In this document: one piece after another, positions 1-64,000 of the stretch
Layout of the letters: every line of letters begins with the position of its first letter
How positions within the stretch are numbered: position 1 is the first letter of the stretch
DNA from: a candidate division WOR-3 bacterium
Lineage (GTDB): Bacteria; Hydrothermota; Hydrothermia; JBDRYB01
Reading direction: 5' to 3'
DNA length: 64,000 nucleotides
Assembly: GCA_039803205.1 (NCBI GenBank)
Contig: JBDRYB010000001.1
Span: forward strand, 139,413 to 203,412
Notes under the pieces: model-generated
Told to the model about the DNA's origin: nothing
Database searches by the model: none
What the model saw: only the letters and a program-made list of their open reading frames with translations
Translations under genes and position numbers: made by a program

Positions 1-2
1 GC

Positions 3-249
3 TATTAGCGTCCACCTTTAGAGTTCGCCGAGCAGATCTGAGCGAGGCGAACCGGAACGAATCCACTCGCCCCGATGAGAAGCGAGTCAATAACTCTAGG
101 GCGCCGTGAGATATTAGCGTCCACCTTTAGAGTTCGCCGAGCAGATCTGAGCGAGGCGAACCGGAACGAATCCACTCGCCCCGATGAGAAGCGAGTCAAT
201 AACTCTAGGGCGCCGTGAGATATTAGCGTCCACCTTTAGAGTTCGCCGA
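3..249. repeat. Tandem repeat, 109-bp unit, ~2.3 identical copies
   Basis: TATTAGCGTCCACCTTTAGAGTTCGCCGA begins at 3, 112 and 221; the two intervening 80-bp stretches are identical. Confidence 0.95.
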
Positions 250-250
250 C

Positions 251-302
251 TTGACTTGCCATGCCCTCATCTTTGATAATATGCAAATGCACGAGGAGGT
301 GC
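251..302 (+). promoter_or_regulatory. sigma70-like promoter and SD of the 307 gene
   Basis: TTGACT (251-256), 18 bp, GATAAT (275-280); GGAGGTGC at 295-302. Confidence 0.6.
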
Positions 303-306
303 AGAT

Positions 307-1527
307 ATGTTGATGAGTCTATTCATAATATCCGCGTGGATGGCGTCCTTGCCCGATGGTACATCGGGTTGTTGCGGCGATAAGGGTCATAAGAGCGGAG
401 GAGCGAGGCCAGCCTTCTACACCCGAATAACCCTTAGAGGGAACTACATCCAGGCTTCGGCGGGCCTCAGGTTCACCCCCTCAGGCACCCTGAATCTCAC
501 GGGGCTTCCGGATGGGTCTGGCGCTTATGTCGCGAAGGCATACCTGATATACTCGGTAATCGCCTCTTCATCGGCGCCAGCCATGCAAATAGATGGCACT
601 CCGGTTAGCGGCCAGCTCGTTGGCACAGCCCCTTCCCCCTGCTGGTCAGACCCAAACATATACACATATATAGCCGATGTGACCAGCATTGTTAGGGCCA
701 AGGGCGACGGCGTCTATACCCTCTCAGGCTACTATAATCCGGATGGGGATCCGCCTCCTGGCGGGACGGATGGCGCTACCCTTGTCGCTATATACTGCGA
801 GCGTGATTATGCGGGAACCCCTCCAAGGGATATAGTCATATACCTCGGCGCTTATAGCCTGACTGATGGCGAGGAATGCGATACCTGGGGAGACATAACG
901 GATCTGGATACTCTCCAGTGGACAACATCCAACTTCAACGCTACCAACCCAGTGACATCCGCCAAGCTAACCCTTCTCTTCGCTGATGGCCAGGATTACT
1001 GGAGCGGGACATGCGGTCAGGAGATAGTCCGTTTCAACGGCCAGACCTTGCGCCAGGGCGCGACGGGCCTTCCGGGCGGGAACGGGAACCTCTACGATGC
1101 TGTTCATGTTGAAAATGCTACATCTCTGATCCCGGGCGGTTCAACCTCAGCGAGCAACTACTTTGAGGTAAAGTGGGACGAGTCAGGCTGTTCCGGTTGC
1201 GTTGATTGTATCACCGCTGTCGGGCAGATACTCATGGTCAGCTCCACCAACCCTGAGACATTTGACTGCCTCCCGCTTGAAACAGAAGAGGGCTGGGTTG
1301 ATAAGCCTCCGCTTTCGGTTAAGGGCACCGAGGTCATCCTAAGCCTGCCTTTCCCCATGTGGGGGGAGCTGGAGGTCTATTCTCCGACCGGGCAAAGGGT
1401 AAAGACCCTATCCTGGGGCAAGCTGGAATCGGGGCAGTGGAACCTGAGATCACTGGGGCCAGGAATCTACTACATCATCCTGAGGACAGAGGGCTTCGGG
1501 GCATCAGCGAAGGTGGTCGTAAGGTAG
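307..1527 (+). CDS. Secreted DUF3344-like beta-sandwich protein with T9SS-like CTD
   Basis: Short hydrophobic N-terminus; motifs AYLIYS and DGATLVAIY shared with 25654; CTD VYSPTGQRV..PGIYYIIL..KVVVR. Confidence 0.65.
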   Translation: MLMSLFIISAWMASLPDGTSGCCGDKGHKSGGARPAFYTRITLRGNYIQASAGLRFTPSGTLNLTGLPDGSGAYVAKAYLIYSVIASSSAPAMQIDGTPVSGQLVGTAPSPCWSDPNIYTYIADVTSIVRAKGDGVYTLSGYYNPDGDPPPGGTDGATLVAIYCERDYAGTPPRDIVIYLGAYSLTDGEECDTWGDITDLDTLQWTTSNFNATNPVTSAKLTLLFADGQDYWSGTCGQEIVRFNGQTLRQGATGLPGGNGNLYDAVHVENATSLIPGGSTSASNYFEVKWDESGCSGCVDCITAVGQILMVSSTNPETFDCLPLETEEGWVDKPPLSVKGTEVILSLPFPMWGELEVYSPTGQRVKTLSWGKLESGQWNLRSLGPGIYYIILRTEGFGASAKVVVR

Positions 1528-1528
1528 A

Positions 1529-1870
1529 CTATTCCTCGTATTCGGCGCCCTGACGCCCGTTTTCCCAGACCACGACCCTGATGAGACCGGGATAGATCGG
1601 CTTGAGCCTCTCGTAGATGTATCTGGCGATGAGCTCAGCGGAAGGGTTTTCCATGAGATCGTTCAGGAGCCTGTGATCCGGCAAGATCTCCCTCAGCTTG
1701 GCCCTCATTTCAGCGAAATCGTGCGCAATTCCGCTCTCAGCAAGCTCATTAGCCTTTACGAAAACCTCAACCTCGTAGTTGTGCCCGTGGAGAGCCTCGC
1801 ACTTGCCCTTATAGCTGGGCAAGTAATGCGCGGCCGAGAATTCCTCTTTCAGTCTTAGAACCCAGGGCAT
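1529..1870 (-). CDS. queD: 6-carboxy-5,6,7,8-tetrahydropterin synthase
   Basis: FSAAH, C-x3-HGHNY, DH..LND, NPSAE motifs. Confidence 0.92.
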   Translation of the reverse strand: MPWVLRLKEEFSAAHYLPSYKGKCEALHGHNYEVEVFVKANELAESGIAHDFAEMRAKLREILPDHRLLNDLMENPSAELIARYIYERLKPIYPGLIRVVVWENGRQGAEYEE

Positions 1871-1888
1871 ACTCTAGCGGGGTTCACG

Positions 1889-2566
1889 CTACTTTATCTC
1901 GTAATCATAGAGCCTCGCTGTAGGGATTACCTCGGAGTCCCCGTTCTCGTCCCTCGCTACGATGCCCGTTCCTGGTGAGACCCAGGAATAGGTCTTTATG
2001 GCGGCTATGAGCGTATCCCTGCTGTTCTTGAATATGGTATCCTCGTAGTGGATCACAAAGGAGGGATCAAAGCTCCCCGCAGGAACAGAAAGGGAAACCG
2101 AATCCTCAACCCGGCCCCATATGCTCAGGATCACGACATCGGTGGAATCAAACCAGGGCGGCAAGTTAATACCGGAGATGCTGTCCTCCCCGACCTTCCA
2201 CACCTGGCCCTTGGTGAGGTATTCCGGCATGAGAACCCCTTCAACCGTCATCTCTATGATCTGAAATGTGAATGTGTATACCATGTTCAGATTGCTATCC
2301 GCGTAGTAGACTATCGTGGTGTCCTTGTTCCCCATCAGGTAACCGAAGACAGCAAAAGCGGGGTAGCCATTGCATGTTGTGTCATAGAGAACCCTTGTGG
2401 TGTCAAATTTCCCGGGATCAGCGGCATCCTGGTATATCCACCAGTTCCCGACAGCGAGGGGGACGGACCGCTTAGGTTCCGGCGGAGGAGGCTCCTCCTT
2501 TTTGCCACTGCATGCTGTAAAAAGGGCCAGGGATACAAAACACGCCTTCTTGTAAAACCCCTTCAT
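1889..2566 (-). CDS. Lipoprotein with PLAVGNWW-Y and VPAGSF motifs
   Basis: Lipobox LFTA-C after a basic n-region; domain related to 26823. Confidence 0.7.
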   Translation of the reverse strand: MKGFYKKACFVSLALFTACSGKKEEPPPPEPKRSVPLAVGNWWIYQDAADPGKFDTTRVLYDTTCNGYPAFAVFGYLMGNKDTTIVYYADSNLNMVYTFTFQIIEMTVEGVLMPEYLTKGQVWKVGEDSISGINLPPWFDSTDVVILSIWGRVEDSVSLSVPAGSFDPSFVIHYEDTIFKNSRDTLIAAIKTYSWVSPGTGIVARDENGDSEVIPTARLYDYEIK

Positions 2567-2567
2567 A

Positions 2568-3110
2568 TCATTCCAAACCCGATGTGATGGCCAAGGTCAG
2601 ATGGTCGTAGTGCTTCCTGACGAGCTCCATGTTGTGATCGGAAACAGCGTATTCAGGCTTTGCCTTGGCCTCCATCTCCGCGAGCTCCTTTTCCATTTGG
2701 GCCTTGGTCTCAGGGGGCATCCCGGGAAGGTCCTTCGCCATCTCGGCCCTCATCTCCTCAATCGCTTTCTCCATAGCGCATGCAGAGTATGTCGCGGTTA
2801 TCGCACCGACGATCTTGAGAAACTCCGCTGATGATCTGAAACCCAGCTCCTTTACGGCCTTTTTCTGGCTAGGGGTAAGCTGGACCGAAGCAAAAGCGGT
2901 ATAGGGGTCCTTGAGGAGTTGTTCTGGGTCCATTCCCTTCTCAATTTCTCTCATCAGCTTGTTTATGCCGGAGTAGTTGTCAATAAATACGGTTATATCG
3001 TCCTCCGTAAGCTGATACGCCCTTATGTCCTCAGCTGTGACCTTTTCCTCTCTGGCACAGCCCGCAAGTAGCGCTAGGCCAATCAATCCTGCTCCTGCTA
3101 TTCTCAGCAT
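2568..3110 (-). CDS. Helical lipoprotein, unknown function
   Basis: Start re-assigned to ATG 3110 (GGAGG upstream); lipobox LLAG-C. Confidence 0.7.
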   Translation of the reverse strand: MLRIAGAGLIGLALLAGCAREEKVTAEDIRAYQLTEDDITVFIDNYSGINKLMREIEKGMDPEQLLKDPYTAFASVQLTPSQKKAVKELGFRSSAEFLKIVGAITATYSACAMEKAIEEMRAEMAKDLPGMPPETKAQMEKELAEMEAKAKPEYAVSDHNMELVRKHYDHLTLAITSGLE

Positions 3111-3227
3111 CTTTAGCCTCCCATGAGTCACGATCATATTTTCCAGCTGATCGCCAGGGTCTTTCAACCTGACCCCCCTCCTATGAGCCCATGCGCCAGA
3201 AGATCCGAGGGGTTTATAATTTTCAGG

Positions 3228-4874
3228 ATGTTCAAGAGAACCCTGATAACCTGTGCCCTTCCATACGCGAATGGGCCACTCCATATTGGCCAGATAGCTG
3301 GCGCGCACCTTCCCGCGGACATATACTACAGGTTCACGAGGCTAATGGGGCGCGAGGCTCTGCACATATGCGGCACGGATGACCACGGCGTCGCGAACAT
3401 CGTCACGGCTGAGAAACGGGGCCTCACCCCTGACCAGAGCACGGAGTTTTATTACCATGACTTCGTCAAAACCTTGAACAAATGGGGAATACGCTACTCA
3501 AACTTCTCCCAGACAAAGAGGCCCCTCCACCACAGGATCGCGCAAGGATTCTTCCTCAGACTCCACGAGAAGGGCTATTTTTACAAGCAGGATATTGAAC
3601 AGCACTACTGTGAGCGCTGTGGAAGGTTCTTGCCTGAAAGATACATCCAGGGAAAGTGCCCACACTGCGGGTTTCCTGAGGCAAGAGGCGATCAGTGTGA
3701 AGCTTGCGGCAGGTGGCTTGAACCAACCCAGCTCGTAGAGCCTCGTTGCACGGTCTGCGGTTCTCTCCCCGTTGTCAGGAAAACATGGCACTATTACTTC
3801 AGGCTCTCCGAACTGGCTCCCCGTCTCAAGGAGTGGCTTGAGTCAAAAACGGACTGGAAACCCAATGTCAGGAACAAGGCCCTTTCCTGGCTTGAGGAGG
3901 GGCTTGCGGACAGGCCAATAACGAGGGACCTCTCTTGGGGCGTTCGGGTTCCCCTTCCGGAAGCGGCAGGGAAGGTTCTCTATGTGTGGTTTGACGCTCC
4001 AATCGGATACATCACATCAACAGCGGAGTTCTGCGAGGAAAGGGATGAGTGCTGGAAGGGGTGGTGGCAATCCCCTGAGACCCGGATCCTGCACTTCATA
4101 GGCAAGGACAACATCGTGTTTCACGCTCTCATATGGCCTGGTATGCTCATGGCCCACGGGGATTATCAGCTCCCGGACAATGTCCCGGCGAACGAGTTTC
4201 TGAATTTGATGGGCAGGAAGCTCTCAACATCCCGCGGGTGGGCTGTATGGGCAGAGGATTTCGTTGATGCCTTTGGAACGGATTACGCGAGATACGGCAT
4301 AGCCCAGGTCCTCCCTGAGGCAAGGGATTCTGACTTTGACTGGAGGCTCTTTGCATCTGGTATAAACCACAATCTGGTCAACACATACGGGAACCTGGTT
4401 CACAGGTCCCTCTCCTTCATAAACCGATTCATGGGGGGCAGGATCCCGAGCCGGAAGATTGACCCTGAGGTAGCGAACAAGATCAAGGAGTATCACGAAA
4501 CCACAACAGGCTTCATGGAGACATTCCAGTTTCGCAAAGCCCTTTCCGAGATACACGAGCTCGCGCTTTACGGAAACGAATACTTCAACCGGCAGGCGCC
4601 CTGGAAGGCGATAAAAGAAGACCCTGCATCCGCAGAGACCTGCTTATACTCAGTTGTCCAGGTGATTCGTGCCCTCTCAATCCTATACGAGCCCTTTATC
4701 CCGGTCTCCTCAAGGGAGATAAGGGCCATGCTGGGCCTTTTGGACCTCGCATGGCAGGATGCGACCTCGGAGGATGTCAACCTGCGGGGCGCTTCGCTTG
4801 CCGCCGAGCTGAAACCCCCTTTCCAGAAGATAGAGGACCAGAGAATTGAGGAGGAGATGAGGAAGCTGGGATAA
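3228..4874 (+). CDS. metG: Methionine--tRNA ligase (no C-terminal tRNA-binding extension)
   Basis: ALPYANGPLHIG, four CxxC knuckles, YVWFDAPIGY, IGKDNIVFH, KLSTS; start at ATG 3228. Confidence 0.96.
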   Translation: MFKRTLITCALPYANGPLHIGQIAGAHLPADIYYRFTRLMGREALHICGTDDHGVANIVTAEKRGLTPDQSTEFYYHDFVKTLNKWGIRYSNFSQTKRPLHHRIAQGFFLRLHEKGYFYKQDIEQHYCERCGRFLPERYIQGKCPHCGFPEARGDQCEACGRWLEPTQLVEPRCTVCGSLPVVRKTWHYYFRLSELAPRLKEWLESKTDWKPNVRNKALSWLEEGLADRPITRDLSWGVRVPLPEAAGKVLYVWFDAPIGYITSTAEFCEERDECWKGWWQSPETRILHFIGKDNIVFHALIWPGMLMAHGDYQLPDNVPANEFLNLMGRKLSTSRGWAVWAEDFVDAFGTDYARYGIAQVLPEARDSDFDWRLFASGINHNLVNTYGNLVHRSLSFINRFMGGRIPSRKIDPEVANKIKEYHETTTGFMETFQFRKALSEIHELALYGNEYFNRQAPWKAIKEDPASAETCLYSVVQVIRALSILYEPFIPVSSREIRAMLGLLDLAWQDATSEDVNLRGASLAAELKPPFQKIEDQRIEEEMRKLG

Positions 4875-4982
4875 GGCGCTCGCATCCCTCTTTGAGTATT
4901 CAAAGAACAGCCTCTCTTTTCTGGAACCCTACTGTGCGCGTCCTTGATCCTGGGGCCTTTTATGCGTGATAATTTATCAATC

Positions 4983-6533
4983 ATGAAGGCATTGAAAAGG
5001 TTTTTGCTCCCTGTTGCAGCTCTTGTTATAGGCCTGGCCTCTGGATACGCTATAAGGGCCGAGGCCGCGGAGACCCAGACCCCAACCCTTAAGCAGATGC
5101 TGGACCTTATGGACGCGACCCTCAAGTATATATCAGAGTATTATGTTGAGCCAATTGATAAGGCTGAGCTGGTCCAATCTGCCCTCAAGGGAATGCTTTC
5201 ATCCCTCGATCCTTACTCGGAGTTCATGACGCCGCAGGACAAGGAGCAGCTGGATGAAGAGACGCAAGGCGAATACTCCGGCATAGGAATGCAGGTAGGC
5301 CTGAGAGATGGCTGGCCCACGGTTATAGCGCCATTTGACGGTTCTCCAGCGCAGAGGATGGGTCTCAGACCAGGTGACAAAATAGTTGAGATAGAGGGTG
5401 TGAGCACCTACGATATGAGCTTGAATGAGGTGGTTAAGAGACTCAGGGGTCCACAGGGCACAAATGTAACGATAAAGGTCCTGAAACCCGGAGTGAATGA
5501 CCCGGTTGAGGTGACATTGACCAGGGAAAAGATAAAGATACATCCTGTTCCCTACTATGACATCCTGGAGGGAAACATAGGGTATATAAAGATGACCTCT
5601 TTTTCCGCGGATGCCGCGGGGGAGCTTTCGGCCATAATAGATACCCTGAACTCGCGGGGCATGAAGGGCCTCATCCTTGACCTCAGGGGCAACCCAGGGG
5701 GGCTTCTCAGGGAGGCTGTTGATGTTTCGGATGTGTTTCTCTCCAAGAACTCCCTTATCGTCTCAACAAAGGGCCGAGGCACAGAGGATGTGATAAACTA
5801 CTTCGCTCAGAGACCTGAACGCCTAGCGCTTGAGACCCCGATGGTGGTCCTGGTTGATCAGGGTTCAGCAAGCGCCTCCGAGATAGTGGCGGGCGCGCTT
5901 CAAGACTGGGATAGGGCCCTCATCATAGGAGACACGACCTTCGGGAAGGGGCTCGTTCAAAGGGTATTCCCTTTGAGCGGGGACTACGCCATACGACTCA
6001 CCACCTCCAGATACTACACCCCTTCCGGAAGATGCATAAATAAGGTGACAAGGCTTGGCGGCAAAGAGACAAAGGATACCTCAAATTTGGTATTCTACAC
6101 GAGACGCTTTGAGAGGGAGGTCAGGGGCTCCGGCGGCATAGTTCCGGATGTGGTAATAGAGCCTGAGAAGACATACAGCCTCACAGCGAAGGCCGCATCC
6201 GATGGAGCGGTGTTCGCCTTTGCGGTGGATTACACCAACAAGCACAAAACCCCTCCCGCATCAGGCAAGATAAGCCTCACGAGCGCTGATATGGCTGATT
6301 TCAGAAAATTCCTCGCCGGGAGAAAGATAACCTTTACGGAGTGCGAGTGGGAGGAGGCTGAGCCCCAGCTTAAATACTGGCTTGAGCAGGACATAGCCGA
6401 GAAATATTGGGGAATGAAGGGGCGCTATCGGCAGTCCTTGGTTGGCGATCCGGTTGTCCAGGAGGCAATAGAAAGGCTGAGGAGCTCAAAGAAGACAGAC
6501 GACCTCTTTCTCACGGCCGGGTCCGGAAAATAA
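4983..6533 (+). CDS. ctpA: S41A carboxy-terminal processing protease with PDZ domain
   Basis: LDPYS, GIG, DLRGNPGGLL, SASASEIVAGALQD, TFGKGLVQ; start at ATG 4983. Confidence 0.9.
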   Translation: MKALKRFLLPVAALVIGLASGYAIRAEAAETQTPTLKQMLDLMDATLKYISEYYVEPIDKAELVQSALKGMLSSLDPYSEFMTPQDKEQLDEETQGEYSGIGMQVGLRDGWPTVIAPFDGSPAQRMGLRPGDKIVEIEGVSTYDMSLNEVVKRLRGPQGTNVTIKVLKPGVNDPVEVTLTREKIKIHPVPYYDILEGNIGYIKMTSFSADAAGELSAIIDTLNSRGMKGLILDLRGNPGGLLREAVDVSDVFLSKNSLIVSTKGRGTEDVINYFAQRPERLALETPMVVLVDQGSASASEIVAGALQDWDRALIIGDTTFGKGLVQRVFPLSGDYAIRLTTSRYYTPSGRCINKVTRLGGKETKDTSNLVFYTRRFEREVRGSGGIVPDVVIEPEKTYSLTAKAASDGAVFAFAVDYTNKHKTPPASGKISLTSADMADFRKFLAGRKITFTECEWEEAEPQLKYWLEQDIAEKYWGMKGRYRQSLVGDPVVQEAIERLRSSKKTDDLFLTAGSGK

Positions 6534-6993
6534 CCCCGAGGCCTCTGAGCCACTTATCAATGAGCTGGGATGTGTATTCATCCAGGATCTCGTAGAACAT
6601 CTCCATGACCTCCGGCCTGGAGATGCATATGGTATCGAACTTGTCCGCGAAATCGCCGGATGCCGTGGCTTCGGTAATGGCCTGGGATATCTCAGGGTCA
6701 TTGACCTTCTCGGCGAGCCTGGAAACCACAGCGAACATGTCCGAATCGGACAGATGAGGTATGGGAACGAACCTGCCATTTCCGGAGCATATCTCAGCGG
6801 CCTTCTCGGCAAGGGCCTTCTGAGAGGGGCGAAGGCGATCGGTCTCGTCGTTCTCCACAGCGCTGAGCACATCCTCAGGCACGAGGATTATCTCCCCTGT
6901 TTCCGTATCAAGATAGTATTCATCAGACAGGGTAGCTCCCATCTGGACCACCCTGATTATCATCTCTTTGTCTAGCGCCTCCCGTTTCATCAT
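6511..6993 (-). CDS. UPF0158-family-like protein
   Basis: YYLDTETGEI, RFVPIP, C-terminal WLRGLG; start ATG 6993 after TATTAT. Confidence 0.65.
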   Translation of the reverse strand: MMKREALDKEMIIRVVQMGATLSDEYYLDTETGEIILVPEDVLSAVENDETDRLRPSQKALAEKAAEICSGNGRFVPIPHLSDSDMFAVVSRLAEKVNDPEISQAITEATASGDFADKFDTICISRPEVMEMFYEILDEYTSQLIDKWLRGLGVIFRTRP

Positions 6994-7078
6994 GTCCAAT
7001 ATAATAACCGAAATCGCGTGGACGCGCAAGGGGAAGTGGCCCGAGCACGAGATTCTGGATTAGAATTTCCCTCCGGCC

Positions 7079-7993
7079 ATGAAAAAGAGAAGGCCTCCCA
7101 AGGTCAAGGACAAGGGACTCAAGAAGGCCGCGAGGGGCGGCCAGGGCTTCATGGCGAGGCTTTTCAACGCGAGCGATAAAAAGCGGATAATCTCAAGCTT
7201 GGCCGATAAAACCGACGCTCCCCCAGAAACAAACGAGCGTCCTTCATTGTCCACATTTCTTGACAAGATAATATGCGGTGACTCGGAGGAGATACTGAAA
7301 ATGATCCCTTCTGATAGCATAGACATCATAATCACATCTCCCCCATACCAGTTCGGGCTTGAATACAAAGGGATAAGCGATGCTCTTCGCTGGGAGGATT
7401 ATTTTGCTAAATTGGGAAGGATATGGGCAGAGTGCGAGAGGGTTCTGGTTCCCGGCGGCAGGATAGCGGTGAATGTTCAGCCACTTTTCTCTGACTATGT
7501 GCCCACCCATCACATAATATCCCTCCAATTGATGAGCCTCGGCCTGCTCTGGAAGGCAGAAATACTCTGGGAAAAGCACAACTACAACGCCAAATACACA
7601 GCCTGGGGCTCCTGGTGTTCGCCCTCAATGCCATACATAAAATATACCTGGGAATTCGTGGAGGTTTTCGCTAAGGCCACGCACAGAAAGGAGGGCAGGC
7701 GAGAGGACATTGATATAAGGCCGGACGAGTTTAAGCGTTGGGTCTATGGAAGGTGGGAGATAGCGCCCGATAACAGGATGGCGAAGCTGGGCCACCCAGC
7801 CGTGTTTCCCCAAGAGCTGGTGAGGCGACTGCTTTTGCTTTTCTCATACAGAGGCGATGTTGTCCTTGACCCGTTCGTTGGCACGGGGACCACCGCGCTC
7901 GTTGCCAAGAAAACCGGAAGGCACTACATTGGCATTGATATATCCGAGGATTATTGCAGGATAGCGAAGGAGAGGCTGGCCGATATCGGATAA
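7079..7993 (+). CDS. Site-specific DNA methyltransferase, beta class (N4-C/N6-A)
   Basis: ITSPPY precedes HPAVFP and VLDPFVGTGTT. Confidence 0.9.
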   Translation: MKKRRPPKVKDKGLKKAARGGQGFMARLFNASDKKRIISSLADKTDAPPETNERPSLSTFLDKIICGDSEEILKMIPSDSIDIIITSPPYQFGLEYKGISDALRWEDYFAKLGRIWAECERVLVPGGRIAVNVQPLFSDYVPTHHIISLQLMSLGLLWKAEILWEKHNYNAKYTAWGSWCSPSMPYIKYTWEFVEVFAKATHRKEGRREDIDIRPDEFKRWVYGRWEIAPDNRMAKLGHPAVFPQELVRRLLLLFSYRGDVVLDPFVGTGTTALVAKKTGRHYIGIDISEDYCRIAKERLADIG

Positions 7994-8058
7994 TCTCCAT
8001 CAAAGAGCCTTTTCCTCTGGTTTGCGCCTGGTTCATCTCCGGCCTTAGAATCTGCTTC

Positions 8059-9015
8059 TTGAACACCGTAGAGAGGCTCAGAAAAGAGGTCTCGCGCGTC
8101 ATCGTTGGCCAAGAGAAGGTCCTGGAAAAGCTCGCCGCGGCCCTTTTTGCTGGCGGGCATGTTCTCCTTGTAGGTGTTCCCGGCCTCGCGAAGACCCTCA
8201 TGGTGAAGACCCTCGCCAAGGCCCTCGGCCTGAGCTTCTCGAGGATCCAGTTCACCCCTGACCTCATGCCAACGGACATAATAGGAACGGACATCCTTGA
8301 GGATGACCCTGAGACGGGCAGGAAGACCTTCCGATTTCACAAAGGGCCTCTGTTCGCGAATGTGATCCTCGCGGATGAGATAAACAGAACCCCACCAAAG
8401 ACACAGTCTGCTCTCCTCGAGGCCATGCAGGAGCTCTCGGTCACGGCCGGCGGCAAGACATATCACCTTGAGCCTCCTTTCTTCGTCCTGGCCACCCAGA
8501 ACCCCATAGAGCAGGAAGGGACATACCCATTGCCCGAGGCGCAGCTAGATCGCTTCGCTTTCCAGCTGAACCTTGATTATCCTGATGAACAGGAGGAGCG
8601 AGAGATAGTTGAGAGGACGACATCAGGACCGCTTCCTGAGCCTGAGCCGGTCCTAAACCGCGATGAGATAATGGCCGCGAGAGACCAGATACTATCCATG
8701 CCCGTGCCTCCCCATGTCCATTCATACGCGGTTCGTCTGGCGAGGGCAACGAGGCCATCGGACGGCGCATCCGATCTCGTCAAAAAGTATGTTCTCTGGG
8801 GTGCAGGGCCAAGGGCGAGTCAATGGCTAACCTTGGGAGCAAAGGCCCTCTCGTGGCTCAGGGGGGATCCTGTTCCGACAACTAACCATATGAGGGAGAT
8901 AGCGCACGATGTCCTGAGGCACAGGATCATTTTGAATTTCCACGCGGAGGCCGATGGCATAACGGTTGATTCCCTAATTGATGAGCTTCTGAGAAGGGTT
9001 CCGGTTGAGCCCTAG
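8059..9015 (+). CDS. moxR: MoxR-family AAA+ ATPase
   Basis: GVPGLAKT, RIQFTPDLMP, ADEINR, ATQNPIEQEGTYPLPEAQLDRF; probable TTG start at 8059. Confidence 0.9.
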   Translation: MNTVERLRKEVSRVIVGQEKVLEKLAAALFAGGHVLLVGVPGLAKTLMVKTLAKALGLSFSRIQFTPDLMPTDIIGTDILEDDPETGRKTFRFHKGPLFANVILADEINRTPPKTQSALLEAMQELSVTAGGKTYHLEPPFFVLATQNPIEQEGTYPLPEAQLDRFAFQLNLDYPDEQEEREIVERTTSGPLPEPEPVLNRDEIMAARDQILSMPVPPHVHSYAVRLARATRPSDGASDLVKKYVLWGAGPRASQWLTLGAKALSWLRGDPVPTTNHMREIAHDVLRHRIILNFHAEADGITVDSLIDELLRRVPVEP

Positions 9016-9016
9016 C

Positions 9017-10456
9017 CTACCTCGTTATAACCAACTTCTTAACCCGCCAGATGTTCCCAGCGCTCAATCTGAGGAAATAGACCCCTGGATTGGATTTTGG
9101 AGAAAGATGTAGCTCGTGTGAACCCGGGCCAAGTTGCCCTGAGAACAACCCTTCGGCGAGCCTTCCATCGGACGAATAGAGGCTTATCTCAACCCGTGAT
9201 TCCTCATGGAGAGTGAGGGAGACCAGGGTGCTACCTCGGCAAGGGTTGGGCTCCGGGCCAAAAAGAACAGGCTCTTGGCGGGCAATCTCCTCGACGCCAG
9301 AGCTCTTTGATTGCATTAGCCTCATCATCCAATCCCCATATGTGTAGTTTGTCCAGCCGAGGTTGCTGAGGAAATACCAGCTCCTGCCATCCGTTGGCGG
9401 ATCGAAATCACACCCCACGCCAGGAGCCTCCGGGGTATCCGGTTGCCAGTGAGCGACGAGCCATATGTCCTGGGTTGATGGGAGATATATGGGCGGGTTT
9501 ATGGAGAACTCAGCCCAATCGCCTATGAAATTGTTTCCGTGCAGGTTGTATGTGATAAAGAGGGGATTGACTGTGTCGGGGAGGCCGCCCAGGTTCCGAC
9601 AAACCATCACATAGTCAAAGGATGTGCATGTGCTCACGAATATCCTGCCTTTTGTTATGTAAAGGGGAGGGCTTATTGTTGGGGTGAAACGGACTGCCAT
9701 CTTGTTGTTGTAGTAGTCAGCAGAGGGGATCATGAACTGATCCACTATGCCCTGGTCGTATATGATCTCGTATGTGACCCTGAAATCCTCCCTCAGTGTG
9801 TCGTTAGTTGGATAGAAGTCCTGGCTCAGGGCCGTTATGAGCTCAGCCGTGTATGTGCCCGTGTCCGACGGGGTCCACTGAGTTGCCAACTGCACCGCCT
9901 TCTGGGAGTCAGGCATGATGGGGGATGTGGTTGTATTGCCCGAATAGACCAAGCTTCCCCCGGGGGCGTAGATGTTGAGCCTCAAGGGTATCCCTTCGGT
10001 ATATGAGCCCTTGTTTCTAACTACAACGATAGGTTGAATGGGTATGTTGACGGAGTTCTCATAGTATGGCCAGAAGACATCCTCAGCCTGGGCATCGTGA
10101 TAACACCTCACATATATGAGAGCGGTGTCATCTCCGCCATAGCTGTCTCCGGATAGCTCGGTCCAGGCGTATGCCTTGTATGTGCCGAAAGCAGGGGGCG
10201 TCCAATTCGGTGAGAATGTTATGTCTATGTAGCCTCCTGGCTGAAGGTTGCTCACGCTTGAGGAGGATTGATATATGTTCTGGCCTCCGGAGCTATCAAT
10301 CTTGAAATACACGGGGAAAGATGCTGGCACATCCCCATAGTTCCTGAACCTTGCCTGGACCGGATACGGATTCCCCAGCTGGGCATACTGGCCCGGGGAA
10401 AGTATCCTCTCACAGCCCACATCGGGCGCTGAAAAAAGAACTATCCAAATCATCAT
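9017..10456 (-). CDS. Secreted protein with two CARDB-like Ig domains and T9SS-like CTD
   Basis: Repeated V-N-G..WTP..G.Y....D....ND units; PNP..YSSDGRL..GVYFLRL..KKL; SD GGAGGT before ATG 10456. Confidence 0.75.
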   Translation of the reverse strand: MMIWIVLFSAPDVGCERILSPGQYAQLGNPYPVQARFRNYGDVPASFPVYFKIDSSGGQNIYQSSSSVSNLQPGGYIDITFSPNWTPPAFGTYKAYAWTELSGDSYGGDDTALIYVRCYHDAQAEDVFWPYYENSVNIPIQPIVVVRNKGSYTEGIPLRLNIYAPGGSLVYSGNTTTSPIMPDSQKAVQLATQWTPSDTGTYTAELITALSQDFYPTNDTLREDFRVTYEIIYDQGIVDQFMIPSADYYNNKMAVRFTPTISPPLYITKGRIFVSTCTSFDYVMVCRNLGGLPDTVNPLFITYNLHGNNFIGDWAEFSINPPIYLPSTQDIWLVAHWQPDTPEAPGVGCDFDPPTDGRSWYFLSNLGWTNYTYGDWMMRLMQSKSSGVEEIARQEPVLFGPEPNPCRGSTLVSLTLHEESRVEISLYSSDGRLAEGLFSGQLGPGSHELHLSPKSNPGVYFLRLSAGNIWRVKKLVITR

Positions 10457-10476
10457 TACCTCCCAAAACTCGCCCA

Positions 10477-10510
10477 TTTTATAAACCGGAATCTGACACG
10501 AAGCTGACAC
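10477..10510 (-). promoter_or_regulatory. Direct-repeat (GTGTCAG-N4-GTGTCAG) promoter of the 9017 gene
   Basis: CTGACAC at 10493 and 10504 (11-bp period), followed on the minus strand by TATAAAAT. Confidence 0.45.
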
Positions 10511-10526
10511 AGCTTGTCCTGTGCCC

Positions 10527-12053
10527 TCAGAATCTCAGTATCTTCACGCTATAGGTTCCTCCCGGATGCCTTAGTAGGGCTATGAAAACCCCTCCGGTCT
10601 CAGCTTTGGGGGAAAAGCTATAGCTTCCCCCTTCCAGAACGCCATTGTAGATGTTTCGAACGAGCCTACCGCCCGTGTCATAAAGCGAAAGGGTTATCTC
10701 AAGGCTGGATGGCAGAAAGAGGTATAGGCCGTTTCCTTGGGGCCTGAATTCCAAGTTGGGGCGCCCTTTTACTTCACCAGTGCTCAAAACCTGGCCGCAC
10801 TCAGTGTTGTCCCCGGGGTCATCAAGCGCAAAGAAGGAATATCCGCTGGCATCCGGATGGGTTCCGACCACGATCTCGGCGCATCCATCATCATCTATAT
10901 CAGCGGGAACCGGCGAGTGAACATCCTCGGAGATGGGTTTTTTCCAGAGCAGAGAGCCGTCCCCCGCTCTCAAGCAATAAAGGGTATCGGGGTTAGCGCC
11001 CACATTCGGGACCAGGACCTCAAGCCCACCAACCCCATCCACATCAACGAGGGAAAGAGGGCAGTGAACGGGCTTTGCGGTCGTGAATTCCCATATTTTG
11101 ACCCCGTTTCTGTCCAGGCAATAGACCCTCTTGTCATAGCTCGCTGTTATGACCTCAGGGTAACCATCCCCATCGCAATCCCCGATAGCAGAGGAGGTTA
11201 TTATTATGTCGCCGGCTGTGAAGCTCCACTTCTGGGCTCCATCCGAACCCGCCAGGCAATAGAGCTTTCGGTCCTGAGAGCCTATTACAACCTCCACTCC
11301 TCCATCCTTATCCAGATCCGCAATCGCTGGAGAGCCATCAATCTGGCCCGTGGTCGCGAACTCCCACCTCCTTGTCCCGTCTGAGCCCGAAAGGCAATAG
11401 ACCTTACCATCGTAGCTCCCAAAAACGACCTCCATCATCCCGTCCCCATCGCAATCAGCAACGGCCGGGGATGAGCGCACTGAGCCGCCTGACCTGAATC
11501 TCCATTTTTTCGTGCCGTCTCCTGCTCTGAGGCAATAGAGAACGCTGTCCATGCTCCCTATGAGCACTTCAATCTCCCCGTCCCCGTCGCAATCGGCAAG
11601 GGCCGGAGAGGAATGGGTCTCGGCCCCTGGCGTGGTCTCGGATGACCACTGGAGAACGCCGGAAGCGCCATCAATGCAGAGTATGTATCCATAACCCCCG
11701 ACAACCACCTCCATCTGAGGGTCACCATCCAGCTGGGCTATGGCGGAGGATGAGCTCAGCTGAGCGCTATAAACATAGTATTTCCATTCCTCCGCACCTG
11801 TTGTCCCATCAAAGCAATGCAGATACCTGTCGTAGCTCAGGGCGAGAACCTCGGATTTTCCGTCATTGTCAACATCCCCCACAGCGGAGAACTGCCACTC
11901 AACCCAAGCGTTCGTGGGAAACCTCCACTTTACCACGGGTTCCGTGCTCATCGCGCCCTTCATGGTTTGAAGGGAATGGTGAGCTGGCTCTCCTCCCCAC
12001 ATGGGCCAGGTGCCGTAAACTGCCCCCAGAAGGGCCATTATTAAGTAAGGCAT
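10527..12053 (-). CDS. Secreted FG-GAP/PQQ-like beta-propeller with CTD (class A)
   Basis: SSPA-x-ADxDGDG..EV..GS.D...YCL..DG..KW.F repeats; start ATG 12053 with GGAGG. Confidence 0.85.
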   Translation of the reverse strand: MPYLIMALLGAVYGTWPMWGGEPAHHSLQTMKGAMSTEPVVKWRFPTNAWVEWQFSAVGDVDNDGKSEVLALSYDRYLHCFDGTTGAEEWKYYVYSAQLSSSSAIAQLDGDPQMEVVVGGYGYILCIDGASGVLQWSSETTPGAETHSSPALADCDGDGEIEVLIGSMDSVLYCLRAGDGTKKWRFRSGGSVRSSPAVADCDGDGMMEVVFGSYDGKVYCLSGSDGTRRWEFATTGQIDGSPAIADLDKDGGVEVVIGSQDRKLYCLAGSDGAQKWSFTAGDIIITSSAIGDCDGDGYPEVITASYDKRVYCLDRNGVKIWEFTTAKPVHCPLSLVDVDGVGGLEVLVPNVGANPDTLYCLRAGDGSLLWKKPISEDVHSPVPADIDDDGCAEIVVGTHPDASGYSFFALDDPGDNTECGQVLSTGEVKGRPNLEFRPQGNGLYLFLPSSLEITLSLYDTGGRLVRNIYNGVLEGGSYSFSPKAETGGVFIALLRHPGGTYSVKILRF

Positions 12054-12066
12054 CTCAAAAACCTCC

Positions 12067-13602
12067 CTATCTGAGAACCACTTTAGCCGTTCGCAAACCC
12101 CAAGGGCCTCTGAGAACACCAAGGTAGACCCCTTCTGCCTCAGGCCTTGGGATGAAGGTGTGTCCTCCGGGGCCCAAAGAGCCATTGTAGAGGTTCTGAC
12201 ACAATCGCCCTCCGGCATCGTAAAGCGCGAGGGAGATCTGGACCTCACTTGGAAGGAAGAGGTAAAGCCCGCGGCCTCTGGCTACGAAAAACGGCCCCTT
12301 CGCTTGGGTTTCTTCTTCCAGCTTAAGGGGCCCGCAACCTTGGGTGTTCGCGGGGTCATCAAGAGCGAAAAGGGAGTATCCGCCAGCGTCAGGATGGGTT
12401 CCCACAACTATCTCAATGCATTCATCCCCGTCTATGTCAGCCGGAAAAGGCGAGTGAACATCCGAGACAACCGCCTTCTTCCAGAGAACTGACCCGTTCT
12501 CCGCGTTCAGACAGACCAAGGTATCCGAGAGGGCGTTGGGGACGAGAAACTCAAGCTTGTTGTCCATGTCAACATCCGCCAGCGAGCCAGGGGTGTGAAC
12601 GCTTCCCATCTGGGTCTGATAGAACCACTTCATTGCTCCCCCTGAGCTTATGCAATAGACCCTGCCCTCCGGGTCCGTGTTTCCTATGATGACCTCCATC
12701 TGCCCGTCCCCGTCAACATCAGCAATTGCTGGAGATGACCTCAACGCGCTTCCGGTCGTGAACGCCCACTTCTGGGTTCCGTCTGACCCGCGCAGGCAAT
12801 AGACATTGTTGTCGCAACTGGCTATTATCACCTCCGTGAGCCCATCGCCATCAAGGTCCGCTATGGCAGGAGAACCATAAACATAGTGTCCTGTGTGGAA
12901 TTCCCACTTCTTGGTGCCTGATCCGCTGAGACAATAGACGCTGGAGTCAAGGCTCCCAAAAACAACCTCCATCGCGCCATCCCCGTCGCAATCCCCAACG
13001 GCGGGGGAGCTGAAGATGTAGCCACGGGCATTGAAACGCCACTTCTCAGAGCCATCAGAGCCCCTGAGACAGAAGAATATCCGATCAGCTGTGCCGAAGA
13101 GGACCTCCATGAAACCATCGCGGTCGCAATCAGCAACAGCGGGCGAAGAGTGCACCTGGAGGGTAGTTGCGAACCGCCATTCCTCGGCTCCTGTCCTTGC
13201 ATTTATACAATAAAGCTTGGGATACTCATCCGTGCCTATGAGGACCTCCAGCTCCCCGTCCCCATCGCAATCCGCGACAGTGGCTGAGGCACCTATGGTG
13301 CTGTATGGGTCGCCATCCATGGGAAATATCCAGCGAGGGGTTCCGGTGCTCCCATCCAGGCAATAAAGGTTCCTGTCAAGGCTCGCGGCTATCACCTCTG
13401 GCATCCCATCCCCGTCGCAATCAGCAACAGCCGAAAACTGCCACTCAACCCAGGCGTTCGTTGCGAGCATCCACTTGACAACGGGCTCAGAGCTCATGGC
13501 GCCACGCATGGTTTGGAAACCCGAATTGGAAAGGTCCCCTCCCCACATGGGCCAAAAGCCATAAACGGCACCTAAACAAACGGTTATGGTAAAGCAAAGC
13601 AT
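12067..13602 (-). CDS. Secreted FG-GAP/PQQ-like beta-propeller with CTD (class A)
   Basis: Same repeats and WPMWGG N-terminal motif; start ATG 13602 with GAGGAGG. Confidence 0.85.
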   Translation of the reverse strand: MLCFTITVCLGAVYGFWPMWGGDLSNSGFQTMRGAMSSEPVVKWMLATNAWVEWQFSAVADCDGDGMPEVIAASLDRNLYCLDGSTGTPRWIFPMDGDPYSTIGASATVADCDGDGELEVLIGTDEYPKLYCINARTGAEEWRFATTLQVHSSPAVADCDRDGFMEVLFGTADRIFFCLRGSDGSEKWRFNARGYIFSSPAVGDCDGDGAMEVVFGSLDSSVYCLSGSGTKKWEFHTGHYVYGSPAIADLDGDGLTEVIIASCDNNVYCLRGSDGTQKWAFTTGSALRSSPAIADVDGDGQMEVIIGNTDPEGRVYCISSGGAMKWFYQTQMGSVHTPGSLADVDMDNKLEFLVPNALSDTLVCLNAENGSVLWKKAVVSDVHSPFPADIDGDECIEIVVGTHPDAGGYSLFALDDPANTQGCGPLKLEEETQAKGPFFVARGRGLYLFLPSEVQISLALYDAGGRLCQNLYNGSLGPGGHTFIPRPEAEGVYLGVLRGPWGLRTAKVVLR

Positions 13603-13632
13603 GGCAAAAGCCTCCTCTTTTTCAATGCATGT

Positions 13633-13667
13633 ATTATTATGAAAAAATCTCCAAAAAATCTCCAAAT
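13633..13667 (-). promoter_or_regulatory. SARP-type direct-repeat promoter (copy 3)
   Basis: ATCTCCAAA at 13647 and 13658; minus strand TTTGGAGA-TTT-TTTGGAGA then TAATAAT. Confidence 0.7.
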
Positions 13668-13695
13668 ATCGCGCCCAAAGCCTCATGAAACAAGG

Positions 13696-13738
13696 GATCC
13701 CGGCCGCGCCAAGAGGTGCGTTTCACGCGACCGGGTCT
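13696..13738 (-). terminator. Intergenic hairpin with GCACCUC loop (hp1)
   Basis: CCCGGUCGCG/CGCGGCCGGG stem with a G-U pair on the minus strand, followed by CUUGUUUC. Confidence 0.6.
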
Positions 13739-13793
13739 GAGAGCTATCTCAGCGGATCAGCGGCATTTTCAGCAGTAAGGCTCCTTGGCATTT

Positions 13794-15362
13794 TCATCTT
13801 ACAACAGCCTTACCCTTAAACCCCTGCCCTCCTGCTATCCAGAAATAGACCCCTTGGCCAAGCGGGAACCAGCTTTTTCCTCGGATCAGTCGCTCAGAAC
13901 ACACGAGCCTGCCATCGCCGGAATAGACCCTGATGTCCGCGTCCTCATGGGATACAAAGAGAAGGCCGCCTGGGAGGGCAGTTGCGGTTATCCAATGTTG
14001 GGAAGGATTGTAGCCTTCCTCAACGCCCTCATAGAGGGCCTCGCAAAAGTTGGCCCTGTGGAGAGGGAGGTCAGAGACCGTCATAGATGCTGTTCTGTCT
14101 GTAACCGTGGGGGTCCAAGGGTTCGTGTTGTCGGTTACGGGAGTTGTGTTGACTGTCGGCACAGCTAAGTCAGGATAGCACGCCGGAACGCAGGCCCCAT
14201 AGCTATGGTTGCCGCTCGGGTCCAGCTTGAGAAGGAGGAGATCCCCTTTGGCCGCTCCCGCGCTCTGGGTCTGGCCAAAGATCGCGTAGCCGCCGTCCGA
14301 GGTTTGGACCACGGAATAGGCTATATCAGAACCAAGGCCTCCGCATGTCCTTGCCCAAACCATGTTCCCTTCAGGGCTGAGCCTAACAACAAAGAAATCG
14401 TCCGAGCCTGTCCCATAACTCGTTGTCTGACCAACGCAAACGAGCCCTCTGTCGGATGTCGGGGCCATTGACCAGAGGAGGTCCTGCCTCCCCCCTACCG
14501 AGCCACCCGCTAGCTTTGCCCAATTTCTCGTCCCATCAGGATTGAGCTTCAAGACGAGGAAATCGTTGTTGCCCGCGCTCGCGAGGGTATAAGCCCCGAC
14601 AAAAACCGTATCTCCAACACATCCTACGGAATAAGCGTAATCCGGAAAACTAGCGACCGTTGACCCAAAAGCCTCTGCCCATTCCCTGGAGCCATCGGAT
14701 CTCATCTTCAACACAAGGATCTCATAAGAACTAACTGAGCCGTAGCTCTTGGTCTCTCCAACGAGCACGAACCCTCCATCGCTGGTCTGAGCTATGGCGC
14801 GCCCTTTTTCGGACCCCGTGCCGCCGAAGGTCTTAGCCCAAACCAAAGACCCATCCGCATTCAGCTTGAGGGCGCAGAAATCCTCAGGGGTGCCAGCCGC
14901 GCTGACTATGAACCCACCGAGAGCGAATCCGCCTTCTGCGGTCCGGATCACCGAGTAGGCTTCCTCCGGTTGGGCCCCTCCGTATGTCTTTGCCCACAGG
15001 AGACCTCCGGAGGAGTTAAGCCTGAGAAGCATGATATCATAGCTGTTGAAGCTCAGGGTGAAACCCGCTATGACAAAACCCCCATCTGATGTCTGAGCTA
15101 TTGAATAACCCCTGTCTCCGCGGTCGTTCACGGTGGGAGAAAATCTCTTCGCCCACAGAACATCCCCGGCCGGGCTCAGCCTTACCGCGATGATGTCCTC
15201 GTATCCCGTGGCCTTTGTGTAACCAGTGAAGGCATACCCACCATCGGATGTCCTGATTAGGGAGCTAGGATAGCCCGTATAATCAGCCGAGTCGCTCCCA
15301 TACATCCAAGCGAAGGTGCTCTGTGAGGTCAAAATCCACGCTAACGCAAAAGCGCTCGTCAT
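13794..15362 (-). CDS. Secreted beta-propeller with W-x-K-T-x-GG repeats, Thr/Pro stalk and short CTD (class B)
   Basis: S-x2-QT-x-DGG(F/Y)..G.T.S.G....D....KL...G...WAKT.GG repeats; ends KGKAVVR. Confidence 0.8.
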   Translation of the reverse strand: MTSAFALAWILTSQSTFAWMYGSDSADYTGYPSSLIRTSDGGYAFTGYTKATGYEDIIAVRLSPAGDVLWAKRFSPTVNDRGDRGYSIAQTSDGGFVIAGFTLSFNSYDIMLLRLNSSGGLLWAKTYGGAQPEEAYSVIRTAEGGFALGGFIVSAAGTPEDFCALKLNADGSLVWAKTFGGTGSEKGRAIAQTSDGGFVLVGETKSYGSVSSYEILVLKMRSDGSREWAEAFGSTVASFPDYAYSVGCVGDTVFVGAYTLASAGNNDFLVLKLNPDGTRNWAKLAGGSVGGRQDLLWSMAPTSDRGLVCVGQTTSYGTGSDDFFVVRLSPEGNMVWARTCGGLGSDIAYSVVQTSDGGYAIFGQTQSAGAAKGDLLLLKLDPSGNHSYGACVPACYPDLAVPTVNTTPVTDNTNPWTPTVTDRTASMTVSDLPLHRANFCEALYEGVEEGYNPSQHWITATALPGGLLFVSHEDADIRVYSGDGRLVCSERLIRGKSWFPLGQGVYFWIAGGQGFKGKAVVR

Positions 15363-15372
15363 GATGACCCCC

Positions 15373-16881
15373 CTATTTTACGATAAACTTGATGGTTTTT
15401 GTCCCTCCGTTGCACCTGAGAACAGCAAGGTATATCCCTATGGATCGCAATCTTAGAATAAAGGTATGGTCCCCTGCCGAGAGGACCCCCTCATAGAGCC
15501 TCTGGACAGGCCTTCCTTCGGCATCATATAGGACGAGCGAAACCCAAGCGCTTTTCGGGAGGAAGAGTTGTATTCCATTTGGTATTGGTTTCATCTCAAA
15601 TCCACCAGACTCCTCCTGAAACCCTATTGGACTGCATCCCTGGGTGTTGCTGGGGTCATCAAGGGCGTATATCATGCCGAGGTTGTATGTTCCAACCAGG
15701 ACCTCAACGCAGTTATCCCCATCTATGTCAGCTGGAACGGGAGAGTGGACATCCCCGTCCGGGTTGGTAACAAAGAGGCGTCTCCTCCAAAGCGTGGTCC
15801 CGTTTTCAGCGTTCAAGCAAACGAGGGTATCCTTCGTATAGTTGGGCACGAGGAACTCAAGCTTCCCATCGTTATCAATGTCAACGAGCGCTCCTGGGGT
15901 GTGAACCTGGCCAGAACAATAACGGTTCCACCTCTCGGTTCCCGTATGATCAATGCAGTAAACATAGAGATCTTGAGAGCCTATGACGATATCAAGCTTG
16001 CCGTTACCATCAACATCCGCAATAGCAGGGGATCCGCTCACGGCGTTCGCTGTCCAGAATGTCCACTTCTGGGTTCCGTTTGAGCCCCTTATGCAGTGGA
16101 GATAACCATCATGGCTCCCTATTATCACCTCCATCTGGCCATCAGCATCAAGGTCAGCAACCGCCGGGGAGGAACGGACCTCTCCGCTCGTGGAATACAC
16201 CCATTTCTGTGCTCCGGTTTGACCCGAAAGGCAATAGACTTTCCCGTCAAAGCTTCCGAAGATAATCTCATGTTTCCCGTCCCCATCGCAGTCAGCAACA
16301 GCTGGCGATGAGGATACATTCGCGCCCGTGAGGAACTCCCACTTTTTCCCTCCATCTGTGCCCCTTAGGCAGTAGAGCCTATCGTCAAGGCTTCCTATTA
16401 CTACCTCAGTCTTGCCATCGCCATCCACATCCGCCAGAGCAGGAGAGGACATCACGGCGTCGCCTGTGGTATATGCCCACTTTTGGCTCCCGTCCGTGCC
16501 GCGGAGACAATAAACATTGTGGTCATAGCTCCCGAAGACGATCTCTATCTTCCCGTCTCCATCAACATCCCCTGCGGCCGGAGAGGATTGGATGAGGTTC
16601 CCGGTCCCAAACTTCCATTCTAAAGCCCCTGTTATCCCATTAAGGCAATAGAGGGTGTCGTTCCAACTGCCCATTACCACCTCGGCAATACCATCGCCAT
16701 CAACATCCCTCACTGAGGCGAACTGCCATTCAAATGGCCCTGATGTCCCGACGAAGAAATACCACTTTATGACAGGCGTTGTTGTCATGGCGCCGCGCAT
16801 GGTCTGGAAGCTCCTATGGCTAGGTTCACCTCCCCACATGGGCCAGATCCCGTGCACCTGGGCTAAGAGCAAAATCATCAT
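15373..16881 (-). CDS. Secreted FG-GAP/PQQ-like beta-propeller with CTD (class A)
   Basis: Same repeats; SD AGGAGG. Confidence 0.85.
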   Translation of the reverse strand: MMILLLAQVHGIWPMWGGEPSHRSFQTMRGAMTTTPVIKWYFFVGTSGPFEWQFASVRDVDGDGIAEVVMGSWNDTLYCLNGITGALEWKFGTGNLIQSSPAAGDVDGDGKIEIVFGSYDHNVYCLRGTDGSQKWAYTTGDAVMSSPALADVDGDGKTEVVIGSLDDRLYCLRGTDGGKKWEFLTGANVSSSPAVADCDGDGKHEIIFGSFDGKVYCLSGQTGAQKWVYSTSGEVRSSPAVADLDADGQMEVIIGSHDGYLHCIRGSNGTQKWTFWTANAVSGSPAIADVDGNGKLDIVIGSQDLYVYCIDHTGTERWNRYCSGQVHTPGALVDIDNDGKLEFLVPNYTKDTLVCLNAENGTTLWRRRLFVTNPDGDVHSPVPADIDGDNCVEVLVGTYNLGMIYALDDPSNTQGCSPIGFQEESGGFEMKPIPNGIQLFLPKSAWVSLVLYDAEGRPVQRLYEGVLSAGDHTFILRLRSIGIYLAVLRCNGGTKTIKFIVK

Positions 16882-16908
16882 AATTAAAGCCTCCTTTTGG
16901 AGATGGAT

Positions 16909-16943
16909 ATTTTAAGAGAAAATCTCCAAAAGATCTCCAAAAA
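16909..16943 (-). promoter_or_regulatory. SARP-type direct-repeat promoter (copy 2)
   Basis: ATCTCCAAAA at 16923 and 16934; -10 TAAAAT on the minus strand. Confidence 0.75.
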
Positions 16944-16960
16944 GACACCTTAAATTATTG

Positions 16961-17012
16961 AAAAAAACAAAGCCCCGGCCGTGTGGGAGGTGCGTTTCAC
17001 GCGACCGGGGCT
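16961..17012 (-). terminator. Intrinsic terminator with GCACCUCC loop (hp2)
   Basis: AGCCCCGG/CCGGGGCU stem followed by UUGUUUUUUU. Confidence 0.8.
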
Positions 17013-17019
17013 ATAAGGG

Positions 17020-18546
17020 TTATCTTATGAGCTTTGCTGTTTTTATTCCTCCTTGATATCTTAGAACACCAAGATAGATGCCGCCAGGCTTTACACCTGG
17101 GATAAATGTGTGCCCCCCTTTGCTCAGAAGCCCATCGTAAAGATCCAAGATCATCTTTCCGCCAACATCGTATAATCTCAAGGATACAATAGCATCGTTG
17201 GAAAGGAAGAGATAAAGCCCATTACCCAAAGCTCGGAACTCAAGCCCTCTCTCAGGCGCACCCTCCATCATATCAACCGGCCCACATCCCTGTGCGTTTC
17301 CGGGATCATCAAGAGCAAATATCCGGTATCCCTGAGCATCGGGATCAAGGGTTCCTACCATAATCTCTATACACCCATCACCGTCTATGTCTCCCGCGAA
17401 TGGGGAATGAACATCATAGGGTAGCGGCTTTTTCCAGAGAAGGGAACCATTCTCTCCGTTCAAACAATAGAGGGTATCCACAGCATTCTTAACATTTGGA
17501 ACCAGAACCTCAAACCGACCGTCACCCTCCACATCCGCGATACACAAGGGCGTATGGATATAGCCTCCCGTGGAATACGACCATTTCTGGGTTCCGTTTG
17601 AGCCTCTTAGACAATAGACCTTCTGATCCCAGCTCCCAACAACAACCTCAATAGCGCCATCGCGGTCCACATCCCCTATAGCGGGCGATGAACGCACGAG
17701 ATAACCGGTTGGGAACAACCATTTCAGTGCTCCGTTTGAACCTGAAAGGCAATAGACCTTATAATCCTCAGAACCAACAATCACCTCCAGGGCTCCGTCA
17801 GCATCAACATCCGCTATTGCTGGAGATGACCATACATAATCCCCTGGCGTAAAAGACCACTTCTCGCTACCATCAGAGCCCCTGAGGCAGTAGATCTTGT
17901 CGCTCCCAACTATGACCTCTTTTGCGCCGTCTCCATCCACATCTGCTGTGGCGGGTGAGGAACGAACATAACTGCTAGTTGCAAAAACCCATTTCTGGGT
18001 TCCATCGGATCCGCGCAGGCAATAGACTTTGCGATCGTCGGAACCAAAAACGACCTCCTTGGCCCCGTCGTTGTCTATGTCTTCCACAACAGGGGAGGAT
18101 TCAACCCAGTTGCCGGTTGGGAAGGCCCACTTCTGCGTCCCGTTTGATCCACGGATGCAATAGAGTTTATTGTCGTTTGAGCCAACTATAACCTCAAGAG
18201 CGCCGTCTCCATCCACATCTTCCACGCAGGGGGATGACTGCACATCGTTTCCTGTGGAAAAAACCCATTTCCCTGTTCCATCGAAGCCCCTGATACAATA
18301 AACCTTGTTGTCCCAGCTCCCCATTATAACCTCTGGTGCTCCGTCGCCATCGCAATCCGCTATGGCCGAACCCTGCCACTCAACCATTCCCTCGCTCGGG
18401 CCGGTCAGGAATCTCCATTTTACGACGGGTTCGGTGCCCATGGCACCGGACATAGATTGAAGGCCCTGATGGCACGGATCGCTCCCCCACATGGGCCATG
18501 AACCATAGTCTGCCCCCATACATACGGCTATGCTAAAATAAAACAT
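17020..18546 (-). CDS. Secreted FG-GAP/PQQ-like beta-propeller with CTD (class A)
   Basis: Same repeats and CTD. Confidence 0.85.
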   Translation of the reverse strand: MFYFSIAVCMGADYGSWPMWGSDPCHQGLQSMSGAMGTEPVVKWRFLTGPSEGMVEWQGSAIADCDGDGAPEVIMGSWDNKVYCIRGFDGTGKWVFSTGNDVQSSPCVEDVDGDGALEVIVGSNDNKLYCIRGSNGTQKWAFPTGNWVESSPVVEDIDNDGAKEVVFGSDDRKVYCLRGSDGTQKWVFATSSYVRSSPATADVDGDGAKEVIVGSDKIYCLRGSDGSEKWSFTPGDYVWSSPAIADVDADGALEVIVGSEDYKVYCLSGSNGALKWLFPTGYLVRSSPAIGDVDRDGAIEVVVGSWDQKVYCLRGSNGTQKWSYSTGGYIHTPLCIADVEGDGRFEVLVPNVKNAVDTLYCLNGENGSLLWKKPLPYDVHSPFAGDIDGDGCIEIMVGTLDPDAQGYRIFALDDPGNAQGCGPVDMMEGAPERGLEFRALGNGLYLFLSNDAIVSLRLYDVGGKMILDLYDGLLSKGGHTFIPGVKPGGIYLGVLRYQGGIKTAKLIR

Positions 18547-18561
18547 AACAGAAGCTTCGTT

Positions 18562-20112
18562 TCATCTGATTATCTTTATCGTCCTTATGTTTCCTTCTGC
18601 CTTCATTACCGCTAGATAGACTCCGCGGGAACTGATTTCGGGAAGAAACACATGGTCCCCGGATGCCATCTCTCCATCCCAGAGTATCTGAGTCAGCCTG
18701 CCTGAGGAGTCGTAGAGCTTCAAGGAGACCTGACCGGATGATGGCAAGTGAAGATGGATGGCGGGGCCCATTGGAATGAAGAGAACATCCTCGGGCGAGC
18801 CCTCCTCAGCTGTAACGACCCCGCAGTTTGATGAGCCTCCCACATCATCAAGCGCGTATACCTTGGAATCCCCGCAACCGACGATTATTTCAATACACCC
18901 ATCGTTGTCTATGTCCGCTGGAATAGGGGATTGCACATTCGGCCCAAGGGCCTTTTTCCAGAGAACAGAGCCGTTTTCGCCGTTCAAGCAGAAGAGGGTA
19001 TCCTCAGGCGCGCCTGAAACCCTCGTTCCAGCCAGAACCTCAAGCTTCCCATCCTTATCTATGTCTGCGAGGGAGACAGGGGTTGATACAGACGCGAGCA
19101 TTGGTGAGAGGTAGTTGCTCCACTTTATTGCCCCCGTCGCGCCGTTCAGGCAATACACATATCCGTTCAGGCTCCCCACGCAAACCTCCATAGCACCGTC
19201 CCCGTCGCAATCGCCGACTGCGGGAGACGATTGAACATCCCCGGATAGCTTCTGGCTCCACTTCTTTGTTCCGTCAGTTCCCCTCAGACAGAATATTGAA
19301 TCGCAATCAGAACCCACTATCACCTCTATGTCAGTTCCGCCGTCAACATTGAAGATCACAGGGGATGACTCCACCCACGAGGAGGGCGAGCTGCTCGTGA
19401 GATACTCCCATTTTTTCGTCCCGTCCGTTCCCCTTAGGCAATAGACCTTGTAGTCGTTTGCGCCCCAGACCACTTCCATCTTCCCATCGCCGTCCACATC
19501 TCCAACAGCCGGAGACGAGCGGGACTGATATATGATCACGAATTCCCATTCTACCGCGCCCGTAGCACCATTCAGCGCGAAGCACTTGGGACAGCCTGAG
19601 CATGTTGTCATGCTGGTAAAAACAATCTCCTTTTGGCCGTCACCATCCACATCGGCAATCGCTGGCCCAGACCATATTATCCCCTCGCTCGGGCCCAGAT
19701 AATTGAACCATTCTCTGGCCCCAGTAGCGCCGTTCAGACAGAATACCGTGTCCCCATCATTCCCAAAGACAACCTCTATCGCGCCATCTCCGTCCACATC
19801 CCCGACGGCAGGAGAGCTCCTTATCTTGCTCCTCGTGGAATAGCTCCACTTCTGAGCCCCGGTAATTCCGTTTATGCAATAGATGTGACAATCCATGGAT
19901 CCCACTATAACCTCTGGGAGTCCGTTCCCATCGCAATCAGCGACCGCTGAGAACTGCCATTTCACTGTGTCCCCTGTGGTGAACTGCCATTTCACATTGG
20001 GAGCCGTGCTCATCGCGCCCTTCATGGTCTGGAGAGCCTGGTGAGCTGGCTCGCCTCCCCACATGGGCCATGAACCGTAAACAGCACCTATGCATATGAC
20101 AAAGCTAAACAT
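18562..20112 (-). CDS. Secreted FG-GAP/PQQ-like beta-propeller with CTD (class A)
   Basis: Same repeats; SD AAAGGAGG. Confidence 0.85.
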   Translation of the reverse strand: MFSFVICIGAVYGSWPMWGGEPAHQALQTMKGAMSTAPNVKWQFTTGDTVKWQFSAVADCDGNGLPEVIVGSMDCHIYCINGITGAQKWSYSTRSKIRSSPAVGDVDGDGAIEVVFGNDGDTVFCLNGATGAREWFNYLGPSEGIIWSGPAIADVDGDGQKEIVFTSMTTCSGCPKCFALNGATGAVEWEFVIIYQSRSSPAVGDVDGDGKMEVVWGANDYKVYCLRGTDGTKKWEYLTSSSPSSWVESSPVIFNVDGGTDIEVIVGSDCDSIFCLRGTDGTKKWSQKLSGDVQSSPAVGDCDGDGAMEVCVGSLNGYVYCLNGATGAIKWSNYLSPMLASVSTPVSLADIDKDGKLEVLAGTRVSGAPEDTLFCLNGENGSVLWKKALGPNVQSPIPADIDNDGCIEIIVGCGDSKVYALDDVGGSSNCGVVTAEEGSPEDVLFIPMGPAIHLHLPSSGQVSLKLYDSSGRLTQILWDGEMASGDHVFLPEISSRGVYLAVMKAEGNIRTIKIIR

Positions 20113-20142
20113 GATCTAAACCTCCTTTCGTTCACGGCCTTT

Positions 20143-20176
20143 ATCTTAGAGAAAAATCTCCAAAAGATCTCCAAAA
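20143..20176 (-). promoter_or_regulatory. SARP-type direct-repeat promoter (copy 1)
   Basis: ATCTCCAAAA at 20156 and 20167; -10 TAAGAT 8 bp after the proximal TTGGAGA. Confidence 0.75.
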
Positions 20177-20254
20177 ACCACACCAAACCAAGGTGAAACA
20201 AGGGGAAAATATGGGTGGTTGACCATGGTTTTTCATGGGCAATAAAATATTCGG

Positions 20255-21838
20255 GTGAGGGATGTTGAGCTTTTTGAACGCGGACTTGAACTCTTCAACG
20301 CCAACAGAATAGCGGAATTCCAGGAATTCTTGCGGCAGATGAGGGAAGAGAACCCTCCGGTAGCATCCCTTTTGGAGATCCACCATGCCCTTCTTAGCCA
20401 CAATCCGGCAATAGTTCTCAGGAAGGCCAAGAGGATGTTCTCAACCTTCTCGGGGAAACCAGAACTAGCGGTAAGATTCTACATGAGGATGGGGGTGGCG
20501 CAAAAGATGATCGGGGAAATAGGCCTCTCAGACAGTTACTTTGCCAGGGCAAAGGAGCTCGCTGAGAAGATTGGGGACAGCCCAGCGGTAGAACACGCGA
20601 GGGTGGAGCTCCTTTACAACAGGTTCATGAAACAGGAATACGATTCCCTCTATAAGGACCTCGCTGGGCTAGACCCATCCGACCCCTTGTTTGATCATCG
20701 GCACATCAAGTTCATAATGGCCATGATCCTCGTGGTGCAAGGTGAGATAGGGAAGGCAAAAAGGCTCCTGGATTTGTTGGTGAGGTCTGATAGGGTGGGG
20801 GAATACATGAGGATTAGTATCCTTGAGATCAGGGGCATCATATCTAGGCTGGAAGGGAACCTTAATGAAGCTGTTGAGCTTTATGAGGAATCAGCAGAGG
20901 GTTACCTCTCTTTGGGATCGGCTTATGCCGCATTTCCTTGTGCGAAAGCGCTCCAGATAACCCGTCTCGCCAACATCAAACCTCCTCCTGGTGCCCTAAT
21001 AAAAAGATGTCTGAGAACGGCCAACAAAGGAGGCTGGGGGGAACAGGCCGCGGGGAAAGAGATTGAAGCACTGCTAACCGAGGATGAAGGCGAGGCCGCG
21101 CTCCGGCTATTTGAGGCCGCCAAAGGCTATTACAGGGTATATCAGAACATAGAGTCGGTCATGGCCGGGCTTCTGGCTAGCTACCTGGCCTGGAAAGTGA
21201 ATCATCCGGTCTTCATGGATGCCATGAGGTTCCTGGGGCCCATGCTCCCGCTTTATCCTGGGTTGAAAAAAGACCCAATAATAGGGGATTTCATGACCAG
21301 GGCAGAGGCTTTTCTTAGAGGAGAACAGAGGAATACCAAAAGGGGAATTAGGGCTTGGCTCATAGGCGACCTGAGAGTGGAGGTGAACGGTTCAGAGCTC
21401 TCCGTAACCAGATGGGGGAGCAAGCAAGCCATGATGGCGTTCATATACCTTCTGCTCTCCCCGAGGCACAGGATCCCCCAGGATCACCTGTTTTACCTTC
21501 TGTGGCCTAAAAAACCGTATACTTCAGAAACAAGAAGCCTGCTTTATCGCGTGATGAGCATCCTGAGAAAGAATCTCAGCGGCTCATTCCTGGTCAAGAG
21601 GGGGGATTTCTATCAGCTTGAGGATGTCTGGACTGATCTTGAAGAGATTGAGGACCTCATCCGAAAGGCCGAGGGGGCTGGTGATCCCCAGAAGACCAAA
21701 GAGCTCCTCTTTCTGGCCGGGGAGCTGGCAAAGGGGGAACTCTTGCCAGAATTTCCCTATGATCCCTATATTGAGGAATACAGGGGTTATTACGAGGGCC
21801 TCAAAAGGAGGATAGCCCGTGGGTCTAGTAAACCGTGA
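20255..21838 (+). CDS. Transcriptional regulator: N-terminal TPR-like region, C-terminal SARP-type wHTH + BTAD-like domain
   Basis: LIGDLRVEVNG..W.S..A...IYLLL...IP.D.L...LWP..L...LRK.L..FYQL..VWTD..E..GELLPE; leaderless promoter TTGACC-18-TAAAAT. Confidence 0.8.
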   Translation: MRDVELFERGLELFNANRIAEFQEFLRQMREENPPVASLLEIHHALLSHNPAIVLRKAKRMFSTFSGKPELAVRFYMRMGVAQKMIGEIGLSDSYFARAKELAEKIGDSPAVEHARVELLYNRFMKQEYDSLYKDLAGLDPSDPLFDHRHIKFIMAMILVVQGEIGKAKRLLDLLVRSDRVGEYMRISILEIRGIISRLEGNLNEAVELYEESAEGYLSLGSAYAAFPCAKALQITRLANIKPPPGALIKRCLRTANKGGWGEQAAGKEIEALLTEDEGEAALRLFEAAKGYYRVYQNIESVMAGLLASYLAWKVNHPVFMDAMRFLGPMLPLYPGLKKDPIIGDFMTRAEAFLRGEQRNTKRGIRAWLIGDLRVEVNGSELSVTRWGSKQAMMAFIYLLLSPRHRIPQDHLFYLLWPKKPYTSETRSLLYRVMSILRKNLSGSFLVKRGDFYQLEDVWTDLEEIEDLIRKAEGAGDPQKTKELLFLAGELAKGELLPEFPYDPYIEEYRGYYEGLKRRIARGSSKP

Positions 21839-23651
21839 ACTTCCTGGTAAGGCAACCCCACCGTGAGCACATCCTCAGGAAATAGACCCCCTGGCTCAGG
21901 CTGGAAACCGGAACCCTGAGCTCATGCCTGCCAGCGCTGGCATAACCCGAAAGGACATCGTAAATCAGCCTCCCTGAGACATCATATATCCTCAGGGTAA
22001 TCTCACCATCTTCCGGAATTGAGTATGAAACTGGAAGGTCCCCGCGGACCGGGTTGAGGGTAACCCTCAGAGATAGCAAGCCCTCTTCCGGAGGGCTCTC
22101 GGCAAGCTCCGTGTAGCGTATCTTCTTGAGGACCCACTCCCCTGGGTCAACCAAAAGGGTCTCTGGCCGGAACTGCACGAGCCAGCTGAAGCGCTCGGCC
22201 CGCTCGTTGACCCAGACCGTATCCCGGAATGTATCCGGCGCGTGAACCATCATTATCTCAACTGGCATGATGAAAACGGGCGCGTTTTGCTGAACCTGAT
22301 TGAGATATAGGTTCACCTCGTATTTGCCCCCTAGATCACGAGCGAACCAGTTGTAATAAAACTCAGGATAGCCTGCTTCGTAGATCCACTCCCGAAAGAA
22401 CCAGTCCAAGGATGAGCCATAAACAGCCTCGGCCTCAGCCTGGAAGTCCGGAATGGTTGCTGTGCCGCCGCCGTAGGCGTTCCGGTAGTTCTTCAGGGTG
22501 GTGAAGAACCCCTGATCCCCCATGACCCATCTGAGCATGTGAAGCACCCACGCGCCCTTCTTGTAGACCGTGTAGCCCCACATGTATTCGGCGGGGGGAT
22601 CGTAAATCGGGAATCTGGCCTGCGCGTCCTCGGAGAAATAAAGGTTCTTGAAGGACCTCATGACGCTGTCGCGCTTCGGAACCCCCCCAATGTGCTCAGC
22701 GTAAAGGGCCTCGCAGTATGAGGCAAAACCCTCGTTCAACCATACATGCGGCCAGTCCTGGCAGGTTACCCAATCCCCCCACCACTGGTGGCTGAGCTCG
22801 TGCGCGTATGTCAGGATATGCCGGCCATCTCCGGTGATCCAGTATGATCCCAAAGCAACCATGGTCTGGTGCTCAAGCGCGAACCCCCCTCCCCAGAGGT
22901 TGCTCTGCGCGTATCCGAACTTCTCGCTCCTGAAAGGGTAATCCCCGAAAACCGAGGAGAAGTAGTCCAGCATGTCAGGAACACTCTGAACATCCGCTCG
23001 CATCTTGTCCTCAAACAGGTTAAACGGGTAATACCACAGCGGCATGCCTTGCCAGGAGTCCGTGAACTTGGCATACTTATCCGAGGCTGAAACAGCAACG
23101 AGGTAATTGGCAATGGGGTAATGGACTGACCAGTAGAAGGTCTTCCAGTCCCCTTGATCATCCACCGAATCAAGGGTCCCATTCGCGGCCAGATCAAATC
23201 CCTTCGGGACCGTGTATGCGAAACGAGCGCTATCCGCCTTGTCTCCGTTGTGGTCGTAACAGGGATACCACTGGTGAGCGTCCTTGACGCCATCAGGGGA
23301 GAGACAGGCCGAGAAGGCGCCCCAATAGTTGAAATAAAGCCCAGCGGTTGGATGGCCGTGGTAAAATACCTCAAGGGTAAAATCCTGCGGAACAGGGCCT
23401 CGGACCCAGACGGTATCATCCCTCCTGGTAAAATCAGCCAACAAGCCGTTGAGCCTGATGCTGTCTATGTTTAGCGCTGAGCCGAGGTGAAAGTCCACAG
23501 AATCAAGGGCTGAAATAGCGCGGCCTTTTATTTCGCCCATACCGAAGATGGTGTCCGGAACGGGGTCCAATGTCAAATAGATCCCGTAAAATCCCACATC
23601 GTAGGAATGGGGAAAAACCTGCGAGAGAAAGGCTAAAAACAATCCGGTCAT
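21825..23651 (-). CDS. Secreted M1-family aminopeptidase with CTD
   Basis: FALEHQT, HELSHQWWG, WLNEGFA, YKKGA; CTD NP..YDVSGRL..GVYFLR. Confidence 0.9.
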   Translation of the reverse strand: MTGLFLAFLSQVFPHSYDVGFYGIYLTLDPVPDTIFGMGEIKGRAISALDSVDFHLGSALNIDSIRLNGLLADFTRRDDTVWVRGPVPQDFTLEVFYHGHPTAGLYFNYWGAFSACLSPDGVKDAHQWYPCYDHNGDKADSARFAYTVPKGFDLAANGTLDSVDDQGDWKTFYWSVHYPIANYLVAVSASDKYAKFTDSWQGMPLWYYPFNLFEDKMRADVQSVPDMLDYFSSVFGDYPFRSEKFGYAQSNLWGGGFALEHQTMVALGSYWITGDGRHILTYAHELSHQWWGDWVTCQDWPHVWLNEGFASYCEALYAEHIGGVPKRDSVMRSFKNLYFSEDAQARFPIYDPPAEYMWGYTVYKKGAWVLHMLRWVMGDQGFFTTLKNYRNAYGGGTATIPDFQAEAEAVYGSSLDWFFREWIYEAGYPEFYYNWFARDLGGKYEVNLYLNQVQQNAPVFIMPVEIMMVHAPDTFRDTVWVNERAERFSWLVQFRPETLLVDPGEWVLKKIRYTELAESPPEEGLLSLRVTLNPVRGDLPVSYSIPEDGEITLRIYDVSGRLIYDVLSGYASAGRHELRVPVSSLSQGVYFLRMCSRWGCLTRKFTVY

Positions 23652-23731
23652 GGCGATATTCTAAGCTAAAGAGGAGCTCTTCTGCAAGGAGTTTGACCCT
23701 GACTGGGGCAAAACCCTATACTATCCCCGCC

Positions 23732-24355
23732 ATGAAAAGGTTTGCTATTATATCATCCCTGGCAATAGCGGGGACAGGTTGCGGGCTGTTCTATCACAAG
23801 GAAGTAGTGGAGGTTCCCAACCCAGCGGTTCTGACCGATCCCGAAATAGCCAAAGAGGCCTCGGGCGCGAGGCTTGTTTATCAGGACATAGCGACCGCCA
23901 AGACCGAAAAGGGGAAATTTCTCGGCGCAGAGGGCTCTGCCGTGAAGGTTCTCAGCCATGGCACCGAAACAGAGATCAATCCGAGCCAGATGACAAACGC
24001 TCGGCTTGAGATGTCTGCTAGCAAGATGACCCCTCTGACATGCTTGGGTTCCACATGTTTGGGCGTAGGCCTTGGTGGATTCCTGGGCTATCTGGTGGGC
24101 AAGGACATCTACGAGGACGCAATTGGGGAGGGGCCGAAAGATTGCGTGGAGGTCCTCATTTGGCCGCTGATAGTCTTAATTACAATAGTTATTGCAATTA
24201 TGGCAGGGGTAGTGGTGGCTGGCCTCGTTCTCCTGCTCAGCCTCATTTTCGGCAATGTGATCCTGCCAAATCTGTTCCTGAATTCAAAGGTAAGGGAGAT
24301 AAAAGCGAGAGCCAGAAGGCTCAGAAACCTGATAGCGATGAAACCAGGGGGTTAG
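23732..24355 (+). CDS. Putative lipoprotein with C-terminal transmembrane helices
   Basis: MKRF..AGTG-C lipobox-like start at ATG 23732; two hydrophobic segments. Confidence 0.6.
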   Translation: MKRFAIISSLAIAGTGCGLFYHKEVVEVPNPAVLTDPEIAKEASGARLVYQDIATAKTEKGKFLGAEGSAVKVLSHGTETEINPSQMTNARLEMSASKMTPLTCLGSTCLGVGLGGFLGYLVGKDIYEDAIGEGPKDCVEVLIWPLIVLITIVIAIMAGVVVAGLVLLLSLIFGNVILPNLFLNSKVREIKARARRLRNLIAMKPGG

Positions 24356-24397
24356 CCGGTTTCAATACCTTTTTAGCCGTCGCGAAAAGGATTGAAC

Positions 24398-25537
24398 CTA
24401 CCTCAACATCCACCCAGCGATTATCATGCGCATTATCTCGGATGTCCCCTCGTATATCTCGGTTATCCTCGCGTCCCTGAGATGGCGTTCTGCTGGATAA
24501 TCCGTCGTGTAGCCGTATCCACCGTGTATCTGGAGGCACTTCGTCGCGCAGAAGGAGGCGGCCTCGGAGGCCTTGAGCTTTGCCATTGCGGCCTCACGGG
24601 TGTAGCGCTCCCCTTTGTCCTTCAACCAAGCGGCTCGGAGGGTGAGCAATCTGGCGGCCTCATATGCTACCGTCATGTCAGCAATCATCCACTGGATAGC
24701 CTCAAATTCGGCTATGGGCTTCCCGAACTGGACACGCTCCTTTGCGTGGGCTATTGCCTCTTCTATGGAGGCCCTGGCTATACCGAGTGCCTGGCCAGCA
24801 ACCCCTATCCTGCCAGCGTCAAGGGTTGACATGCATACCTTGAATCCCTCGCCCGGATTGCCGAGGGTGTTTTCCTTTGGTATCTCACAGTTCTCAAATA
24901 TGAACTCAGCGGTTGAAGACCCTCTTATCCCAAGCTTGTCCTCAAGCTTGCCGACCTCAAATCCAGGGGTCCCTTTCTCAACTATGAGGGTTGTTAGGCC
25001 CTTCGCTCCCAGGCTCCTGTCAATTGTTCCCAAAAGAACAACATAGTCCGCCTCCTTGCCGTTTGTGACGAATATCTTCCTGCCGTTGACGAGCCACCTG
25101 TCTCCCTTGTCCTGGAAAATTGTCTGGGCTGAGGCCGGATCGGAACCAGCGCCAGGCTCTGTCATGGACAAAGCGCCAAGCTTCTTGCCGGAGGCAAGCG
25201 GAACAAGATACTTCCTCTTCTGCTCCTCGGTCCCAAATGTGTATATGGGATGACAAGCGAGGGAGTTGTTGACCGAGACGATTATCCCGGTTGAGGCACA
25301 GACACGGCTTATCTCCTCCATGATCAGCACATAGCTCACATAGTCCATGCCAGCGCCGCCGTATTCCTCGGGTATCGCTACCCCCATAAAACCGAGCTCC
25401 CCGAGGAGTTTTACCGCCTCTGCTGGGAACATGTGCTCCTTGTCTATCTTGCTTGCTATGGGTCTAAGGTGGCGCTCCGCGAAATCCCTCGCGGCCTCCT
25501 GGGCCATCCTCTGGGTCTCTGTGAATTCAAAGTTCAT
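24398..25537 (-). CDS. Acyl-CoA dehydrogenase (short-chain/butyryl-CoA type)
   Basis: PEEYGGAG, TEPGAGSD, KLGIRGS, RVQFGKPI, QIHGGYGY, IYEGTSEI. Confidence 0.93.
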   Translation of the reverse strand: MNFEFTETQRMAQEAARDFAERHLRPIASKIDKEHMFPAEAVKLLGELGFMGVAIPEEYGGAGMDYVSYVLIMEEISRVCASTGIIVSVNNSLACHPIYTFGTEEQKRKYLVPLASGKKLGALSMTEPGAGSDPASAQTIFQDKGDRWLVNGRKIFVTNGKEADYVVLLGTIDRSLGAKGLTTLIVEKGTPGFEVGKLEDKLGIRGSSTAEFIFENCEIPKENTLGNPGEGFKVCMSTLDAGRIGVAGQALGIARASIEEAIAHAKERVQFGKPIAEFEAIQWMIADMTVAYEAARLLTLRAAWLKDKGERYTREAAMAKLKASEAASFCATKCLQIHGGYGYTTDYPAERHLRDARITEIYEGTSEIMRMIIAGWMLR

Positions 25538-25653
25538 CTCCAGAACTCCTTCTCTTAGAGTTCATAATTATAGGAGAGGGTAAGACCGAGAAACAACTTG
25601 TATCCTTTGACACAAGACTACTATAATATGTCCAAGCCTATAGGAGGTGTATT

Positions 25654-26766
25654 ATGATGATGTGGTTTTTCCTCAGCGTGCCATTTGGAGGCACGAATAT
25701 GGGTCCGGATCTTTCGGCGGGCGAGGGTCCTGATGCGGGGGTCTACGCGACAGACTTCACCCAGTATGCAAAGCATGTGCTAAAGGGCAACTTCACATCT
25801 ACGGCCGCAACCGCCTATATGAGCGGCGGGAGCGTGACCATGAACCTGAGCACGATTCCCGCTGGAGCCCATGTTGCCGCGGCGTATCTCTTTTGGGCAG
25901 GCCAAACCAACGCTCTGGACGAGTTCGCGAACATAAACTTCGCCGGGAATCCGATAACTGGGGCTGTTATAGGCTATGACTGCTCGGATTGCTGGAACAC
26001 AGCCTACGCTTCCCTCTATGCCTGCGATGTGACGGGTTATGTGACTGGAAACGGCTCATATGTAATAAACGGATTCAACTCCCTGGGCGATCATATCCCT
26101 GGGGTGGATGGATTCACCCTTGTCGTGGTCTATACTGACCCCACCCCAACTGTTATGAGGGTCGTCTCCATATGGACAGGCTACATAGACCTTGAGGGTT
26201 GTGGCCCTTCCGATACCTTTTGGGTTCAATCCGGATTCCAGGCCACAAACCCAATAGGCGACGCGAAGGCCGCTCTTACCATAAACGATCCTCAGGATGG
26301 GATGAAGAACTTCGCTAACTTCAACGGCAACTTCGTGGCTTACTTTGACGGAACCAATCCCGGGAACCATTGGGGCCACTGGGAAGGTGATGTATCGGCC
26401 TGGATGTCCGGCGGCGACAACTCTGCTACCTGGTATGTTGAGAGGGCTTGTCCAAGCGGTTGTGATTGCATAGCTCCGGTCATGTCAGTCATAAGCGTCA
26501 CAACTACCGAGTCCGGCACCAACGAAAGCCCGGCAGAGAAGAACCAGAAGCCCGTAATAGCCGGGGTGGTTCCGGGAGGCATAAGGCTTTTGGGGGCTCC
26601 GGGCGCCACGGTAAGAGTGAACCTCTACGATGTGATAGGCAGAACCGCCTACTCTGACAACATCAGTCTCTCAGAGGAAGGGATGGGGTTCATCCCATCA
26701 GGAAGGGGGATCTGGTTCGTGATTGCTGAGGGATACGGCGTTGTAGGAAAGGCAATGGTTCCGTAG
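25654..26766 (+). CDS. Secreted DUF3344-like protein with short CTD; paralog of 307
   Basis: AAYLFW, DVTGYV.GNGSY, DGFTLVVVY, CPSGCDC; ends GKAMVP. Confidence 0.65.
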   Translation: MMMWFFLSVPFGGTNMGPDLSAGEGPDAGVYATDFTQYAKHVLKGNFTSTAATAYMSGGSVTMNLSTIPAGAHVAAAYLFWAGQTNALDEFANINFAGNPITGAVIGYDCSDCWNTAYASLYACDVTGYVTGNGSYVINGFNSLGDHIPGVDGFTLVVVYTDPTPTVMRVVSIWTGYIDLEGCGPSDTFWVQSGFQATNPIGDAKAALTINDPQDGMKNFANFNGNFVAYFDGTNPGNHWGHWEGDVSAWMSGGDNSATWYVERACPSGCDCIAPVMSVISVTTTESGTNESPAEKNQKPVIAGVVPGGIRLLGAPGATVRVNLYDVIGRTAYSDNISLSEEGMGFIPSGRGIWFVIAEGYGVVGKAMVP

Positions 26767-26822
26767 TTGAAATCCGGGACCGGATCGCCTCATAGTATCC
26801 GACCAAATGTAGGAGGATTGCT

Positions 26823-27794
26823 ATGTTTGCGATGATCTGGATCTGCTTGGTCCAATCCCCGAGCGAGTATCTTGGGATAACCGTTGGCAAGATGGGAACA
26901 TACAATGGCCGATGGCGCCACGAGAGCTATACCGGAGGAACGGACACCGCTAGGTTCCTGGACAGCATGAGGGTAACGGAGACCTTCGTCTATAACGGGC
27001 ACGAGGCATTCAGGATATTAAATGTGAGGCACACTACGGCCGGCGTTGATATAGACACCGCTTTTACGGACTCGGTCTGGAACGACGCGCCCTGGCTCAT
27101 GGCACGAGGAAGGGTTTCTGACACCATATCAAGGGATGTGTTCTATTTCAGGACGCCCTTTACCAAGGGGGATAACTGGTCAACTGGGATAGAGGGAACC
27201 TATAGGGATAACTTTGATGGATACTCTGGCCTTGACCTAATGGTGATAAGGAGCGAGATCATGACGGTTGAGGATTCTGAGGTGGTAAGCGTCCCAGCAG
27301 GCACATTCTTCACATGGAGGCTAAAGAAGCACACCAAGGGTTGCATAACGGAGCCATCCAATCCCCTTCTGGATTCCGTGCCGTTTGAGCGGGTTCTCTA
27401 TATGTGGTGGTCCCCTGGAAACAGCGTGGTGAAGGACACAACCGTAACGGTCGCTACTGCGTATGTCCTGGGTAATCCCATCCCGGATAAGACATACGAG
27501 TCAAGGGTTCTGAGTTTTATCTCAGGGATTCGTGATGCAGCTGTTCAGCCCAGCCCGCTGAGACTCGTCTCTCCCAACCCGGTTCGCAACTCCCTAACGC
27601 TCTCAAGGCCGCCTACAGGAAGGCTTGATGTTTATCTCTATGACCCGACGGGCAAGAAGGTTCTTTCGGAATCGGATAGCGATGGCCCGGAGATGAGCCT
27701 AGATCTAAGCGGAATACCCTGCGGAGTCTACCTTCTAAGGGCGGTTCTGGACCAGAAGCCAACCCTGTTGACGCGGATCGTTAAGGTAAAATAG
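26823..27794 (+). CDS. Secreted protein with VPAGTF domain and CTD
   Basis: VEDSEVVSVPAGTF; PNPVR..YDPTGK..GVYLLR..RIVKVK. Confidence 0.7.
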   Translation: MFAMIWICLVQSPSEYLGITVGKMGTYNGRWRHESYTGGTDTARFLDSMRVTETFVYNGHEAFRILNVRHTTAGVDIDTAFTDSVWNDAPWLMARGRVSDTISRDVFYFRTPFTKGDNWSTGIEGTYRDNFDGYSGLDLMVIRSEIMTVEDSEVVSVPAGTFFTWRLKKHTKGCITEPSNPLLDSVPFERVLYMWWSPGNSVVKDTTVTVATAYVLGNPIPDKTYESRVLSFISGIRDAAVQPSPLRLVSPNPVRNSLTLSRPPTGRLDVYLYDPTGKKVLSESDSDGPEMSLDLSGIPCGVYLLRAVLDQKPTLLTRIVKVK

Positions 27795-27866
27795 GGACGA
27801 GGCCGGCCTTAGGCTCATGGCTGAGGCTGGTTATGCCTGCAGCTGAACAGGTGAGAAGACCCAATC

Positions 27867-28457
27867 TCACGGATAAATCCTCTCCCCCATCTTCTTAGGG
27901 TGGTTGTCATATATCTCGGCTATTGTGAAAATGTAAACAGGGGTATGACTCCAATCATCTCTCCTGCCGTGAAAGACATCGTGAAGCCCGTTCACGAACC
28001 TGAACAGGAGGCCCTCATGGAAGCATCTCGCAGTGCATCTGAGCTCGTATGTTACCGAAGGGGGCTCGTAGAAGAGCAGGGTTGCCGCCCCGCCGTCTTT
28101 CAGGTTCTGGTATGTGTGGCGCCTCGCGAGCTCAATCGTGGATATTCTTGTTGGATCAACCTTTTCCGGAACATATATCTCATCAAGGAGGAACCCCGTA
28201 GATGTTCTGGGCGCTGGTCTCGGGTGCTCCTTCAAGTATGCCTCTATCTTTTGAAGGGTGTCGGGAAGAAACTCCTCCCTGTGGACAACCCCAACGCCCT
28301 TTATTGAGGCGTTCAGGCCCCCTGGCCCCGATGAGACAACAGCGGGCGTGTGCCTCATGAAACCCACAAGGGTATCCTTCCGGGTTAGGCGGCCCTCGGC
28401 CATCCTGAGAAGGAGATCCCGTCGCTCATTGAAGAACCACCTGAAAAACTCATCCAT
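27867..28457 (-). CDS. Hypothetical protein, possibly FMN-binding split-barrel (pyridoxamine-phosphate-oxidase-like)
   Basis: NASIKG, HTYQNL, TLLFY..YELRC, EIYDN pattern. Confidence 0.45.
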   Translation of the reverse strand: MDEFFRWFFNERRDLLLRMAEGRLTRKDTLVGFMRHTPAVVSSGPGGLNASIKGVGVVHREEFLPDTLQKIEAYLKEHPRPAPRTSTGFLLDEIYVPEKVDPTRISTIELARRHTYQNLKDGGAATLLFYEPPSVTYELRCTARCFHEGLLFRFVNGLHDVFHGRRDDWSHTPVYIFTIAEIYDNHPKKMGERIYP

Positions 28458-28458
28458 C

Positions 28459-29304
28459 TCAATCCATCCTGAAGACCCCAGCCTCGCCGCCTATGCTCAG
28501 GTAATAGATCCCCTCCTTTCCAAACTTGGGGCTGAGCCTGTCTTGTCTTCCGGGGAGCTTGTCTGATGTGCCAGAAAATACATCAAGGATATAGATCTCC
28601 GATGAGAGGATTACATGGCCATCGTCGCGAGAGACCTGATAGACAACCCTCTTGCCGTCAGGGGACCAAGAGGGCGCCTCACCCGGGGAAATGAGTCTTT
28701 GGACCCCGGACTCAAAGTCCCAGAGCCAGAAACCCGGTCCAGCCCTGGATACTAGGAGCCTTGTTCCGTCCGGAGACCAGATGGGGCCAAAGAGCGCTAG
28801 GCGTTCCGGGTCCGAGAAAAGCGTATCGGTCTCCCCTGTGGCCGGATCGAACTCAAGGAGGAACCTGCCCTCTATGTCCGTGTAGGCAACCCTGCCGGTC
28901 AGAGGATTCGGGGAAACGGTTGCCACGAGGGAAAAACCAGGAAACCTTTTGTCCCCAACGAAGAGAAACCCGTCTCCTGTATACACGAGCTCATCCTTTA
29001 GCCAAGCGGGGTAGCCCGGACGAGCGAAGCGCTGGCTCTGCCAGCTCAGCTTTGTTCCGGATGCGACTGCGATCCTTCCAGCCCTTATGAAGGCCAGCCG
29101 GGATCCATCCGGAGACCAGGAGACCCCCCACGCAACGACGCTGTCAGTAACCCCCTGAACCCCATTGTCCTCGGACAAAATGTAGAGAACACCATCCTGG
29201 GTTACTGCCGCGAGGGCCTGGCTCGCTGGGGAGGGGGCGAGAAAGGCTATATCACCGTGAAGGCCAAGAAGGGTGTCCGTGCCCGCCAAAAGGAGAAAAA
29301 GCAT
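28459..29304 (-). CDS. TolB-like/PD40 beta-propeller protein
   Basis: Three WSPDG repeats. Confidence 0.75.
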   Translation of the reverse strand: MLFLLLAGTDTLLGLHGDIAFLAPSPASQALAAVTQDGVLYILSEDNGVQGVTDSVVAWGVSWSPDGSRLAFIRAGRIAVASGTKLSWQSQRFARPGYPAWLKDELVYTGDGFLFVGDKRFPGFSLVATVSPNPLTGRVAYTDIEGRFLLEFDPATGETDTLFSDPERLALFGPIWSPDGTRLLVSRAGPGFWLWDFESGVQRLISPGEAPSWSPDGKRVVYQVSRDDGHVILSSEIYILDVFSGTSDKLPGRQDRLSPKFGKEGIYYLSIGGEAGVFRMD

Positions 29305-29307
29305 GAC

Positions 29308-30108
29308 TTACTCCAGGCTGTATCCCCGCGTATATGTGAGGGTCATTCCAACCCTCACTGTGGCTATGGTGTTCGTGTATCTCACATAGTCATAGCCGAG
29401 GCCCAGATCCTCGTCTATGTCAAACTGGGCCTCGTTCAGGTTGATGTCAGTCATGCCCCAAAAATCCAGCCAGGACCAGGGTTTCAGCTTGAGGCCGAGG
29501 TTCAGCTCCACCTCGGGGATGAGAGCGTCCGAGGCTATCTTGTTGTCGTCCTCGTAGGAACAGGAATAGAAGCCTATGTAACCGCCTATCCAGGGCAAGA
29601 TCCCTCTGTTTGGCCTGTTGAACCTGTCGTTCTCCAGGAACAACTTGCCCTCAAGCCCAAAGGAATTCCCGCCCACAGAGTTATCTACATTAAGGTAGTC
29701 GTAAAGCAGGGCGACCTTGGTGCTGTTGAATTTCTCATATCTTATATCAAATCCGAGATAGGTATGGGTCTGGGGGTTCATGAACCTCTTTATCATTATG
29801 TAGAATGCTGTCCTGGTTGAAGGATCGTAGACCACATCGTCCTTTGTCTCCCAGTTCTTAAGGGGTATCTGTTCGTAGAGTATCTCCGCCCCCCATTCGT
29901 TTCTCCTGAACCCTCCCAGAGCGCCCCAGGTAAGACCCATTGCGTTCCAGCGGTTCCAGGAGCCTCCGTGGAACTCGTCCCGGCTGCTATATACTATCTG
30001 CCTGCCCCAGTATGCTCCGTTTCCCCAGCCTGACAAGTAGAAGCGGGTGACATCCGTGCCTTCCTCCCAGAAGGGCAGAACAGAAAAGATAAACAAGGGC
30101 ATCATCAT
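29308..30108 (-). CDS. Putative outer-membrane beta-barrel protein
   Basis: Alternating aromatic/Gly strands and terminal VRVGMTLTY; start near ATG 30108 after AAAGGAGG. Confidence 0.55.
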   Translation of the reverse strand: MMMPLFIFSVLPFWEEGTDVTRFYLSGWGNGAYWGRQIVYSSRDEFHGGSWNRWNAMGLTWGALGGFRRNEWGAEILYEQIPLKNWETKDDVVYDPSTRTAFYIMIKRFMNPQTHTYLGFDIRYEKFNSTKVALLYDYLNVDNSVGGNSFGLEGKLFLENDRFNRPNRGILPWIGGYIGFYSCSYEDDNKIASDALIPEVELNLGLKLKPWSWLDFWGMTDINLNEAQFDIDEDLGLGYDYVRYTNTIATVRVGMTLTYTRGYSLE

Positions 30109-30216
30109 TTCTTGCATGCCTCCTTTGTGCCGGCAATTATAAACCACCGGCTCCTGCTGGTTCAAGGCGCGCTTGAATCCAGATTCCACTGAGGGAGATA
30201 ATATAGCCCAGTATCC

Positions 30217-31740
30217 ATGAGATCAAAAGCCTTTCTGTTTTGGTTTCTCCCCATATTCGTTGCTCTTTGGGCAATTGCAAACCTGCTAGTCCTCCAGACC
30301 TGGCCCAATATCCTTGCCTTTGGTGATGAGGCCTGGTTTTCGGATGTCGCTTGGAGATTCGCGAGAAGTCTCAGGCTTGCCAATACCATATTCCCTTTCA
30401 CCTCGTTTGAGAAAGGGCTCGGCGTTCCAGCCGAGACCATCTATTACGGGGTCCTGGCCGCATTTTTCAGAGCTCTAGGGCCAGGTCTTTTTCAGGCAAG
30501 GCTCCTTTCGCTTATCTCCGCTACATCTGCGATTCTCATCTTGGGCTACCGGCTCAGGGACAACATGGCCTGGATCCCGGTGGCCCTCTCGCCCTCGCTC
30601 CTTCTTGCCTCTCACACCGCGAGGCCAGAGGCCCTGGGATTAATGCTCATCTTAACCTGTATCCTCTCCGCGCTTTCGGATTCCTGGGTTATCCTGGCGC
30701 TACTCTGCGGAGCCTCAGCCTTCATCTCGCCGATAGTTGGGTTTTGGGCAGGGAGCGCCTTCTTGGCTTGGCTTGTTCTGCCAGGGTTGTGGAGAAAGAA
30801 GCTCTGGGCTTCAGGGCTTCTTCTTCTCAGCTTCCTGGCCTGGCTCGGCATCACCGCTTTGATCAGCGGGCCCTGGCTCCTCATACCAGAGGTATCAGAG
30901 AGCTACTATGTCCCGGTCCTGAGGAGCGCAAACCCGATATTTCTCTTGAAGGCGATCCTTAAAAAGACCTACTGGCCTCACATCTTGGGATTCAGGGACC
31001 CTATCATAACCCTCATGTTCGCGGTAGGGCTTATTTCCATCCCTGTCAGAAGGTTCAGGCTTCAAAAGGAAGACAATTTTGCCTGGCTCTTTCTCGTGTT
31101 CGGGATAATCCTTTCAGGCCTAGGCATCTCAAGGACCCCTGACTATTATCTCGTCTACCTGCTGCCGCCAGCTGTTCTCTTGGGTAGTCTCGCATTGAAA
31201 CACCTCAGAACCGCCCATTCCGCGCTGATAACAAGCGCTATCGCCCTGGCTGGGCTCGGAAAGACCATCCTCTGTGTGGTCGCTCTTCTGGCATCAGACC
31301 CGCCCTCCCGCCTCACGGCCCTCAGGGAAAATATCCCCCAGGATGCTGTCGTGATAGGCCCAGCGAACCTCTGGTATGTTCTATATGACAGGAAGCTCGC
31401 TGTCCCTTTTTTCGGAAGGTTCACAAACCGCGAGGAGTTTCTCGCTCTGGTGGACTCCATCTCGCCCGAGCTCGCGATATTCTATGACTCAGACACATCC
31501 GGCTGGTTGTGGGAGAGGGTCTCCGAACCGGAGCCAGTTAAGGTCATTCCTTTTAGGGGATACATGATATCCGGAGCATCGGGCTCCCCGGTTCCCGTTC
31601 AGGAGATAAGGCTCTATCGCCTGAGATGCGGCGCGGCCGAGGGCACAAAACAGGATGATGCACCCTCAATCCATGGGAGGAGTGCCCTCGCTCCAACCCC
31701 CTGGCCGAGCTCAACGCTCTCGGAGACCGAAAGCCCCTGA
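30217..31740 (+). CDS. GT-C fold (ArnT/PMT-like) membrane glycosyltransferase
   Basis: GDEAWF after TM1, ARLLS, ARPEA, multiple TM helices. Confidence 0.7.
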   Translation: MRSKAFLFWFLPIFVALWAIANLLVLQTWPNILAFGDEAWFSDVAWRFARSLRLANTIFPFTSFEKGLGVPAETIYYGVLAAFFRALGPGLFQARLLSLISATSAILILGYRLRDNMAWIPVALSPSLLLASHTARPEALGLMLILTCILSALSDSWVILALLCGASAFISPIVGFWAGSAFLAWLVLPGLWRKKLWASGLLLLSFLAWLGITALISGPWLLIPEVSESYYVPVLRSANPIFLLKAILKKTYWPHILGFRDPIITLMFAVGLISIPVRRFRLQKEDNFAWLFLVFGIILSGLGISRTPDYYLVYLLPPAVLLGSLALKHLRTAHSALITSAIALAGLGKTILCVVALLASDPPSRLTALRENIPQDAVVIGPANLWYVLYDRKLAVPFFGRFTNREEFLALVDSISPELAIFYDSDTSGWLWERVSEPEPVKVIPFRGYMISGASGSPVPVQEIRLYRLRCGAAEGTKQDDAPSIHGRSALAPTPWPSSTLSETESP

Positions 31741-32657
31741 ACCAGATAAAGCCAGTTCTCGTCCGCGTTGGACCAACGGGTGAGCCAAAGCCCATTCGGC
31801 TCTCCGGCAAGCCCCATCATCCCTGGGCCCATGGGGAGACTGTCCAGGAGGGTCATGCTCGGTATGCCGTAGGCCAACAGGGTTCCGTCATAACCAATAA
31901 CATATCCCCAATCCCCAAGAATGGTTATAGCGCCAGGACTGTGCCCAGTGAAAAGGACCGAATCAATGGGGTTCAGGTTTCCCGGATCAATAACCACAAC
32001 CTTTCCCCAGACACTTCCCCCGTAATCAGGGTAATCCCCCGTAATGAGGACATGGAGCCGCCCCTGACCATCAACCGCGCAGAACTGGGGATTCACATCA
32101 AGAGCAACCGAATCCACGGCTCCGGTTGCGGGATCATACTCGTATAGCGCTCCAGGGCCGTAGGTATAGCTTCCGAGATCGTAGCCCGTGCAAACCACAT
32201 ATATCCTTCCGCCAAAAGCGAGAACGCCCTCGGGGGCCTTCCCAACCCTTACCGAATCAACGAGGGAGTTGTTCTCCAGGATATAGAGCATGTCGGACGC
32301 GAATCCGGATATGTATATCTTTCCATCAAGCATCGCACCACCGTATGGGTTGGATCCCGGTGGCATGGGTATGGTTGCCACGAGCTCAGGCGGAACGGTT
32401 GGCCGGTAGATCATCACGGACGGGGTGCCTGAGAACCCTGAGTTCACGAGATAGAGGTAAGTCCCGTCGGAGAAGAGGATGTTTGGGGTAGCGCCAGCTG
32501 GGACCGGATCAACGAGGCTGTCCTCGTTTGGCAGATACACGGCTATTGCCTCTGCCATGTCCTCCACGATATATACCGAGTATTGGGGTTGGGCCTCTGG
32601 CTCCCTGTGGCAAGAGAGTGCCAAGAGGACCGCGCTCATATATTTAATCCTTCTCAT
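31614..32657 (-). CDS. YncE/BtuG-like beta-propeller lipoprotein
   Basis: Lipobox LALS-C; YLVNSG, VGKAPEG, IYVVCTG blades; directly downstream of the riboswitch-controlled receptor. Confidence 0.7.
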   Translation of the reverse strand: MRRIKYMSAVLLALSCHREPEAQPQYSVYIVEDMAEAIAVYLPNEDSLVDPVPAGATPNILFSDGTYLYLVNSGFSGTPSVMIYRPTVPPELVATIPMPPGSNPYGGAMLDGKIYISGFASDMLYILENNSLVDSVRVGKAPEGVLAFGGRIYVVCTGYDLGSYTYGPGALYEYDPATGAVDSVALDVNPQFCAVDGQGRLHVLITGDYPDYGGSVWGKVVVIDPGNLNPIDSVLFTGHSPGAITILGDWGYVIGYDGTLLAYGIPSMTLLDSLPMGPGMMGLAGEPNGLWLTRWSNADENWLYLVQGLSVSESVELGQGVGARALLPWIEGASSCFVPSAAPHLRR

Positions 32658-32659
32658 CT

Positions 32660-34213
32660 TTACCTCCAGGTTATTTCCAAGACGAACCTTCTGCCCGGTA
32701 TGGGATACCCGGCTATTTGCTGTGGGGTCTGATCCGAGAGGTTTAGAAACGATAGGGAGATACCGAAGCGCTCTCTAGTCAAAGAGGCTCCGGCATCCGC
32801 CAAGAGGAAACCCTGCAGCTCCCTAACGCCTCCCGGGGTGGTCACCCTTGGGCCAAGGTAATTCAGGCAAAGCCATAAATTTCTCCAGGAGAGCCTCGCG
32901 TGTGCCTTCCAGTCCGGAACATGCGCGAGGCGCCTCGCGCTCCAACGAACAGGATTCCAGGAAACCGTAGCCTCAAAGAAGGCCTCCCTCGCGGAGAACC
33001 CCGCCTCCGGAGCCATAACCCGATCCAGATTCACTGGGCTCCACCTATCCCCCGGAACCCAGGCTATGTAATCATCAACGAGCTTGAGAGAGGCCCAAGC
33101 TCTGAGGTTGTCGGACTCAAGGCCGAGCTCTCCGCCCCACATCTTTTCGGGCCTGAGGAGAGGATTGCCCTTCGCGAACCCATCATCTGGCCAGGCAAGG
33201 TCGTTTATGGCAGGGGCGACTGCATCGCAGAAACCCGCGGCCCTGAACCAAGAGATCCTCAAGCCAGCCTCTCCAACCGGAAAGGCGTTCAGGGTTTCGG
33301 GGCCCTTCCAGAGCACTCCGCCGAGCTGGCAGAACCACCTTTCTCGGATGAGCGCGACCTTTGGCCTCGCGGAATAGGTCACAACGCCAAGCGCGCTCGG
33401 CCTCGCCAGCTCAATGCTCAAACCCAATTTGGAAAATCTCATGCCTATGTTCGCGGCTGTGGTCCTGGAAACCCTGACCTCATCCGAATACGCGATCGCG
33501 TCCCTCAGACCGAAAACACACAGTTCCCCGTAGCTCAAGGAGATGAGCGCTATTGTGTCGGAGAGCCGCGCGGATGGGGTTGGGGAGCCTATGGGGCCAG
33601 GCGATCCCCTCTCTGTCGCGCTAGCTAATAGGCTGGCTGAGAGGTTTCCCGATAGGAATGCCCCTGTAGCCCCGATCTGCTTCTCATCAGAGTTCCTTCT
33701 CCTTGCCTCTCTTCCGAACTCATCCGCGTAGGGATAGCAGTTATCGGCTCTCCTGTATGATAGTCCCCAGAGGGCCGGCCCCATCCGTAAGAATCCGGCC
33801 CCCCCGAAAAGACCAAAACTCCCAGCGAAAAGCCGGGCCTCGGAGGTATCAGGCAACCATAGCCTGATCTCCGGGGACCCGGAAAGCATCAGGATGCCGC
33901 GGCCCATTAATGGCATTGGCAAGAGGGAAAGGTCAACGGTGCCGCTTGCGGGAGAATTCACGGGAACCCCAGCGAGGAGGACCCTCGTGTGCCTGGATGG
34001 GAGGCCGGAGAGCCCAGGGGTCATCATGCCCCCATAATCGTAGAGCCCAAATTGCCTGAGGGTAGCGGAGGGTTCTGTCCCAACCATCAAGGACTCAGCC
34101 CTTATGCCAGGCAAGGAGGCGGTTGCGATCACCTCCTGAACCTGATAAACGGGCAAGGAATCCTCATCAGGCGAGGCTCCTGCGATCGCACAAGCTATCA
34201 AAAACATCCCCAT
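32660..34213 (-). CDS. btuB: TonB-dependent receptor, probable cobalamin transporter
   Basis: Plug motif HTRVLLAGVPVNSP..GTVDLS, GNPLLRPE, NLSD..YPIPGR; cobalamin riboswitch upstream. Confidence 0.7.
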   Translation of the reverse strand: MGMFLIACAIAGASPDEDSLPVYQVQEVIATASLPGIRAESLMVGTEPSATLRQFGLYDYGGMMTPGLSGLPSRHTRVLLAGVPVNSPASGTVDLSLLPMPLMGRGILMLSGSPEIRLWLPDTSEARLFAGSFGLFGGAGFLRMGPALWGLSYRRADNCYPYADEFGREARRRNSDEKQIGATGAFLSGNLSASLLASATERGSPGPIGSPTPSARLSDTIALISLSYGELCVFGLRDAIAYSDEVRVSRTTAANIGMRFSKLGLSIELARPSALGVVTYSARPKVALIRERWFCQLGGVLWKGPETLNAFPVGEAGLRISWFRAAGFCDAVAPAINDLAWPDDGFAKGNPLLRPEKMWGGELGLESDNLRAWASLKLVDDYIAWVPGDRWSPVNLDRVMAPEAGFSAREAFFEATVSWNPVRWSARRLAHVPDWKAHARLSWRNLWLCLNYLGPRVTTPGGVRELQGFLLADAGASLTRERFGISLSFLNLSDQTPQQIAGYPIPGRRFVLEITWR

Positions 34214-34295
34214 AACCTCTTATGGGGAGCCATACGGGAAGGCCAGAGAGTTATGCATTTGCCCCTTTCCCCGGAGGCTCCAACTCGTTGGTTTT

Positions 34296-34452
34296 CGGGC
34301 AAGGTTTTCCGGCTTCCGGCTCAGAGGCCCTCGCCTTCCCAGGAGAGCGGCTCTCACCTACAACTCCCAGTGGCATTCTGAGGGCCCCTATCTGCCAGTC
34401 ACGGCTGCGGGGACAGCCCGGGATTCTCACCCGGTTCCCTTGAACCCAGGAG
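34296..34452 (-). ncRNA. Cobalamin riboswitch
   Basis: Minus strand AAGGGAACCGGGTGAGAATCCCGGGCTGTCCCCGCAGCCGTGA ... GCCACTGGG ... GGGAAGGC ... AAGCCGGAAAACCT (B12 box). Confidence 0.9.
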
Positions 34453-34524
34453 GAAAATTATAGACCATAACCCCGCAGGGATGCAAGTTGAATTCGCGGC
34501 CTCTTTTGCCTTAACCTTATAGCT

Positions 34525-36366
34525 ATGCTATGGGAGATCTTTTGCCTGGGTATACTCAGCCAACAGCCTGATACCTCAAAAAAAGACACGATGTTCGGCG
34601 CCGGAACCGAAATGGAAGAGGAGGTCACGGCTATTGGCGAATACAGGATAAAGGACATGCGGATGCCCCTTTTGGACCCTCCTTTCAACGCCATAGAGGC
34701 AATAAACCTTTCCCTCGCTCAACAAGGCGCACCGGAGGATGTGATCTCAGCCGCTTCATCCCTCTCATCAAGGGTAAGCGCGCTTGACACGGCCGGCGCG
34801 CTTAGGGTTGCCCAGGGGGTTAAGGTCAAGGGGGAGTACGCCAAATCCGGCGAGTTTCTTGCCGCTGTAGCGGATTACTCCTTCGGGAGATACTGGCTCT
34901 CAGCAGGGGATCTGAAGGACTTCGTAAACAAAAACCGAGGATTCCCTCTGGGCCGGGAGGCGAGGGCCTTGGCTGTCCTCTCATACCTATACTGGGGCAG
35001 GTTCGCGGAGGGCCAAGCAGTTGGCTCTGTGTATGTGAAGGAAGGAGAAGAGGATGTTGAGAGGGGTTTCTGGAACGGTTGGACGATCTGGGCCACCGGA
35101 ATGTGCAGCTATTTCAAGGGGGACTATGAGGTCGCGGAACGCTACTTCCTGGAGAACATAACCCACAATTCGGATTCCCTTGTGGTTCTTTACTCAAGGC
35201 TCGGTGCTGGCTGGTGCAACCTTCACGAGGCCAGGCCCCAGGACGCCAAGGCGCAGTTAGAGATAGTTCTCCTGAGCGCGCCTGAGGGGTCCGATCTCGC
35301 GAGATGCGCTGAGCTGGGCACAGCAATAGCGGTCTTCAATATGGGAAAATATCAGGATGCCTACAAAAGGCTCAACGAGATAAGCGTGCCTTTGCCCAGA
35401 AATCCGTATCTTGCCGCTGAGATACTCTATCAGAAAGGGACTATGGGTGAGGTGATGAGGGATTATGCGGGGTCAGAGCGCTCATGGCGTCAGGTCATAG
35501 AGGATTACGGCAACCTTCCGCAGGCCGCGGACGCGGCTTTCAGGCTCGGTCAGTCATACGCGGCCGGCGGCGACAACGAGCACGCTACAGCCATACTTGA
35601 GTGGCTCGTGAAGCAGTTCCCGGATTATCCGAAGAACGACAGGGCAATATACATGCTCGCCGAGATGTATTTCTCCCTGAAGGATTTCAGGAGCGCCCTG
35701 ATGAAGTTCAAGGAGTTTCTGGCCCGGTTCCCCAACAACCGGCTCGTGCCTGATGTGAGGGAGCGCCTGGCGCAGACATACTACGCCATCGCGCTTGAGG
35801 ATGAAAGCATACTTCCGGAGTTTGAGAGGGAATTTCCAAACTCACAGGAGCTCGCTGAGTCATACTATTACTGGGCCGTGAAACACTACGAGGAGGGAGT
35901 TGCAAAGCAAAACAACTCTGAATACGATACATCCGCGGCCCTATTCCACAAGATGGCGCTTCTTTTCCCAAAGCACAGGAGGGCATCGGACGCCTTGTTC
36001 TATGCGGGGCAGATCTACTTCAACCAGAAGAAATACTCCCTCTCCGCTGACCTCCTTGACAAGTTCATAAGATCCTATCCGGAAAGCGAGCACAGGAATG
36101 AGGCCGCGGTCCTGGTGGGAATGTCCTATGTGATAATAAATAGGCCCATGGAAGCGGTGGGGCTTTTGACCGATCTCCTGAATACCTCTTCTGAGCCCGC
36201 TGATCGGGCGGTTGCCCATCACTACCTCGGGCTAGCCTACATACAGCTGGGAGATGTAGAGAAGGCCTTAGATCATCTGAATGATGCCGCTCTCATTTAC
36301 CAAGACCTGGGCAGGATGGAGGACCTTGAGACCATAAACAAGATCAAGAAGGAGCTGGTCAAGTGA
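34525..36366 (+). CDS. Exported TPR protein (BamD/CpoB-like repeats)
   Basis: Repeated A-x-Y-x-LG/A..F/YP-x-S/N TPR units. Confidence 0.75.
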   Translation: MLWEIFCLGILSQQPDTSKKDTMFGAGTEMEEEVTAIGEYRIKDMRMPLLDPPFNAIEAINLSLAQQGAPEDVISAASSLSSRVSALDTAGALRVAQGVKVKGEYAKSGEFLAAVADYSFGRYWLSAGDLKDFVNKNRGFPLGREARALAVLSYLYWGRFAEGQAVGSVYVKEGEEDVERGFWNGWTIWATGMCSYFKGDYEVAERYFLENITHNSDSLVVLYSRLGAGWCNLHEARPQDAKAQLEIVLLSAPEGSDLARCAELGTAIAVFNMGKYQDAYKRLNEISVPLPRNPYLAAEILYQKGTMGEVMRDYAGSERSWRQVIEDYGNLPQAADAAFRLGQSYAAGGDNEHATAILEWLVKQFPDYPKNDRAIYMLAEMYFSLKDFRSALMKFKEFLARFPNNRLVPDVRERLAQTYYAIALEDESILPEFEREFPNSQELAESYYYWAVKHYEEGVAKQNNSEYDTSAALFHKMALLFPKHRRASDALFYAGQIYFNQKKYSLSADLLDKFIRSYPESEHRNEAAVLVGMSYVIINRPMEAVGLLTDLLNTSSEPADRAVAHHYLGLAYIQLGDVEKALDHLNDAALIYQDLGRMEDLETINKIKKELVK

Positions 36367-36375
36367 GCCCTTACC

Positions 36376-37752
36376 TTAGCAGTCGCCCCTTCTGATCGCG
36401 GCCGCGCCGGCCACCAAAGCCGCAAAAGGCGCCCAGGCGACCCGGAACCGGGCCATGGACCCTGGCCCGGGAAGGAGAACGAGGTAGGCAAGGTATAGCA
36501 TCGGGAAAATAACCATGGGGTTCCTCCGCCCGCGCCAAGCCCCAAGAACGAATAGCAGGTATATTCCGAGCAGAATAGCCGCCTGGGGAATCCAGAGTAG
36601 AAGCGTGGCCTTTTCCCTACGCCAGAGCCTAGCCAGCTCATCCCTGAACGCGGAAAAGCCTTGTCCGGCAAGCCTCAGGTATAGATCCGAGTGTACCCAC
36701 CTACCGGTAAGGATGTAGGAGGTGTTTATCGCTGGCATAAGGCCACGGGGCAGGCCTTTGAGATACACCAGAAAATAATCAACCGGATGCTGAAGAATGT
36801 AATCCGTAGATCTCTCGGCCATGAGCCTTGCCGCGAGCATGGGGTTTGAATCCGCCTCAGCGAGAATGGCCCCCATTTCCCTCACTATTTCCGAATCCAT
36901 GGTCAGAAAATCCTTGCCTTCAATCCTGGCCCTAACAGCCGCATAGTGATACCTCATCAGGGTATAGCCCTGAATGCTGGTAAGCTCTGGGACACGGAAC
37001 TCCAAATAGTTTCTCAGATACCAGAGGCCAATCCCCCCTAAGTAAATTATCAGAGCAAGGCCCGCGCTGAGGGTTCTTTTCCAGGCCCTCCGGACGATAT
37101 AAAAAAGGCAAAGGCCCAGAAATAGCAGAGGGAAAAGGTAAAGCGATGTGGGCTTGGTCAGGGTAGCTGAGGCAGAGGAAACCCCAAGTAGCAGTGCAAA
37201 CAGAGGGTGAGGTTTATCCCACCAAACAAAAAGAAGAAGCAGGGAAAGCACGAGGATGAACGCGAAAAGGGTCTCAGCCATGACCCCAGAGGCCATGAGA
37301 AAGGAGGAAGGCTCACAAGCGAGCGCCAGAGCGGCAAGAAGCCCACCCTTTTGCCCCCAGAGCCTTTTCCCGATACAGAATACGAGGGCCACCGTGAGGG
37401 TTGAAAGGATGACCTGGAATAGGGTTGCGGCCGTAGTGGAGCATCCCGTAGGCCAGTAAAAGAGCGCGAGAAAGAGGGGATAGCCAGGGGTTCTGTCGGG
37501 GTCCGGATCCGAGACAGAGGTTTCTGCGCCACAGTTATGGGGGTTTGGGCAGATCACATAGGAGGCCATGGGCCAGGTGCTGAAGGCGTGGTGTTTAACG
37601 AGATTGGTCGCTATATAGTGATACTGATATGTGTCTGTGCCTTCCCCTCCCCAGAGATACCTCTCAGGGTGCCGTATGCCAAAACTCCAAGGAATGAGCC
37701 TGAGGCAGAGCGCGAGGCCCAGGGTTAGCCAAAGCCACCTGAAGTTGAACAC
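36376..37752 (-). CDS. GT-C fold (family 39/83-like) glycosyltransferase
   Basis: D..QY..IA.NL, RTPGYPLFLA, MAETLF, RNY, RFR; paralog of 54576. Confidence 0.75.
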   Translation of the reverse strand: MFNFRWLWLTLGLALCLRLIPWSFGIRHPERYLWGGEGTDTYQYHYIATNLVKHHAFSTWPMASYVICPNPHNCGAETSVSDPDPDRTPGYPLFLALFYWPTGCSTTAATLFQVILSTLTVALVFCIGKRLWGQKGGLLAALALACEPSSFLMASGVMAETLFAFILVLSLLLLFVWWDKPHPLFALLLGVSSASATLTKPTSLYLFPLLFLGLCLFYIVRRAWKRTLSAGLALIIYLGGIGLWYLRNYLEFRVPELTSIQGYTLMRYHYAAVRARIEGKDFLTMDSEIVREMGAILAEADSNPMLAARLMAERSTDYILQHPVDYFLVYLKGLPRGLMPAINTSYILTGRWVHSDLYLRLAGQGFSAFRDELARLWRREKATLLLWIPQAAILLGIYLLFVLGAWRGRRNPMVIFPMLYLAYLVLLPGPGSMARFRVAWAPFAALVAGAAAIRRGDC

Positions 37753-37871
37753 ACGGAAATTATAGGCTTAGGGTGAATCTGAATTCAAAAACCTAAACAA
37801 AAAGCCCTTGGACCAAGGGAACCGTAGCTCTAAGGATGCAATCCCAGCCCCCCAGCCATTATACTCTCAGG

Positions 37872-38315
37872 GTGGTAATTAGGCCAGCCAGGCCGGAGGA
37901 TATTGAGCCTGTCCTCGCGATAGAAAAGGCCTCTTTCCCCGAATCATCCTGGAGCAAAAACGCCTTCCTTTCCGAGCTCGTGAAAACGGGGACCCGGTTC
38001 TGGGTCGCTGATGATGGCGAGGTCGTCGGCTACATCGTTGTCTGGGACATGGTTGATTACCTTTATATTGCCAACATCGCCGTCCGGGAGGACAAGAGGG
38101 GCAGGGGCATAGGGAAGTCCCTCATGCGCGCCTGTTTGGATGAGGCGATTGAGACCCGCAGAAAGGCAATACTCCTGGATGTCAGGGTTTCAAACCAGAG
38201 GGCGAGGAGATTTTACGAGGGCCTCGGTTTCGTGGAGATGAGGCTGAATCCCAGGTTTTACGGCACTGAGGACGGGATAACATACATCCTGATGCTGGAG
38301 GGCCGGGGCCATTGA
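37872..38315 (+). CDS. rimI: Ribosomal-protein-alanine N-acetyltransferase
   Basis: IE..SF...W, NIAV, RGRGIG, LDVRVSN..A..FY..GF, R/FY..EDG; GTG start 37872. Confidence 0.85.
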   Translation: MVIRPARPEDIEPVLAIEKASFPESSWSKNAFLSELVKTGTRFWVADDGEVVGYIVVWDMVDYLYIANIAVREDKRGRGIGKSLMRACLDEAIETRRKAILLDVRVSNQRARRFYEGLGFVEMRLNPRFYGTEDGITYILMLEGRGH

Positions 38316-38327
38316 TTAAAACGACCC

Positions 38328-38352
38328 TTAGTGGGGCTGGAAGCCCCGCTAA
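38328..38352 (+). terminator. Hairpin after rimI
   Basis: TTAGTGGGGCT/AGCCCCGCTAA stem, no U-tract. Confidence 0.35.
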
Positions 38353-38375
38353 CGGAAAGCGTATAATTTTCAGCC

Positions 38376-39518
38376 ATGAAATACGCTATCGTGGGCGCGG
38401 GGAGAATGACCAAGGCTGTCCTCCGCGACCTTCTTAGGCACCCTGACACAGAGATCGTTCGCCTGGGTGATGTTGATCCGGAAAGGGCAAACGCGCTGGC
38501 AGGGGTTTTCCGTGATAAAAGGATAATCCCATCCCGGCTTGACGCACGGGATCCAAACCAGCTGGATCCCTTTCTTGAAGGCACCGATGTCTGCGTTTCT
38601 GCGGCCAGCTATTCGGTTAACCTTGAAGTAACCCGGGCCTGCATTCGCGCGAAAACCCACATGGTTGACATGGGCGGGAACAACAGCGTAGTAAATGCGC
38701 AAAAGGCCCTTTCGGATGACGCCGCAAGGGCTGGCGTAACGATCGTCCCGGACATGGGGCTAGCGCCCGGACTAGCTGATGTTCTCGGTGGGTCGTTCGC
38801 GGAGGAGCTTGATACCGTGCACGAGATACGCCTCAGGGTTGGCGGGCTTCCTCAGAATCCAAGGCCCCCTCTGAACTACGGCCTCATTTTCTCGGTTGAG
38901 GGCCTAATAAACGAGTATGTTGAGCCCTGCCTGGTCATAAGGAACGGCAAAAAGCAAGTAGTCGAGCCCCTTACGGATGTTGAGGAGATATTTTTTCCCG
39001 AGCCTTTCGGAAGGCTTGAGGCGTTTAATACCTCCGGAGGCTCATCAAACCTCCCGGATATGTTTGAGGGCAAGCTAAGGGAGCTTGATTACAAGACGAT
39101 CCGCTATCCTGGCCACTGCGAAAAGATGAGAACCATCCTTGAGCTCGGCCTGATGAGTCACGGCCCCATAAAGGTTGATGGGGTTGATGTTAGTCCGAGA
39201 AGGGTTCTTGAGACCCTAATTGAGATGACCGTCCCCCACATAGAGGACGATGTAACTCTGATGAGATGCTGGGCTATTGGCGAGAAGGATGCAAGGCCTG
39301 TTCGGATTGAATACGAGATGATAGATTATGCCTCAGAGGGCCTCACATCCATGATGAAGACGACGGGTTTCCCGGTCTCCGTTACCGCGCGGATGCTCGC
39401 GGACGGGAGGATCTCCAAAAGGGGTGTCCTCTTGCCTGCCGAGTGCGTTCCGGTCTCAGATATGATAAGGGAGCTCGCTGAGCTCGGAGTCAGGATAGAA
39501 AAGAGGGTTATCGTGTAG
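38376..39518 (+). CDS. Saccharopine dehydrogenase family (lysine 6-dehydrogenase-like)
   Basis: IVGAG, DMGLAPGL, VGGLPQ.P, FSVEGLINEY, KTIRYPGH. Confidence 0.85.
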   Translation: MKYAIVGAGRMTKAVLRDLLRHPDTEIVRLGDVDPERANALAGVFRDKRIIPSRLDARDPNQLDPFLEGTDVCVSAASYSVNLEVTRACIRAKTHMVDMGGNNSVVNAQKALSDDAARAGVTIVPDMGLAPGLADVLGGSFAEELDTVHEIRLRVGGLPQNPRPPLNYGLIFSVEGLINEYVEPCLVIRNGKKQVVEPLTDVEEIFFPEPFGRLEAFNTSGGSSNLPDMFEGKLRELDYKTIRYPGHCEKMRTILELGLMSHGPIKVDGVDVSPRRVLETLIEMTVPHIEDDVTLMRCWAIGEKDARPVRIEYEMIDYASEGLTSMMKTTGFPVSVTARMLADGRISKRGVLLPAECVPVSDMIRELAELGVRIEKRVIV

Positions 39519-39778
39519 GCCCGAGCTCGCTCAAGCCCAACTTTGACACCAGAACCCTGATCTTTGGGGCTTTGCCTCTGAGTTCCGTATAAAATCAGGT
39601 TTTTTTATTTTCTGAGGACAAGCTCATAGCCACCCTTTCAGGGTTCAGCGGGAAGGTCAGGTTTTCAAGGCATACGGGAGATGGAACTCCGGAAGGGCTT
39701 AGGCCCAAAATCAGCTAATGGGTTCCGAAAAAACGGGTGTTGCTATTACCTACTGATTAGCTATATAATATAAAAGCT

Positions 39779-41749
39779 ATGCTTTTGGCTTTTCTGCTAT
39801 CAACAACCCTCCACGGCATGATCGCGGACGCGGAGACGGGTAACCCTCTTGCTGGTGCCGCGGTTGTCGTCGAGGGCAAGGGTGTGGGCACATACTCTGA
39901 TGAAAGTGGCCATTTTATGCTCACGAACGCGCCCGATCCCCCAATAACTCTCCTCATAAGCATGCTTGGATACCAAACCGAGAGGATTGAGCTCTTGGAA
40001 ATTCCCTCTCACCTCTCAGTTGGTTTGAAACCAGCCGCAATAGGCTCGGAGGAGATAGAAATAATCTCCTCACCAACCCTCCACGATATGAGTCAGTCTC
40101 CTGTGCCAACGCAGAAGCTTGATGCCATACGACTTCAATCAGCAAACCAGACCTCCCTCCAGGATGCGCTAAGGCTCTTGCCCGGCATAACGGTATCAGG
40201 GGATCAGTCATCTGGGGCCGCGGATGGTTTCAGCCCTCGTCTCCAAGGGCTCCTTGCCCACCACACCTTAGTTCTCCTCGATGGCAAGCGCTTGTTCTGC
40301 CACGATGGGGCTGGCTCCAACATCTCCTCGGTTCCCCTACTACTGGTTGAGAGGATTGAAGTGATAGAAGGTGCTTCCTGTGCCATTCACGGCTCAGACG
40401 CTCTGGGAGGGATAATCAACATCATAACCAAAAAACCCTCTCCTGAGCCCATGCATGCTTTCAGGGCCAATTATGGCACATATGGGAACCTGGAGGTGGG
40501 CGCCGCTTTCGGCGGGCCCGGCCCAGCTGGTTCTGCCTACATTCTGAGCATGGGCCAAAAGGCCTACGAAGGCAGAAGAGAGTCCGATGCCTACGAGAGG
40601 CTGAGCGCCTCCTGGAAGTCCGCGTGGAAGGGCTTCAGGCTGAACGGGGATTACAGCGAGGGGACATTGGGGCGTGAGAATCCGGAGCGTTTCTGGAACA
40701 CAATAGGTGAGGCGGGGTTCACTTGGATGGCTGGGTTCTCCCACAACGAGTTAAGCGCCTACGCTAACCACTATGGGAGGGCATATGGCTCATCTGATGC
40801 GACAAACCTCGTTGCGGAGATAAAAGGGGAATCTCACCTTGGGGTCTCATACCATAACCTGATGATGGGCGCGGTCCTCAGGCAGAACCAGTTTGAGCGC
40901 ACAGGCCTTTCTTTGTCCTCTGAGTCATTCTATGGATTTTACTTTGAGGACGACGCGAGGCCGCGAGGATGGCTCAATCTCGATCTGGCCGGCAGGCTCG
41001 ACCGTTATCCAATCGGTGGTTTCCAGCTGACACCTAAGGCCGGTTTCCAACTGGAGCCGAACCGGAGCCTCGTAATAAAGGCTTATTTCGGCAGAGGATT
41101 CAGGGCCCCCAGCCTCCAGGATAGATACGAGGAAAATGTCCCCGCCGGCAGTTATTACAGACAGGGGAATCCGAACCTCGTTCCAGAAATAGCCACGAGC
41201 TACTCATCCGGAATTAAGTTCTCGCCCATCAGCTTCATGAGCTTGAGCGTTTCAGGTTTTTACAACAAAGTAAGCAACATAATGGTCCCTCTTCCTACCG
41301 GAGATTCCCTGGACGGATTGCCTGTCCTCACCCTGCAAAACATCCCCAAGGCCCATTCATGGGGAGTATCACTGAATCTGAGGCTGGAAAGGGAGCCGGC
41401 CTGGGCTGACCTCTCCTATACTTATCTGAACACCAGGGACGACAGCACGGGGATGCCCCTTGGATATGAGCCAAAACACACCCTCTCTGGCCAGCTCACC
41501 TTTGAACAGAGAGGTATTGGCGCGAGCCTCACTGGCGAGTTGGTGAAGGATAGGCTTTATGTCGGAGGGCTAAGGCTTCCGGATTATTTCCTGCTCAACC
41601 TGAACCTTTTCGCGAGGCCACTGAACGGCGTTCAGGTCAACTTTGGGGTTCAGAACCTCCTTGATGAGAAGAACCTCACCTCTGCGGATGGCAGTGCCTC
41701 CCTGTGGGCAGGAAGGGCCTTTGGCGGAGGCATGAATGTGAGGTTCTAG
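39779..41749 (+). CDS. TonB-dependent receptor with N-terminal carboxypeptidase-regulatory-like domain
   Basis: DAETGNPLAGA, LVLLDG, ERIEVIEG..GSDALGGIINIITK, FRAPS, GNPNLVPE, terminal F. Confidence 0.9.
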   Translation: MLLAFLLSTTLHGMIADAETGNPLAGAAVVVEGKGVGTYSDESGHFMLTNAPDPPITLLISMLGYQTERIELLEIPSHLSVGLKPAAIGSEEIEIISSPTLHDMSQSPVPTQKLDAIRLQSANQTSLQDALRLLPGITVSGDQSSGAADGFSPRLQGLLAHHTLVLLDGKRLFCHDGAGSNISSVPLLLVERIEVIEGASCAIHGSDALGGIINIITKKPSPEPMHAFRANYGTYGNLEVGAAFGGPGPAGSAYILSMGQKAYEGRRESDAYERLSASWKSAWKGFRLNGDYSEGTLGRENPERFWNTIGEAGFTWMAGFSHNELSAYANHYGRAYGSSDATNLVAEIKGESHLGVSYHNLMMGAVLRQNQFERTGLSLSSESFYGFYFEDDARPRGWLNLDLAGRLDRYPIGGFQLTPKAGFQLEPNRSLVIKAYFGRGFRAPSLQDRYEENVPAGSYYRQGNPNLVPEIATSYSSGIKFSPISFMSLSVSGFYNKVSNIMVPLPTGDSLDGLPVLTLQNIPKAHSWGVSLNLRLEREPAWADLSYTYLNTRDDSTGMPLGYEPKHTLSGQLTFEQRGIGASLTGELVKDRLYVGGLRLPDYFLLNLNLFARPLNGVQVNFGVQNLLDEKNLTSADGSASLWAGRAFGGGMNVRF

Positions 41750-41781
41750 TGGCACTCAAACGGGTCGGCCGATGCGGAGAT

Positions 41782-43308
41782 CTACCTGATTATCCTTGTG
41801 GTCCTTATCCGTCCCTGATACCTGAGCATGGCGAGACAGACGCCCTTTACACTTGGATTTGGAATGAAAGTGTGGCCGCCCCGGCTCAGGAGGCCCTCAC
41901 ATAGCCTCTGAACAAGCCTCCCTGAGGCATCGTAGAGATCCAAGGAGACCTCTCCGTCCTTCGGGAGGAAAAGGTATAGCCCCTTGCCCATTGGCCTGAG
42001 AATGAGAGTCTCTTCACCAAAGAGATCCTCTCTCTGGTAAAGCGAACCGCAACCACTCGCATTGTAGGGGTCATCTATGGCGAATATCCGGTAGCCCTGA
42101 GGATCGGGATCAAAAGTCCCTGTTATTATTTCTACACAACCGTCGCCGTCTATGTCTCCGGCAAAGGGCGAGTGAACATCACGAGCAAGAGCTATCCTCC
42201 AGGCTATTGAACCGTCTTCAGCGTTAATACAATAAAGGGTCTCAGTGCTAGCTTGAGAGGCTAAGAACTCTATGTTTCCGTCTCCATCTATATCTCCCGA
42301 AACTCCGGGCAAATGCACTGCTCCAGGAAGCGGCGTAGACCACTTCTGCGTCCCGTCTGAGCCTCTGAGACAATAGATATTGCAGTCAAAACTACCTATA
42401 ATCACCTCCATAGCACCGTCCTGGTCACAATCAACGAGGACAGGAGAACTATACACATCATTTCCCGTAGTGAAACTCCACTTTTGCGCGCCATCCGATC
42501 CGCTCAGGCAATAGAGTTTATCATCCCTGCTACCCACCAACACTTCTATTAATCCATCTCCATCACAGTCACCGAGAGTGGGTGAGCTATACACATTGCC
42601 CCCTGTAGTAAAAGACCATTTTAGTGTCCCGTTTGAGCCCCGAATGCAGTAGATCTTGTAGTCAATACTACCCACCACAACCTCTTTTGCGCCGTCCCCA
42701 TCAATATCCGCAATTGCTGGAGAGCTAGTTAAAACTATAGTGGGTTCCCCCGAGAAGCTCCATTTTTGGGTTCCGTTTGAGGCGCGAAGGCAATAAATGT
42801 AGCCATTGTTAACAGCCGCTATAACCTCTTTTTGTCCATCTCCGTCAACATCTACAATTGCGGGAGCACTTTCTATTCCGCTAGGAGCCGTAAATTTCCA
42901 TCTCTGAGTTCCATCTGACCCGGCTAAGCAGTAGAGGTTGTGATCATTTGAACCTATAACTACTTCGAGATTTCCATCGTTATCAACATCGCCCACCGCT
43001 GATGATGCATCAAAAATGCCTCCTGCCGTGAAGGCCCACTTCGGGGTTCCATCTGAGCCCCCGATACAATAGACCTTCCCGTCATGACTGCCCATGAGCA
43101 CCTCAGGGTTTCCATCGTTATCAACATCAGCTATAGCTGAGAACTGCCACTCAACCGCGTTTCCCGTTGCGAAGCGCCACTTTATTACCGGGGTTGTTAT
43201 GGCGCCTTTCATGAGCTGGACAGAGACATGCGTGGGATCTCCGCCCCACATGGGCCAGGTTCCATAGACCTGGCTTAGGATCACCATGATATATCCTGCT
43301 GCAGTCAT
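41782..43308 (-). CDS. Secreted FG-GAP/PQQ-like beta-propeller with CTD (class A)
   Basis: Same repeats as 10527-20112; start ATG 43308 with GGAGGTG. Confidence 0.85.
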   Translation of the reverse strand: MTAAGYIMVILSQVYGTWPMWGGDPTHVSVQLMKGAITTPVIKWRFATGNAVEWQFSAIADVDNDGNPEVLMGSHDGKVYCIGGSDGTPKWAFTAGGIFDASSAVGDVDNDGNLEVVIGSNDHNLYCLAGSDGTQRWKFTAPSGIESAPAIVDVDGDGQKEVIAAVNNGYIYCLRASNGTQKWSFSGEPTIVLTSSPAIADIDGDGAKEVVVGSIDYKIYCIRGSNGTLKWSFTTGGNVYSSPTLGDCDGDGLIEVLVGSRDDKLYCLSGSDGAQKWSFTTGNDVYSSPVLVDCDQDGAMEVIIGSFDCNIYCLRGSDGTQKWSTPLPGAVHLPGVSGDIDGDGNIEFLASQASTETLYCINAEDGSIAWRIALARDVHSPFAGDIDGDGCVEIITGTFDPDPQGYRIFAIDDPYNASGCGSLYQREDLFGEETLILRPMGKGLYLFLPKDGEVSLDLYDASGRLVQRLCEGLLSRGGHTFIPNPSVKGVCLAMLRYQGRIRTTRIIR

Positions 43309-43342
43309 CTTAACACCTCCGTGTGGTTTTTTGTTCCCAAGG

Positions 43343-43398
43343 AAAAATAAGGCCAGCCGGAGCAGAAACGGGAGGTGCAAGGATTCTCCGGCTGGCCT
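43343..43398 (-). terminator. Hairpin with GCACCUCC loop (hp3)
   Basis: 13-bp stem AGGCCAGCCGGAG/CUCCGGCUGGCCU followed by UAUUUUU. Confidence 0.75.
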
Positions 43399-43402
43399 GG
43401 TC

Positions 43403-44923
43403 TCATTTTACAACCGCCTTCCCTTTTTGGTTTCCTGCTTTCCAAAAGTAGACCCCTGGCTCAAGGGTCAGCTTGTTCTCTCCCTTTTGGAGTCGCCTCG
43501 CGTAAACAACCCTTCCATCGGAGCTGTATATGTTTATTATTGTCTCCTCGTTCAAGAAAAACAGGGCGCCGCCGGGCGTAGGAGAATAAACTATCTCTGG
43601 CCTTGAAGGGTTGGAGACCTCCTCCGGGTTTAACGGAAGGCATACATCAGTTACGCTTAAGGTAGGAGTTGTTGAGGCTATACTGGGAGATGATATGCTT
43701 GGGGAACAATCCGTGCCAACATTCAGAGAGGATATGTTGGGGACTATATCCATAACGGTGGGCTCGCACTCCTGAACGCATCCAGGGTAGCTTCCATCAG
43801 AATTTACCATAAGAACAAGGAGATCATACCACCCTGCACCGAAGCTATCAGTGTATCCAGCAATCACATAGTTTCCGTCCGGGGTTTGAACTACAGAATG
43901 CGCTTCATCAAAGCCTAGGCCGCCGAACTTCCTGGCCCACTCTAAAGAACCATCGGGGGTTATCCTTAAAAGAAGGAAACTCCGGCCGCCGATGCCGGAG
44001 CTTTCTGTGTATCCAGCAACCGCATAGGTTCCGTCAGCGTTTTGGATTATGGACCAAGCTCCATCATAATGAGTGCCACCGTATGTCTTGGCCCAGGCCA
44101 GAGAACCATCAGAATTGAGCTTGAGGATGAGGAGATCGTATTCGCCCGCCCCAAAACTCAGAGTAGCACCAACGACCATAAACCCCTCATCCACCGTCTG
44201 AATTATGGAATATCCCTCGTCAGAAGCCGGCCCTCCTAACATCTTGCCCCACTCAAGAGAGCCATCGGGGTTGAGCTTGAGCACGAGAACATCATAATCG
44301 CCGCCAGCATAGCCATTTCCTCGGCCTGCTACTGCGTAACCGCCGTCCGCAGTCTGAATTATGGAGAAAGCTTCATCGGTGCGCGTTATCTCCCCGTATG
44401 TCTTGGCCCAGGCCAGAGAACCATCAGAGCTCAGCTTTACAACGAGGAAATCTATCATAAAGGAGTAGCTATCCGTCCATCCGGCGAGCGCATAGCCTCC
44501 GTCTTGGGTTTGGACTATAGAATAAGCATACTCGCTTAATTGGTCTCCCAATGTCTTGGCCCAGATGAGCGAACCGCTAGAGTTAACTTTGAGAATGAGG
44601 ACATCGTTATTTCCCGCGCCGAAACTCTCCGTAGAACCAACTACCACATATCCTCCGTCTGAGACCTGTTTCACGCAGAACCCCCCTTCATAGTTGTTGC
44701 CCCCAAATGTTCTGGCCCAGACCGGAGAACCGTCGGTGTTCACCTTAAATAGCAAGAGATCGTAATCACCCGCGCCAAAGCTCTTCGTAGCCCCTACTAT
44801 AGCAAACCCCCCATCTGTTGTCTGCGCAACAGACCAAGATTCGTCCCAAGAGATACCGCCATATGTCTTAGCCCAAAGGCTTTGTCCCATCAAGGTGGTC
44901 GCTATGATATATGCGCTTATCAT
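43403..44923 (-). CDS. Secreted W-x-K-T-x-GG beta-propeller with stalk and short CTD (class B)
   Basis: Repeats as in 13794; ends KGKAVVK. Confidence 0.8.
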   Translation of the reverse strand: MISAYIIATTLMGQSLWAKTYGGISWDESWSVAQTTDGGFAIVGATKSFGAGDYDLLLFKVNTDGSPVWARTFGGNNYEGGFCVKQVSDGGYVVVGSTESFGAGNNDVLILKVNSSGSLIWAKTLGDQLSEYAYSIVQTQDGGYALAGWTDSYSFMIDFLVVKLSSDGSLAWAKTYGEITRTDEAFSIIQTADGGYAVAGRGNGYAGGDYDVLVLKLNPDGSLEWGKMLGGPASDEGYSIIQTVDEGFMVVGATLSFGAGEYDLLILKLNSDGSLAWAKTYGGTHYDGAWSIIQNADGTYAVAGYTESSGIGGRSFLLLRITPDGSLEWARKFGGLGFDEAHSVVQTPDGNYVIAGYTDSFGAGWYDLLVLMVNSDGSYPGCVQECEPTVMDIVPNISSLNVGTDCSPSISSPSIASTTPTLSVTDVCLPLNPEEVSNPSRPEIVYSPTPGGALFFLNEETIINIYSSDGRVVYARRLQKGENKLTLEPGVYFWKAGNQKGKAVVK

Positions 44924-44970
44924 GAGTTAATCGCTCCTTTTACGACAAAAGATGTGGCTTTCTGAGGAGA

Positions 44971-45021
44971 TGGGCTGGCTCCGGGTATTCCGGGAGGTGC
45001 GAGGGTTCCAGAGCCAGCCCA
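44971..45021 (-). other. Hairpin with GCACCUCC loop (hp4), no U-tract
   Basis: UGGGCUGGCUC/GAGCCAGCCCA stem, extended by a U-G pair on the minus strand. Confidence 0.7.
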
Positions 45022-45027
45022 CAAACC

Positions 45028-46530
45028 TCATCTTACGATGGCTTTCCCTTTGTATGTTGTAACCTGCCACAGGTATACCCCTTGTTCAAGCCCTATACGG
45101 GTTTCGCCCTTCCTGAGTTCCCCTGAGTATACAAGTCTTCCATCTGGTTTATACATCCTTATACTCACCTCCTCTGAGGCGACGAAAACCAATCCACCCG
45201 GGACTGCGTGGCAGGTTATTCCTGGTTTCTGCACCGTGATGCGGTCTTTTAGGTTTAGAGGCGGGCACATATCTGTTATCGTTAAACTAGGAGCAGTTAT
45301 AGATAGGTTTGGAACTGAGATATCTGGAGAGCAAGGCGCCGCCCCTGATACCGAGAATACGCTTATGGAAGGCGTTGAGACGATCGGATTACAAGGGATA
45401 GCGCATCCCGGGTAGTTCCCTGAGGTGTCCAAACTAAAGGCAAAAATGTCAAAGACCCCATCGCCATGTCGGCCTGCTACCGCAAACCCTCCATCATTAT
45501 TTTGGATCACAGAAGATGCGTATTCCCAAATCCCTCCCCCTACGGTTCTACCCCAGGCGACCGAAGCATCTGAGTTCAGCTTGATGAGAAGGGCATCATC
45601 ATTGCCAGCCCCAAAACTCCCTGTGGAGCCGGCCAAAACATAGCCTCCGTCAGCGGTCTGAATCAGGGAATAAGCGTGGTCAAAGGAGGACCCTCCGTAT
45701 GCCTTTGCCCAACTCAGAGAACCATCTGGGTTCAGTTTTAGGAGAAGAGCCTTGGGATAAGTGCCGAAGTTGTAGGATTCCCCTGCTACCATGAGTCCGC
45801 CGTCTGCTGTTTGAGCTATAGAGTATGCGAAATCATTGTAGTCTCCTGTGCTAAATGCCCTCCCCCAGGCGGGCGAGCCGTCCGAGTTCAGCTTCAGAAC
45901 AAAAATATCAAAACCAGTTAAAGAAAAAACCCCGTGGCCAGTCACAGCATATCCGCCGTCCGATGTCTGGATTATGGAGTAAGCAGTGTCAACATAATTA
46001 GTGGCTCCGAAAGTCCTCGCCCAGGCAATTGAGCCGTCAGGGTTCAACCTGAGGATAAGATCACTGCCACTTATATCACCGCCGAAGCTAATTGTGTTGC
46101 CAGCAAGAGCGTAGCCACCGTCTGATGTCTGAGTTAAAGAATGGGCCTCGTCAGAGCTTGTTCCTCCGTATGTCCTGGCCCAGGAGAGGGAACCATCGGG
46201 TTCCAATTTGATGACGAGGAAATCAGAAGCTCCCGCGCCAAAGCTCCTTGTATATCCCCCAACCAGATACCCTTGGTCTGAGGTTTGGATTACCGAGAAA
46301 GCCCTATCATCATCCGGTCCCCCGTATGTCCTGGCCCAGGAGAGGGAACCATCGGGCCCCAGCTTGATGACGAGGAAATCACAATTACCTGCCCCAAAGC
46401 TACTAGTATATCCTGCGATGACATAGCCGCCTTCCGCAGTCGGAGCTATAGAGTAGGCCAAATCCTGACTAGCTCCTCCATAAGTCTTGGCAAAGAGGCT
46501 CTGAAGTATCGTTAGGATTAACCATGTCAT
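45028..46530 (-). CDS. Secreted class B beta-propeller
   Basis: WARTYGG repeats; ends KGKAIVR. Confidence 0.8.
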   Translation of the reverse strand: MTWLILTILQSLFAKTYGGASQDLAYSIAPTAEGGYVIAGYTSSFGAGNCDFLVIKLGPDGSLSWARTYGGPDDDRAFSVIQTSDQGYLVGGYTRSFGAGASDFLVIKLEPDGSLSWARTYGGTSSDEAHSLTQTSDGGYALAGNTISFGGDISGSDLILRLNPDGSIAWARTFGATNYVDTAYSIIQTSDGGYAVTGHGVFSLTGFDIFVLKLNSDGSPAWGRAFSTGDYNDFAYSIAQTADGGLMVAGESYNFGTYPKALLLKLNPDGSLSWAKAYGGSSFDHAYSLIQTADGGYVLAGSTGSFGAGNDDALLIKLNSDASVAWGRTVGGGIWEYASSVIQNNDGGFAVAGRHGDGVFDIFAFSLDTSGNYPGCAIPCNPIVSTPSISVFSVSGAAPCSPDISVPNLSITAPSLTITDMCPPLNLKDRITVQKPGITCHAVPGGLVFVASEEVSIRMYKPDGRLVYSGELRKGETRIGLEQGVYLWQVTTYKGKAIVR

Positions 46531-46564
46531 AATGAAACCTCCGTGGCTTTGTTTGCAGGTATCA

Positions 46565-48034
46565 TTACTTCACGATCCCTTTTCCTCTGTATGAACCTGC
46601 CCTCCATATGTAGACTCCCCTTCTGAGATCTATTCTGGTAGAACCCTTACGAATCCTTCCAAAATAAACAAGTCTGCCATCATAGGCATAGAGATCGATC
46701 TCGGATTCTATTACGGATCTGAAAACCAGGCCACCCGGAACTGAGAAGCAGGTAATCGGAGAGAGGGGGGGTTCTGTCTCCCTATCATAAAGAGAAGGGC
46801 AAAGGTCATTGGATACCAGAGAAAGGCTAATAGGACTCATAACCGGATTCCCCACCGAGATAGCCCATGCAGCTGTGGGAACCTGTGGAGAGGAGATATT
46901 TAATGTGGGTTCCATGATGATGGGGTTGCAATCCTGGACACAGCCCTGATAGTCACCGTTAACTCCTATTCTCATAACGATAGCCCGGCTAGATGTGGCA
47001 GAGATGGGGTAACCGCAAATGATGAATCCGGCGGCATTCTGACGGATGGAATATGCCCTTTCTTCGCCTCCGGCTCCAAAAGTCTTAGCCCATTCCAAGC
47101 TCCCGTCCGAAGCCAGTTTCGCGATAATGAAATCCGTGATACCACTACCGAAGCTCTTAGTCCAGCCCGCTGAGGCACACCCCCCATTATCTACTTGCGT
47201 TACTGACCATCCATACTCGTAGTCCGAACCCCCAAGGGTTTTCGCCCAGATCAAGCTCCCGTCAGAAGAGAGCTTGAGGATGGCCATATCGTAACTGCCA
47301 GCACCGTAGGCATTGGTGAATCCTGTTACATAGAGACTGAGATCAAATCCGATATCAACCCCATGGAACTCTAAGCCGTCAAACACTCTAGCCCATTGGG
47401 GGTTGCCATCCCACTGGAGTTTTAGCACTATCCCACCCTGATCCTTGCGCCCCACCACGATATACCCTCCATCCGAGGTCTTAGTAAGGCTGAAACCGTT
47501 TTCGATACCAGCATCACCGTACTGCTTAGCCCACTGAAGAGAACCTGTAGAGTTCATCTTGATAACGGTGATCTGGGGATCCAAAGCCGCGTCCCAGGTG
47601 TATCCCGCTATTACGAGTCCGTTATCCGGGCTCTCAACCAAACCGAAAGCGTAGTCATAACTATTTGTCCCCCCCACTATCCTTGCCCAGCGGAGCGCCC
47701 CGTCTGATCCGAGCTTTAGGACTATGAGATCATATCCTCCGCCAAAACTGTTGGTATACCCGGCTACACCGAAGTCCCCATCGGAACACTCTATTATTGC
47801 CTCTCCTCTGTCATCTCCTGAATCCCCAAAGACATTAGCCCACTCTACACTCCCGTCTTGGGATAGCTTGAATACCAGGAGGTCCCTAGAACCTCCCCAT
47901 GTGGTCGTGTAATTGCCCACAGCGGCATATCCCCCATCAGCGGTAGGGGTTATCCAATTGACTTCTATATGGGGAGGTCCGTATTCCTTAGCCCAAACCC
48001 CAATTAGGATATCCAGGAAAAACCATCCAAGCAT
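46565..48034 (-). CDS. Secreted class B beta-propeller
   Basis: Same repeats; ends RGKGIVK. Confidence 0.8.
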   Translation of the reverse strand: MLGWFFLDILIGVWAKEYGPPHIEVNWITPTADGGYAAVGNYTTTWGGSRDLLVFKLSQDGSVEWANVFGDSGDDRGEAIIECSDGDFGVAGYTNSFGGGYDLIVLKLGSDGALRWARIVGGTNSYDYAFGLVESPDNGLVIAGYTWDAALDPQITVIKMNSTGSLQWAKQYGDAGIENGFSLTKTSDGGYIVVGRKDQGGIVLKLQWDGNPQWARVFDGLEFHGVDIGFDLSLYVTGFTNAYGAGSYDMAILKLSSDGSLIWAKTLGGSDYEYGWSVTQVDNGGCASAGWTKSFGSGITDFIIAKLASDGSLEWAKTFGAGGEERAYSIRQNAAGFIICGYPISATSSRAIVMRIGVNGDYQGCVQDCNPIIMEPTLNISSPQVPTAAWAISVGNPVMSPISLSLVSNDLCPSLYDRETEPPLSPITCFSVPGGLVFRSVIESEIDLYAYDGRLVYFGRIRKGSTRIDLRRGVYIWRAGSYRGKGIVK

Positions 48035-48049
48035 CTCGTTCCTCCTTCC

Positions 48050-49552
48050 TCACCTTACAACTGCTTTACCTTTGTATTGTCCGGATTCCCAAAGATAGAC
48101 TCCCTGGTCCAGGTTTATACGGTTTTCGCCCCTTAGGAGATCACCGCAATAAACGAGCCTCCCATCAGAAGAATATACTCTGAGGCCAGTAGCCATCTGG
48201 CTTATAAAAACGAGACCACCGCTTACAGAAGCGGCTACCACATGGGGCGAGAAATTAAAGGTGTCCTCGCTTGAACCCTCGTAAACAGGGACCGAGGCGC
48301 AGAAATCTGCCTGTGTGGGAGTAACTGGATCGAAGGTAGCGTTATAGTTGTTGGAGGTTATGGATACCGTGGTTGTGGTTATTCCAGGAACATCCTCAAC
48401 GGCTACCACATCGTTCGGGATAAGGGAGGCATCCGACACGCAGTTGGGATATTCCCCGTTTGCCGCTATCTTCATAACAAACATATCCTCATCAGTTGAT
48501 ATACTACCCTTGCCAGCAAAAACCAAGGTCCCGTCCGATGCTTGGATGACATCCCGGAAGTGCCACCATCCAGATGGACTCGCTGGAAACCTCTTTTGCC
48601 ACCTCAATGTCCCGTCCGGCCCTATTCTGAGAGCCACGCCTCCGTTTCCACCCGCCACCACATAGTCACCGCCAGAAAGCTGTATTCCAGAATAACCCCA
48701 CTCATACCCTGAGGTGCCAAAGGATTTCGCCCACTCCAAGGCCCCATCGGAGGCTACCTTCAGAACGAGGATGTCGTTTTGGCCAGCCCCAAAGCTATAT
48801 GTGGTTCCAACGACCAAGAAGCCCCCATCAGAGGTTCCGGTTATGGAATGCCCGGCATCATAATTCGTGCCGCCATAGGTTTTTGCCCAAATTACAGTTC
48901 CATCCGTGCCAACCTTAATCACTATCACATCTCCTTTGGGGTCCCCAAAGCTCTTAGTGTAGCCCGTTATCGCGTAGCCACTGTTATCAACCGCCTTAGC
49001 AACAGAATAGCCATAGTCTTCGCCGCTTCCTCCATAGGCCTTTGTCCAATTTATGCCCCCGCTACTACTGAGTTTCGCGAGCGCGATGTCCCAGTTGTTT
49101 CCGCCGAAGGTACCTGCAACTAGGAAATCGCTAGCCGAACTCTGGATCAGATCCTCGGCATATATGTTGCGATTCGCGAGAGAGTAGGTCTTTATCCACT
49201 GCAAGGATCCGGATGAGCTCACCTTGGCCAAAAGAAAATTCCAATAGAAGAATGGGGATTCTTGCCCGCAAACCAACAAGCTCCCGTCTGAGAGCTGGAG
49301 CACGGATACGGCCCGATGGTTATTCCCGCTCAGCCACCTACACCATTCTCTCGTCCCGTCCTGGCTAAGCTTCAGAAGCATGAGATTCTCAAACCCATTT
49401 GATTCTTCGTATCCTGCTACCGCATATCCGCCATCTGTTGTCTGGATCAATGAAAAGGCCGCTTCGTTCATATACGGGTCCCATCCTTCCCAGCCATATC
49501 CTTTGGACCAAAGAGTCTGGCCCAGCGCAACAAAGATGATTATCCCTGACAT
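48050..49552 (-). CDS. Secreted class B beta-propeller
   Basis: Same repeats; ends KGKAVVR. Confidence 0.8.
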   Translation of the reverse strand: MSGIIIFVALGQTLWSKGYGWEGWDPYMNEAAFSLIQTTDGGYAVAGYEESNGFENLMLLKLSQDGTREWCRWLSGNNHRAVSVLQLSDGSLLVCGQESPFFYWNFLLAKVSSSGSLQWIKTYSLANRNIYAEDLIQSSASDFLVAGTFGGNNWDIALAKLSSSGGINWTKAYGGSGEDYGYSVAKAVDNSGYAITGYTKSFGDPKGDVIVIKVGTDGTVIWAKTYGGTNYDAGHSITGTSDGGFLVVGTTYSFGAGQNDILVLKVASDGALEWAKSFGTSGYEWGYSGIQLSGGDYVVAGGNGGVALRIGPDGTLRWQKRFPASPSGWWHFRDVIQASDGTLVFAGKGSISTDEDMFVMKIAANGEYPNCVSDASLIPNDVVAVEDVPGITTTTVSITSNNYNATFDPVTPTQADFCASVPVYEGSSEDTFNFSPHVVAASVSGGLVFISQMATGLRVYSSDGRLVYCGDLLRGENRINLDQGVYLWESGQYKGKAVVR

Positions 49553-49593
49553 AGTTCACGCTCCTTTCGTTTTTGGTTTCGCATAGCGCCTAT

Positions 49594-49627
49594 ATTTTAC
49601 GGAAGGGTCTAGAACAAAACTAGAACA
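49594..49627 (-). promoter_or_regulatory. SARP-type direct-repeat promoter of locus 2
   Basis: CTAGAACA at 49609 and 49620; minus strand TGTTCTAG-TTT-TGTTCTAG, 9 bp, TAAAAT. Confidence 0.65.
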
Positions 49628-49681
49628 GATCAGCGGCAGAACTTGACTTCGTCTGAAGGTATGCCTTAAAATTAATTTCTC

Positions 49682-51253
49682 ATGGACACATACGAATTGG
49701 TCGCTGATGGACTGAATTTTCTTAGAGACGCCAAGGATTCGGCAATGGTGGAGGATTATCTTCTCTCGTTAAAGGAGGTTGACCCCCTCGCGTGGCTTAT
49801 TTTGAAAGCGAGATACGCGTGTGCGCAATGGAGGAGCGGTGAGGCTTTACAGAAGGGGAGGAGCTTACTCTCAAAGGTCGCTGGCGACGCGCGTCTTACC
49901 GCTTTCCTGTTTAATCTTCTTGGAGTTGCACAGATGCGAACCGGAAATCTCTCGGCGGCCATGGGCTGGTTCTCAAAGGTTCTGGAAATTGATGATCCTG
50001 CGGTGAAAACTGAGGCCATGTCCGCCAGGTTGAACCTCATGGCCTGCAAATTCATGATGGGCGAATATGGATCTCTTTACAGAGACATAGAGCTAGCCAC
50101 CTCAGAATACTCTCTAGGAGACAACCCCAGGATCCGCTTTCTCAGCGCCGCACTCAGGCTGATCCAGGGGGAACCGGAAAAAGCATTCGGTATCCTCAGC
50201 TACCTCAGTGATGAGAAACTATCAATCAGCGAGCGGAATAACGGAATAGAGCTGAAAGGGTTGGTTCTGAGATTCTTGAAAAGGTTCCACGAATCCCGAA
50301 ATGCCTTTATAACTTCTATTCAGGGATATGCCAACTTCGGGAGCGCTTACGCGCCCTTTCCTTGCGCTAAGGCTCTGCAACTGAGCAGGTTTGCTGGCAT
50401 TGAGCCTCCGCCTGTGGCTCTGGTAAGGAAATGTTTAACCCTTGCTAAAAAGGGTGGTTGGAGCGAGCAGGCCGCAGCTCAGGAGGTTAAAGCCCTCCTC
50501 ATAGAGGATGACAGAGAATGCTCCGAGGCCCTGTTTGCCGCAGCTCAAGGATACAGTAGGGCAAATCAACTCTTTGAGGCGTGTCTAACAGGTCTATCAG
50601 CCGCTTACCTGGCCTGGAAAACCGAATCCTCAGTTTTCCCATCAGTTCTGAAGTTTCTTGCTCACCTAGCGCCTTTGCACCCTGGGTTTAAGTGCGATCC
50701 TATTCTGGGGAAGTTCTTTCAAAAAATTGAGCCCCTGCTTTTTGATGAGGGAGGGGAAAACCGCGGTATAAGAGCTTACCTTATTGGTGGGCTGAGGGTA
50801 TATGTTGGCGGTGAGAAAATACACCCCCTGAACTGGCGGTCAAAGCGGGCCGCAAAAGCTCTAATCTATTTACTTCTGTCGCCAAACCACAGGATACCCA
50901 CTGACCACCTTTTCTATCTTCTCTGGCCCAGGAGGGACTATAAGAAGCCTGGGAACAAAGCGCTTCTATACAAAGCGATATACACCATAAGAGAGGCCCT
51001 TGGGGATCGCGCGCTCCTGACAAAGCGCCACGATTTTTACCAGCTAGAGGATGTTTGGACAGACCTGTGTGAGATTGAAAGCCTTATGAGGCTAGCTGAT
51101 ACAGCGCGCGATCCTGCAGAAAAAGAGGAGTATCTCGCCAGAGCACGAAAATTTGCGGGGGGCGAACTCCTCCCTGAGCTTCCATATGACCGGCACATTG
51201 AGGAGTTCAAGGAGCACTATAAAAGGCTGAGGAAAAGGCTTGGCTTGGAGTAA
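49682..51253 (+). CDS. TPR + SARP-type wHTH/BTAD regulator; paralog of 20255
   Basis: Shared GSAYA.FPCAKALQ, KGGW.EQAA, IYLLLSP.HRIP.DHLFYLLWP, FYQLEDVWTDL; promoter TTGACT-18-TAAAAT. Confidence 0.8.
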   Translation: MDTYELVADGLNFLRDAKDSAMVEDYLLSLKEVDPLAWLILKARYACAQWRSGEALQKGRSLLSKVAGDARLTAFLFNLLGVAQMRTGNLSAAMGWFSKVLEIDDPAVKTEAMSARLNLMACKFMMGEYGSLYRDIELATSEYSLGDNPRIRFLSAALRLIQGEPEKAFGILSYLSDEKLSISERNNGIELKGLVLRFLKRFHESRNAFITSIQGYANFGSAYAPFPCAKALQLSRFAGIEPPPVALVRKCLTLAKKGGWSEQAAAQEVKALLIEDDRECSEALFAAAQGYSRANQLFEACLTGLSAAYLAWKTESSVFPSVLKFLAHLAPLHPGFKCDPILGKFFQKIEPLLFDEGGENRGIRAYLIGGLRVYVGGEKIHPLNWRSKRAAKALIYLLLSPNHRIPTDHLFYLLWPRRDYKKPGNKALLYKAIYTIREALGDRALLTKRHDFYQLEDVWTDLCEIESLMRLADTARDPAEKEEYLARARKFAGGELLPELPYDRHIEEFKEHYKRLRKRLGLE

Positions 51254-51341
51254 AGCCCTTTCTTCATCCCCTCTTGAAGATCTCGTAGATGTATCCTCTG
51301 GAGAAGGGGGCCTAGGGAAGGTTTTGGGTAAGGGTCAGAGA

Positions 51342-51677
51342 CTAGGGTTTATCATCCGGTTCCGGCCTCTCCTGGGTGAACTGGGGCATGAAACCGATCC
51401 TCTTGCCCTCCTCTTCTCCTGGTATCCTTATCTCGCCAAAACGGGCCTCGTATTTCCTTATGTTGTCCTCTATGGTCCGTAGGAGGAGTTTGGCGTGCTG
51501 GGGAGTCATGATGACCCTCGTCTCAACCTTTACCTTCTGCACGCCGGGCACGACACGGCCGAAGTCAAAAACGAACTCCGATGGGCTGTGGGTTATCAGG
51601 ACGAAATTTGAGTATGTCCCATCCCAAGCGTTTTCCGGAAGCTCAATCTGGAGATGCGGAGGGGGCAAATCCTTCAT
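51342..51677 (-). CDS. DUF3467-family protein
   Basis: GTYSN...THS.SEFVFDF, RVIMTPQHAK, YE.RFGEI. Confidence 0.8.
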   Translation of the reverse strand: MKDLPPPHLQIELPENAWDGTYSNFVLITHSPSEFVFDFGRVVPGVQKVKVETRVIMTPQHAKLLLRTIEDNIRKYEARFGEIRIPGEEEGKRIGFMPQFTQERPEPDDKP

Positions 51678-53701
51678 TTTCTCACCACCTTTGTTGAGAG
51701 CAATCCTCTGCCGCCAAGTTTTAACTCCACGATGTAGAGGCCAGCTGGCGCTCTTGAAAGATCAACCGAAACAGAATTGAGTCCGGGCTTTGTTATGGCT
51801 GATTCGCGGCACACGAGCCTTCCGTCAACTGAGTATGCTTTGAGATCCGCGGGAATGCCGCCGCAGGAGACAAATTCAATCCGGAAGATGTTCCTGGTTG
51901 GGGTTGGCCCCACGGATATGATCCTCGTGGCGATGCGATCCGAAGCGCCCTCGTCTATCCCGATGTGGACGATATGCTCGTCTATGATCCAGTTCTCGGG
52001 GTCAAACTGAAGCGTGGTAGGCTTGCCGGGGAGGGTAATTGAGAAGCCCTGGACATCAAGGCTATCCCAAAGGATGACCGTCGTATCAAGGGTGCCGTCC
52101 CTGAACCTCATGGGGACCGGCATCTTGAATGTCGGAACCCCGTAATCGTGGGACTGGGTCTGTTTTATGAGGACGCCGACCTGCCACATCCCTCCTCCTA
52201 TTGAATCCGCTTCCCAACCCACATCGTATTTAGGGTGCCCTGGCCTGTATAGCCACTCGTCAAAAAACCAGCCCAGGCTGAGGCCAGTGAAAGCCTGGTA
52301 TTCCTGGGTGAAGTCCCTCGTGAGCGCGTAGCTCTCAGCGTGGTTGTTCTTATAGTATCTCAAAGCGGCCCAGAAAGCGAGGGTGTCCCCTCCGAGCAGG
52401 TATTCCGTTATCTTCTTGAGGGAGTGAAGGACGCAACCTGCCTTGTCGTATGTCTCAACCGAGAACAGCTCCTCAAGGCTCTGGCCGGGGTTGTATATGG
52501 GAATAGGGGGCCATGTGTAGTATTGGAGGTAGATCCTCATTCTAACCGAATCAATCCAGTATTGATACATGTTAGGCCCCCAATACCAACCCCACCAGAC
52601 AGCCTCAGAGAAGGTGGCAAAGCCCTCGTTCAGCCATATGTCTGGCCATGTGCCGCATGTCACATAGTCCCCCCACCAGTGGTGGGAGAGCTCGTGGGCC
52701 TGGACCCAAATCGTTCTCAGCGAGTCCCCGTATATGCCGAACCCGGTGAATGTATTTGTCTGGTTCTCCATAGCTCCTCCGAGCTCGTCTATCTGGACCT
52801 GGGAGTATTTCTGATCCATGAAGGGATAAACCCCGTAGAGGGCCGAATAGCCCTCCATTGCCCTTGGAAGGAGCTTGTAGTCCAGCTCCGCGGCCGCTGA
52901 ATCAGCGTGGGATACATAGTGAACGATGGGAAGGGTATCGCCGGCCCAGATGAATGTATCCCGAATGGTAGCGTAATCGTAAGCGGCAAAGACTATGAGA
53001 TATGTGGCTATCTGGCGGTCATTGACCCATCTGTATGTCCACCATGTGAAGTTCTGGACTGAGTCCACGAGAACCCCGTTTGCCACAACACGCCAGCCCG
53101 CTGGAACAGTCGCAGTTATCTCAGACCTCGCCTTCTCGGAAGGAACATCAACGCAAGGAAACCAGTGCCTAGCTCCCCAGGGCTCATCATCAACATAGCA
53201 TATCGTATCCCCTATTGTGAGGCCGCCGGAGGAGATTATGCCCTCAGGATGAGTCGGGGGGCCGTGGTAAAAGACCGATGCCGTGTCTATCCTGCCAGGG
53301 GATGGGTTCGGTATAACGATGTTCAGGATCCTCCCGGTGTCGGAGCCTGAGAGGGACCAAATAGCCGGAGCGCCATCCAGAAGAACCGAATCCACAACAA
53401 GTCCGAGGTTTGGCGTCGCGCTCATTGAATCAACGAAGTTTAGCCTAAGGAAAACGGAATCCTCGGTTATCTGGAACTCCACATCACACCTGGCGTTCAT
53501 TATGCTATCGCCAACCGTGTCTATGGTCAAGTTTATGCTGTATTTGAGGATATCCCAGGGCAAGTCTGGCGGCAGGGTGTCAAGCTCCATTATGCCGAAG
53601 CGCTCCCTAAGGCGCAGTTTCTCATCCATGGCCCGGATCTCGTCTAGGCTTGGGATCCCATCAGGCCATCCGAGCGCAAAGAACAAAATAGCGTTCATCA
53701 T
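51674..53701 (-). CDS. Secreted M1-family aminopeptidase with CTD
   Basis: GAMENQT, HELSHHWWG, WLNEGFA, YDKAG; CTD YSVDGRL..GLYIV..KVVRK; ATG 53701. Confidence 0.9.
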   Translation of the reverse strand: MMNAILFFALGWPDGIPSLDEIRAMDEKLRLRERFGIMELDTLPPDLPWDILKYSINLTIDTVGDSIMNARCDVEFQITEDSVFLRLNFVDSMSATPNLGLVVDSVLLDGAPAIWSLSGSDTGRILNIVIPNPSPGRIDTASVFYHGPPTHPEGIISSGGLTIGDTICYVDDEPWGARHWFPCVDVPSEKARSEITATVPAGWRVVANGVLVDSVQNFTWWTYRWVNDRQIATYLIVFAAYDYATIRDTFIWAGDTLPIVHYVSHADSAAAELDYKLLPRAMEGYSALYGVYPFMDQKYSQVQIDELGGAMENQTNTFTGFGIYGDSLRTIWVQAHELSHHWWGDYVTCGTWPDIWLNEGFATFSEAVWWGWYWGPNMYQYWIDSVRMRIYLQYYTWPPIPIYNPGQSLEELFSVETYDKAGCVLHSLKKITEYLLGGDTLAFWAALRYYKNNHAESYALTRDFTQEYQAFTGLSLGWFFDEWLYRPGHPKYDVGWEADSIGGGMWQVGVLIKQTQSHDYGVPTFKMPVPMRFRDGTLDTTVILWDSLDVQGFSITLPGKPTTLQFDPENWIIDEHIVHIGIDEGASDRIATRIISVGPTPTRNIFRIEFVSCGGIPADLKAYSVDGRLVCRESAITKPGLNSVSVDLSRAPAGLYIVELKLGGRGLLSTKVVRK

Positions 53702-53824
53702 GGGCAAATTATAAATCCAGAGGGAGCTGGATTAAAAGCTTTTGGGGGTGGCCAACCCCGCAACCGGATGAAAAAATGGTGTAAAATGGCTCAAAAAACT
53801 GATCTCCCGCGGATCGTGCGTTCA

Positions 53825-54039
53825 AAGTCCTTGCCGGAAAAGGATTTATGCCATTCAGGCTCCGGATGGGGCATTTTGCGCTTTCTAATTCTAAAGTCCT
53901 TATCAGATAAGGACTTAGGTCATCTAGGTTCAGAATTTTCAGTCCGGCCGTGGAAGCCTGTTTTTCCGGCCCGGGAAAGGCAATATTGGCCAATCAGAAA
54001 CGGATACCGATCGCCGAAGTCCTTGATACACAAGGATTT
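53825..54039. repeat. Three AAGTCCTT-N7-AAGGA(C/T)TT palindromes
   Basis: At 53825, 53894 and 54017. Confidence 0.8.
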
Positions 54040-54193
54040 AGATGTGTATGGCTCTTTCCAAGGCCAGGCCTTGATTACAGCTTGACACAGCCCCGCGTCC
54101 CGCTCTATGCTTTTCGGTATGAACATAGGCTTTGATAGTTTGGGGGAAAGAGGAGCCTCTCCCACAAAAACAAACCATAAGGAGGTTAAATAG

Positions 54194-54469
54194 ATGAACA
54201 AGCAGCAGCTCATAAACACCATAGCCTCAAAGGCAGGCATAACAAAGAAGGATGCAGGAAGGGCGCTTGACGCGTTCATAAACGCTGTCAAGGAAACCCT
54301 GAAGAAGGGTGAGGAGATAAGGCTCGTTGGATTCGGCACCTTCCAGGTGCGCAAGAGGGCCGCTAGGCCTGGCAGGAACCCGCAGACCAAGAAACCCATC
54401 CAGATACCCGCTAAGAAGGTTCCGGCCTTCAGGGCGAGCTCAGAGCTCAAGAAGATCGTCAACAAGTAA
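54194..54469 (+). CDS. hup: DNA-binding protein HU
   Basis: [32 protein letters not shown]. Confidence 0.96.
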
Positions 54470-54507
54470 AAAGGGGTTGGTGGGGCTCCTCTCCCCCTTT
54501 TGAAAAC

Positions 54508-54532
54508 AAGCCGGGCTTTAGCCCGGCTTTTT
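54508..54532 (+). terminator. Intrinsic terminator of hup
   Basis: AAGCCGGGCT/AGCCCGGCTT followed by a T-run. Confidence 0.8.
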
Positions 54533-54575
54533 CATTAATGGGCCGGGGTGATATGGTGATATTATAATATCAACC

Positions 54576-55925
54576 GTGCGCAACGCCCTGATCTTTTTGG
54601 CCTTCCTTCTCTTCAGGCTCATCCTTTCTGTCCCAGCCCTCAAGGAGCCATCCATTAGCCTCCGGATAAACCCGGACGCGGATCACTATCATGCCCTGGG
54701 CCTCAACATGGCGAGAAACAGCTCCTTCAGCAGGGCCCCTTCGCCTCCATATGTGCCAGATGGGCTAAGGACCCCTCTTTACCCCACGCTAATAGGGATC
54801 TCTGATAAGATCACAGGGGATCCGATAAGGCCCGTTGTTTTTCTCCAGGCAATCCTCTGGGCCTTGATGGGTATGGGTATAATGATTTTCGCGGAGAAAA
54901 AATTCGGGTTTGCCTCTGGGCTCACATCAGGGCTTCTGCTCATAACCAGCCCGCTTAGCCTGAAATACGGCCCCAGCATCATGTCGGAGAACCTTTTCAC
55001 GCCCGCTCTGGTCGCGGGAGCGATGGTCTTTCTCCGTGCCAGGGAAAGCGGCTCGCTAAGGCTTTTCGCCTTATCCGGACTCATCTTTGGTCTCTCGGCC
55101 TTGGTGAGGCCCTCCTCGCTACCCCTTGGATTACTTCTGGCGCTTTTGGTGGGGCGGCCTTTCCCGAAAAAAGGCCTAGCTTTTCTGGGTTTGTGGGTTG
55201 CTCCGATTGGTATGTGGGTAATTAGGAACTGGCTCACCTTTGGTTTCCCCTTCTTCTCAACGGTCTTCTTTCTCAACATCATAGCGCAGAACGCTCCAAG
55301 GGTGATTGCCGTGGCCGAGGGGATCTCCCTCAAGGAGGCTGAAATGAGGGTCGCAGAGGACCTCCGCGAGAGATACCGCGCTGATGAGTCCTGGTTCTAC
55401 GATCCGGTTCGCCTCCGCACCATGCTTCCATACGGCCTGGAGGTAATAAAGGAGCACCCGAAGGAATACCTCTTGCTACACGCGAAGGGCACTGCCCTGT
55501 GCTTTCTCCCCCTGGATCCCGGTTCCCTCGGGATTACCCTGGGGTTCTGGGAGGCCTCACCCGTTGACCCGTTTGAGCTCATAAACCAAGCGATGATAAG
55601 GCCAGCCGAGGCGCTCAGGACAGCGAGGGAATCCTTTGAGAAATTCGGTCCCCTTGGGCTCACCCTCTTTGTCTTCATAATCTTACACACGCTCACCCTG
55701 TATGGCCTTGCAACAGCAGGCGCAATAAGATTGAGAGGAGAATTTGCCGCTGTGGCCCTCTCTCTGATCACGGTTGGTGCCTTGGTTTTCATGACAGGGC
55801 CTTTGGGCTCCCCTCGTTTCCGCTTGCCAGCCGAACCTTTTCTAGCGCTCCTTGCTGGCCGAGCCCTTCTGAGCCGAAAACCCTCTTTGGGTTGCAAGCG
55901 ATCCCATAAACAGCTTAAAATTTAA
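54576..55925 (+). CDS. GT-C fold glycosyltransferase; paralog of 36376
   Basis: DADHYH.L..N, RTPLYP, MSENLF, RP, RNW, RFRLP. Confidence 0.75.
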   Translation: MRNALIFLAFLLFRLILSVPALKEPSISLRINPDADHYHALGLNMARNSSFSRAPSPPYVPDGLRTPLYPTLIGISDKITGDPIRPVVFLQAILWALMGMGIMIFAEKKFGFASGLTSGLLLITSPLSLKYGPSIMSENLFTPALVAGAMVFLRARESGSLRLFALSGLIFGLSALVRPSSLPLGLLLALLVGRPFPKKGLAFLGLWVAPIGMWVIRNWLTFGFPFFSTVFFLNIIAQNAPRVIAVAEGISLKEAEMRVAEDLRERYRADESWFYDPVRLRTMLPYGLEVIKEHPKEYLLLHAKGTALCFLPLDPGSLGITLGFWEASPVDPFELINQAMIRPAEALRTARESFEKFGPLGLTLFVFIILHTLTLYGLATAGAIRLRGEFAAVALSLITVGALVFMTGPLGSPRFRLPAEPFLALLAGRALLSRKPSLGCKRSHKQLKI

Positions 55926-55927
55926 GC

Positions 55928-57895
55928 ATGGAGATACTTCTGAGCCTGTTGGCCTTTGAGAGCATACATCACGCGCAGATGGCCGAACACGAAGCCTTGC
56001 CATACATACCACCAACCCAAACCATTCCACTGTCCGGAAAGCATCAGGTTGACAGGACGGTCTACGGGTTCTATCCGTATTGGATGGGGACCGCTTATCG
56101 GAGCCTTGACTACGATCTCCTCTCGCACATAGCCTGGTTCGCTGTTTCCGTGAACTCAACTGGAAACATAGGCACATGGAACAACTGGCCTGGAGGATGG
56201 GCAGAGCTCGTTGATAGCGCGCACGCCCATGGGATCAGGCTTCACATGACCGCAACCTGCTTTGATCCTGATGTAATAAGGAGCATAATAACGAGCTACA
56301 AGGCTTACTGCTCCCATGTCCTGGTTGAGGCCGCGCTTTCCGGCGGCGCTGATGGCATAAACATAGACTTTGAATTCCCATACTCCTCGGATTCCCTTCT
56401 ATTTCTGGATTTCATCAGAATACTCTCGGATTCCTGTAGGGCGAGAGGGCTTGAGCTTTGCCTTTGTGTTGGCGCGGTTAACTGGAACGGGAGGTTCCTG
56501 GTTGACCGGCTCGCCCCCCTCCTTGACGGGATATTCATAATGGGCTACGGATACTTTTGGTCAGGCTCCCCAACAACCGGGCCCGTCTCTCCACTCACAG
56601 GCTACACCTATAATGTGACGAACTCAATAACCTACTATGTCAACTACGCTGGCGGCCCTGAGAAGATAATAATAGGATTGCCTTACTACGGCTACAAATG
56701 GAAGGCAAATGGCCCGGACCCAGGGGATTCAACCCTTGCAACCGGGACTGCTATGACATACGCCAACGCGGCGGATGAGTCCGAGACATACGGCCTTCTC
56801 TGGCACTCCTATTCCCAGACCCCGTGGTATAGATACTACACAACCGCCTGGTATCAGACATGGTTTGACAACGATTCCTCTCTGGACCTCAAGTATGACC
56901 TTGCTATAGAAAGAGGGCTTCAGGGGGTTGGGATATGGGCACTTGGCTACGATGGGGATAGGCCGGAGCTCTGGGAGGAGCTGGAGGAGCACTTCTTCGT
57001 GGCTCGGATAAACGCGAGGGTGGGGCCTGATTCCTGCCTAATAACATGCTCAGTTGATCCCTCGGATTCGGTTGTCTGGCAGGGGAAGGTCGGCCCAGGG
57101 CCCTCCGAGGTCACCGTGAGGAGGCGAGCCACATACGATATAGCGTTTCAATCAAGCCCAAGATACAACTCAGCCTTTGCGGAAAACATAGCTGTGAGGA
57201 GGGACACAGCCATAGGAGAGATAACGCTTTCCGCCAGGGACACCGAGTATGTCATAGACGATCTCGATCCCGAGTGCTTTTTCTCAGGCGCATGGAGGCC
57301 ATCTGAATACATATCAGGCTACTGGGGGCTGGGATACAGGTGGGCAAAGGGGGGAGCGCCGGCCAGCGTCCTCTTCATCCCGGAGGCTATAACCCATGGG
57401 GTCTATCGGGTCTTTCTGAGATACACATCCGCGCCCAACAGGGCCGAAGATGTTCCGGTCAGGGTTCAGTATGCCGGCGGGGACACCGTTATCACGGTTG
57501 ATCAGACATCTGGCGGCGGAGATTGGTTTTATCTTGGAGAATTTGAACTCGCGCCGGGCAGTTATGTCCAGGTGAGCAACGCCTTCTCCGATACAACAAA
57601 GGTGGTTATCGCTGATGCTGTGTGTTTCAGTAGGGCTGGCGCTGGCACGGTTGACGCTGGCGAGGAGGCCCCGTTCTCCGCGGCATACGACCCGAAAACC
57701 AGGGCCTTTTTAGCGCAAAGCCCATTACCAGCGGCTCTCTCGCTCTACGATGTCTCAGGGAGGCTGATAAGACAAGAGGGGTTCTCGGGAAAGCTCGTTT
57801 TGGGCATGGGGGATCTTCCAAAAGGGATATATTTCGCCTGGATGAGGGCTCATCAGCCCGAGCGCTCTCTCGTGCTCAAGTGCGTGGTGCGGTAG
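55928..57895 (+). CDS. Secreted GH18 hydrolase with golvesin/CBM-like domain and CTD
   Basis: DGINIDFE, IMGY, GLPYYG, GVGIWALGYD; IDD..W..S..G.Y, NRA..V, VDQ..W..LG.F, VIADAV. Confidence 0.85.
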   Translation: MEILLSLLAFESIHHAQMAEHEALPYIPPTQTIPLSGKHQVDRTVYGFYPYWMGTAYRSLDYDLLSHIAWFAVSVNSTGNIGTWNNWPGGWAELVDSAHAHGIRLHMTATCFDPDVIRSIITSYKAYCSHVLVEAALSGGADGINIDFEFPYSSDSLLFLDFIRILSDSCRARGLELCLCVGAVNWNGRFLVDRLAPLLDGIFIMGYGYFWSGSPTTGPVSPLTGYTYNVTNSITYYVNYAGGPEKIIIGLPYYGYKWKANGPDPGDSTLATGTAMTYANAADESETYGLLWHSYSQTPWYRYYTTAWYQTWFDNDSSLDLKYDLAIERGLQGVGIWALGYDGDRPELWEELEEHFFVARINARVGPDSCLITCSVDPSDSVVWQGKVGPGPSEVTVRRRATYDIAFQSSPRYNSAFAENIAVRRDTAIGEITLSARDTEYVIDDLDPECFFSGAWRPSEYISGYWGLGYRWAKGGAPASVLFIPEAITHGVYRVFLRYTSAPNRAEDVPVRVQYAGGDTVITVDQTSGGGDWFYLGEFELAPGSYVQVSNAFSDTTKVVIADAVCFSRAGAGTVDAGEEAPFSAAYDPKTRAFLAQSPLPAALSLYDVSGRLIRQEGFSGKLVLGMGDLPKGIYFAWMRAHQPERSLVLKCVVR

Positions 57896-57921
57896 GGGAG
57901 ATCATTGCCCCAGTCCCTTGA

Positions 57922-58947
57922 GTGAAACGCGATGCCATTCTGGTTTATCCTTATGCGGTGGATAACTCCCAGCTCAAAAAGGTCAAGCGCGGGGTCCAAG
58001 TAGCCCTCGTAGTCTTCGGCTTGGTCGCCATAGGGGTCCTCTATCTCACGGTTGACCCAAAGTTGACCCTGGAAGCCCTGCGGAGTTCAAGGCCAATTGG
58101 GCTTTTGGTCGCGGCTGGGCTCTGGACCGCGTGGTTCCTGACTGATGGGCTGAGGACCCGCTACCTGGCGAAGACCCTGGGCCAGCGCCTGCCGTATTCA
58201 ACTGCTTTGGACATGATCTCCGCTGGCATGTTCCTCGCGGTAGTGACCCCGTTTCAGGTCTCTGGCCTGCCCTATCAGCTTTGGATATTCAAGCAGGACG
58301 GCGATATAGACCCTGGCCCAGGCACCGCGCTCATAGTTCTCAGGGGGCTTCTCATATACCTCTTTGTCTTCAGCACAGCGCCTTTCGCGCTCTGGGTTTT
58401 TGGGATAAAGGAGCAGTCCGGATTCTTCAAGGCGGTTCTCATCTACTTCCTGGTCATAGCCTCGGTCTTCTTCTTGGTGTTTCTTCTCTCGCTCATTAAT
58501 CCGGAGGCTCTGCCGAGGGTTATAAGATGGAAAAGGGCGCAGAAGCCGATCGCTGGTTTCGTTGGGCAAATGAAGGAGATGCGGAGGGCAATAGGCACCT
58601 TCTTCACAGCAAAGAGGCCTGGCCCCCTCCTTGCGACCATAGGCTTATCAATACTCTGCCTGCTATTTTTCTGGTCAACCGTGCCCGCAGTCCTCTGGTC
58701 TCTCGGCCTCAGCTTTGATCCGCTAAAAGCGTTTCTCCTACAGGCGCTTTTACAGGGCGCTTTGCTCTACTCGCCCACGCCCGGCGCGGCAGGAATAGCA
58801 GAGGGCGCCGGAGCGGCTGTCTTCTCGTCGCTTTGTCCAAAGCACCTTCTCGGTGTCTTTATCGTTCTCTGGCGGTTTTTCACGGTCTACATGACCGCTA
58901 TAGTCGGCGGGTTCTTCTTCTTCAGGAGAGCTGGGAGGATGAGGTGA
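57922..58947 (+). CDS. Lysylphosphatidylglycerol-synthase-TM (UPF0104, flippase-like) membrane protein
   Basis: VTPFQVSG.P.Q, PTPGAAGIAE, LWRFFT.Y; start may be GTG 57958. Confidence 0.75.
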   Translation: MKRDAILVYPYAVDNSQLKKVKRGVQVALVVFGLVAIGVLYLTVDPKLTLEALRSSRPIGLLVAAGLWTAWFLTDGLRTRYLAKTLGQRLPYSTALDMISAGMFLAVVTPFQVSGLPYQLWIFKQDGDIDPGPGTALIVLRGLLIYLFVFSTAPFALWVFGIKEQSGFFKAVLIYFLVIASVFFLVFLLSLINPEALPRVIRWKRAQKPIAGFVGQMKEMRRAIGTFFTAKRPGPLLATIGLSILCLLFFWSTVPAVLWSLGLSFDPLKAFLLQALLQGALLYSPTPGAAGIAEGAGAAVFSSLCPKHLLGVFIVLWRFFTVYMTAIVGGFFFFRRAGRMR

Positions 58948-59343
58948 GGCTACTATGGAAAACGGAGATTTGAGCCCATTTTCTGCACGAAAGAGTCTCA
59001 ATAAGAGAAATGTGTGGCATGGGAGCTCCTCACTCCACAAGGACTTCCTGGTTTTTCAAACGGATCGCGAGACCTGTTTCTACCCGGAAATTTCTTATCT
59101 TTTCGGCCTATGAAATCAGCACTCAGAGGGAGTTTCAGATTCATGCAGGATCTGGGTTGAACCCGTGACCCCACTAGGCCATTAACCCGCACCACATCAC
59201 CGATAACCTAATCCTACTGGTATATTTCCCCCCTGTTTTGGCCATAGCTTGGCCGAAAACCGGCATTTTTGGCCTCCGGAACCAAAAACCATCAATCCAG
59301 ATCTTCCCGATAAAATCAGAGAATTCCACATTTTAGCTCAGCT

Positions 59344-59395
59344 AAGTTCTTGGGCCATAGGAACTTGCACCGAACTCCTTGCCGGACAAGGACTT
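59344..59395. repeat. Two further copies of the N7 palindrome
   Basis: AAGTTCTT-N7-AGGAACTT at 59344; AACTCCTT-N7-AAGGACTT at 59373. Confidence 0.7.
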
Positions 59396-59484
59396 AGAAG
59401 GGGTTGAAAGGGGGGCGGGTGAGGGTTGGGTGAGATTAAACGTGAGCTCTATACTATGCACATGAACGAAAAAGGGAGAAGCTC

Positions 59485-61299
59485 ATGAGGGCTTTATCAG
59501 GGGCCTTAAATATTATAGCTCAAGCCATGGCCCAGGCACGAGATATAGGAAGGAGAGTTTGGAAGGTCTTGGAGTCTCTCATTAGGAAGATTAGGGGTCC
59601 AAAGAACGGAGAAAAGAATGAGGGTGAAAAGGTTGAGGCTACAAAGAACGGGGAAAAGAATGAGGGTGAAAAGGTTGAGGCTACAAAGAACGGGGAAAAG
59701 AATGAGGGTGAAGATATTAAACGCTTTCCTCTTTATCCAGTCTACTTTGGGAGGGACAGCGTGTATTTCTTTCAGTATTTCCTCGCCGATGCCAAAGATA
59801 GTCTGGACATAATGACATACAGTGTGACTCCTGAAGCGGTAAGAGAAGTTTTTGCAAAAATTGGTCAGGGACTCCGGATTAGAATGATTGCAAATAGGTT
59901 CTCCAACTATGGTGAGATCAGAAGATTTTTTGAGGAGGAGAAGAAATGTAATTTTGAGTGCAGAAGATGGTCTCGGTGTCACGCAAAAATGATTATTAAG
60001 GACCGCAAAGCCGTGCTTCTGGGATCATCAAACCTTACAGTAGGGTCTGTCTCATCCAGGGGTTACAATTTCGAAGCTGATGTAATCCTCGAAGAAAATA
60101 GGGATATAAGCATAGTTTTTGACGCTGTATGGGATAATGTTCTTGATAAATTAAGCGATAGGTTGCCCCAAGGATTGGGAAATGTGCTTTTGAGTTGTAA
60201 TAAATTCGGGATACCAGAAAGGTTGATGAAACATATAGAGACTTGCGAGAAGATGATAATAGCAGTTCCAGCACTCATGATTGATAGGAAGGTATTCGGA
60301 GCCGTGAGGGAATTGAACGAGAAAGCAGATATTAAGTATTATTTGACTTGGCCATCTAGAGCATCCAGGGAAAATATAAAAATTCTACATAAGATAATGG
60401 AGGATAGCACGAAGAGCCTAAAACCACGAGGTAGAAAAATATGTGAGCTTGAGCGCAAGAGCAGGAATATTCATGCTAAAATATACATATTTGACGAAAA
60501 TATCGCTTTAATTTCCTCAGTTAACATGAGTCTTGCCTCATGGACTGAGAATTTTGAGAGTGGAGTTTTAATAGAGGATCCTGAAATTATTAAAGGACTC
60601 ATTGAAGAACTGGATAAGTTACCTCGAAGATATGAGGATAATATTACTGTCGATGAAGGCGGTGGTAATGGTGGAGGTGGCCCAGAAGACGAGCAACCTG
60701 AAAGTGTTAGCATCTATTTTGAACCAGAGGGCAAGAAGTATATCCCAGATATTGACAGACTCTTTGAAAAATACCAGCAAGATGTGGGCTCCACTAGAGA
60801 AGAATCCCCTGAAGGTGAAACGAGTCGCCAACCTGAAAAGGGAGGGAAGAAGAAGCAGGACAAGAAAATTCAATCAAGTGAAGAAAAAAGCAAATCCCCG
60901 GGCAAATCCGATGGGATTATCAATGAAAATAATAAATCTAATAAATCGAAAGAAAATAATAAATCGAAACAGGAAGGCAATAAGATAGAAACAGGAGGGG
61001 GTGGATCAGAGTCAAATGGGGAAAGATGTACCAATGGGGCAGATGAAGAAAAGCCTATGCGGAGGAGAAGTAGAAGAAGGTATAAGCCGTCCATTAAACT
61101 CACAGAAGGAACCGGTAAAGTAACAGTTATAGTGGGAGAGGAACATAAACACCCCAGATCCATTGACTGGATAGATGAGTTCTGTAAGTCTAAAAATAAG
61201 GATGTAATCATCCGTTTCAGACGTAAAAGTCAAAATGTCAAGCGACAAGTAAGAGTGGCTAAAAGGGCATTATTGAAACGATTGGAGAAAGCATTCTGA
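59485..61299 (+). CDS. Phospholipase D-superfamily protein with two HKD domains (probable nuclease) and low-complexity tail
   Basis: HAKMIIKD..GSSNLT..NFE and HAKIYIFD..SSVNMS..NFE; AT-rich sequence. Confidence 0.8.
   Translation: MRALSGALNIIAQAMAQARDIGRRVWKVLESLIRKIRGPKNGEKNEGEKVEATKNGEKNEGEKVEATKNGEKNEGEDIKRFPLYPVYFGRDSVYFFQYFLADAKDSLDIMTYSVTPEAVREVFAKIGQGLRIRMIANRFSNYGEIRRFFEEEKKCNFECRRWSRCHAKMIIKDRKAVLLGSSNLTVGSVSSRGYNFEADVILEENRDISIVFDAVWDNVLDKLSDRLPQGLGNVLLSCNKFGIPERLMKHIETCEKMIIAVPALMIDRKVFGAVRELNEKADIKYYLTWPSRASRENIKILHKIMEDSTKSLKPRGRKICELERKSRNIHAKIYIFDENIALISSVNMSLASWTENFESGVLIEDPEIIKGLIEELDKLPRRYEDNITVDEGGGNGGGGPEDEQPESVSIYFEPEGKKYIPDIDRLFEKYQQDVGSTREESPEGETSRQPEKGGKKKQDKKIQSSEEKSKSPGKSDGIINENNKSNKSKENNKSKQEGNKIETGGGGSESNGERCTNGADEEKPMRRRSRRRYKPSIKLTEGTGKVTVIVGEEHKHPRSIDWIDEFCKSKNKDVIIRFRRKSQNVKRQVRVAKRALLKRLEKAF
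59600..59712 (+). repeat. 42-bp in-frame tandem repeat (KNGEKNEGEKVEAT), ~2.7 copies
   Basis: CAAAGAACGG at 59600, 59642 and 59684. Confidence 0.9.
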
Positions 61300-61535
61300 A
61301 ATCCTCTGCCAGGTTTCTATGAGGTCATAAAAATTTTCTAACCCCAGAACCAGGTTTTCATCCATGATAGCCTTGCCTATCCTCCTCGCAATCGTTCAAA
61401 ACAAATCAGTGGACTCGGCAAAGTTGATCGTCCGCGCGAAATCCATTATAATATTCGCATCCTCACGGGTGCGCCTACCCGCATAACCCATGAGGATGGC
61501 AACTAGGCGGTAAGGCTTGGCGACTTTCCTTGTTC

Positions 61536-63371
61536 TCACACCCTTCCCAGCCACCTTCGGATGCCCCACTCAGCCCCAAGCAGGAGGACGGGAAGGATGA
61601 GGAGCCAGGGCAAATCCAGGAATCTCAAAGGAGGCGACTGCGTTCTCATCCCTTCGATGAATCTCCGAATGTCCTCCGGCGAGCGCGCGATGAAACCGCC
61701 CGAGCCCTCTGAAAGCCCCCTCAGGAAATTCGTATCAACTCCCCAATCGTAGGCCTCGGCCGGCCAAGGAGACACGGAAAACCCGACCGTTTTGCTCCCG
61801 ACAACCTCCCCGCCCCTGTAGAAATCCACCCTCAAGGAGTGATCCCCTGGCTCTAGGGCCAACGGGCCGGACTGGAAAACCCCCGGCCCTATCTTCCTCA
61901 TGGGCTCTCTCCCTATCCTCGGCCATATATCCTCTGCTGGTGAGCCATCCGCGAGCCTCGCCTCCGCGTTCACGAAACCGGGCTGGCCGTAGTGGAGGTC
62001 CTCTGCCCAGGCTGAGAGCGCCAGCCCCTCTGAGAGGGCTTTTGAAACGAAATCGGAGAGTATCAACCTGTATAGCTCGCCCCCTGAGGCGTTGTTCTGG
62101 GCCCAGAGAGCTGGCGATGCCACATAGAGCACGCCCTCCCTCCTGAAGACAATGGGCCAGGCCCCTGCCGAAAGCATGACCTCCTGGGCCTGGTTCGTTG
62201 GGACCCTCCAGAACCTCGTTAGGGGGGGAATGCCCCTCAGAACGCTGTCCGGAATGGGGGAACCCGGCGCTGGGCTGAGGTAGATCCCATCGCCAGCGTA
62301 TTCCGAGGCACCCGGTATTCCCCAGGGGTCGGAACTCATGAAGACCAAGCAGGGGCTTTTGCCGAGATACCTTCCGAGCTCCCTCCTGGACCCTATGAGA
62401 ACGAGGGCATCCGCGTCTCCCTCCGGACCCCCTGAATCCCTCACGCTGTCCCCCACGAGCTCAGCCCACCTCCCCCCTGCCACCCGGACGAAGGACCTCA
62501 AGCTTATTCCAGGAACCCCCTCAAGCGCTCTCCTCACAGCACCGACATCCGGCCACGGCCCGTCGGCTATCAGGAAAACCTCAAAGCCCCCTTTCTCAAC
62601 AGCGATTGACCTCGTCCTCGCGTTGTCATCTGGCGGATCGCCCTGAACATCTGGGGAGAAACTCGCCCTTATTCTCGCGAGGCCAGGCTTCCTCACGCTC
62701 AGCATTAGCCCTATGAAACCGCTTCCCTCGGATAGGGAAAGGGCGCTGTCCTTGACTAACTCTCCGTTCACGGATACCCTCAGCCTCCCGCGCCAGTCTC
62801 CGCCCCTCAGAGCGAATCTCACGGTTAACGGGAATTCCTGGCCGAGATTGACATGTCTCGGCGCCTCAAGGCCCAAAACCGAGAGGTTGAAGGCCCTTCT
62901 CTTTGGGGGCAGTAGCGCGAGGACAGGGGCCTTTGGCTCCGGTTCGCTCGTCGCGTTGTGAAGCCCATCTGAGAGAAGGATGTATGCATCCGCTCCAAGT
63001 GAAAAGGGAAGGCTCAGATCCGTGTAATCCGATGAATCGACGGAGAGGGGCGTCTTCGGGTCCCGGATCAGCCTCCCTGAGACCCCAAGGAGGGATTTCT
63101 CGCCGGGGAGAGAGCGAATCTCCCCGAGCAGGGAATCCTCCCAGGCCATAGCCTCCCCCATGCTCGGAGAGAGGTCAAGAACGACGAGAAGGTGCGGATA
63201 CTCGGCCTTGCCCGCGCCCAGCCTTGGATTGATGAGGAGGGCTATCAACATGGCAAAGGCCAAGGCCCTCATGAGGAGCAGATACCAAGGCCCACGCCTA
63301 TACAGGATGAACGAGGAGCCTATCCCTAGGATGAGGGAGAGAAGGAGGAGGGTCATGATGGTCTGGTTCAA
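61536..63371 (-). CDS. Membrane-anchored vWA-like + Ig-like protein (MoxR/BatA-partner type)
   Basis: N-terminal TMs, DLSPSM (MIDAS-like), LLSDG, DDN, L..LS..SGG, C-terminal EW..RR. Confidence 0.65.
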   Translation of the reverse strand: MNQTIMTLLLLSLILGIGSSFILYRRGPWYLLLMRALAFAMLIALLINPRLGAGKAEYPHLLVVLDLSPSMGEAMAWEDSLLGEIRSLPGEKSLLGVSGRLIRDPKTPLSVDSSDYTDLSLPFSLGADAYILLSDGLHNATSEPEPKAPVLALLPPKRRAFNLSVLGLEAPRHVNLGQEFPLTVRFALRGGDWRGRLRVSVNGELVKDSALSLSEGSGFIGLMLSVRKPGLARIRASFSPDVQGDPPDDNARTRSIAVEKGGFEVFLIADGPWPDVGAVRRALEGVPGISLRSFVRVAGGRWAELVGDSVRDSGGPEGDADALVLIGSRRELGRYLGKSPCLVFMSSDPWGIPGASEYAGDGIYLSPAPGSPIPDSVLRGIPPLTRFWRVPTNQAQEVMLSAGAWPIVFRREGVLYVASPALWAQNNASGGELYRLILSDFVSKALSEGLALSAWAEDLHYGQPGFVNAEARLADGSPAEDIWPRIGREPMRKIGPGVFQSGPLALEPGDHSLRVDFYRGGEVVGSKTVGFSVSPWPAEAYDWGVDTNFLRGLSEGSGGFIARSPEDIRRFIEGMRTQSPPLRFLDLPWLLILPVLLLGAEWGIRRWLGRV

Positions 63372-63682
63372 GCTTCGGGAGAAAAAATCCTCAGACCCAG
63401 CTCCTCAAACTTCTTGAAATCCTTGACATTATTTGTTACCAGGGGTATTCCCAGTTCCAGAGCGGTTGCGGCTATCCAGATGTCAGACCAGTGCTTGCGG
63501 GGCTTGAAGCCGGTTCTCTTAACAAGATGAATGGCCAAGGAAACAGCCCTGCGTATCAAGCTGGTAGATGAGTGATAGATTTCACATTTTGCCAGGAACT
63601 CCTTCCAGGTGGCAAGAAACTGGTGGCGGTTCTCGTCTGATTCCAACCAGAATTCTATCGTATCCAGCACTATAGCATTCAA
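63368..63682 (-). CDS. vapC: PIN-domain (VapC-like) protein, apparently shortened internally
   Basis: LDT..., SDIWIAATAL, LVTNNVKDF. Confidence 0.7.
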   Translation of the reverse strand: MNAIVLDTIEFWLESDENRHQFLATWKEFLAKCEIYHSSTSLIRRAVSLAIHLVKRTGFKPRKHWSDIWIAATALELGIPLVTNNVKDFKKFEELGLRIFSPEA

Positions 63683-63999
63683 CTCTCGTCCTCCTCGCTA
63701 CTTCCCCAAAGGATTTCTCTGATCTCTTGAAGTTGACTTTCGCTGGGCATATCAGGTATCATGCCCACGAATCTCTGGAAATCAGTGGGTTCAAGGTGTT
63801 CCTTGTCCTCCCAGGGAAAGAGCTCGGCCTCAGAGGCTATGGCCTCAATGCGAAAACGCAGTATCCTCTCCGTCTTCTTGTCTATCTCGGCAAAACCCTT
63901 TACCTTCACATTCCTCCTGAACGGGTGAAGGTGATGGTATACAGTTTCCTCAAGGGAAGGTGGATAAGAACACCTTATCTGACCGAGATGGGGGTTTAT
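63679..63999 (-). CDS. Hypothetical protein translationally coupled to the PIN gene; 5' end probably outside the window
   Basis: Frame has no stop from 63999 (INPHLGQIRCSYPPSLEETVYHHLHPFRRNVKVKG...); stop overlaps the PIN start. Confidence 0.55.
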   Translation of the reverse strand: MNPHLGQIRCSYPPSLEETVYHHLHPFRRNVKVKGFAEIDKKTERILRFRIEAIASEAELFPWEDKEHLEPTDFQRFVGMIPDMPSESQLQEIREILWGSSEEDES

Positions 64000-64000
64000 C

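What the first reader, a model, noticed from the sequence alone, without database searches (positions are those of the whole stretch)
307..57895. Ultra-short signal peptides without a basic n-region on nearly all non-lipoprotein exported proteins
Seen: about 20 proteins predicted to be exported begin with only ~7-13 hydrophobic residues and no Lys/Arg n-region. Examples are MMILLLLA-Q, MTWLILTIL-Q, MTGLFLAFLS-Q, MSGIIIFVALG-Q, MFAMIWICLV-Q, MFSFVICIGA, MMIWIVLFSA, MEILLSLLA, and both TonB receptors (MLLAFLLSTT, MGMFLIACAIAG). Most starts are fixed by an adjacent SD or -10. Lipoproteins (1889, 2568, 23732, 31614) and CtpA keep normal basic n-regions. Many of the short peptides end just before Gln. 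Established: Sec/SPI signals are usually ~20-25 aa with a basic n-region, and Bacteroidota expose N-terminal Gln for pyroglutamate formation. Inference: a lineage-specific minimal export signal, implying an altered SecA, SRP or signal peptidase.
Basis: partly seen in the sequence, partly recalled or inferred. Interest (0 to 1): 0.75.

Follow-up and report, generated by a model that had tools for sequence, protein, structure and literature searches.

The report
Minimal export signals, SRP-less bacterial class
In this hot-spring bacterium most proteins sent out of the cell carry an export tag only about ten residues long with no positive charge, and its whole class also lacks the normally universal signal recognition particle, so protein targeting here probably works in an unusual way.

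Summary
I used the type IX C-terminal sorting domain (CTD) as a marker of export that does not depend on the N-terminus. Of 203 analysable CTD proteins, 165 start with Met plus a hydrophobic core and have no Lys/Arg. The median distance from Met to the first polar residue is 10. Six of 7 TonB-type receptors do the same. Starts are fixed by GGAGG-type SD sites and by nearby in-frame stops of all three kinds.

The same pipeline finds Lys/Arg in 66 of 71 lipobox candidates of this genome and in 30 of 33 CTD proteins from three other phyla.

The trait is strongest in the window's own genus and a sister family, intermediate in the rest of the class, and low elsewhere in phylum WOR-3.

SecA, SecY and LepB are present, and SecY and LepB look ordinary. 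Ffh, FtsY and SRP RNA were found in none of the class genomes searched. SRP-less WOR-3 families outside the class keep canonical signals, so SRP loss alone does not explain the trait.

Best reading: truncated Sec/signal-peptidase-I signals without an n-region. Cleavage and export are inferred, not shown.

The parts
307..1527 (+). Exported protein with a weak CTD. Leader MLMSLFIISAW, no K/R.
   Evidence: AGGAGG lies 7 nt upstream and the ATG is 9 codons after an in-frame stop. TIGR04183 match of 22.5 bits at window 1333-1524.
9017..10453 (-). CTD protein. Leader MIWIVLFSAP, or MMIWIV if the start is at 10456.
   Evidence: GGAGG lies 5 nt upstream. Por_Secre_tail at residues 421-495.
10527..12053 (-). 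FG-GAP/PQQ-like propeller with CTD. Leader MPYLIMALLGAVYG comes before the conserved TWPMWGG.
   Evidence: GGAGG lies 8 nt upstream. Pfam; paralogue register.
12067..13602 (-). Propeller paralogue. Leader MLCFTITVCLGAVYG.
   Evidence: AGGAGG lies 8 nt upstream. Pfam.
13794..15362 (-). DUF5122-repeat CTD protein. Leader MTSAFALAWILTSQ.
   Evidence: The ATG is 5 codons after an in-frame stop; no strong SD. Pfam.
15373..16881 (-). Propeller with CTD. Leader MMILLLAQVHG comes before IWPMWGG.
   Evidence: AGGAGG lies 8 nt upstream and the ATG is 10 codons after a stop. The AF2 model shows a propeller plus a C-terminal beta-sandwich; residues 1-34 have low confidence.
17020..18546 (-). Propeller paralogue. 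Leader MFYFSIAVCMGADYG.
   Evidence: The ATG is 5 codons after the stop codon of the upstream gene; no strong SD.
18562..20112 (-). Propeller paralogue. Leader MFSFVICIGAVYG.
   Evidence: AGGAGG lies 8 nt upstream and the ATG is 1 codon after an in-frame stop.
21825..23651 (-). M1 peptidase with CTD. Leader MTGLFLAFLS then Q.
   Evidence: The ATG is 3 codons after an in-frame stop. Peptidase_M1 and Por_Secre_tail.
25654..26766 (+). DUF3344 protein. Leader MMMWFFLSVPFGG.
   Evidence: AGGAGG lies upstream and an in-frame stop is 9 codons upstream. Pfam. My hydrophobic-window threshold was not met, so the leader was read by eye.
26823..27794 (+). CTD protein. Leader MFAMIWICLV then Q.
   Evidence: AGGAGG lies 6 nt upstream. 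Por_Secre_tail.
28459..29304 (-). PD40 (TolB-like repeat) protein without CTD. Leader MLFLLLAG.
   Evidence: The ATG is 1 codon after the stop of the upstream gene. PD40.
29308..30108 (-). Protein with no family match. Leader MMMPLFIFSVLPFW.
   Evidence: AGGAGG lies 10 nt upstream. No Pfam match.
32660..34213 (-). TonB-dependent-receptor-like barrel. Leader MGMFLIACAIAG, or MFLIAC if the start is at 34207.
   Evidence: An in-frame stop is 2-4 codons upstream. Weak TonB_dep_Rec_b-barrel match.
34525..36366 (+). TPR/YfiO-like protein. Leader MLWEIFCLGILSQQ (Glu at position 4, no K/R).
   Evidence: No SD was seen. My threshold was not met, so the leader was read by eye.
39779..41749 (+). TonB-dependent receptor. 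A 10-residue leader, MLLAFLLSTT, runs straight into the CarboxypepD_reg domain.
   Evidence: The Pfam CarboxypepD_reg models start at residues 10-12; Plug and barrel follow. The ATG is 6 codons after a stop. Paralogue register.
41782..43308 (-). Propeller paralogue with an ambiguous start. By paralogy the leader is MTAAGYIMVILSQVYG.
   Evidence: The script preferred an upstream TTG at 43380. The register against paralogues favours 43308.
43403..44923 (-). DUF5122-repeat CTD protein. Leader MISAYIIATTLMG then QSLWAKTYGG.
   Evidence: AGGAG lies 10 nt upstream and the ATG is 1 codon after a stop. Pfam.
45028..46530 (-). DUF5122-repeat CTD protein. Leader MTWLILTIL then QSLFAKTYGG.
   Evidence: GGAGG lies 7 nt upstream. 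Register.
46565..48034 (-). DUF5122-repeat CTD protein. Leader MLGWFFLDILIG.
   Evidence: AGGAGG lies 6 nt upstream and the ATG is 5 codons after a stop.
48050..49552 (-). DUF5122-repeat CTD protein. Leader MSGIIIFVALG then QTLWSKGYG.
   Evidence: AGGAG lies 8 nt upstream and the ATG is 1 codon after a stop.
51674..53698 (-). M1 peptidase with CTD. Leader MNAILFFALGWP, or MMNAIL.
   Evidence: and (TIGR04183 match at C1:191092-191319).
55928..57895 (+). GH18 glycosidase with CTD. Leader MEILLSLLAF (Glu at position 2).
   Evidence: The ATG is 3 codons after a stop. Glyco_hydro_18.
1889..2566 (-). Contrast: lipoprotein with a canonical signal, MKGFYKKACFVSLALFTAC.
2568..3110 (-). Contrast: lipoprotein MLRIAGAGLIGLALLAGC. 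The start was set by eye.
23732..24355 (+). Contrast: lipoprotein MKRFAIISSLAIAGTGC.
31614..32657 (-). Contrast: lipoprotein MRRIKYMSAVLLALSC.
   Evidence: GGAGG lies 5 nt upstream.
4983..6533 (+). Contrast: S41 protease (CtpA-like) with a canonical signal, MKALKRFLLPVAALVIGLASGYAIRAEA.

Best explanation
These are truncated Sec/signal-peptidase-I signal peptides that have lost the basic n-region and part of the hydrophobic core.

Form. Met is followed directly by about 9 hydrophobic residues. In about half of the cases the leader ends in L-x-[S/G/A] before Gln. Leaders are therefore about 7-16 residues long, against about 20-25 in other phyla.

Who carries them. In this genus they are the default signal for exported proteins that are not lipoproteins: type IX cargo, TonB-dependent receptors and several periplasmic proteins. 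Lipoproteins, and about a fifth of CTD proteins, keep a classical Lys/Arg signal.

Inferred steps. The leader enters SecYEG driven by SecA, LepB removes it, and the protein goes on to the periplasm, the outer membrane or the type IX system.

Background. The class has no detectable SRP (Ffh, FtsY, 4.5S RNA). All targeting must therefore run without SRP. That may have relaxed or reshaped the constraints on signals, but it is not sufficient for the trait.

Shown here: the sequence pattern, its fixed start sites, its cargo classes, its distribution across lineages, and the presence or absence of the machinery genes. Inferred: export by Sec, the cleavage site, and any link to SRP loss.
For: (1) Starts cannot lie upstream.
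- 62 of 162 K/R-less CTD leaders begin 5 codons or fewer after an in-frame stop, and 105 of 162 begin 10 or fewer after one.
- The nearest upstream stops are TAA 76, TGA 59 and TAG 27.
- 103 of the 129 starts with an SD of 5 nt or more are K/R-less.

(2) The cargo is extracytoplasmic by independent criteria.
- CTD proteins: TIGR04183 gave 125 matches in this genome and 0 in 14 control genomes.
- TonB-dependent receptors: 6 of 7 Plug proteins are K/R-less.
- The type IX translocon marker SprA_N is present.

(3) Fixed registers within families.
- In TonB receptors the CarboxypepD_reg strand starts at residues 10-12 behind the short leaders. In the one canonical paralogue it starts at about residue 26.
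- In 33 LWAKxYG-type proteins, 7-16 residues precede the motif, and all 33 are K/R-less.
- In 20 WPMWG-type propellers, 12-18 residues precede the motif, and 18 are K/R-less.

(4) A cleavage-like motif. The residue before the first Gln is S/G/A in 59 of 84, against 129 of 599 in the background. Position -3 is Leu in 46 of 84.

(5) Machinery. SecA, SecY and an S26 LepB with an ordinary catalytic region are present.

(6) Controls through the same script. Lipobox candidates: 66 of 71 have K/R. Other phyla: 30 of 33 have K/R.

(7) The trait is inherited. It is seen in the same genus and in family f2, and in 49 of 65 passenger-domain clusters.

(8) SRP components were not found in any class genome searched. 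The YidC control was found in 60 of 61 and in 20 of 21 genomes.
Against: - No experiment shows export or cleavage, and no signal-peptide predictor could be run here.
- By E. coli rules (recalled) these leaders are weak in every respect. They are shorter: the hydrophobic run has a median of 9 residues, against 12 in this genome's K/R signals and 14 in other phyla. They are uncharged. They are not more hydrophobic: the peak 8-residue hydropathy is 2.69, against 2.85-3.24 in the comparison sets.
- A leader of 7-10 residues is too short to span a bilayer as a helix, so the geometry of LepB cleavage is unexplained.
- In the WPMWG family a conserved V-x-G fits the -3/-1 rule better than the Gln site does. 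The exact cleavage sites are therefore uncertain.
- The AF2 model gave no confident structure for residues 1-34, so it does not fix the end of the leader.
- SRP-less families outside the class keep K/R signals in 16 of 18 cases, so the link to SRP loss is unproven.
- My start picker breaks ties towards the downstream codon, which could inflate the K/R-less count slightly where several starts are possible.
Confidence: 0.65

Rival explanations
1. The starts are mis-placed. The true start codons lie upstream, or an upstream stop is read through, and the real signals are canonical.
For: 8 of the 23 window genes lack an SD-like site. One window gene (41782-43380) has an ambiguous start. My picker favours downstream starts in ties.
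Against: In-frame stops lie 5 codons or fewer upstream in 62 of 162 and 10 or fewer in 105 of 162. All three stop codons occur there (TAA 76, TGA 59, TAG 27), and all three also close genes in this genome. Only 13 of 162 have any Met followed within four residues by K/R in the 20 residues before that stop. 103 of the 129 starts with a strong SD are K/R-less. The same script recovers canonical signals in lipoproteins (66 of 71) and in other phyla (30 of 33).
Confidence: 0.03
2. The short hydrophobic N-termini are not cleaved Sec signals. They are either uncleaved tags or signals for another route across the inner membrane, for example YidC only or an undescribed translocon.
For: The leaders are shorter, uncharged and no more hydrophobic than working signals elsewhere. 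7-10 residues cannot span a bilayer as a helix (inference). Lipoproteins in the same cell keep classical signals, which would fit two separate routes.
Against: Paralogues with classical signals and paralogues with short leaders join the same mature register. That is what truncation of one kind of signal predicts. A small residue precedes Gln in 59 of 84, as signal peptidase I requires. Outer-membrane barrels and type IX cargo are Sec substrates wherever they have been studied (established knowledge, recalled). No candidate alternative machinery was identified.
Confidence: 0.15
3. The leaders are decaying signals in expanded, partly redundant paralogue families under relaxed selection. Many of these proteins are then poorly exported or not exported at all.
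For: Two clusters hold 98 of 201 CTD proteins. The leaders are weak by E. coli criteria.
Against: 31 of 40 singleton CTD proteins and 49 of 65 clusters are K/R-less. 6 of 7 TonB receptors are K/R-less. The pattern is shared with the same genus and with family f2. It has its own conserved motif. The ORFs are intact over about 500 residues.
Confidence: 0.05
4. Sub-hypothesis on cause. Loss of SRP in an ancestor removed the pathway that competes for hydrophobic N-termini. This allowed, or favoured, minimal uncharged leaders that are read by SecA at the ribosome.
For: Ffh M domain: 0 of 64 class genomes. FtsY-type GTPase: 0 of 64. SRP RNA: 0 of 12 class genomes. In the SRP-plus families of the phylum sample the counts are 34, 37 and 36 of 37 genomes. 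E. coli SecA scans the ribosomal tunnel much as SRP does (abstract of PMC6692507).
Against: SRP-less WOR-3 families outside the class keep K/R signals in 16 of 18 cases. SRP-plus families do so in 13 of 17. Within the SRP-less class the trait ranges from about 40% to about 100%. I found no compensating change in the YidC tails or at the SecY pore and prlA sites.
Confidence: 0.25

Closest known systems
Classical bacterial Sec/SPI signal peptides (tripartite n-h-c; textbook knowledge, recalled)
   Same: They sit at the N-terminus of extracytoplasmic proteins. They have a hydrophobic core and then a small residue at -1. SecA, SecY and LepB are encoded. Paralogues with classical signals share the same mature register.
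   Different: 165 of 203 have no Lys/Arg n-region. The core starts at residues 2-4. The hydrophobic run has a median of 9 residues, against 14 in other phyla. The distance from Met to the first polar residue has a median of 10, against 20. The leaders are no more hydrophobic.
Bacteroidetes Q-rule signals (PMC5837995: abstract and passages read; PMC10653852: abstract only)
   Same: Gln is the commonest first polar residue after the core (53 of 162). It follows a small residue. The cargo includes type IX CTD proteins.
   Different: [quoted passage not shown] The leaders are much shorter and uncharged. No PF05096 glutaminyl cyclase was found. Pyroglutamate formation was not tested.
E. coli signal-sequence charge mutants and prlA (SecY) suppressors (recalled, not read here)
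   Same: They show that export can proceed without n-region charge.
   Different: In E. coli, as I recall it, this needs a longer or more hydrophobic core, or a prl allele. Here the core is shorter and no more hydrophobic. SecY has the wild-type E. coli residue at F67, I82, I86, I187, I191, I278, S282, F286 and I408 (numbering recalled).
Bacteria that survive without SRP: Streptococcus mutans mutants (abstract of PMC8546722) and E. coli SRP-suppressor strains (abstracts of PMC7844537 and PMC8299109)
   Same: The cells live with SecYEG, SecA and YidC but without Ffh or FtsY.
   Different: Those are laboratory deletions. Here the loss is natural and affects every one of the 64 species genomes held for the class. 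YidC is single-copy in these searches and has a short tail. I recall, but did not read, that the S. mutans back-up is a second YidC with a long ribosome-binding tail.

Membership tests
Sec/SPI (type I) signal peptide | N-terminal hydrophobic core of about 7-15 residues on an extracytoplasmic protein | tested here: met
   The median hydrophobic run is 9 residues in 162 K/R-less CTD proteins. Cargo is CTD proteins and TonB receptors.
Sec/SPI (type I) signal peptide | Positively charged n-region (at least one Lys/Arg before the core) | tested here: not met
   165 of 203 CTD proteins and 6 of 7 Plug proteins have none.
Sec/SPI (type I) signal peptide | c-region with a small residue at -1 and a small or aliphatic residue at -3 | tested here: inconclusive
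   L-x-[SGA] precedes Gln in 59 of the 84 leaders that have Gln at residues 8-17. The other 78 of 162 have no such Gln. In the WPMWG family a V-x-G site fits as well.
Sec/SPI (type I) signal peptide | Cleavage by signal peptidase I after SecYEG translocation | not testable with these tools
   The genes for LepB, SecA and SecY are present. No biochemical data exist.
Lipoprotein (SPII) signal | Lipobox ending in Cys at +1 | tested here: not met
   Lipobox candidates form a separate set of 71 proteins, of which 66 have K/R. The short leaders were counted after excluding them.
Tat signal | Twin-arginine motif before the core | tested here: not met
   By definition of the set, there is no Arg or Lys before the core.
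Uncleaved signal anchor (transmembrane helix) | Hydrophobic stretch of about 19 or more residues | tested here: not met
   The median uninterrupted hydrophobic run is 9 residues, and the distance from Met to the first charged residue has a median of 15.
Bacteroidetes Q-rule pathway | Gln at +1 of most SPI substrates, plus a glutaminyl cyclase | tested here: inconclusive
   Gln is the first polar residue in 53 of 162. PF05096 was not found in a genome that is 96% complete. The M28-type cyclase was not searched.
SRP-dependent targeting | Ffh, FtsY and SRP RNA are encoded | tested here: not met
   PF02978: 0 of 64. TIGR00064: 0 of 64. RF00169: 0 of 12 class genomes. PF00448: no real match in 21 genomes. 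tblastn and nhmmer against the window's genome found nothing.

The most novel reading that the evidence does not exclude
A whole class of free-living, diderm, hot-spring bacteria in phylum WOR-3 has lost the signal recognition particle, its receptor and its RNA. The nearest named record is titled 'Candidatus Hydrothermia'.

Inside this class one lineage has moved to a two-tier signal code. Leaders of about ten uncharged residues serve signal-peptidase-I cargo, and classical basic signals serve lipoproteins. The two tiers would be read by different targeting steps, for example SecA scanning at the ribosome versus post-translational delivery.

The short leader would sit half-way into the SecY lateral gate, with a buried and uncharged N-terminus. 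That would be a mode of signal recognition not seen in model organisms.
Probability: 0.3. Interest if true: 0.92.

Novelty: new variant of a known kind. Interest (0 to 1): 0.8.

Why it matters
Signal-peptide rules (a basic n-region, about 20 residues) and the universality of SRP underlie textbook models and every secretome predictor.

If most exported proteins of a lineage use leaders of about 10 uncharged residues, secretome predictions for these abundant hot-spring bacteria are probably badly wrong. The minimal requirements for recognition by SecA, SecY and LepB would also need revising.

The natural absence of Ffh, FtsY and SRP RNA from all 64 species genomes of a class would be a rare natural experiment. 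It asks how membrane and secretory proteins are targeted without SRP.

A WOR-3 isolate has been cultured (PMC12285271; passages read). PMC12542636 places it in class Hydrothermia. If it belongs to this class, both questions could be tested at the bench.

Tried and rejected
1. Upstream or non-canonical starts and stop-codon read-through: rejected.
2. No N-formylation, which would leave a free charged amino group at Met-1: rejected. Fmt and Def are both encoded.
3. A prlA-like SecY: the pore-ring and classic prlA positions carry the E. coli residue (numbering recalled).
4. Compensation by a more hydrophobic core: not seen.
5. SRP loss as a sufficient cause: rejected. Outside the class, 2 of 18 leaders in SRP-less families are K/R-less, against 4 of 17 in SRP-plus families.
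6. A long basic ribosome-binding tail on YidC in SRP-less lineages: not seen. Tails are 8-22 residues in 17 class genomes and 7-31 residues in 6 genomes of other families. In 3 of the 20 class loci no usable YidC ORF was recovered (2 had no complete ORF; at L421 the longest ORF was not YidC).
7. YidC missing from the window's genome: this is an assembly gap, not biology. YidC is found in 60 of 61 and in 20 of 21 related genomes.
8. Papaya-type glutaminyl cyclase: not found.
9. AF2 model of the 15373-16881 protein, from a 6-sequence alignment: good for the propeller and the CTD, but residues 1-34 have pLDDT below 50, so it gives no information on the leader boundary.
10. RNA evidence: no RNA holder is listed for window 38300-44300. 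The five runs listed are hot-spring DNA metagenomes from two studies, and two of them may be the source of this DNA.
11. Literature:
   - Searches found no paper on K/R-less or ultra-short signals in WOR-3 or elsewhere.
   - Searches found no report of natural SRP loss in a free-living bacterial lineage.
   - Passages read in PMC12297393, PMC12542636 and PMC12285271 say nothing about SRP, signal peptides or secretion.
   - Supplements were not opened.
12. Earlier notes of this scan: none mention either trait.
13. The first loci sets gave few N-termini, because 1.5-kb flanks miss the starts of long ORFs. They were replaced by targeted fetches.

Full report
WHAT THE WINDOW IS

The window is G000:C1:139413-203412, in an assembly of 2.32 Mb, 50 contigs and 96% completeness. 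By LepB similarity, the nearest named record in genome contigs (L065, 66% identity) is titled 'Candidatus Hydrothermia bacterium'. All DNA runs that hold the stretch are hot-spring metagenomes. The genome encodes very many proteins with a type IX C-terminal sorting domain (CTD). TIGR04183 gave 125 matches here and none in 14 control genomes. An HMM built from these tails marks 236 of 2045 greedily called genes.

CHECKING THE OBSERVATION IN THE WINDOW

I count 23 window genes whose product begins with Met followed at once by a hydrophobic run, with no Lys/Arg.

Fifteen of the 23 have a 4-6-nt SD-like site 5-10 nt upstream. In many the ATG lies 1-10 codons after an in-frame stop. One start (41782-43380) is ambiguous.

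Pfam identifies the cargo as follows:
- FG-GAP/PQQ-like propellers
- DUF5122-repeat proteins
- two M1 peptidases
- a GH18 enzyme
- a PD40 protein
- a TPR/YfiO-like protein
- two TonB-type barrels

IS IT MORE THAN CHANCE? GENOME-WIDE TEST

The CTD marks export independently of the N-terminus, so I used it to define the test set.

- Of 235 CTD ORFs, 6 at contig edges and 26 without a hydrophobic window or start codon were dropped.
- Of the remaining 203, 165 have no K/R before or at the start of the core, and 164 have the core within 3 residues of Met.
- Among the 129 starts with an SD of 5 nt or more, 103 are K/R-less.
- Using TIGR04183 hits alone (125 hits, 29 dropped), 69 of 96 are K/R-less.

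The starts are hard to move. 62 of 162 lie 5 codons or fewer after an in-frame stop, and 105 of 162 lie 10 or fewer after one. Those stops are TAA 76, TGA 59 and TAG 27, and all three codons also close genes in this genome. Recoding therefore cannot rescue a longer signal.

Paralogy does not explain the pattern. The 201 clustered proteins fall into 65 passenger-domain clusters. 49 clusters are mostly K/R-less, and 31 of 40 singletons are.

CONTROLS WITH THE SAME SCRIPT

| Set | K/R-less |
|---|---|
| Lipobox candidates of this genome | 5 of 71 |
| CTD proteins of Marinimicrobia, Zixibacteria, Eisenbacteria | 3 of 33 |

At least three of the five K/R-less lipobox candidates look like mis-picked starts, because they have M..R/K just upstream. 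For the other phyla, 40 ORFs were fetched and 33 could be analysed; all three K/R-less cases are at GTG starts without a strong SD.

It holds.

ANATOMY OF THE LEADERS

Position 2 is Ile, Leu or Phe in 93 of 162.

| Set | Met to first polar or charged residue after the core starts (median) | Hydrophobic run (median) |
|---|---|---|
| K/R-less leaders, this genome | 10 (IQR 8-12) | 9 |
| Signals with K/R, this genome | 15 | 12 |
| Other phyla | 20 | 14 |

(all)

The leaders are no more hydrophobic. The peak 8-residue hydropathy is 2.69, against 2.85-3.24 in the comparison sets.

Gln is the commonest first polar residue (53 of 162). 84 of 162 leaders have their first Gln at residues 8-17. The residue before it is S/G/A in 59 of 84, against 129 of 599 in the core background. 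Position -3 is Leu in 46 of 84. This L-x-[SGA]|Q pattern looks like a signal-peptidase-I site.

Fixed registers give independent limits on leader length:
- TonB receptors. The CarboxypepD_reg models begin at residues 10-12. Four short-leader paralogues align on the same first strand as one canonical paralogue, whose signal is about 25 residues long.
- LWAKxYG-type proteins (33). 7-16 residues precede the motif, and all 33 are K/R-less.
- WPMWG-type propellers (20). 12-18 residues precede the motif.

In the propeller family a conserved V-x-G fits the -3/-1 rule at least as well as the Gln site does, so exact cleavage sites remain uncertain. An AF2 model of one propeller has mean pLDDT 81.6, but residues 1-34 fall below 50, so it does not help here.

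DISTRIBUTION ACROSS LINEAGES

K/R-less fractions among CTD proteins:

| Lineage | K/R-less |
|---|---|
| Own genome | 165/203 |
| Same genus | 4 of 5 (by eye) |
| Family f2 | 9/9 in 400 kb of G038; 1/1; two further short leaders and one canonical seen |
| Other families of the class | 22/46 |
| | 3/8 |
| | 2/6 |
| Other WOR-3 classes | 7/19 |
| | 6/35 |
| | 1/14 (by eye) |
| Other phyla | 3/33 |

In one search, 60 ORFs were fetched and the rest fell at edges or lacked a core. Five of the f4 cases there are one orthologue seen in five genomes. Kin are not independent and the samples are small, but the gradient is clear.

THE MACHINERY

Present:
- SecA (1011 aa)
- SecY (438 aa)
- one S26 LepB with a single N-terminal anchor
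- Fmt and Def
- SprA_N

SecY matches solved SecY chains at E = 1e-125 to 1e-130. It carries the E. coli residue at F67, I82, I86, I187, I191, I278, S282, F286 and I408 (the numbering is recalled).

Compared with E. coli SecA, this SecA has about 90 extra residues in the PPXD region, a Cys-rich insert in NBD2 and no C-terminal zinc finger. I could not assess what these mean.

SRP IS MISSING

- Ffh M domain (PF02978): not found in the window's genome, nor in any of the 64 species genomes held for the class, 44 of which are high quality. It hits 14 of 14 control genomes.
- FtsY model (TIGR00064), which also scores the Ffh GTPase: 0 of 64 at E <= 1e-8.
- PF00448: only P-loop scraps of 28.5 bits or less in 21 genomes.
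- Against the window's genome: tblastn with five Ffh and two FtsY proteins from the same phylum, and nhmmer with four SRP RNAs, gave best E values of 0.041, 0.14 and 1.6.

In a 61-genome sample of the phylum the three components travel together. In the 37 genomes of the SRP-plus families, Ffh-M is found in 34, FtsY in 37 and SRP RNA in 36. The other 24 genomes are the 12 class genomes plus families f13, f19, f23 and f25-f28; none has Ffh-M or SRP RNA. Families f19, f23 and f27 keep a single weak SRP-type GTPase that scores below the FtsY cut-off.

YidC serves as a control for assembly gaps. It is missing only from the window's genome (60 of 61 and 20 of 21 genomes have it).

DOES SRP LOSS EXPLAIN THE LEADERS?

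Not by itself. In SRP-less families outside the class, 16 of 18 CTD proteins keep K/R. In SRP-plus families, 13 of 17 do. YidC tails are short in both groups. The loss may be permissive; I put a causal link at about 0.25.

HOW IT MOST LIKELY WORKS

The simplest account is that these are Sec/SPI signals cut down from the N-terminal side. The supporting points:
- Paralogues with long and short leaders share one mature register.
- The cargo classes are Sec substrates wherever they have been studied.
- A small residue precedes Gln.
- SecA, SecY and LepB are present.

How a leader of 7-16 uncharged residues is recognised and presented to LepB is unexplained. One inference is that an uncharged N-terminus, with Met retained next to a bulky residue 2, can sit inside the lateral gate or the bilayer instead of being pinned at the cytoplasmic face.

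Lipoproteins may keep their basic anchor because Lgt and LspA act on a membrane-retained signal. This too is inference.

COMPARISON WITH WHAT IS KNOWN

- Classical Sec/SPI signals: one defining feature, the basic n-region, was tested here and is not met.
- Bacteroidetes Q-rule signals: the paper says the rule does not hold for the whole FCB group or related phyla (PMC5837995, abstract and passages).
- E. coli charge mutants and prlA suppressors (recalled).
- Laboratory SRP-less strains (abstracts seen).

My searches found no paper describing either trait. [quoted passage not shown]

VERDICT

I class the finding as a new variant of a known kind of signal, found in a lineage whose apparent lack of SRP is itself unexpected. 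Export and cleavage remain to be shown.

Noticed in passing
Whole genome G000 and all 64 class genomes; nothing in the window itself: SRP pathway not found. Ffh M domain: 0/64. FtsY/Ffh GTPase: 0/64. SRP RNA: 0/12 class genomes in the phylum sample. In that sample the 37 genomes of other WOR-3 families have them in 34, 37 and 36 cases. 14/14 control genomes hit for the protein models.
   Followed up: yes
WOR-3 families f13, f19, f23, f25-f28 (handles such as G047, G053, G063, G075, G083): These families outside the class also lack the Ffh M domain and SRP RNA. Families f19, f23 and f27 keep one SRP-type GTPase that scores below the FtsY cut-off (E 1e-25 to 1e-31); it could be FlhF or a degenerate FtsY. 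Their CTD proteins keep classical signals (16/18).
   Followed up: partly
G000 whole genome: YidC (PF02096) is not found in this assembly but is present in 60/61 and 20/21 related genomes. This is an assembly gap, and a reminder that absence from a single genome is weak evidence.
   Followed up: yes
L063:196-3231 (G000 contig C32): Compared with E. coli SecA, this SecA has about 90 extra residues in the PPXD region and a Cys-rich insert of about 45 residues in NBD2. It has no C-terminal zinc-finger tail.
   Followed up: partly
window 57922-58947 (+): A membrane protein of the lysyl-phosphatidylglycerol-synthase TM family (PF03706) lies just after the exported GH18 gene. If it alters membrane surface charge, that could bear on why basic n-regions are dispensable. 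Not tested.
   Followed up: no
window 20255-21838 (+) and 49682-51253 (+): Two paralogous regulators of about 525 aa with no Pfam match sit divergently next to the arrays of exported propeller and DUF5122 genes. Earlier notes of this scan describe similar SARP-like activator cassettes elsewhere in this genome.
   Followed up: no
window 59485-61299 (+): A PLD-like protein with two PLDc_2 domains has an N-terminal triple repeat (KNGEKNEGEKVEAT-like) and a long Lys/Ser/Glu-rich C-terminal region.
   Followed up: no
G000 whole genome: About 11% of called genes (236 of 2045) end in a type IX-like CTD. 98 of 201 clustered CTD proteins fall into two expanded families: FG-GAP/PQQ-like propellers and DUF5122-repeat proteins.
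   Followed up: partly
window 15373-16881 (-) and paralogues: A conserved segment of about 20 residues (WPMWGGEPxHxSLQTMKGAM) lies between the leader and the first propeller blade. AF2 gives it no confident structure (pLDDT below 50 for residues 1-34), and its role is unknown.
   Followed up: partly

Follow-up and report, generated by a model that had tools for sequence, protein, structure and literature searches.

How does an uncultured hot-spring WOR-3 bacterium (genome 2.3 Mb) control its secreted beta-propeller proteins? The question is raised by a 64,000-nucleotide stretch of its DNA (the window), in which two arrays of beta-propeller paralogs each lie divergent from a gene for a ~525-aa regulator. 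An earlier note on this DNA described TPR-SARP activators of secreted propellers as a system present twice. This is true of the window only, as the whole genome encodes 20 regulator paralogs (~20 systems) and 94 propeller ORFs. We favor, with a probability of roughly 0.7, a reading in which each locus forms a complete regulatory cassette in itself. The regulator would be a cytoplasmic one-component protein, produced from a canonical, probably constitutive, leaderless promoter and built from a MalT/Rap-like TPR sensor (~355 residues) and a C-terminal SARP-type winged-helix module. Once a signal switches the sensor on, two protomers would bind side by side on two 11-bp direct repeats that occupy the -35 region of the divergent promoter and end ~6 nt upstream of the -10. 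The bound regulators would recruit RNA polymerase for transcription of a short propeller operon, and the propeller proteins would be exported via the type IX secretion system (T9SS).

The arrays and the features adjoining them are as follows (CTD, T9SS C-terminal sorting domain):

9017..10456, minus strand: secreted protein with CTD (Por_Secre_tail), ATG start behind an RBS; array 1 last gene
10527..12053, minus strand: class A propeller with CTD (Pfam, RBS start, CTD alignment; originally called 10527-12248)
12067..13602, minus strand: class A propeller with CTD (Pfam, RBS start, CTD alignment; originally called 12067-13686)
13794..15362, minus strand: class B propeller with short CTD (Pfam, TIGR02608)
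15373..16881, minus strand: class A propeller, CTD 29.2 bits (Pfam, CTD HMM)
17020..18546, minus strand: class A propeller, CTD 19 bits, below cut-off (Pfam, CTD HMM)
18562..20112, minus strand: class A propeller, CTD 26.4 bits (Pfam, CTD HMM); array 1 first gene
21825..23651, minus strand: M1 peptidase with T9SS CTD (Pfam), convergent with regulator 1
41782..43308, minus strand: class A propeller with CTD (Pfam, RBS start; originally called 41782-43380); array 2 last gene
43403..44923, minus strand: class B propeller, CTD 26 bits (Pfam, TIGR02608, CTD HMM)
44963..45030, minus strand: strong hairpin directly 3' of the stop codon of 45028-46530 (folding versus shuffles)
45028..46530, minus strand: class B propeller with CTD (Pfam, CTD alignment)
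46565..48034, minus strand: class B propeller with CTD (Pfam, CTD alignment)
48050..49552, minus strand: class B propeller with CTD (Pfam, TIGR02608, CTD alignment); array 2 first gene
51674..53707, minus strand: M1 peptidase with T9SS CTD (Pfam, CTD HMM), convergent with regulator 2

Six ORFs are class A propellers of the FG-GAP/VCBS type (Pfam FG-GAP_3, E 1e-29 to 1e-43) and five are class B propellers with DUF5122/delta-60 repeats (Pfam; also TIGR02608). Pfam confirms the gene content proposed earlier, five class A and one class B in locus 1 and four class B and one class A in locus 2. Three propeller starts were over-called; ribosome binding sites place them at 12053, 13602 and 43308. Given these shifts, the true lengths are about 489-522 aa. 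The signals of the propellers are short hydrophobic N-termini, judged by eye. A CTD had been attributed to all 11 propellers. Across all 12 array proteins the last 85 residues can be aligned with one another, but the Por_Secre_tail HMM scores above its cut-off in only three of the 11, with a fourth at 19 bits. Genome-wide, 147 CTD matches were identified, plus a SprA homologue. The seventh co-oriented secreted gene of array 1 (9017-10456) matches Por_Secre_tail at 26 bits (Pfam), 33 bits (TIGR04183) and 35.8 bits (separate CTD scan), and its Atlas neighbours are Por_Secre_tail clusters throughout. A separate promoter with another type of box precedes it. The propellers may bind or degrade extracellular substrates, or may mediate adhesion.

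The genes at 21825-23651 and 51674-53707, which form the ends of the two loci of the earlier note, encode M1 peptidases that carry a T9SS sorting domain, and not regulators. They are 30% identical, and it is uncertain whether they are part of the system. The hairpin at 44963-45030 folds at -38.3 kcal/mol (z -4.5), and none of 200 shuffles folds equally well. Its loop contains an anti-Shine-Dalgarno-like CACCUCC.

The regulators are encoded by:

20255..21838, plus strand: regulator 1 (P0001, 527 aa), TPR-like sensor followed at the C-terminus by a SARP-type wHTH and three BTAD helices
49682..51253, plus strand: regulator 2 (P0002, 523 aa), TPR-like residues 1-355, wHTH 360-460, three BTAD-like helices 461-519

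The two are indeed paralogous (42% identical over 523 residues). The AF2 model of regulator 2 has a pLDDT of 93.8, and the fold of regulator 1 was assigned partly through homology to the models of regulator 2. The C-terminal 172 aa superpose on AfsR (8jke and 8hvr, VIA-align Z 13.8 and 13.5) and EmbR (2fez, 13.1) with 156-162 residues aligned; the next-best matches, at Z 7.9, are OmpR-type wHTH domains only. The top six Foldseek matches to this domain are all AfsR or EmbR (E 3e-5 to 3e-4), and the full-length model also recovers the AfsR/EmbR match (Z 15.0-15.2). In the NCBIfam AfsR model, residues 359-511 of regulator 1 align to AfsR residues 23-175 (E 0.0028). Trans_reg_C and BTAD had been expected from structure prediction; it gave the AfsR/EmbR fold, but in Pfam the Trans_reg_C match is below threshold (E 0.043) and BTAD does not match the window regulators even at E<=10. 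A sequence profile search against the PDB returned TPR proteins only, and no SARP protein. The proposed C-terminal wHTH plus BTAD stands for the SARP-type wHTH and the start of the BTAD, both found by fold search. Only three of seven BTAD helices are present, however, and the alignment ends at AfsR residue 184 (BTA domain, 120-270).

The N-terminal ~355 residues match MalT domain III (Z 22.1), Rap (21.4), AimR (17.2) and NprR (16.0), and in the Atlas the structural neighbours are regulators of the MalT/LAL type (TM 0.73-0.80). As helical-repeat matches inflate Z scores, this likeness points to a sensor-like fold and not to a ligand. Pfam, fold searches and the Atlas agree with the earlier view that the sensor is TPR-like and lacks an NTPase or receiver domain. 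Shared with the MalT/LAL (STAND) regulators are the fold (317 residues aligned to 1hz4) and the order, with the sensor first and the DNA-binding domain last. Unlike them, the window regulators lack the NTPase domain (no AAA/Walker match in Pfam) and end in a SARP wHTH rather than a LuxR/GerE HTH. Distant relatives of 940-1160 aa carry AAA/STAND, TPR_MalT, Trans_reg_C and BTAD, which makes the window family look like a short form that has no ATPase.

A C-terminal SARP module had been considered unusual, but among metagenomic proteins it is not, occurring as TPR + wHTH + full BTAD, STAND + TPR + SARP and REC...SARP. Proteins of the first form (~600-630 aa) have the domain order of the window regulators and are the next-best C-terminal profile matches (E 1e-18 to 1e-24); we found no study of them in the literature searched. 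The 20th paralog in the genome, P0232 (610 aa, C2:136629-138461), is of this type and sits between two class B propellers. No 11-bp repeat box was seen beside it. Unlike the window regulators, these proteins keep a BTAD above the Pfam cut-off (48.9 bits in P0232).

The RRNPP proteins of Firmicutes and their phages likewise join a DNA-binding domain to a cytoplasmic TPR sensor, whose size and curvature resemble those found here (Z 13-21.4). It is conceivable, though doubtful, that the layout is as we propose but the TPR domain senses, instead of a small metabolite, a partner protein or an imported signalling peptide, in the manner of Rap, NprR, PlcR and AimR. The matches include Rap with its peptide, AimR, NprR with NprX and PlcR with PapR (Z 21.4, 17.2, 16.0 and 13.0), the 610-aa paralog has a weak Pfam AimR match (E 8e-4), and both window regulators have a secreted M1 aminopeptidase beside them. 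MalT domain III fits equally well, however, the Atlas neighbours are MalT/LAL regulators, and an M1 peptidase adjoins only two of the 20 regulators. Different genes lie 3' of the 20 regulators at different loci; a conserved small peptide gene directly downstream is therefore lacking, and no cognate peptide gene of the RRNPP kind was found among these genes. The RRNPP HTH is N-terminal and of XRE type, whereas the DNA-binding domain here is C-terminal and SARP-type.

Returning to the cassettes, we find that homologs of the regulators are linked to secreted propellers, as the earlier note supposed. A propeller is the divergent immediate neighbour of 14 of the 20 regulators, which exceeds chance (propellers are 94 of 2101 ORFs), and 15 adjoin a propeller. 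Within two genes of a regulator are 52 of the 94 propellers; the other 42 are not near any. Relatives of the regulators are also linked to secreted propeller genes.

The array promoters carry two direct repeats with an 11-bp period; a TATAAT-like -10 follows ~6 nt further downstream. The promoters in the window are:

10493..10510, minus strand: GTGTCAG-type box before 9017-10456, two copies with 11-bp period, then TAAAAT
13647..13665, minus strand: locus-1 box, third copy, TTGGAGAT-N3-TTGGAGAT, exact match, 45-63 nt upstream of start 13602
16922..16940, minus strand: locus-1 box, second copy, then TAAAAT, 61 nt upstream of start 16881
20143..20174, minus strand: array-1 main promoter, box TTGGAGAT-N3-TTGGAGAT at 20156-20174, -10 TAAGAT at 20143-20148
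20219..20248, plus strand: regulator-1 promoter TTGACC-N18-TAAAAT, ending 6 nt before the GTG start
49594..49627, minus strand: array-2 promoter, box TGTTCTAG-N3-TGTTCTAG at 49609-49627, -10 TAAAAT at 49594-49599
49643..49672, plus strand: regulator-2 promoter TTGACT-N18-TAAAAT, ending 9 nt before the ATG

All three genomic sites of the TTGGAGAT box are in locus 1, and through these identical boxes regulator 1 would control three units of two genes each. The TGTTCTAG box has a single exact site in the genome, in locus 2, where regulator 2 would control a single unit of five genes. The GTGTCAG box has four exact genome sites, whereas the reversed control pattern has none; one of the four adjoins regulator C22_25116. 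Propeller promoters do carry the boxes of the earlier note, which are SARP-style and specific to each locus. For 15 box types, the 7-mer-N4-7-mer pair was found just 1-4 times in the genome (24 sites in total); 21 of the 24 sites are same-strand and upstream of, or <=62 nt inside, a called ORF. Since the repeat core differs between loci, each of the ~20 regulators would act through an operator of its own and control 1-4 promoters. A box could be detected at only 16 of the 94 propellers, and none was found for regulators C4_122769 and C2_136596. One box promoter (C1 358896) carries three repeat copies, not two.

There is very little chance that the repeats have nothing to do with the regulators, being random, the sites of another factor, or phase-variable spacers that change copy number, although the three-copy promoter indicates that copy number can differ. 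Against this, an exact 7-mer repeat with 11-bp period followed by TAnnnT precedes 16 of 94 propellers, compared with 9 of 1975 other ORFs (Fisher p 1.3e-16), and a second detector finds boxes upstream of 16/94 propellers versus 9/1996 others. Across the genome, box-like sites number 46 at period 11 versus 18-20 at periods 8, 10, 13 and 14, and 17 cognate promoters, anchored on the -10, fall in one register. A distinct core lies beside each regulator, with 1-4 genome sites per core, and in two sister genomes the orthologs of C5_82742 and C16_1567 (66% and 74% identical) have retained their box cores. The further apart two wHTH domains are, the more their boxes tend to differ (Mantel r 0.28, p 0.009, uncorrected, for one of five regions). 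No Mantel correlation was found with the TPR or tail region, and the recognition helix by itself gives no significant one (r 0.10, p 0.16).

According to passages of PMC10936776, SARP promoters have direct repeats 11 bp apart with the 3' repeat 8 bp from the -10, and two protomers bind side by side, contacting the first 8 bp of each repeat. The same passages describe AfsR BTA helices 3-7 as the seat of sigma region 4 and residues 240-263 as the contact with alpha-CTD. Repressors or autoregulators sitting on repeats over the -35/spacer, which would keep RNA polymerase out until released by a signal, are unlikely but deserve weight: the box overlaps the place where polymerase binds, the BTAD helices that touch sigma region 4 and alpha-CTD in AfsR are missing, and the GTGTCAG box at the start of regulator C22_25116 itself has no -10 at the usual distance. 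However, a sigma-70 consensus scan identified TTGACx-N18-TAAAAT ahead of both window regulators, and the same scan of the window box promoters found no -35, except where the box itself was read as one (13664-13636). Without a -35, the box promoters would need an activator, and the position and phasing of the boxes agree with the SARP-activated promoters described in those passages. The activation we propose would not be exactly AfsR-like, as the BTAD surfaces for sigma region 4 and alpha-CTD are missing. A search for RNA runs that contain this DNA found none. Both regulator genes have canonical promoters and are apparently leaderless; for regulator 1 this is probable because the promoter ends 6 nt before the GTG.

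Both the window regulators and the SARPs (AfsR, ActII-ORF4, DnrI, RedD, EmbR) have an OmpR-type wHTH against which the first BTAD helices pack, and at the targets of both, two 11-bp-period direct repeats that end a few nt upstream of the -10 replace the -35. In SARPs the module is N-terminal, whereas here it is C-terminal, with three of seven BTAD helices and without the sigma-R4 'chair' and alpha-CTD surface. Also unlike SARPs, the sensor is an N-terminal TPR without a NB-ARC/NOD ATPase, the targets are T9SS-secreted propellers rather than biosynthetic clusters, and ~20 paralogs with private boxes occur in one 2.3-Mb genome. The host is a WOR-3 bacterium, whereas SARPs are stated in part of a 2024 review to be "exclusively found in actinobacteria" (PMC10972967).

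The cassettes may also be compared with Bacteroidota polysaccharide utilisation loci, which likewise form many paralogous loci, each with a dedicated sensor-regulator and genes for surface or secreted proteins. Their dedicated regulators are hybrid two-component systems, SusR and ECF sigma/anti-sigma pairs, different families from those of the window system. In addition, the window loci lack a SusC/SusD pair, and their propeller cargo has no recognised catalytic domain.

In summary, the earlier interpretation is supported in part: the SARP-type fold, TPR sensor, linkage and boxes are retained, but not the full BTAD, the novelty of the C-terminal module or the copy number. The literature searched held no description of a system of regulators, propellers and private boxes. 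Judged from their sequence, the regulator and propeller cassettes resemble a modular switchboard that would control the surface of this bacterium.

We consider it about 70% probable that the propeller arrays of this bacterium are driven by cognate pairs of a SARP-like regulator and a promoter box. The two arrays in the window comprise the eleven propeller ORFs of the earlier note, which Pfam assigned to the two classes already recognized, six class A (FG-GAP/VCBS) and five class B (DUF5122/delta-60 repeat). Each array is divergently transcribed from a regulator gene, and the regulators, P0001 (527 aa) and P0002 (523 aa), are 42% identical over their full length.

Protein-coding features of the two loci, with propeller starts as called (propeller and peptidase assignments from Pfam).
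9017-10456, minus: last gene of array 1, co-oriented with the propellers
10527-12248, minus: class A propeller
12067-13686, minus: class A propeller
13794-15362, minus: class B propeller
15373-16881, minus: class A propeller
17020-18546, minus: class A propeller
18562-20112, minus: class A propeller
20255-21838, plus: regulator 1 (P0001)
21825-23651, minus, convergent with regulator 1: M1 peptidase with type IX sorting domain
41782-43380, minus: class A propeller
43403-44923, minus: class B propeller
45028-46530, minus: class B propeller
46565-48034, minus: class B propeller
48050-49552, minus: class B propeller
49682-51253, plus: regulator 2 (P0002)
51674-53707, minus, convergent with regulator 2: M1 peptidase with type IX sorting domain

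Three ORF starts are over-called, and GGAGG-like sites place them at 12053, 13602 and 43308. The NCBIfam model TIGR02608 matched all three class B propellers scanned. The nearest paralogs of the window propellers lie outside their own array (37-62% identity), ORF 10527-12248 being the sole exception. Directly 3' of the stop codon of the propeller at 45028-46530 there is a GC-rich, 15-bp hairpin (44963-45030, minus strand; -38.3 kcal/mol, z -4.5), the loop of which carries CACCUCC, an anti-Shine-Dalgarno motif.

The outer ends of both loci, where the regulators had been placed, are formed by the M1 peptidases. A recent duplication of the two loci was rejected given the divergence of the regulators and of the peptidases; the latter are just 30% identical, so their synteny with the regulators is old. 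Such a peptidase neighbors two of the 20 regulators in the genome, which encodes three of them. Other genes around the arrays include a small DUF3467 gene between regulator 2 and its peptidase (51342-51677, minus; 111 aa, E 2e-26) and a TonB-dependent receptor flanking array 2 (39779-41749). Farther out from array 2 is a GH18 glycoside hydrolase with Golvesin_C and a weak T9SS tail (55928-57895; 19 bits). A MoxR-type AAA ATPase (7954-9015; AAA_3, E 1e-62) is encoded on the strand opposite to the last gene of array 1 and stops one base short of it; the ATPase also has a weaker match to the model for MoxR of MoxR-vWA-beta-propeller ternary systems (E 4e-10).

A short signal and a C-terminal domain (CTD) had been noted on all eleven propellers. 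The final 85 residues of these proteins and of the 9017-10456 product (12 proteins) are mutually alignable, with a pattern typical of the T9SS sorting domain, which bears out the CTD on all eleven. The cut-off of TIGR04183 was passed by three of the 11 propellers, by both M1 peptidases and by the 9017-10456 product; the class B CTD is shorter and falls below the HMM cut-off in four of five cases. The putative signals were judged by eye, as a short hydrophobic stretch of 12-20 residues at the N-termini of the array proteins. The genome has 147 TIGR04183 matches and a SprA homologue (1883 aa, 396.6 bits against a cut-off of 200), and thus possesses a type IX system.

The system had been described as present twice, which is the count for the window only: the genome (2.32 Mb, 96% complete) encodes 20 regulator paralogs, 19 of them full-length and one a more distant 610-aa protein, in addition to a fragment. 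Profiles built from the window proteins identified 34 class A and 60 class B propellers, i.e., 94 of 2101 ORFs. The proposed linkage of homologs to secreted arrays holds across the genome, as the immediate divergent neighbor is a propeller for 14 of the 20 regulators and 15 of the 20 are directly adjacent to one. Among the remainder, one is at a contig edge, one is in tandem behind another regulator, two lie opposite weaker propeller-like or CTD proteins, and in one case a small ORF intervenes. Fifty-two of the 94 propellers are encoded at most two genes from a regulator and 42 are farther away. The window sequence was found in five runs from two studies, all of them hot-spring metagenomes and none an RNA run.

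The divergent intergenic regions contain two direct repeats of 7-10 nt (three repeats in one case) with an 11-bp period, oriented toward the propeller gene. A TATAAT-like hexamer lies about 6 nt after them, and 20-35 nt farther on comes a GGAGG site, followed by the start codon. A blind detector (an exact 7-mer occurring twice at period 11, then TAnnnT) matched upstream of 16 of 94 propellers versus nine of 1975 other ORFs (Fisher p 1.3e-16), and several of those nine belong to the same arrays as additional secreted genes; a second detector returned 16/94 versus 9/1996. Genome-wide, 46 sites were counted at period 11, compared to 18-20 at periods 8, 10, 13 and 14; coding repeats inflate the counts at periods 9, 12 and 15. 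When 17 cognate promoters were anchored on the -10 element, the repeats fell into a single register, most of them sharing AG at two fixed positions.

As far as sequence allows, these promoters match the published SARP layout. In the promoter descriptions of a cryo-EM study of AfsR, SARP repeats are 11 or 22 bp apart, and 8 bp separate the 3' repeat from the -10 element; the box spans 22 bp and overlaps the -35 position, and each repeat binds one protomer, which contacts its first 8 bp (PMC10936776). The 11-bp direct repeats and their spacing to the -10 element are shared here. The spacer of about 6 nt between box and -10 element is itself conserved in many loci (e.g., 49600-49605), with a consensus close to TTCCG directly before TATAAT. 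We know of no explanation for this conservation; the spacer could be a contact for the polymerase or for the downstream protomer.

In sigma-70-type consensus scans of the window, the repeats of the propeller promoters stand in place of a -35 element, in contrast to the promoters of the regulators themselves, for which these scans identified TTGACC-N18-TAAAAT directly upstream of P0001 (20219-20257 region) and TTGACT-N18-TAAAAT directly upstream of P0002 (49643-49684 region). With start codons chosen to agree with the N-terminal alignment, 14 of the 19 paralogs have TTGnnn-N18-TAnnnT ending 6-13 nt upstream of the start; the gap from -10 element to start is exactly 6 nt in 11 of the 19, and 7-13 nt in three more. 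A Shine-Dalgarno site does not fit into such a gap. Thus, the regulator genes probably have ordinary promoters and leaderless mRNAs.

The core of the box differs between loci, and exact searches of the genome show how restricted individual boxes are.

Box sites (window positions unless marked G000, this genome, with contig and position).
13647-13665: locus-1 box, TTGGAGAT-N3-TTGGAGAT
16922-16940: locus-1 box, same sequence
20156-20174: locus-1 box, same sequence
49609-49627: locus-2 box, TGTTCTAG-N3-TGTTCTAG, before the five-gene array 2
10493-10510: GTGTCAG-N4-GTGTCAG box of the 9017-10456 gene
G000 C2:125042-125059: GTGTCAG box
G000 C8:3955-3972: GTGTCAG box
G000 C22:26736-26753: GTGTCAG box

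The locus-1 box has three sites in the genome, all of them in locus 1, and each precedes a two-gene unit, 45-65 nt ahead of its first gene. The locus-2 box occurs once. Across 15 box types, the paired 7-mer was found one to four times in this genome (24 sites in total), and 21 of the 24 sites share the strand of a called ORF, which they either precede or enter by at most 62 nt. The GTGTCAG box has four sites in the genome, and the reversed control pattern has none. Three of the four precede secreted genes and one lies at the start of the regulator paralog C22_25116, without a -10 element at the usual distance; the two sister genomes, both with orthologues of C22_25116, have two to three GTGTCAG sites each. 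These boxes look like a small dispersed regulon, which may act in trans and include an autoregulatory site. Right at the beginning of contig 16, the box of the paralog C16_1567 (G000 C16:1505) is of the same type as boxes before secreted genes at C38:616 and C38:6133; contigs 16 and 38 are probably neighbors in the genome. No 11-bp repeat box was seen by eye around P0232, the 610-aa paralog.

Contigs of four DNA runs aligned to 9000-21900 revealed no gain or loss of 11 bp at any box, although contigs hide rare variants. Runs X3 and X4 carry strain-level SNPs over this region. Between 20113 and 20254, four SNPs and one 1-nt deletion all fall outside the box, numbers too small to argue for conservation. 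Many joints in the run contigs over 9000-21900 were dismissed as cross-matches between paralogs at 85% likeness.

An AlphaFold2 model of P0002, built from an alignment of 59 homologues (pLDDT 93.8, pTM 0.70), has helical repeats at residues 1-355, a short linker, a winged helix at 360-460 and three further helices at 461-519. The SARP module occupies residues ~357-522 of 523 and so is C-terminal, behind a TPR-like region, as the earlier note had it. That note also expected Trans_reg_C plus BTAD, of which the winged-helix fold of SARPs is supported by the model and a complete BTAD is not. The last 172 residues modelled alone (pLDDT 76.7) align in VIA-align to AfsR and EmbR with Z of 13.8, 13.5 and 13.1; the next best matches (Z 5.4-7.9) are OmpR/PhoB effector domains with about 90 residues covered. 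No structure other than AfsR and EmbR matched over the full 156-172 residues, and the best six Foldseek hits are all AfsR or EmbR (E 3e-5 at best). The OmpR-type winged helix-turn-helix is thus assigned by fold, with weak sequence matches: Trans_reg_C on the tail of P0002 at E 0.043, and the NCBIfam AfsR model aligning P0001 359-511 to AfsR 23-175 at E 0.0028.

Pfam BTAD had no match at E<=10 in P0001 or P0002. The seven-helix BTAD (PF03704) is incomplete in the window regulators, as the models stop after three helices, and the structural alignment of the module ends at AfsR residue 184. In the domain description given with the AfsR cryo-EM structure, the DNA-binding domain spans residues 25-111 and a seven-helix BTA domain spans 120-270; helices 1-3 of the latter pack against the DNA-binding domain, sigma region 4 sits on helices 3-7, residues 240-263 contact alpha-CTD, and the SARP domain is monomeric off DNA (PMC10936776). 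Whereas AfsR has the complete seven helices, the window regulators have three. In the models, the DNA-binding core of a SARP is therefore predicted to be kept, and most of the activation surface to be absent. The position of the module also differs, being N-terminal in all SARP classes set out in the relevant part of a 2024 review (PMC10972967) and C-terminal here. Sequence searches of the PDB recovered the repeats: phmmer with P0001 returned only designed helical repeats, leaving the DNA-binding domain unmatched, and a family profile returned only TPR proteins, with AfsR matched solely through its TPR part. No gene conversion between regulator tails was found for P0001 and P0002; a single other match reached 78% nucleotide identity, and it is 67 nt long.

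The N-terminal domain of P0002 superposes on MalT domain III (1hz4, Z 22.1), a phage Rap with bound peptide (21.4), AimR (17.2) and NprR (16.0), and also on eukaryotic TPR scaffolds. Its structural neighbors in the Atlas are MalT/LAL-type regulators (TM 0.73-0.80), a match at TM 0.77 having TPR_MalT over the aligned part. Helical repeats generally give high fold scores, and the likeness to MalT and Rap is to be read accordingly. In Pfam, TPR matches in the window regulators are below the cut-off, and TPR_MalT has no match. Resemblance to the domains with which transcription factors sense ligands is a lead and falls short of proof. We found no NTPase (AAA, NB-ARC), receiver domain or membrane segment in either regulator by Pfam or in the model, in agreement with the earlier report of neither Walker motifs nor a receiver domain. 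Unlike MalT/LAL proteins, which have a STAND NTPase and a C-terminal LuxR/GerE HTH, these regulators lack the NTPase (the P0002 model is helical repeat from residue 1) and end in an OmpR/SARP winged helix. RRNPP receptors carry an XRE-type HTH at the N-terminus and are encoded beside a secreted signalling peptide, whereas here the HTH is C-terminal and winged and the genes downstream of the regulators are not conserved.

Across the 19 paralogs, column entropy reaches its minimum, 0.65, in helix 2 of the winged-helix domain and its maximum, 2.05, over residues 1-220 of the sensor; it is high both in the recognition helix (1.64) and in the loop preceding it (1.88). The pattern fits diverging DNA specificity combined with diverging inputs. 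For the 17 pairs of this genome, box distance correlated with winged-helix distance (Mantel r 0.28, p 0.009, for one of five regions and uncorrected); neither the TPR part nor the tail nor the full-length protein showed such a correlation, and that with the recognition helix by itself was not significant. In the two sister genomes, which are in short contigs, six distinct box promoters of the same layout were identified beside regulators in the 17 loci fetched. The two sister-genome regulators that have clear orthologues with a known box in this genome (66% and 74% identity) share the box core of those orthologues.

Strong matches to the C-terminal profile among 201 sampled genomes of the phylum are confined to the genus of the window (three genomes, including this one); 18 other genomes have one or two weak matches each, mostly in long ORFs. 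Searched against 1.84 billion representative proteins, the profile had 4036 matches with E<=1e-3, of which 27 reached E<=1e-30. Among these 27, most are about 520 aa with the domain C-terminal, and a few are shorter fragments. In the next tier, of 586-630 aa, TPR and BTAD exceeded the Pfam cut-off in all three proteins scanned, and Trans_reg_C in one. P0232 (G000 C2:136629-138461), the most divergent paralog, belongs to this tier, has a full BTAD (48.9 bits) and is encoded between two class B propellers. Farther out are proteins of 940-1160 aa that combine AAA/STAND, MalT-like TPR, Trans_reg_C and BTAD, and also a REC-containing form. Judged from these two tiers, uncultured bacteria commonly have a C-terminal SARP module. 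The family of the window resembles a short form without the distal BTAD, with the ATPase lost if ever present.

We infer, rather than observe, activation by the regulators, its gating by ligands and the function of the propellers. A broader scenario, which we hold tentatively and think somewhat improbable, is that one thermophilic WOR-3 genus has derived some 20 mutually orthogonal activator/operator pairs from a single SARP-like ancestor, each with its own sensor and T9SS propeller cassette, as a combinatorial, signal-by-signal switchboard for the exported and surface proteome. In AfsR, the contacts to sigma region 4 and alpha-CTD are made by BTAD helices that these regulators have lost; their mechanism of activation would therefore be unlike that of solved SARPs, perhaps with the TPR domain taking over the contacts.

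The 2024 review describes SARPs as "exclusively found in actinobacteria" and lists only N-terminal architectures (PMC10972967). Our literature search found no description linking WOR-3 to type IX secretion, SARPs or propeller arrays, and the terms T9SS, secretion, SARP, propeller and adhes- are absent from the main text of two WOR-3 genome and isolate papers (PMC12542636, PMC12285271). Among the papers listed for SARP, BTAD and tetratricopeptide proteins, no SARP outside Actinobacteria was apparent. If the reading is correct, SARP-type activation would reach beyond Actinobacteria and antibiotic clusters, to T9SS cargo of a phylum that has hardly been studied. With the truncated BTAD, one may ask which contacts with the polymerase are truly required for activation. 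The approximately 20 natural regulator/box pairs of this genome, together with those of relatives, would be a data set for the recognition code of OmpR/SARP winged helices, and are potential orthogonal, thermostable activator/promoter parts for synthetic biology. Because propellers account for 94 of ~2100 ORFs, their control would be central to the biology of this lineage and to how its cells meet their surroundings.

What the first reader, a model, noticed from the sequence alone, without database searches (positions are those of the whole stretch)
13633..20176. Three copies of a TTTGGAGA direct-repeat promoter split locus 1 into two-gene units
Seen: ATCTCCAAA pairs with an 11-bp period at 13647/13658, 16923/16934 and 20156/20167. 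Each lies 8-9 bp upstream (minus strand) of a TAAnAT/TAATAA -10 and replaces the -35. The units are 18562+17020, 15373+13794 and 12067+10527, and the first two end in hairpins. Established: SARPs such as ActII-ORF4, DnrI and AfsR bind direct repeats with 11-bp periodicity ending ~8 bp from the -10. Inference: these are the operators of the regulator at 20255.
Basis: partly seen in the sequence, partly recalled or inferred. Interest (0 to 1): 0.8.

Follow-up and report, generated by a model that had tools for sequence, protein, structure and literature searches.

The report
Private SARP-like activator boxes, three promoters
Three promoters in a row carry the same pair of short DNA repeats one helical turn apart, very probably the docking site of the neighbouring regulator, which is one of about twenty such private regulator-and-site pairs in this uncultured hot-spring bacterium.

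Summary
TTTGGAGAT occurs as an 11-bp tandem at 13647/13658, 16922/16933 and 20156/20167 (minus strand). The heptamer TTGGAGA ends 8 bp before a -10-like hexamer, and these are the only three exact copies in the 2.3-Mb genome. The neighbouring 527-aa protein (20255-21838) has no Pfam hit, but its C-terminal 170 residues fold like the SARP domains of AfsR and EmbR: a winged helix plus the first three BTA helices. Its N-terminus is a TPR solenoid. The genome holds about 20 paralogs; 16 of 20 have their own, different 11-bp-period repeat 40-105 bp upstream, against 2.2 % of random windows. In 26 such promoters the proximal repeat ends 8±1 bp from the -10. Orthologs in other metagenomes keep the same box core. 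The boxes drive T9SS-tailed beta-propeller genes. The regulators themselves have canonical TTGAnn-N18-TAnAAT promoters, which their targets lack. Best reading (about 0.8): SARP-type activator boxes of the adjacent regulator, dividing the locus into three two-gene units. This is a new variant of a known kind: the SARP-like domain is C-terminal, its BTA is truncated, and the host is WOR-3. Binding, activation and transcription starts are untested. The scan had already noted the same system in another window of this genome.

The parts
20156..20175 (-). Box P1: two TTTGGAGAT repeats, 11-bp period, in the divergent region between the regulator and unit 1
20143..20148 (-). -10-like TAAGAT of P1, 8 bp after the heptamer TTGGAGA; ATG of gene 1 at 20112
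   Evidence: sequence reading; TSS not mapped
17020..20112 (-). Unit 1: two FG-GAP/PQQ-type beta-propeller genes with T9SS sorting tails (20112-18562, 18546-17020)
16961..17012 (-). Intrinsic terminator after unit 1: 11-bp GC stem followed by a U-run
   Evidence: -27 kcal/mol, z -4.6
16922..16941 (-). Box P2: two TTTGGAGAT repeats, 11-bp period
16909..16914 (-). -10-like TAAAAT of P2; ATG of gene 3 at 16881
13794..16881 (-). Unit 2: an FG-GAP propeller gene (16881-15373) and a delta-60/SBBP-repeat propeller gene (15362-13794)
13699..13735 (-). Hairpin after unit 2; its left arm shares a 22-nt block with the unit-1 terminator; weaker U-tract
13647..13666 (-). Box P3: two TTTGGAGAT repeats, 11-bp period
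13634..13641 (-). -10 region of P3: TAATAA at the same spacing as P1 and P2, overlapping CATAAT; ATG of gene 5 at 13602
10527..13602 (-). Unit 3: two FG-GAP propeller genes (13602-12067, 12053-10527)
20255..21838 (+). Regulator R01, 527 aa: TPR-like solenoid (1-358), OmpR-type winged helix (about 365-460), three BTA-like helices (461-525)
20219..20248 (+). The regulator's own promoter, TTGACC-N18-TAAAAT, ending 6 nt before the GTG start (probably leaderless)
10489..10510 (-). Foreign box (GTGTCAG core, the type of a paralog on another contig) plus a -10, starting 17 nt after the stop of unit 3; drives gene 7 (about 10456-9017). It marks the end of the R01 regulon

Best explanation
The three TTTGGAGAT tandems are the private operator boxes of the adjacent regulator at 20255-21838. 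That protein is a one-component sensor-activator. Its N-terminal TPR solenoid (Rap- or MalT-domain-III-like by fold) presumably receives a signal. Its C-terminal SARP-like domain binds DNA. By analogy with AfsR, two protomers would sit head-to-tail on the two 11-bp repeats on one face of the helix. They would cover about -39 to -20, occupy the place of the missing -35 element, and recruit RNA polymerase to the good -10. Each box starts a separate two-gene transcript for exported (T9SS-tailed) beta-propeller proteins, and terminator hairpins close units 1 and 2. One regulator therefore switches three promoters and six genes together. Shown here: the sequence geometry, the fold, the family-wide pairing of box with regulator, and the conservation of boxes. 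Inferred: binding, activation, the position of the TSS, the signal, and the contact with RNA polymerase.
For: Motif and geometry. The box is unique in the genome. The register is family-wide: in 26 promoters aligned on the -10, positions -17 to -9 repeat the base 11 nt upstream in 69-100 % of cases, falling to 31 % at -7. This matches the SARP rule quoted in PMC10936776. Fold: the full-length model has pLDDT 92.8 and the C-terminal model 91.4. The top six Foldseek hits are AfsR 8k60/8hvr (TMq 0.71, 167-169 columns, 25-26 % identity, E 5e-7 to 3e-6) and EmbR 2ff4/2fez (TMq 0.69-0.70). OmpR/PhoB domains align over only about 87 columns at E >= 0.15. Sequence link: there is a weak AfsR NCBIfam hit at residues 359-511 (E 0.0028). 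Trans_reg_C is found in 11 of 19 paralog C-termini. The domain profile reaches proteins of which 16 of 16 sampled carry Pfam BTAD. Pairing: 20 paralogs. 16 of 20 have a >=8/9 period-11 repeat within 260 nt upstream, against 2.2 % of 3000 random windows. Each repeat has a different sequence and points away from its regulator. Box cores are kept by orthologs in other assemblies: the R06 type in 5 loci at 66-78 % identity, the R09 type in 2 at 75-76 %, the R19 type in 1 at 57 %, while the flanks differ. Unlinked extra copies of several boxes sit at further propeller promoters. Internal control for the -35: 16 of 20 regulators have TAnnnT 5-7 nt before the start codon, most of them with TTGAnn 17-18 nt upstream of it (my reading). 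The targets lack this. The boxes are 19-20/20 identical although the downstream proteins are 44-49 % identical.
Against: No experiment has been done, and no RNA data are available. R01 itself has no Pfam hit. The BTA part has only three helices. It lacks the helices alpha4-alpha7 which in AfsR seat sigma region 4 and touch the alpha-CTD, so the contact with polymerase cannot be the same. Pfam BTAD is found in 0 of 19 paralog C-termini. Whole-helix identity does not significantly predict box similarity among the 18 paralogs tested: Spearman 0.14, reached by 134 of 2000 permutations. Box and regulator are adjacent, so their co-inheritance in orthologs is partly expected from linkage alone. The 70 %-identical orthologs of R01 (P0002, P0003) could not be fetched, so conservation of this particular box is untested. 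Four of 20 paralogs lack a significant box (7/9 matches arise by chance in 17 % of windows). Some SARPs are listed as repressors in the review's table.
Confidence: 0.8

Rival explanations
1. The boxes are bound by the adjacent regulator, but it acts as a repressor or a dual regulator. Sitting over the -35 region, it would block RNA polymerase until a signal releases it.
For: The box overlaps the core promoter. The review's table lists at least one SARP as a repressor. The truncated BTA lacks the AfsR surfaces that contact sigma and alpha-CTD.
Against: The target promoters have no -35-like hexamer, whereas the regulators' own promoters do. Without an activator they should therefore be weak. The fixed 8±1-bp register to the -10 in 26 promoters is the activating SARP geometry; a repressor would not need such an exact phase.
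Confidence: 0.1
2. The repeats are recognised by some other factor and not by the neighbouring protein, for example a response regulator of the OmpR/PhoB type, or polymerase itself using the distal repeat as an odd -35.
For: PhoB-type proteins also use 11-bp direct repeats in place of a -35 (recalled knowledge). At P3 the scan pairs the distal TGGAGA with CATAAT at a 17-nt spacing.
Against: The repeat sequence differs at every paralog's locus and follows the neighbouring regulator across genomes. At P1 and P2 the distal TGGAGA would lie 19 nt from the -10. The exact box occurs nowhere else in the genome.
Confidence: 0.06
3. The repeats are passive leftovers of a duplicated promoter-plus-terminator cassette and have no regulatory role of their own.
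For: P2 and P3 share a 22-nt identical hairpin block as well as the repeats, so some copying of intergenic cassettes has happened.
Against: P1 lacks that hairpin yet has the identical box. The flanks of the box are diverged and the genes are 44-49 % identical. The same architecture, with other sequences, recurs at 16 of 20 paralogs and in other assemblies.
Confidence: 0.04

Closest known systems
SARP domain of AfsR (Streptomyces coelicolor) on the afsS promoter (PDB 8hvr, 8k60; PMC10936776)
   Same: The fold is an OmpR-type winged helix plus helices packed on it: TMq 0.71, 25-26 % identity. The site is two 11-bp direct repeats at about -40 to -19 that overlap a poor or absent -35, with the 3' repeat 8 bp from the -10 (one search compared).
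   Different: The AfsR SARP domain is N-terminal and is followed by NOD and TPR domains. Its BTA has seven helices, of which alpha3-alpha7 hold sigma R4 and which also contacts the alpha-CTD. Here the domain is C-terminal, only three BTA-like helices exist, no NTPase domain is present, and the host is WOR-3, not an actinomycete.
Small SARPs (ActII-ORF4, DnrI, RedD; review PMC10972967, passages read) and EmbR (PDB 2fez, 2ff4)
   Same: They are pathway-private activators encoded beside their targets, and they use heptameric direct repeats that overlap the -35. EmbR aligns over 174-176 columns, TMq 0.69-0.70.
   Different: [quoted passage not shown] Their targets are antibiotic clusters, not exported propeller proteins.
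Uncharacterised database proteins with TPR + Trans_reg_C + full BTAD at the C-terminus (P0089, P0092, 610-630 aa) and STAND-TPR-SARP proteins of about 1060 aa (P0112, P0116, P0129)
   Same: The domain order is the same, sensor first and SARP domain last. They are found with this family's C-terminal profile at E 1e-23 to 1e-13.
   Different: They keep a BTAD of about 135-145 positions that Pfam recognises. This family ends about 85-100 residues earlier. I found no paper on them with the searches.
PhoB and the pho box (PDB 1gxp; mechanism recalled, not read here)
   Same: Winged-helix protomers bind head-to-tail on 11-bp direct repeats that replace the -35. The PhoB effector domain aligns over 87 columns.
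   Different: PhoB is a phosphorylated response regulator. No receiver domain is present here, and the helices after the wing are absent in PhoB.

Membership tests
SARP family | OmpR/PhoB-type winged-helix DNA-binding (ODB) domain | tested here: met
   The models show a beta-sheet, three helices and a beta-hairpin. Pfam Trans_reg_C is found in 11 of 19 paralog C-termini, though not in R01 itself.
SARP family | Full BTA domain (seven helices, Pfam PF03704) after the ODB | tested here: not met
   Only three helices (461-525) follow the wing. Pfam BTAD is found in 0 of 19 paralogs. All 56 aligned homologs end at the same point. The three helices do align with the first BTA helices of AfsR and EmbR.
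SARP family | SARP domain at the N-terminus, as in the small, medium and large SARPs of the review | tested here: not met
   The domain occupies residues about 360-527 of 527.
SARP family | Target sites are direct repeats at 11 or 22 bp, with the 3' repeat 8 bp from the -10, overlapping the -35 | tested here: met
   for the three promoters and for 26 promoters. The rule itself is quoted from PMC10936776.
SARP family | Demonstrated DNA binding and transcription activation | not testable with these tools
   This needs EMSA or footprinting, in vitro transcription or a reporter assay.
OmpR/PhoB response regulators | N-terminal receiver domain | tested here: not met
   No Response_reg hit was found; there are only weak TPR hits. 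The model is an all-helical solenoid over residues 1-358.
MalT/LAL and large-SARP STAND regulators | STAND/NB-ARC NTPase module | tested here: not met
   No NTPase family appears in Pfam or NCBIfam. The N-terminal part resembles only MalT domain III (1hz4, TMt 0.58).
RRNPP (Rap/NprR/PlcR) peptide-sensing regulators | TPR peptide-binding domain with an N-terminal HTH or phosphatase module | tested here: inconclusive
   The N-terminal solenoid matches Rap proteins (4gyo, 8rtc, 8rsv; TMt 0.54-0.58, rmsd 7-9 A). That is generic TPR likeness. No N-terminal HTH is present and no peptide gene was sought.

The most novel reading that the evidence does not exclude
The roughly 20 regulator-and-box pairs form a natural set of mutually orthogonal one-component switches. 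Each TPR sensor would read a different ligand or peptide, and each would turn on its own subset of a large T9SS-exported propeller repertoire. The truncated SARP domain would activate by a route that differs from AfsR's. The TPR solenoid, not BTA helices alpha4-alpha7, would make the contact with sigma or alpha-CTD. Regulators such as the GTGTCAG type would also control unlinked promoters and their own gene.
Probability: 0.3. Interest if true: 0.8.

Novelty: new variant of a known kind. Interest (0 to 1): 0.6.

Why it matters
SARP-type activation is known as an actinomycete device for antibiotic clusters. Here the same promoter geometry and DNA-binding fold appear in an uncultured WOR-3 bacterium. 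The domain order is inverted, the activation domain is cut to three helices, and there is a roughly 20-fold paralog expansion in a 2.3-Mb genome with a private 22-bp box for each copy. This offers a compact natural library of probably orthogonal activator and promoter pairs. It gives a test of how much of the BTA domain is needed to replace a -35 element. It also gives a handle on how this lineage controls its very large T9SS secretome (125 sorting-tail matches). For annotation, the boxes define operon starts and regulons in a genome without cultured relatives.

Tried and rejected
(1) RNA evidence for transcription starts: no RNA holder was listed for window 13400-20400.

(2) Sequence-only assignment of the regulator gave only noise or TPR matches. 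This covers Pfam at E<=10, phmmer against PDB sequences, and the full-length and C-terminal profiles against PDB sequences. The link to SARPs came from the fold and from the large profile search.

(3) Conservation of this particular box with R01 orthologs could not be tested. The two same-genus genomes have no R01 ortholog (best identity 44-46 %) and no such tandem. The metagenome scan returned only paralog-level relatives at 36-44 % identity. The 70 %-identical proteins P0002 and P0003 could not be placed on DNA.

(4) A scan of genome contigs for the exact tandem found 22 hits in unrelated taxa and none beside a relative of the regulator. Their number is of the order I estimate for chance in 596 Gb; that estimate is my own and was not computed by a tool. 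I rejected these hits as uninformative.

(5) A statistic for recognition-helix against box covariation among 18 paralogs was not significant: Spearman 0.14, reached by 134 of 2000 permutations. Only individual groups show the link.

(6) A sigma-54 or ECF-type promoter was considered from the sequence and rejected. There is no GG/GC -24/-12 pair at the right spacing, and the box sequence differs between loci.

(7) Rfam found no match in 9000-20400 at E<=1, so the shared hairpin is not a known RNA family.

(8) The single TTTGGAGAT at 39411 lies in GC-rich, coding-like sequence and is taken as chance.

The comparison was repeated with boxes extracted by the script itself.
Full report
OBSERVATION.

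On the minus strand the 9-mer TTTGGAGAT stands twice, 11 bp apart, at three places: 13647/13658, 16922/16933 and 20156/20167. The pattern TTGGAGAT-N3-TTGGAGAT has three exact matches in the window. With up to 3 mismatches there are 5 matches against 0.82 expected, and none of 100 shuffles reaches 5. In the organism's own assembly (2,316,562 bases, 50 contigs) these three are the only matches without a mismatch.

Seven bases after GGAGAT, which is 8 bp after the heptamer TTGGAGA, come TAAGAT, TAAAAT and TAATAA. An AGGAGG-type ribosome site and the ATG of a gene follow 25-35 nt further on. An alignment of the three regions shows the tandem plus the T-run and the -10 as the longest invariant block.

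GENES AND UNITS.

The minus strand carries six genes of about 500 codons each: 20112-18562, 18546-17020, 16881-15373, 15362-13794, 13602-12067 and 12053-10527. Five are FG-GAP/PQQ-type beta-propellers and one (15362-13794) is a delta-60/SBBP-repeat propeller. Several reach the T9SS sorting-domain model at the C-terminus.

Gaps inside the pairs are 10-15 bp. Gaps between pairs are 138 and 191 bp, and each of these holds a hairpin and then the box. The hairpin after unit 1 is a clear intrinsic terminator: an 11-bp GC stem, -27 kcal/mol, z -4.6, then a U-run. The hairpin after unit 2 has the same kind of stem (-33.5 kcal/mol for the stretch, z -2.6) but a poorer U-tract. The two hairpins share an identical 22-nt block that occurs only twice in the genome. 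No Rfam family matches.

Seventeen bases after the stop of the sixth gene a different tandem begins (core GTGTCAG, 11-bp period, then a -10). It drives the seventh gene, 9017 to about 10456.

The first genes of the three units are only 44.5-48.6 % identical as proteins, yet the 20-nt tandems are 19-20/20 identical. Selection on the repeats explains that; recent copying does not.

THE REGULATOR.

The 527-aa protein at 20255-21838 has no Pfam family at E<=0.01 and only faint TPR matches at E<=10. NCBIfam gives one weak hit: residues 359-511 against positions 23-175 of the AfsR model, E 0.0028.

Its 68 relatives in the 5.8-billion-protein collection are almost all about 525 aa long. Where they are named, the source is candidate division WOR-3. 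One is labelled AfsR/SARP family and one carries Trans_reg_C.

AlphaFold2 with 56 homologs gives a confident model (pLDDT 92.8, pTM 0.74). It has a helical solenoid at 1-358, then a three-stranded sheet, three helices and a beta-hairpin at 365-460, then three helices at 461-525. Modelled alone with the 19 paralogs of the same genome, the C-terminal domain gives pLDDT 91.4. Its six best Foldseek hits in the PDB are all SARP domains: AfsR in two RNA-polymerase-promoter complexes (8k60, 8hvr; TMq 0.71, 167-169 columns, 25-26 % identity, E 5e-7 to 3e-6) and EmbR (2ff4, 2fez; TMq 0.69-0.70). OmpR/PhoB effector domains match only the 87-column winged helix, at E >= 0.15. The N-terminal solenoid resembles Rap pheromone receptors and MalT domain III (TMt 0.54-0.58). 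That is no more than TPR-class likeness.

A profile of the C-terminal domain was run over 1.84 billion representatives. It finds 28 proteins at E<=1e-30 (this family's layout), 188 at E<=1e-10 and 5564 at E<=0.001. Of 16 sampled hits between 4e-23 and 3e-13, all 16 carry Pfam BTAD, mostly right after Trans_reg_C. The domain is therefore a diverged SARP domain by sequence as well.

It is not a full one. According to the AfsR paper the BTA domain has seven helices. The first three stand on the DNA-binding domain, helices 3-7 seat sigma region 4, and the domain also touches the alpha-CTD (PMC10936776, passages read). Here only three helices exist. All 56 aligned homologs stop at the same place, and Pfam BTAD is found in none of the 19 paralog C-termini.

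THE FAMILY-WIDE TEST.

The same genome encodes 20 full-length paralogs at 28-46 % identity. One more lies in this window, at about 49682-51250. I labelled them R01 (this one) to R20.

Exact 8-mers repeated at period 11 are about twice as frequent genome-wide as at periods 10 or 13: 112 positions against 53 and 56. Many of them lie just upstream of a paralog.

For 16 of the 20 paralogs the best repeat within 260 nt upstream of the start codon matches at 8 or 9 of 9 positions at period 11; 7 of the 20 match 9/9. Only 2.2 % of 3000 random 260-nt windows reach 8/9, and 0.13 % reach 9/9. In one search, where periods 9-13 competed, period 11 won in 16 of 20. The other four (R07, R11, R18, R20) have at best 7/9, which chance gives in 17 % of windows. 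R07 and R11 are nevertheless followed by TATAA(T/A) at the right distance.

Every box has a different sequence, points away from its regulator, and is followed by a TATAAT-like hexamer. I aligned 26 such promoters on that hexamer: the 16 adjacent ones plus unlinked copies found with up to 4 mismatches. Positions -17 to -9 repeat the base 11 nt upstream in 69-100 % of the promoters. This drops to 62 % at -8 and 31 % at -7. The proximal repeat thus ends 8±1 bp from the -10.

[quoted passage not shown] In the AfsR complex the box spans -40 to -19 and its upstream repeat lies over the -35.

INTERNAL CONTROL FOR THE -35.

The regulators' own upstream regions show canonical promoters. For R01 this is TTGACC, 18 nt, TAAAAT, ending 6 nt before the GTG. 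By my reading, 16 of the 20 paralogs have a TAnnnT hexamer 5-7 nt before the aligned ATG/GTG, and most of these have TTGAnn 17-18 nt upstream of it. Two things follow. The regulators are probably translated from leaderless mRNAs. And this organism does use a TTGAnn -35, which the target promoters lack; repeat sequence stands in its place.

OTHER GENOMES.

Among 40 relatives searched, the family was found (E<=1e-20) only in the 2 genomes of the same genus, with 14 and 5 matches, and in 0 of 38 genomes from other families of the class. None of them has the TTGGAGAT tandem.

Eight full-length metagenome loci all show a period-11 repeat of at least 7/9 upstream, and 7 of the 8 reach 8/9 or better. 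External regulators that are clear orthologs of one of this genome's paralogs keep that paralog's box core while the flanks differ:
- R09 type, GCTTAGGC: 2 loci at 75-76 % identity.
- R06 type, GTGTCAGA: 3 metagenome loci at 66-78 % identity with the tandem, plus 2 same-genus loci at 66-69 % that show the core or a variant next to the regulator's -35.
- R19 type, TTTACAG: 1 locus at 57 % identity.

L041 is 55 % identical to R16 and has a different box. L045 has an R02-like box and a similar recognition helix, although R02 is not among its three best matches, which are all about 51 % identical.

Because box and gene are adjacent, linkage alone explains part of this. The stronger points are the conservation of the cores against diverged flanks and the unlinked box copies.

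A crude statistic of helix identity against box similarity among 18 paralogs is not significant: Spearman 0.14, with 134 of 2000 permutations at least as high.

TARGETS.

Of the 26 box promoters, the first gene downstream is a homolog of the window's FG-GAP propellers in 13 and of its delta-60 propeller in 7 (blastp E<1e-5). The other six are as follows:
- Three copies of a 611-aa family whose tails match the T9SS sorting model.
- Gene 7 of this window, which has a T9SS tail only.
- A 400-aa protein with a tail-like match only.
- A 139-aa ORF that precedes propeller genes.

The genome has 125 matches to the T9SS sorting-domain model.

MECHANISM.

Best reading, confidence about 0.8. R01 is made at a basal level from its own sigma-70-type, probably leaderless promoter. 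When active, two protomers bind the two repeats of each box head-to-tail, stand in for the -35 contact, and recruit polymerase to the -10. Three two-gene transcripts for exported propellers are then switched together.

The geometry, the fold, the pairing and the conservation are shown. Binding, the sign of regulation, the TSS, the signal and the polymerase contact are inferred. Because BTA helices 4-7 are missing, the contact cannot copy AfsR's. The TPR solenoid may take that role, but this is speculation.

Rivals, none excluded by experiment:
- Repression by the same protein (0.1).
- Recognition by another factor or by sigma itself (0.06).
- A passive duplication relic (0.04).

COMPARISON AND NOVELTY.

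Proteins with TPR or STAND modules in front of a C-terminal Trans_reg_C-BTAD do exist in sequence databases. My searches found no paper on them or on this family. 0 papers hold both 'candidate division WOR-3' and 'SARP'. The 9 papers are all about actinomycete SARPs by title and abstract start. These searches cover only the held library.

I class the system as a new variant of a known kind.

The scan noted the same system earlier in another window of this genome (e1-363656, e1-363657, e1-363655). My analysis was finished before I read those notes and agrees with them. Specific to this finding are four points: one regulator serves three tandem promoters; the regulon ends at a box of another paralog; the leaderless, -35-bearing regulator promoters serve as an internal control; and there are numerical controls.

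LIMITS.

No RNA run holds the region, so no TSS could be checked. The 70 % orthologs of R01 could not be placed on DNA. Supplementary files of the papers were not consulted. The AfsR paper and the review were read as passages found by term search, not in full.

Noticed in passing
window 20219-20257 (+), and 19 paralog loci in the genome: The regulator genes look leaderless. A TAnnnT -10 ends 5-7 nt before the aligned ATG/GTG in 16 of 20 paralogs by my reading, most of them with TTGAnn 17-18 nt upstream of it and no Shine-Dalgarno sequence.
   Followed up: partly
window 10489-10510 (-): A box of another paralog's type (GTGTCAG core) sits upstream of gene 7 (9017 to about 10456). Its cognate regulator is on another contig. 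The same box type stands at two further unlinked promoters, so that paralog has a dispersed regulon.
   Followed up: partly
window about 49608-51250: A second family member (R15, about 49682-51250, + strand) has its own 11-bp-period box (TGTTCTAG core, about 49608-49627, - strand). The box lies ahead of four delta-60-type propeller genes on the minus strand.
   Followed up: partly
loci L036, L040, L044, L047, L048 and G000 contig C22 near 26736: In the GTGTCAG-type regulators the tandem directly abuts the regulator's own -35, in reverse orientation, and no divergent gene follows. This may be an autoregulatory site.
   Followed up: no
window 13713-13734 and 16987-17008 (-): An identical 22-nt block forms the left arm and inner loop of both inter-unit hairpins, although the genes before them are unrelated. 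It occurs only twice in the genome and has no Rfam match.
   Followed up: partly
window 16890-16904 and 20371-20379: Two single copies of the 9-mer lie on the + strand. One sits between the -10 and the ribosome site of P2, where its complement can pair with the Shine-Dalgarno sequence (flagged as a small hairpin). The other lies inside the regulator's coding sequence.
   Followed up: no
whole genome G000: There are 125 matches to the T9SS sorting-domain model TIGR04183 in a 2.3-Mb genome, which is an unusually large predicted secretome. The T9SS machinery genes themselves were not sought.
   Followed up: no
G000 contigs C16 (start) and C38: One paralog's box (TCTTTCAG core) occurs at four promoters: one beside the regulator at the start of C16 and three on C38. 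The two contigs are probably neighbours, forming another multi-promoter locus like this one.
   Followed up: no
window 21825-23651 (-): A gene for an M1-family peptidase with a T9SS sorting tail converges on the regulator, and its 3' end overlaps the regulator's by 14 bp.
   Followed up: no
G000 contig C1 from 139315 up to the window start: A run of N about 100 bases long lies directly before the window start, either an assembly gap or a masked stretch.
   Followed up: no
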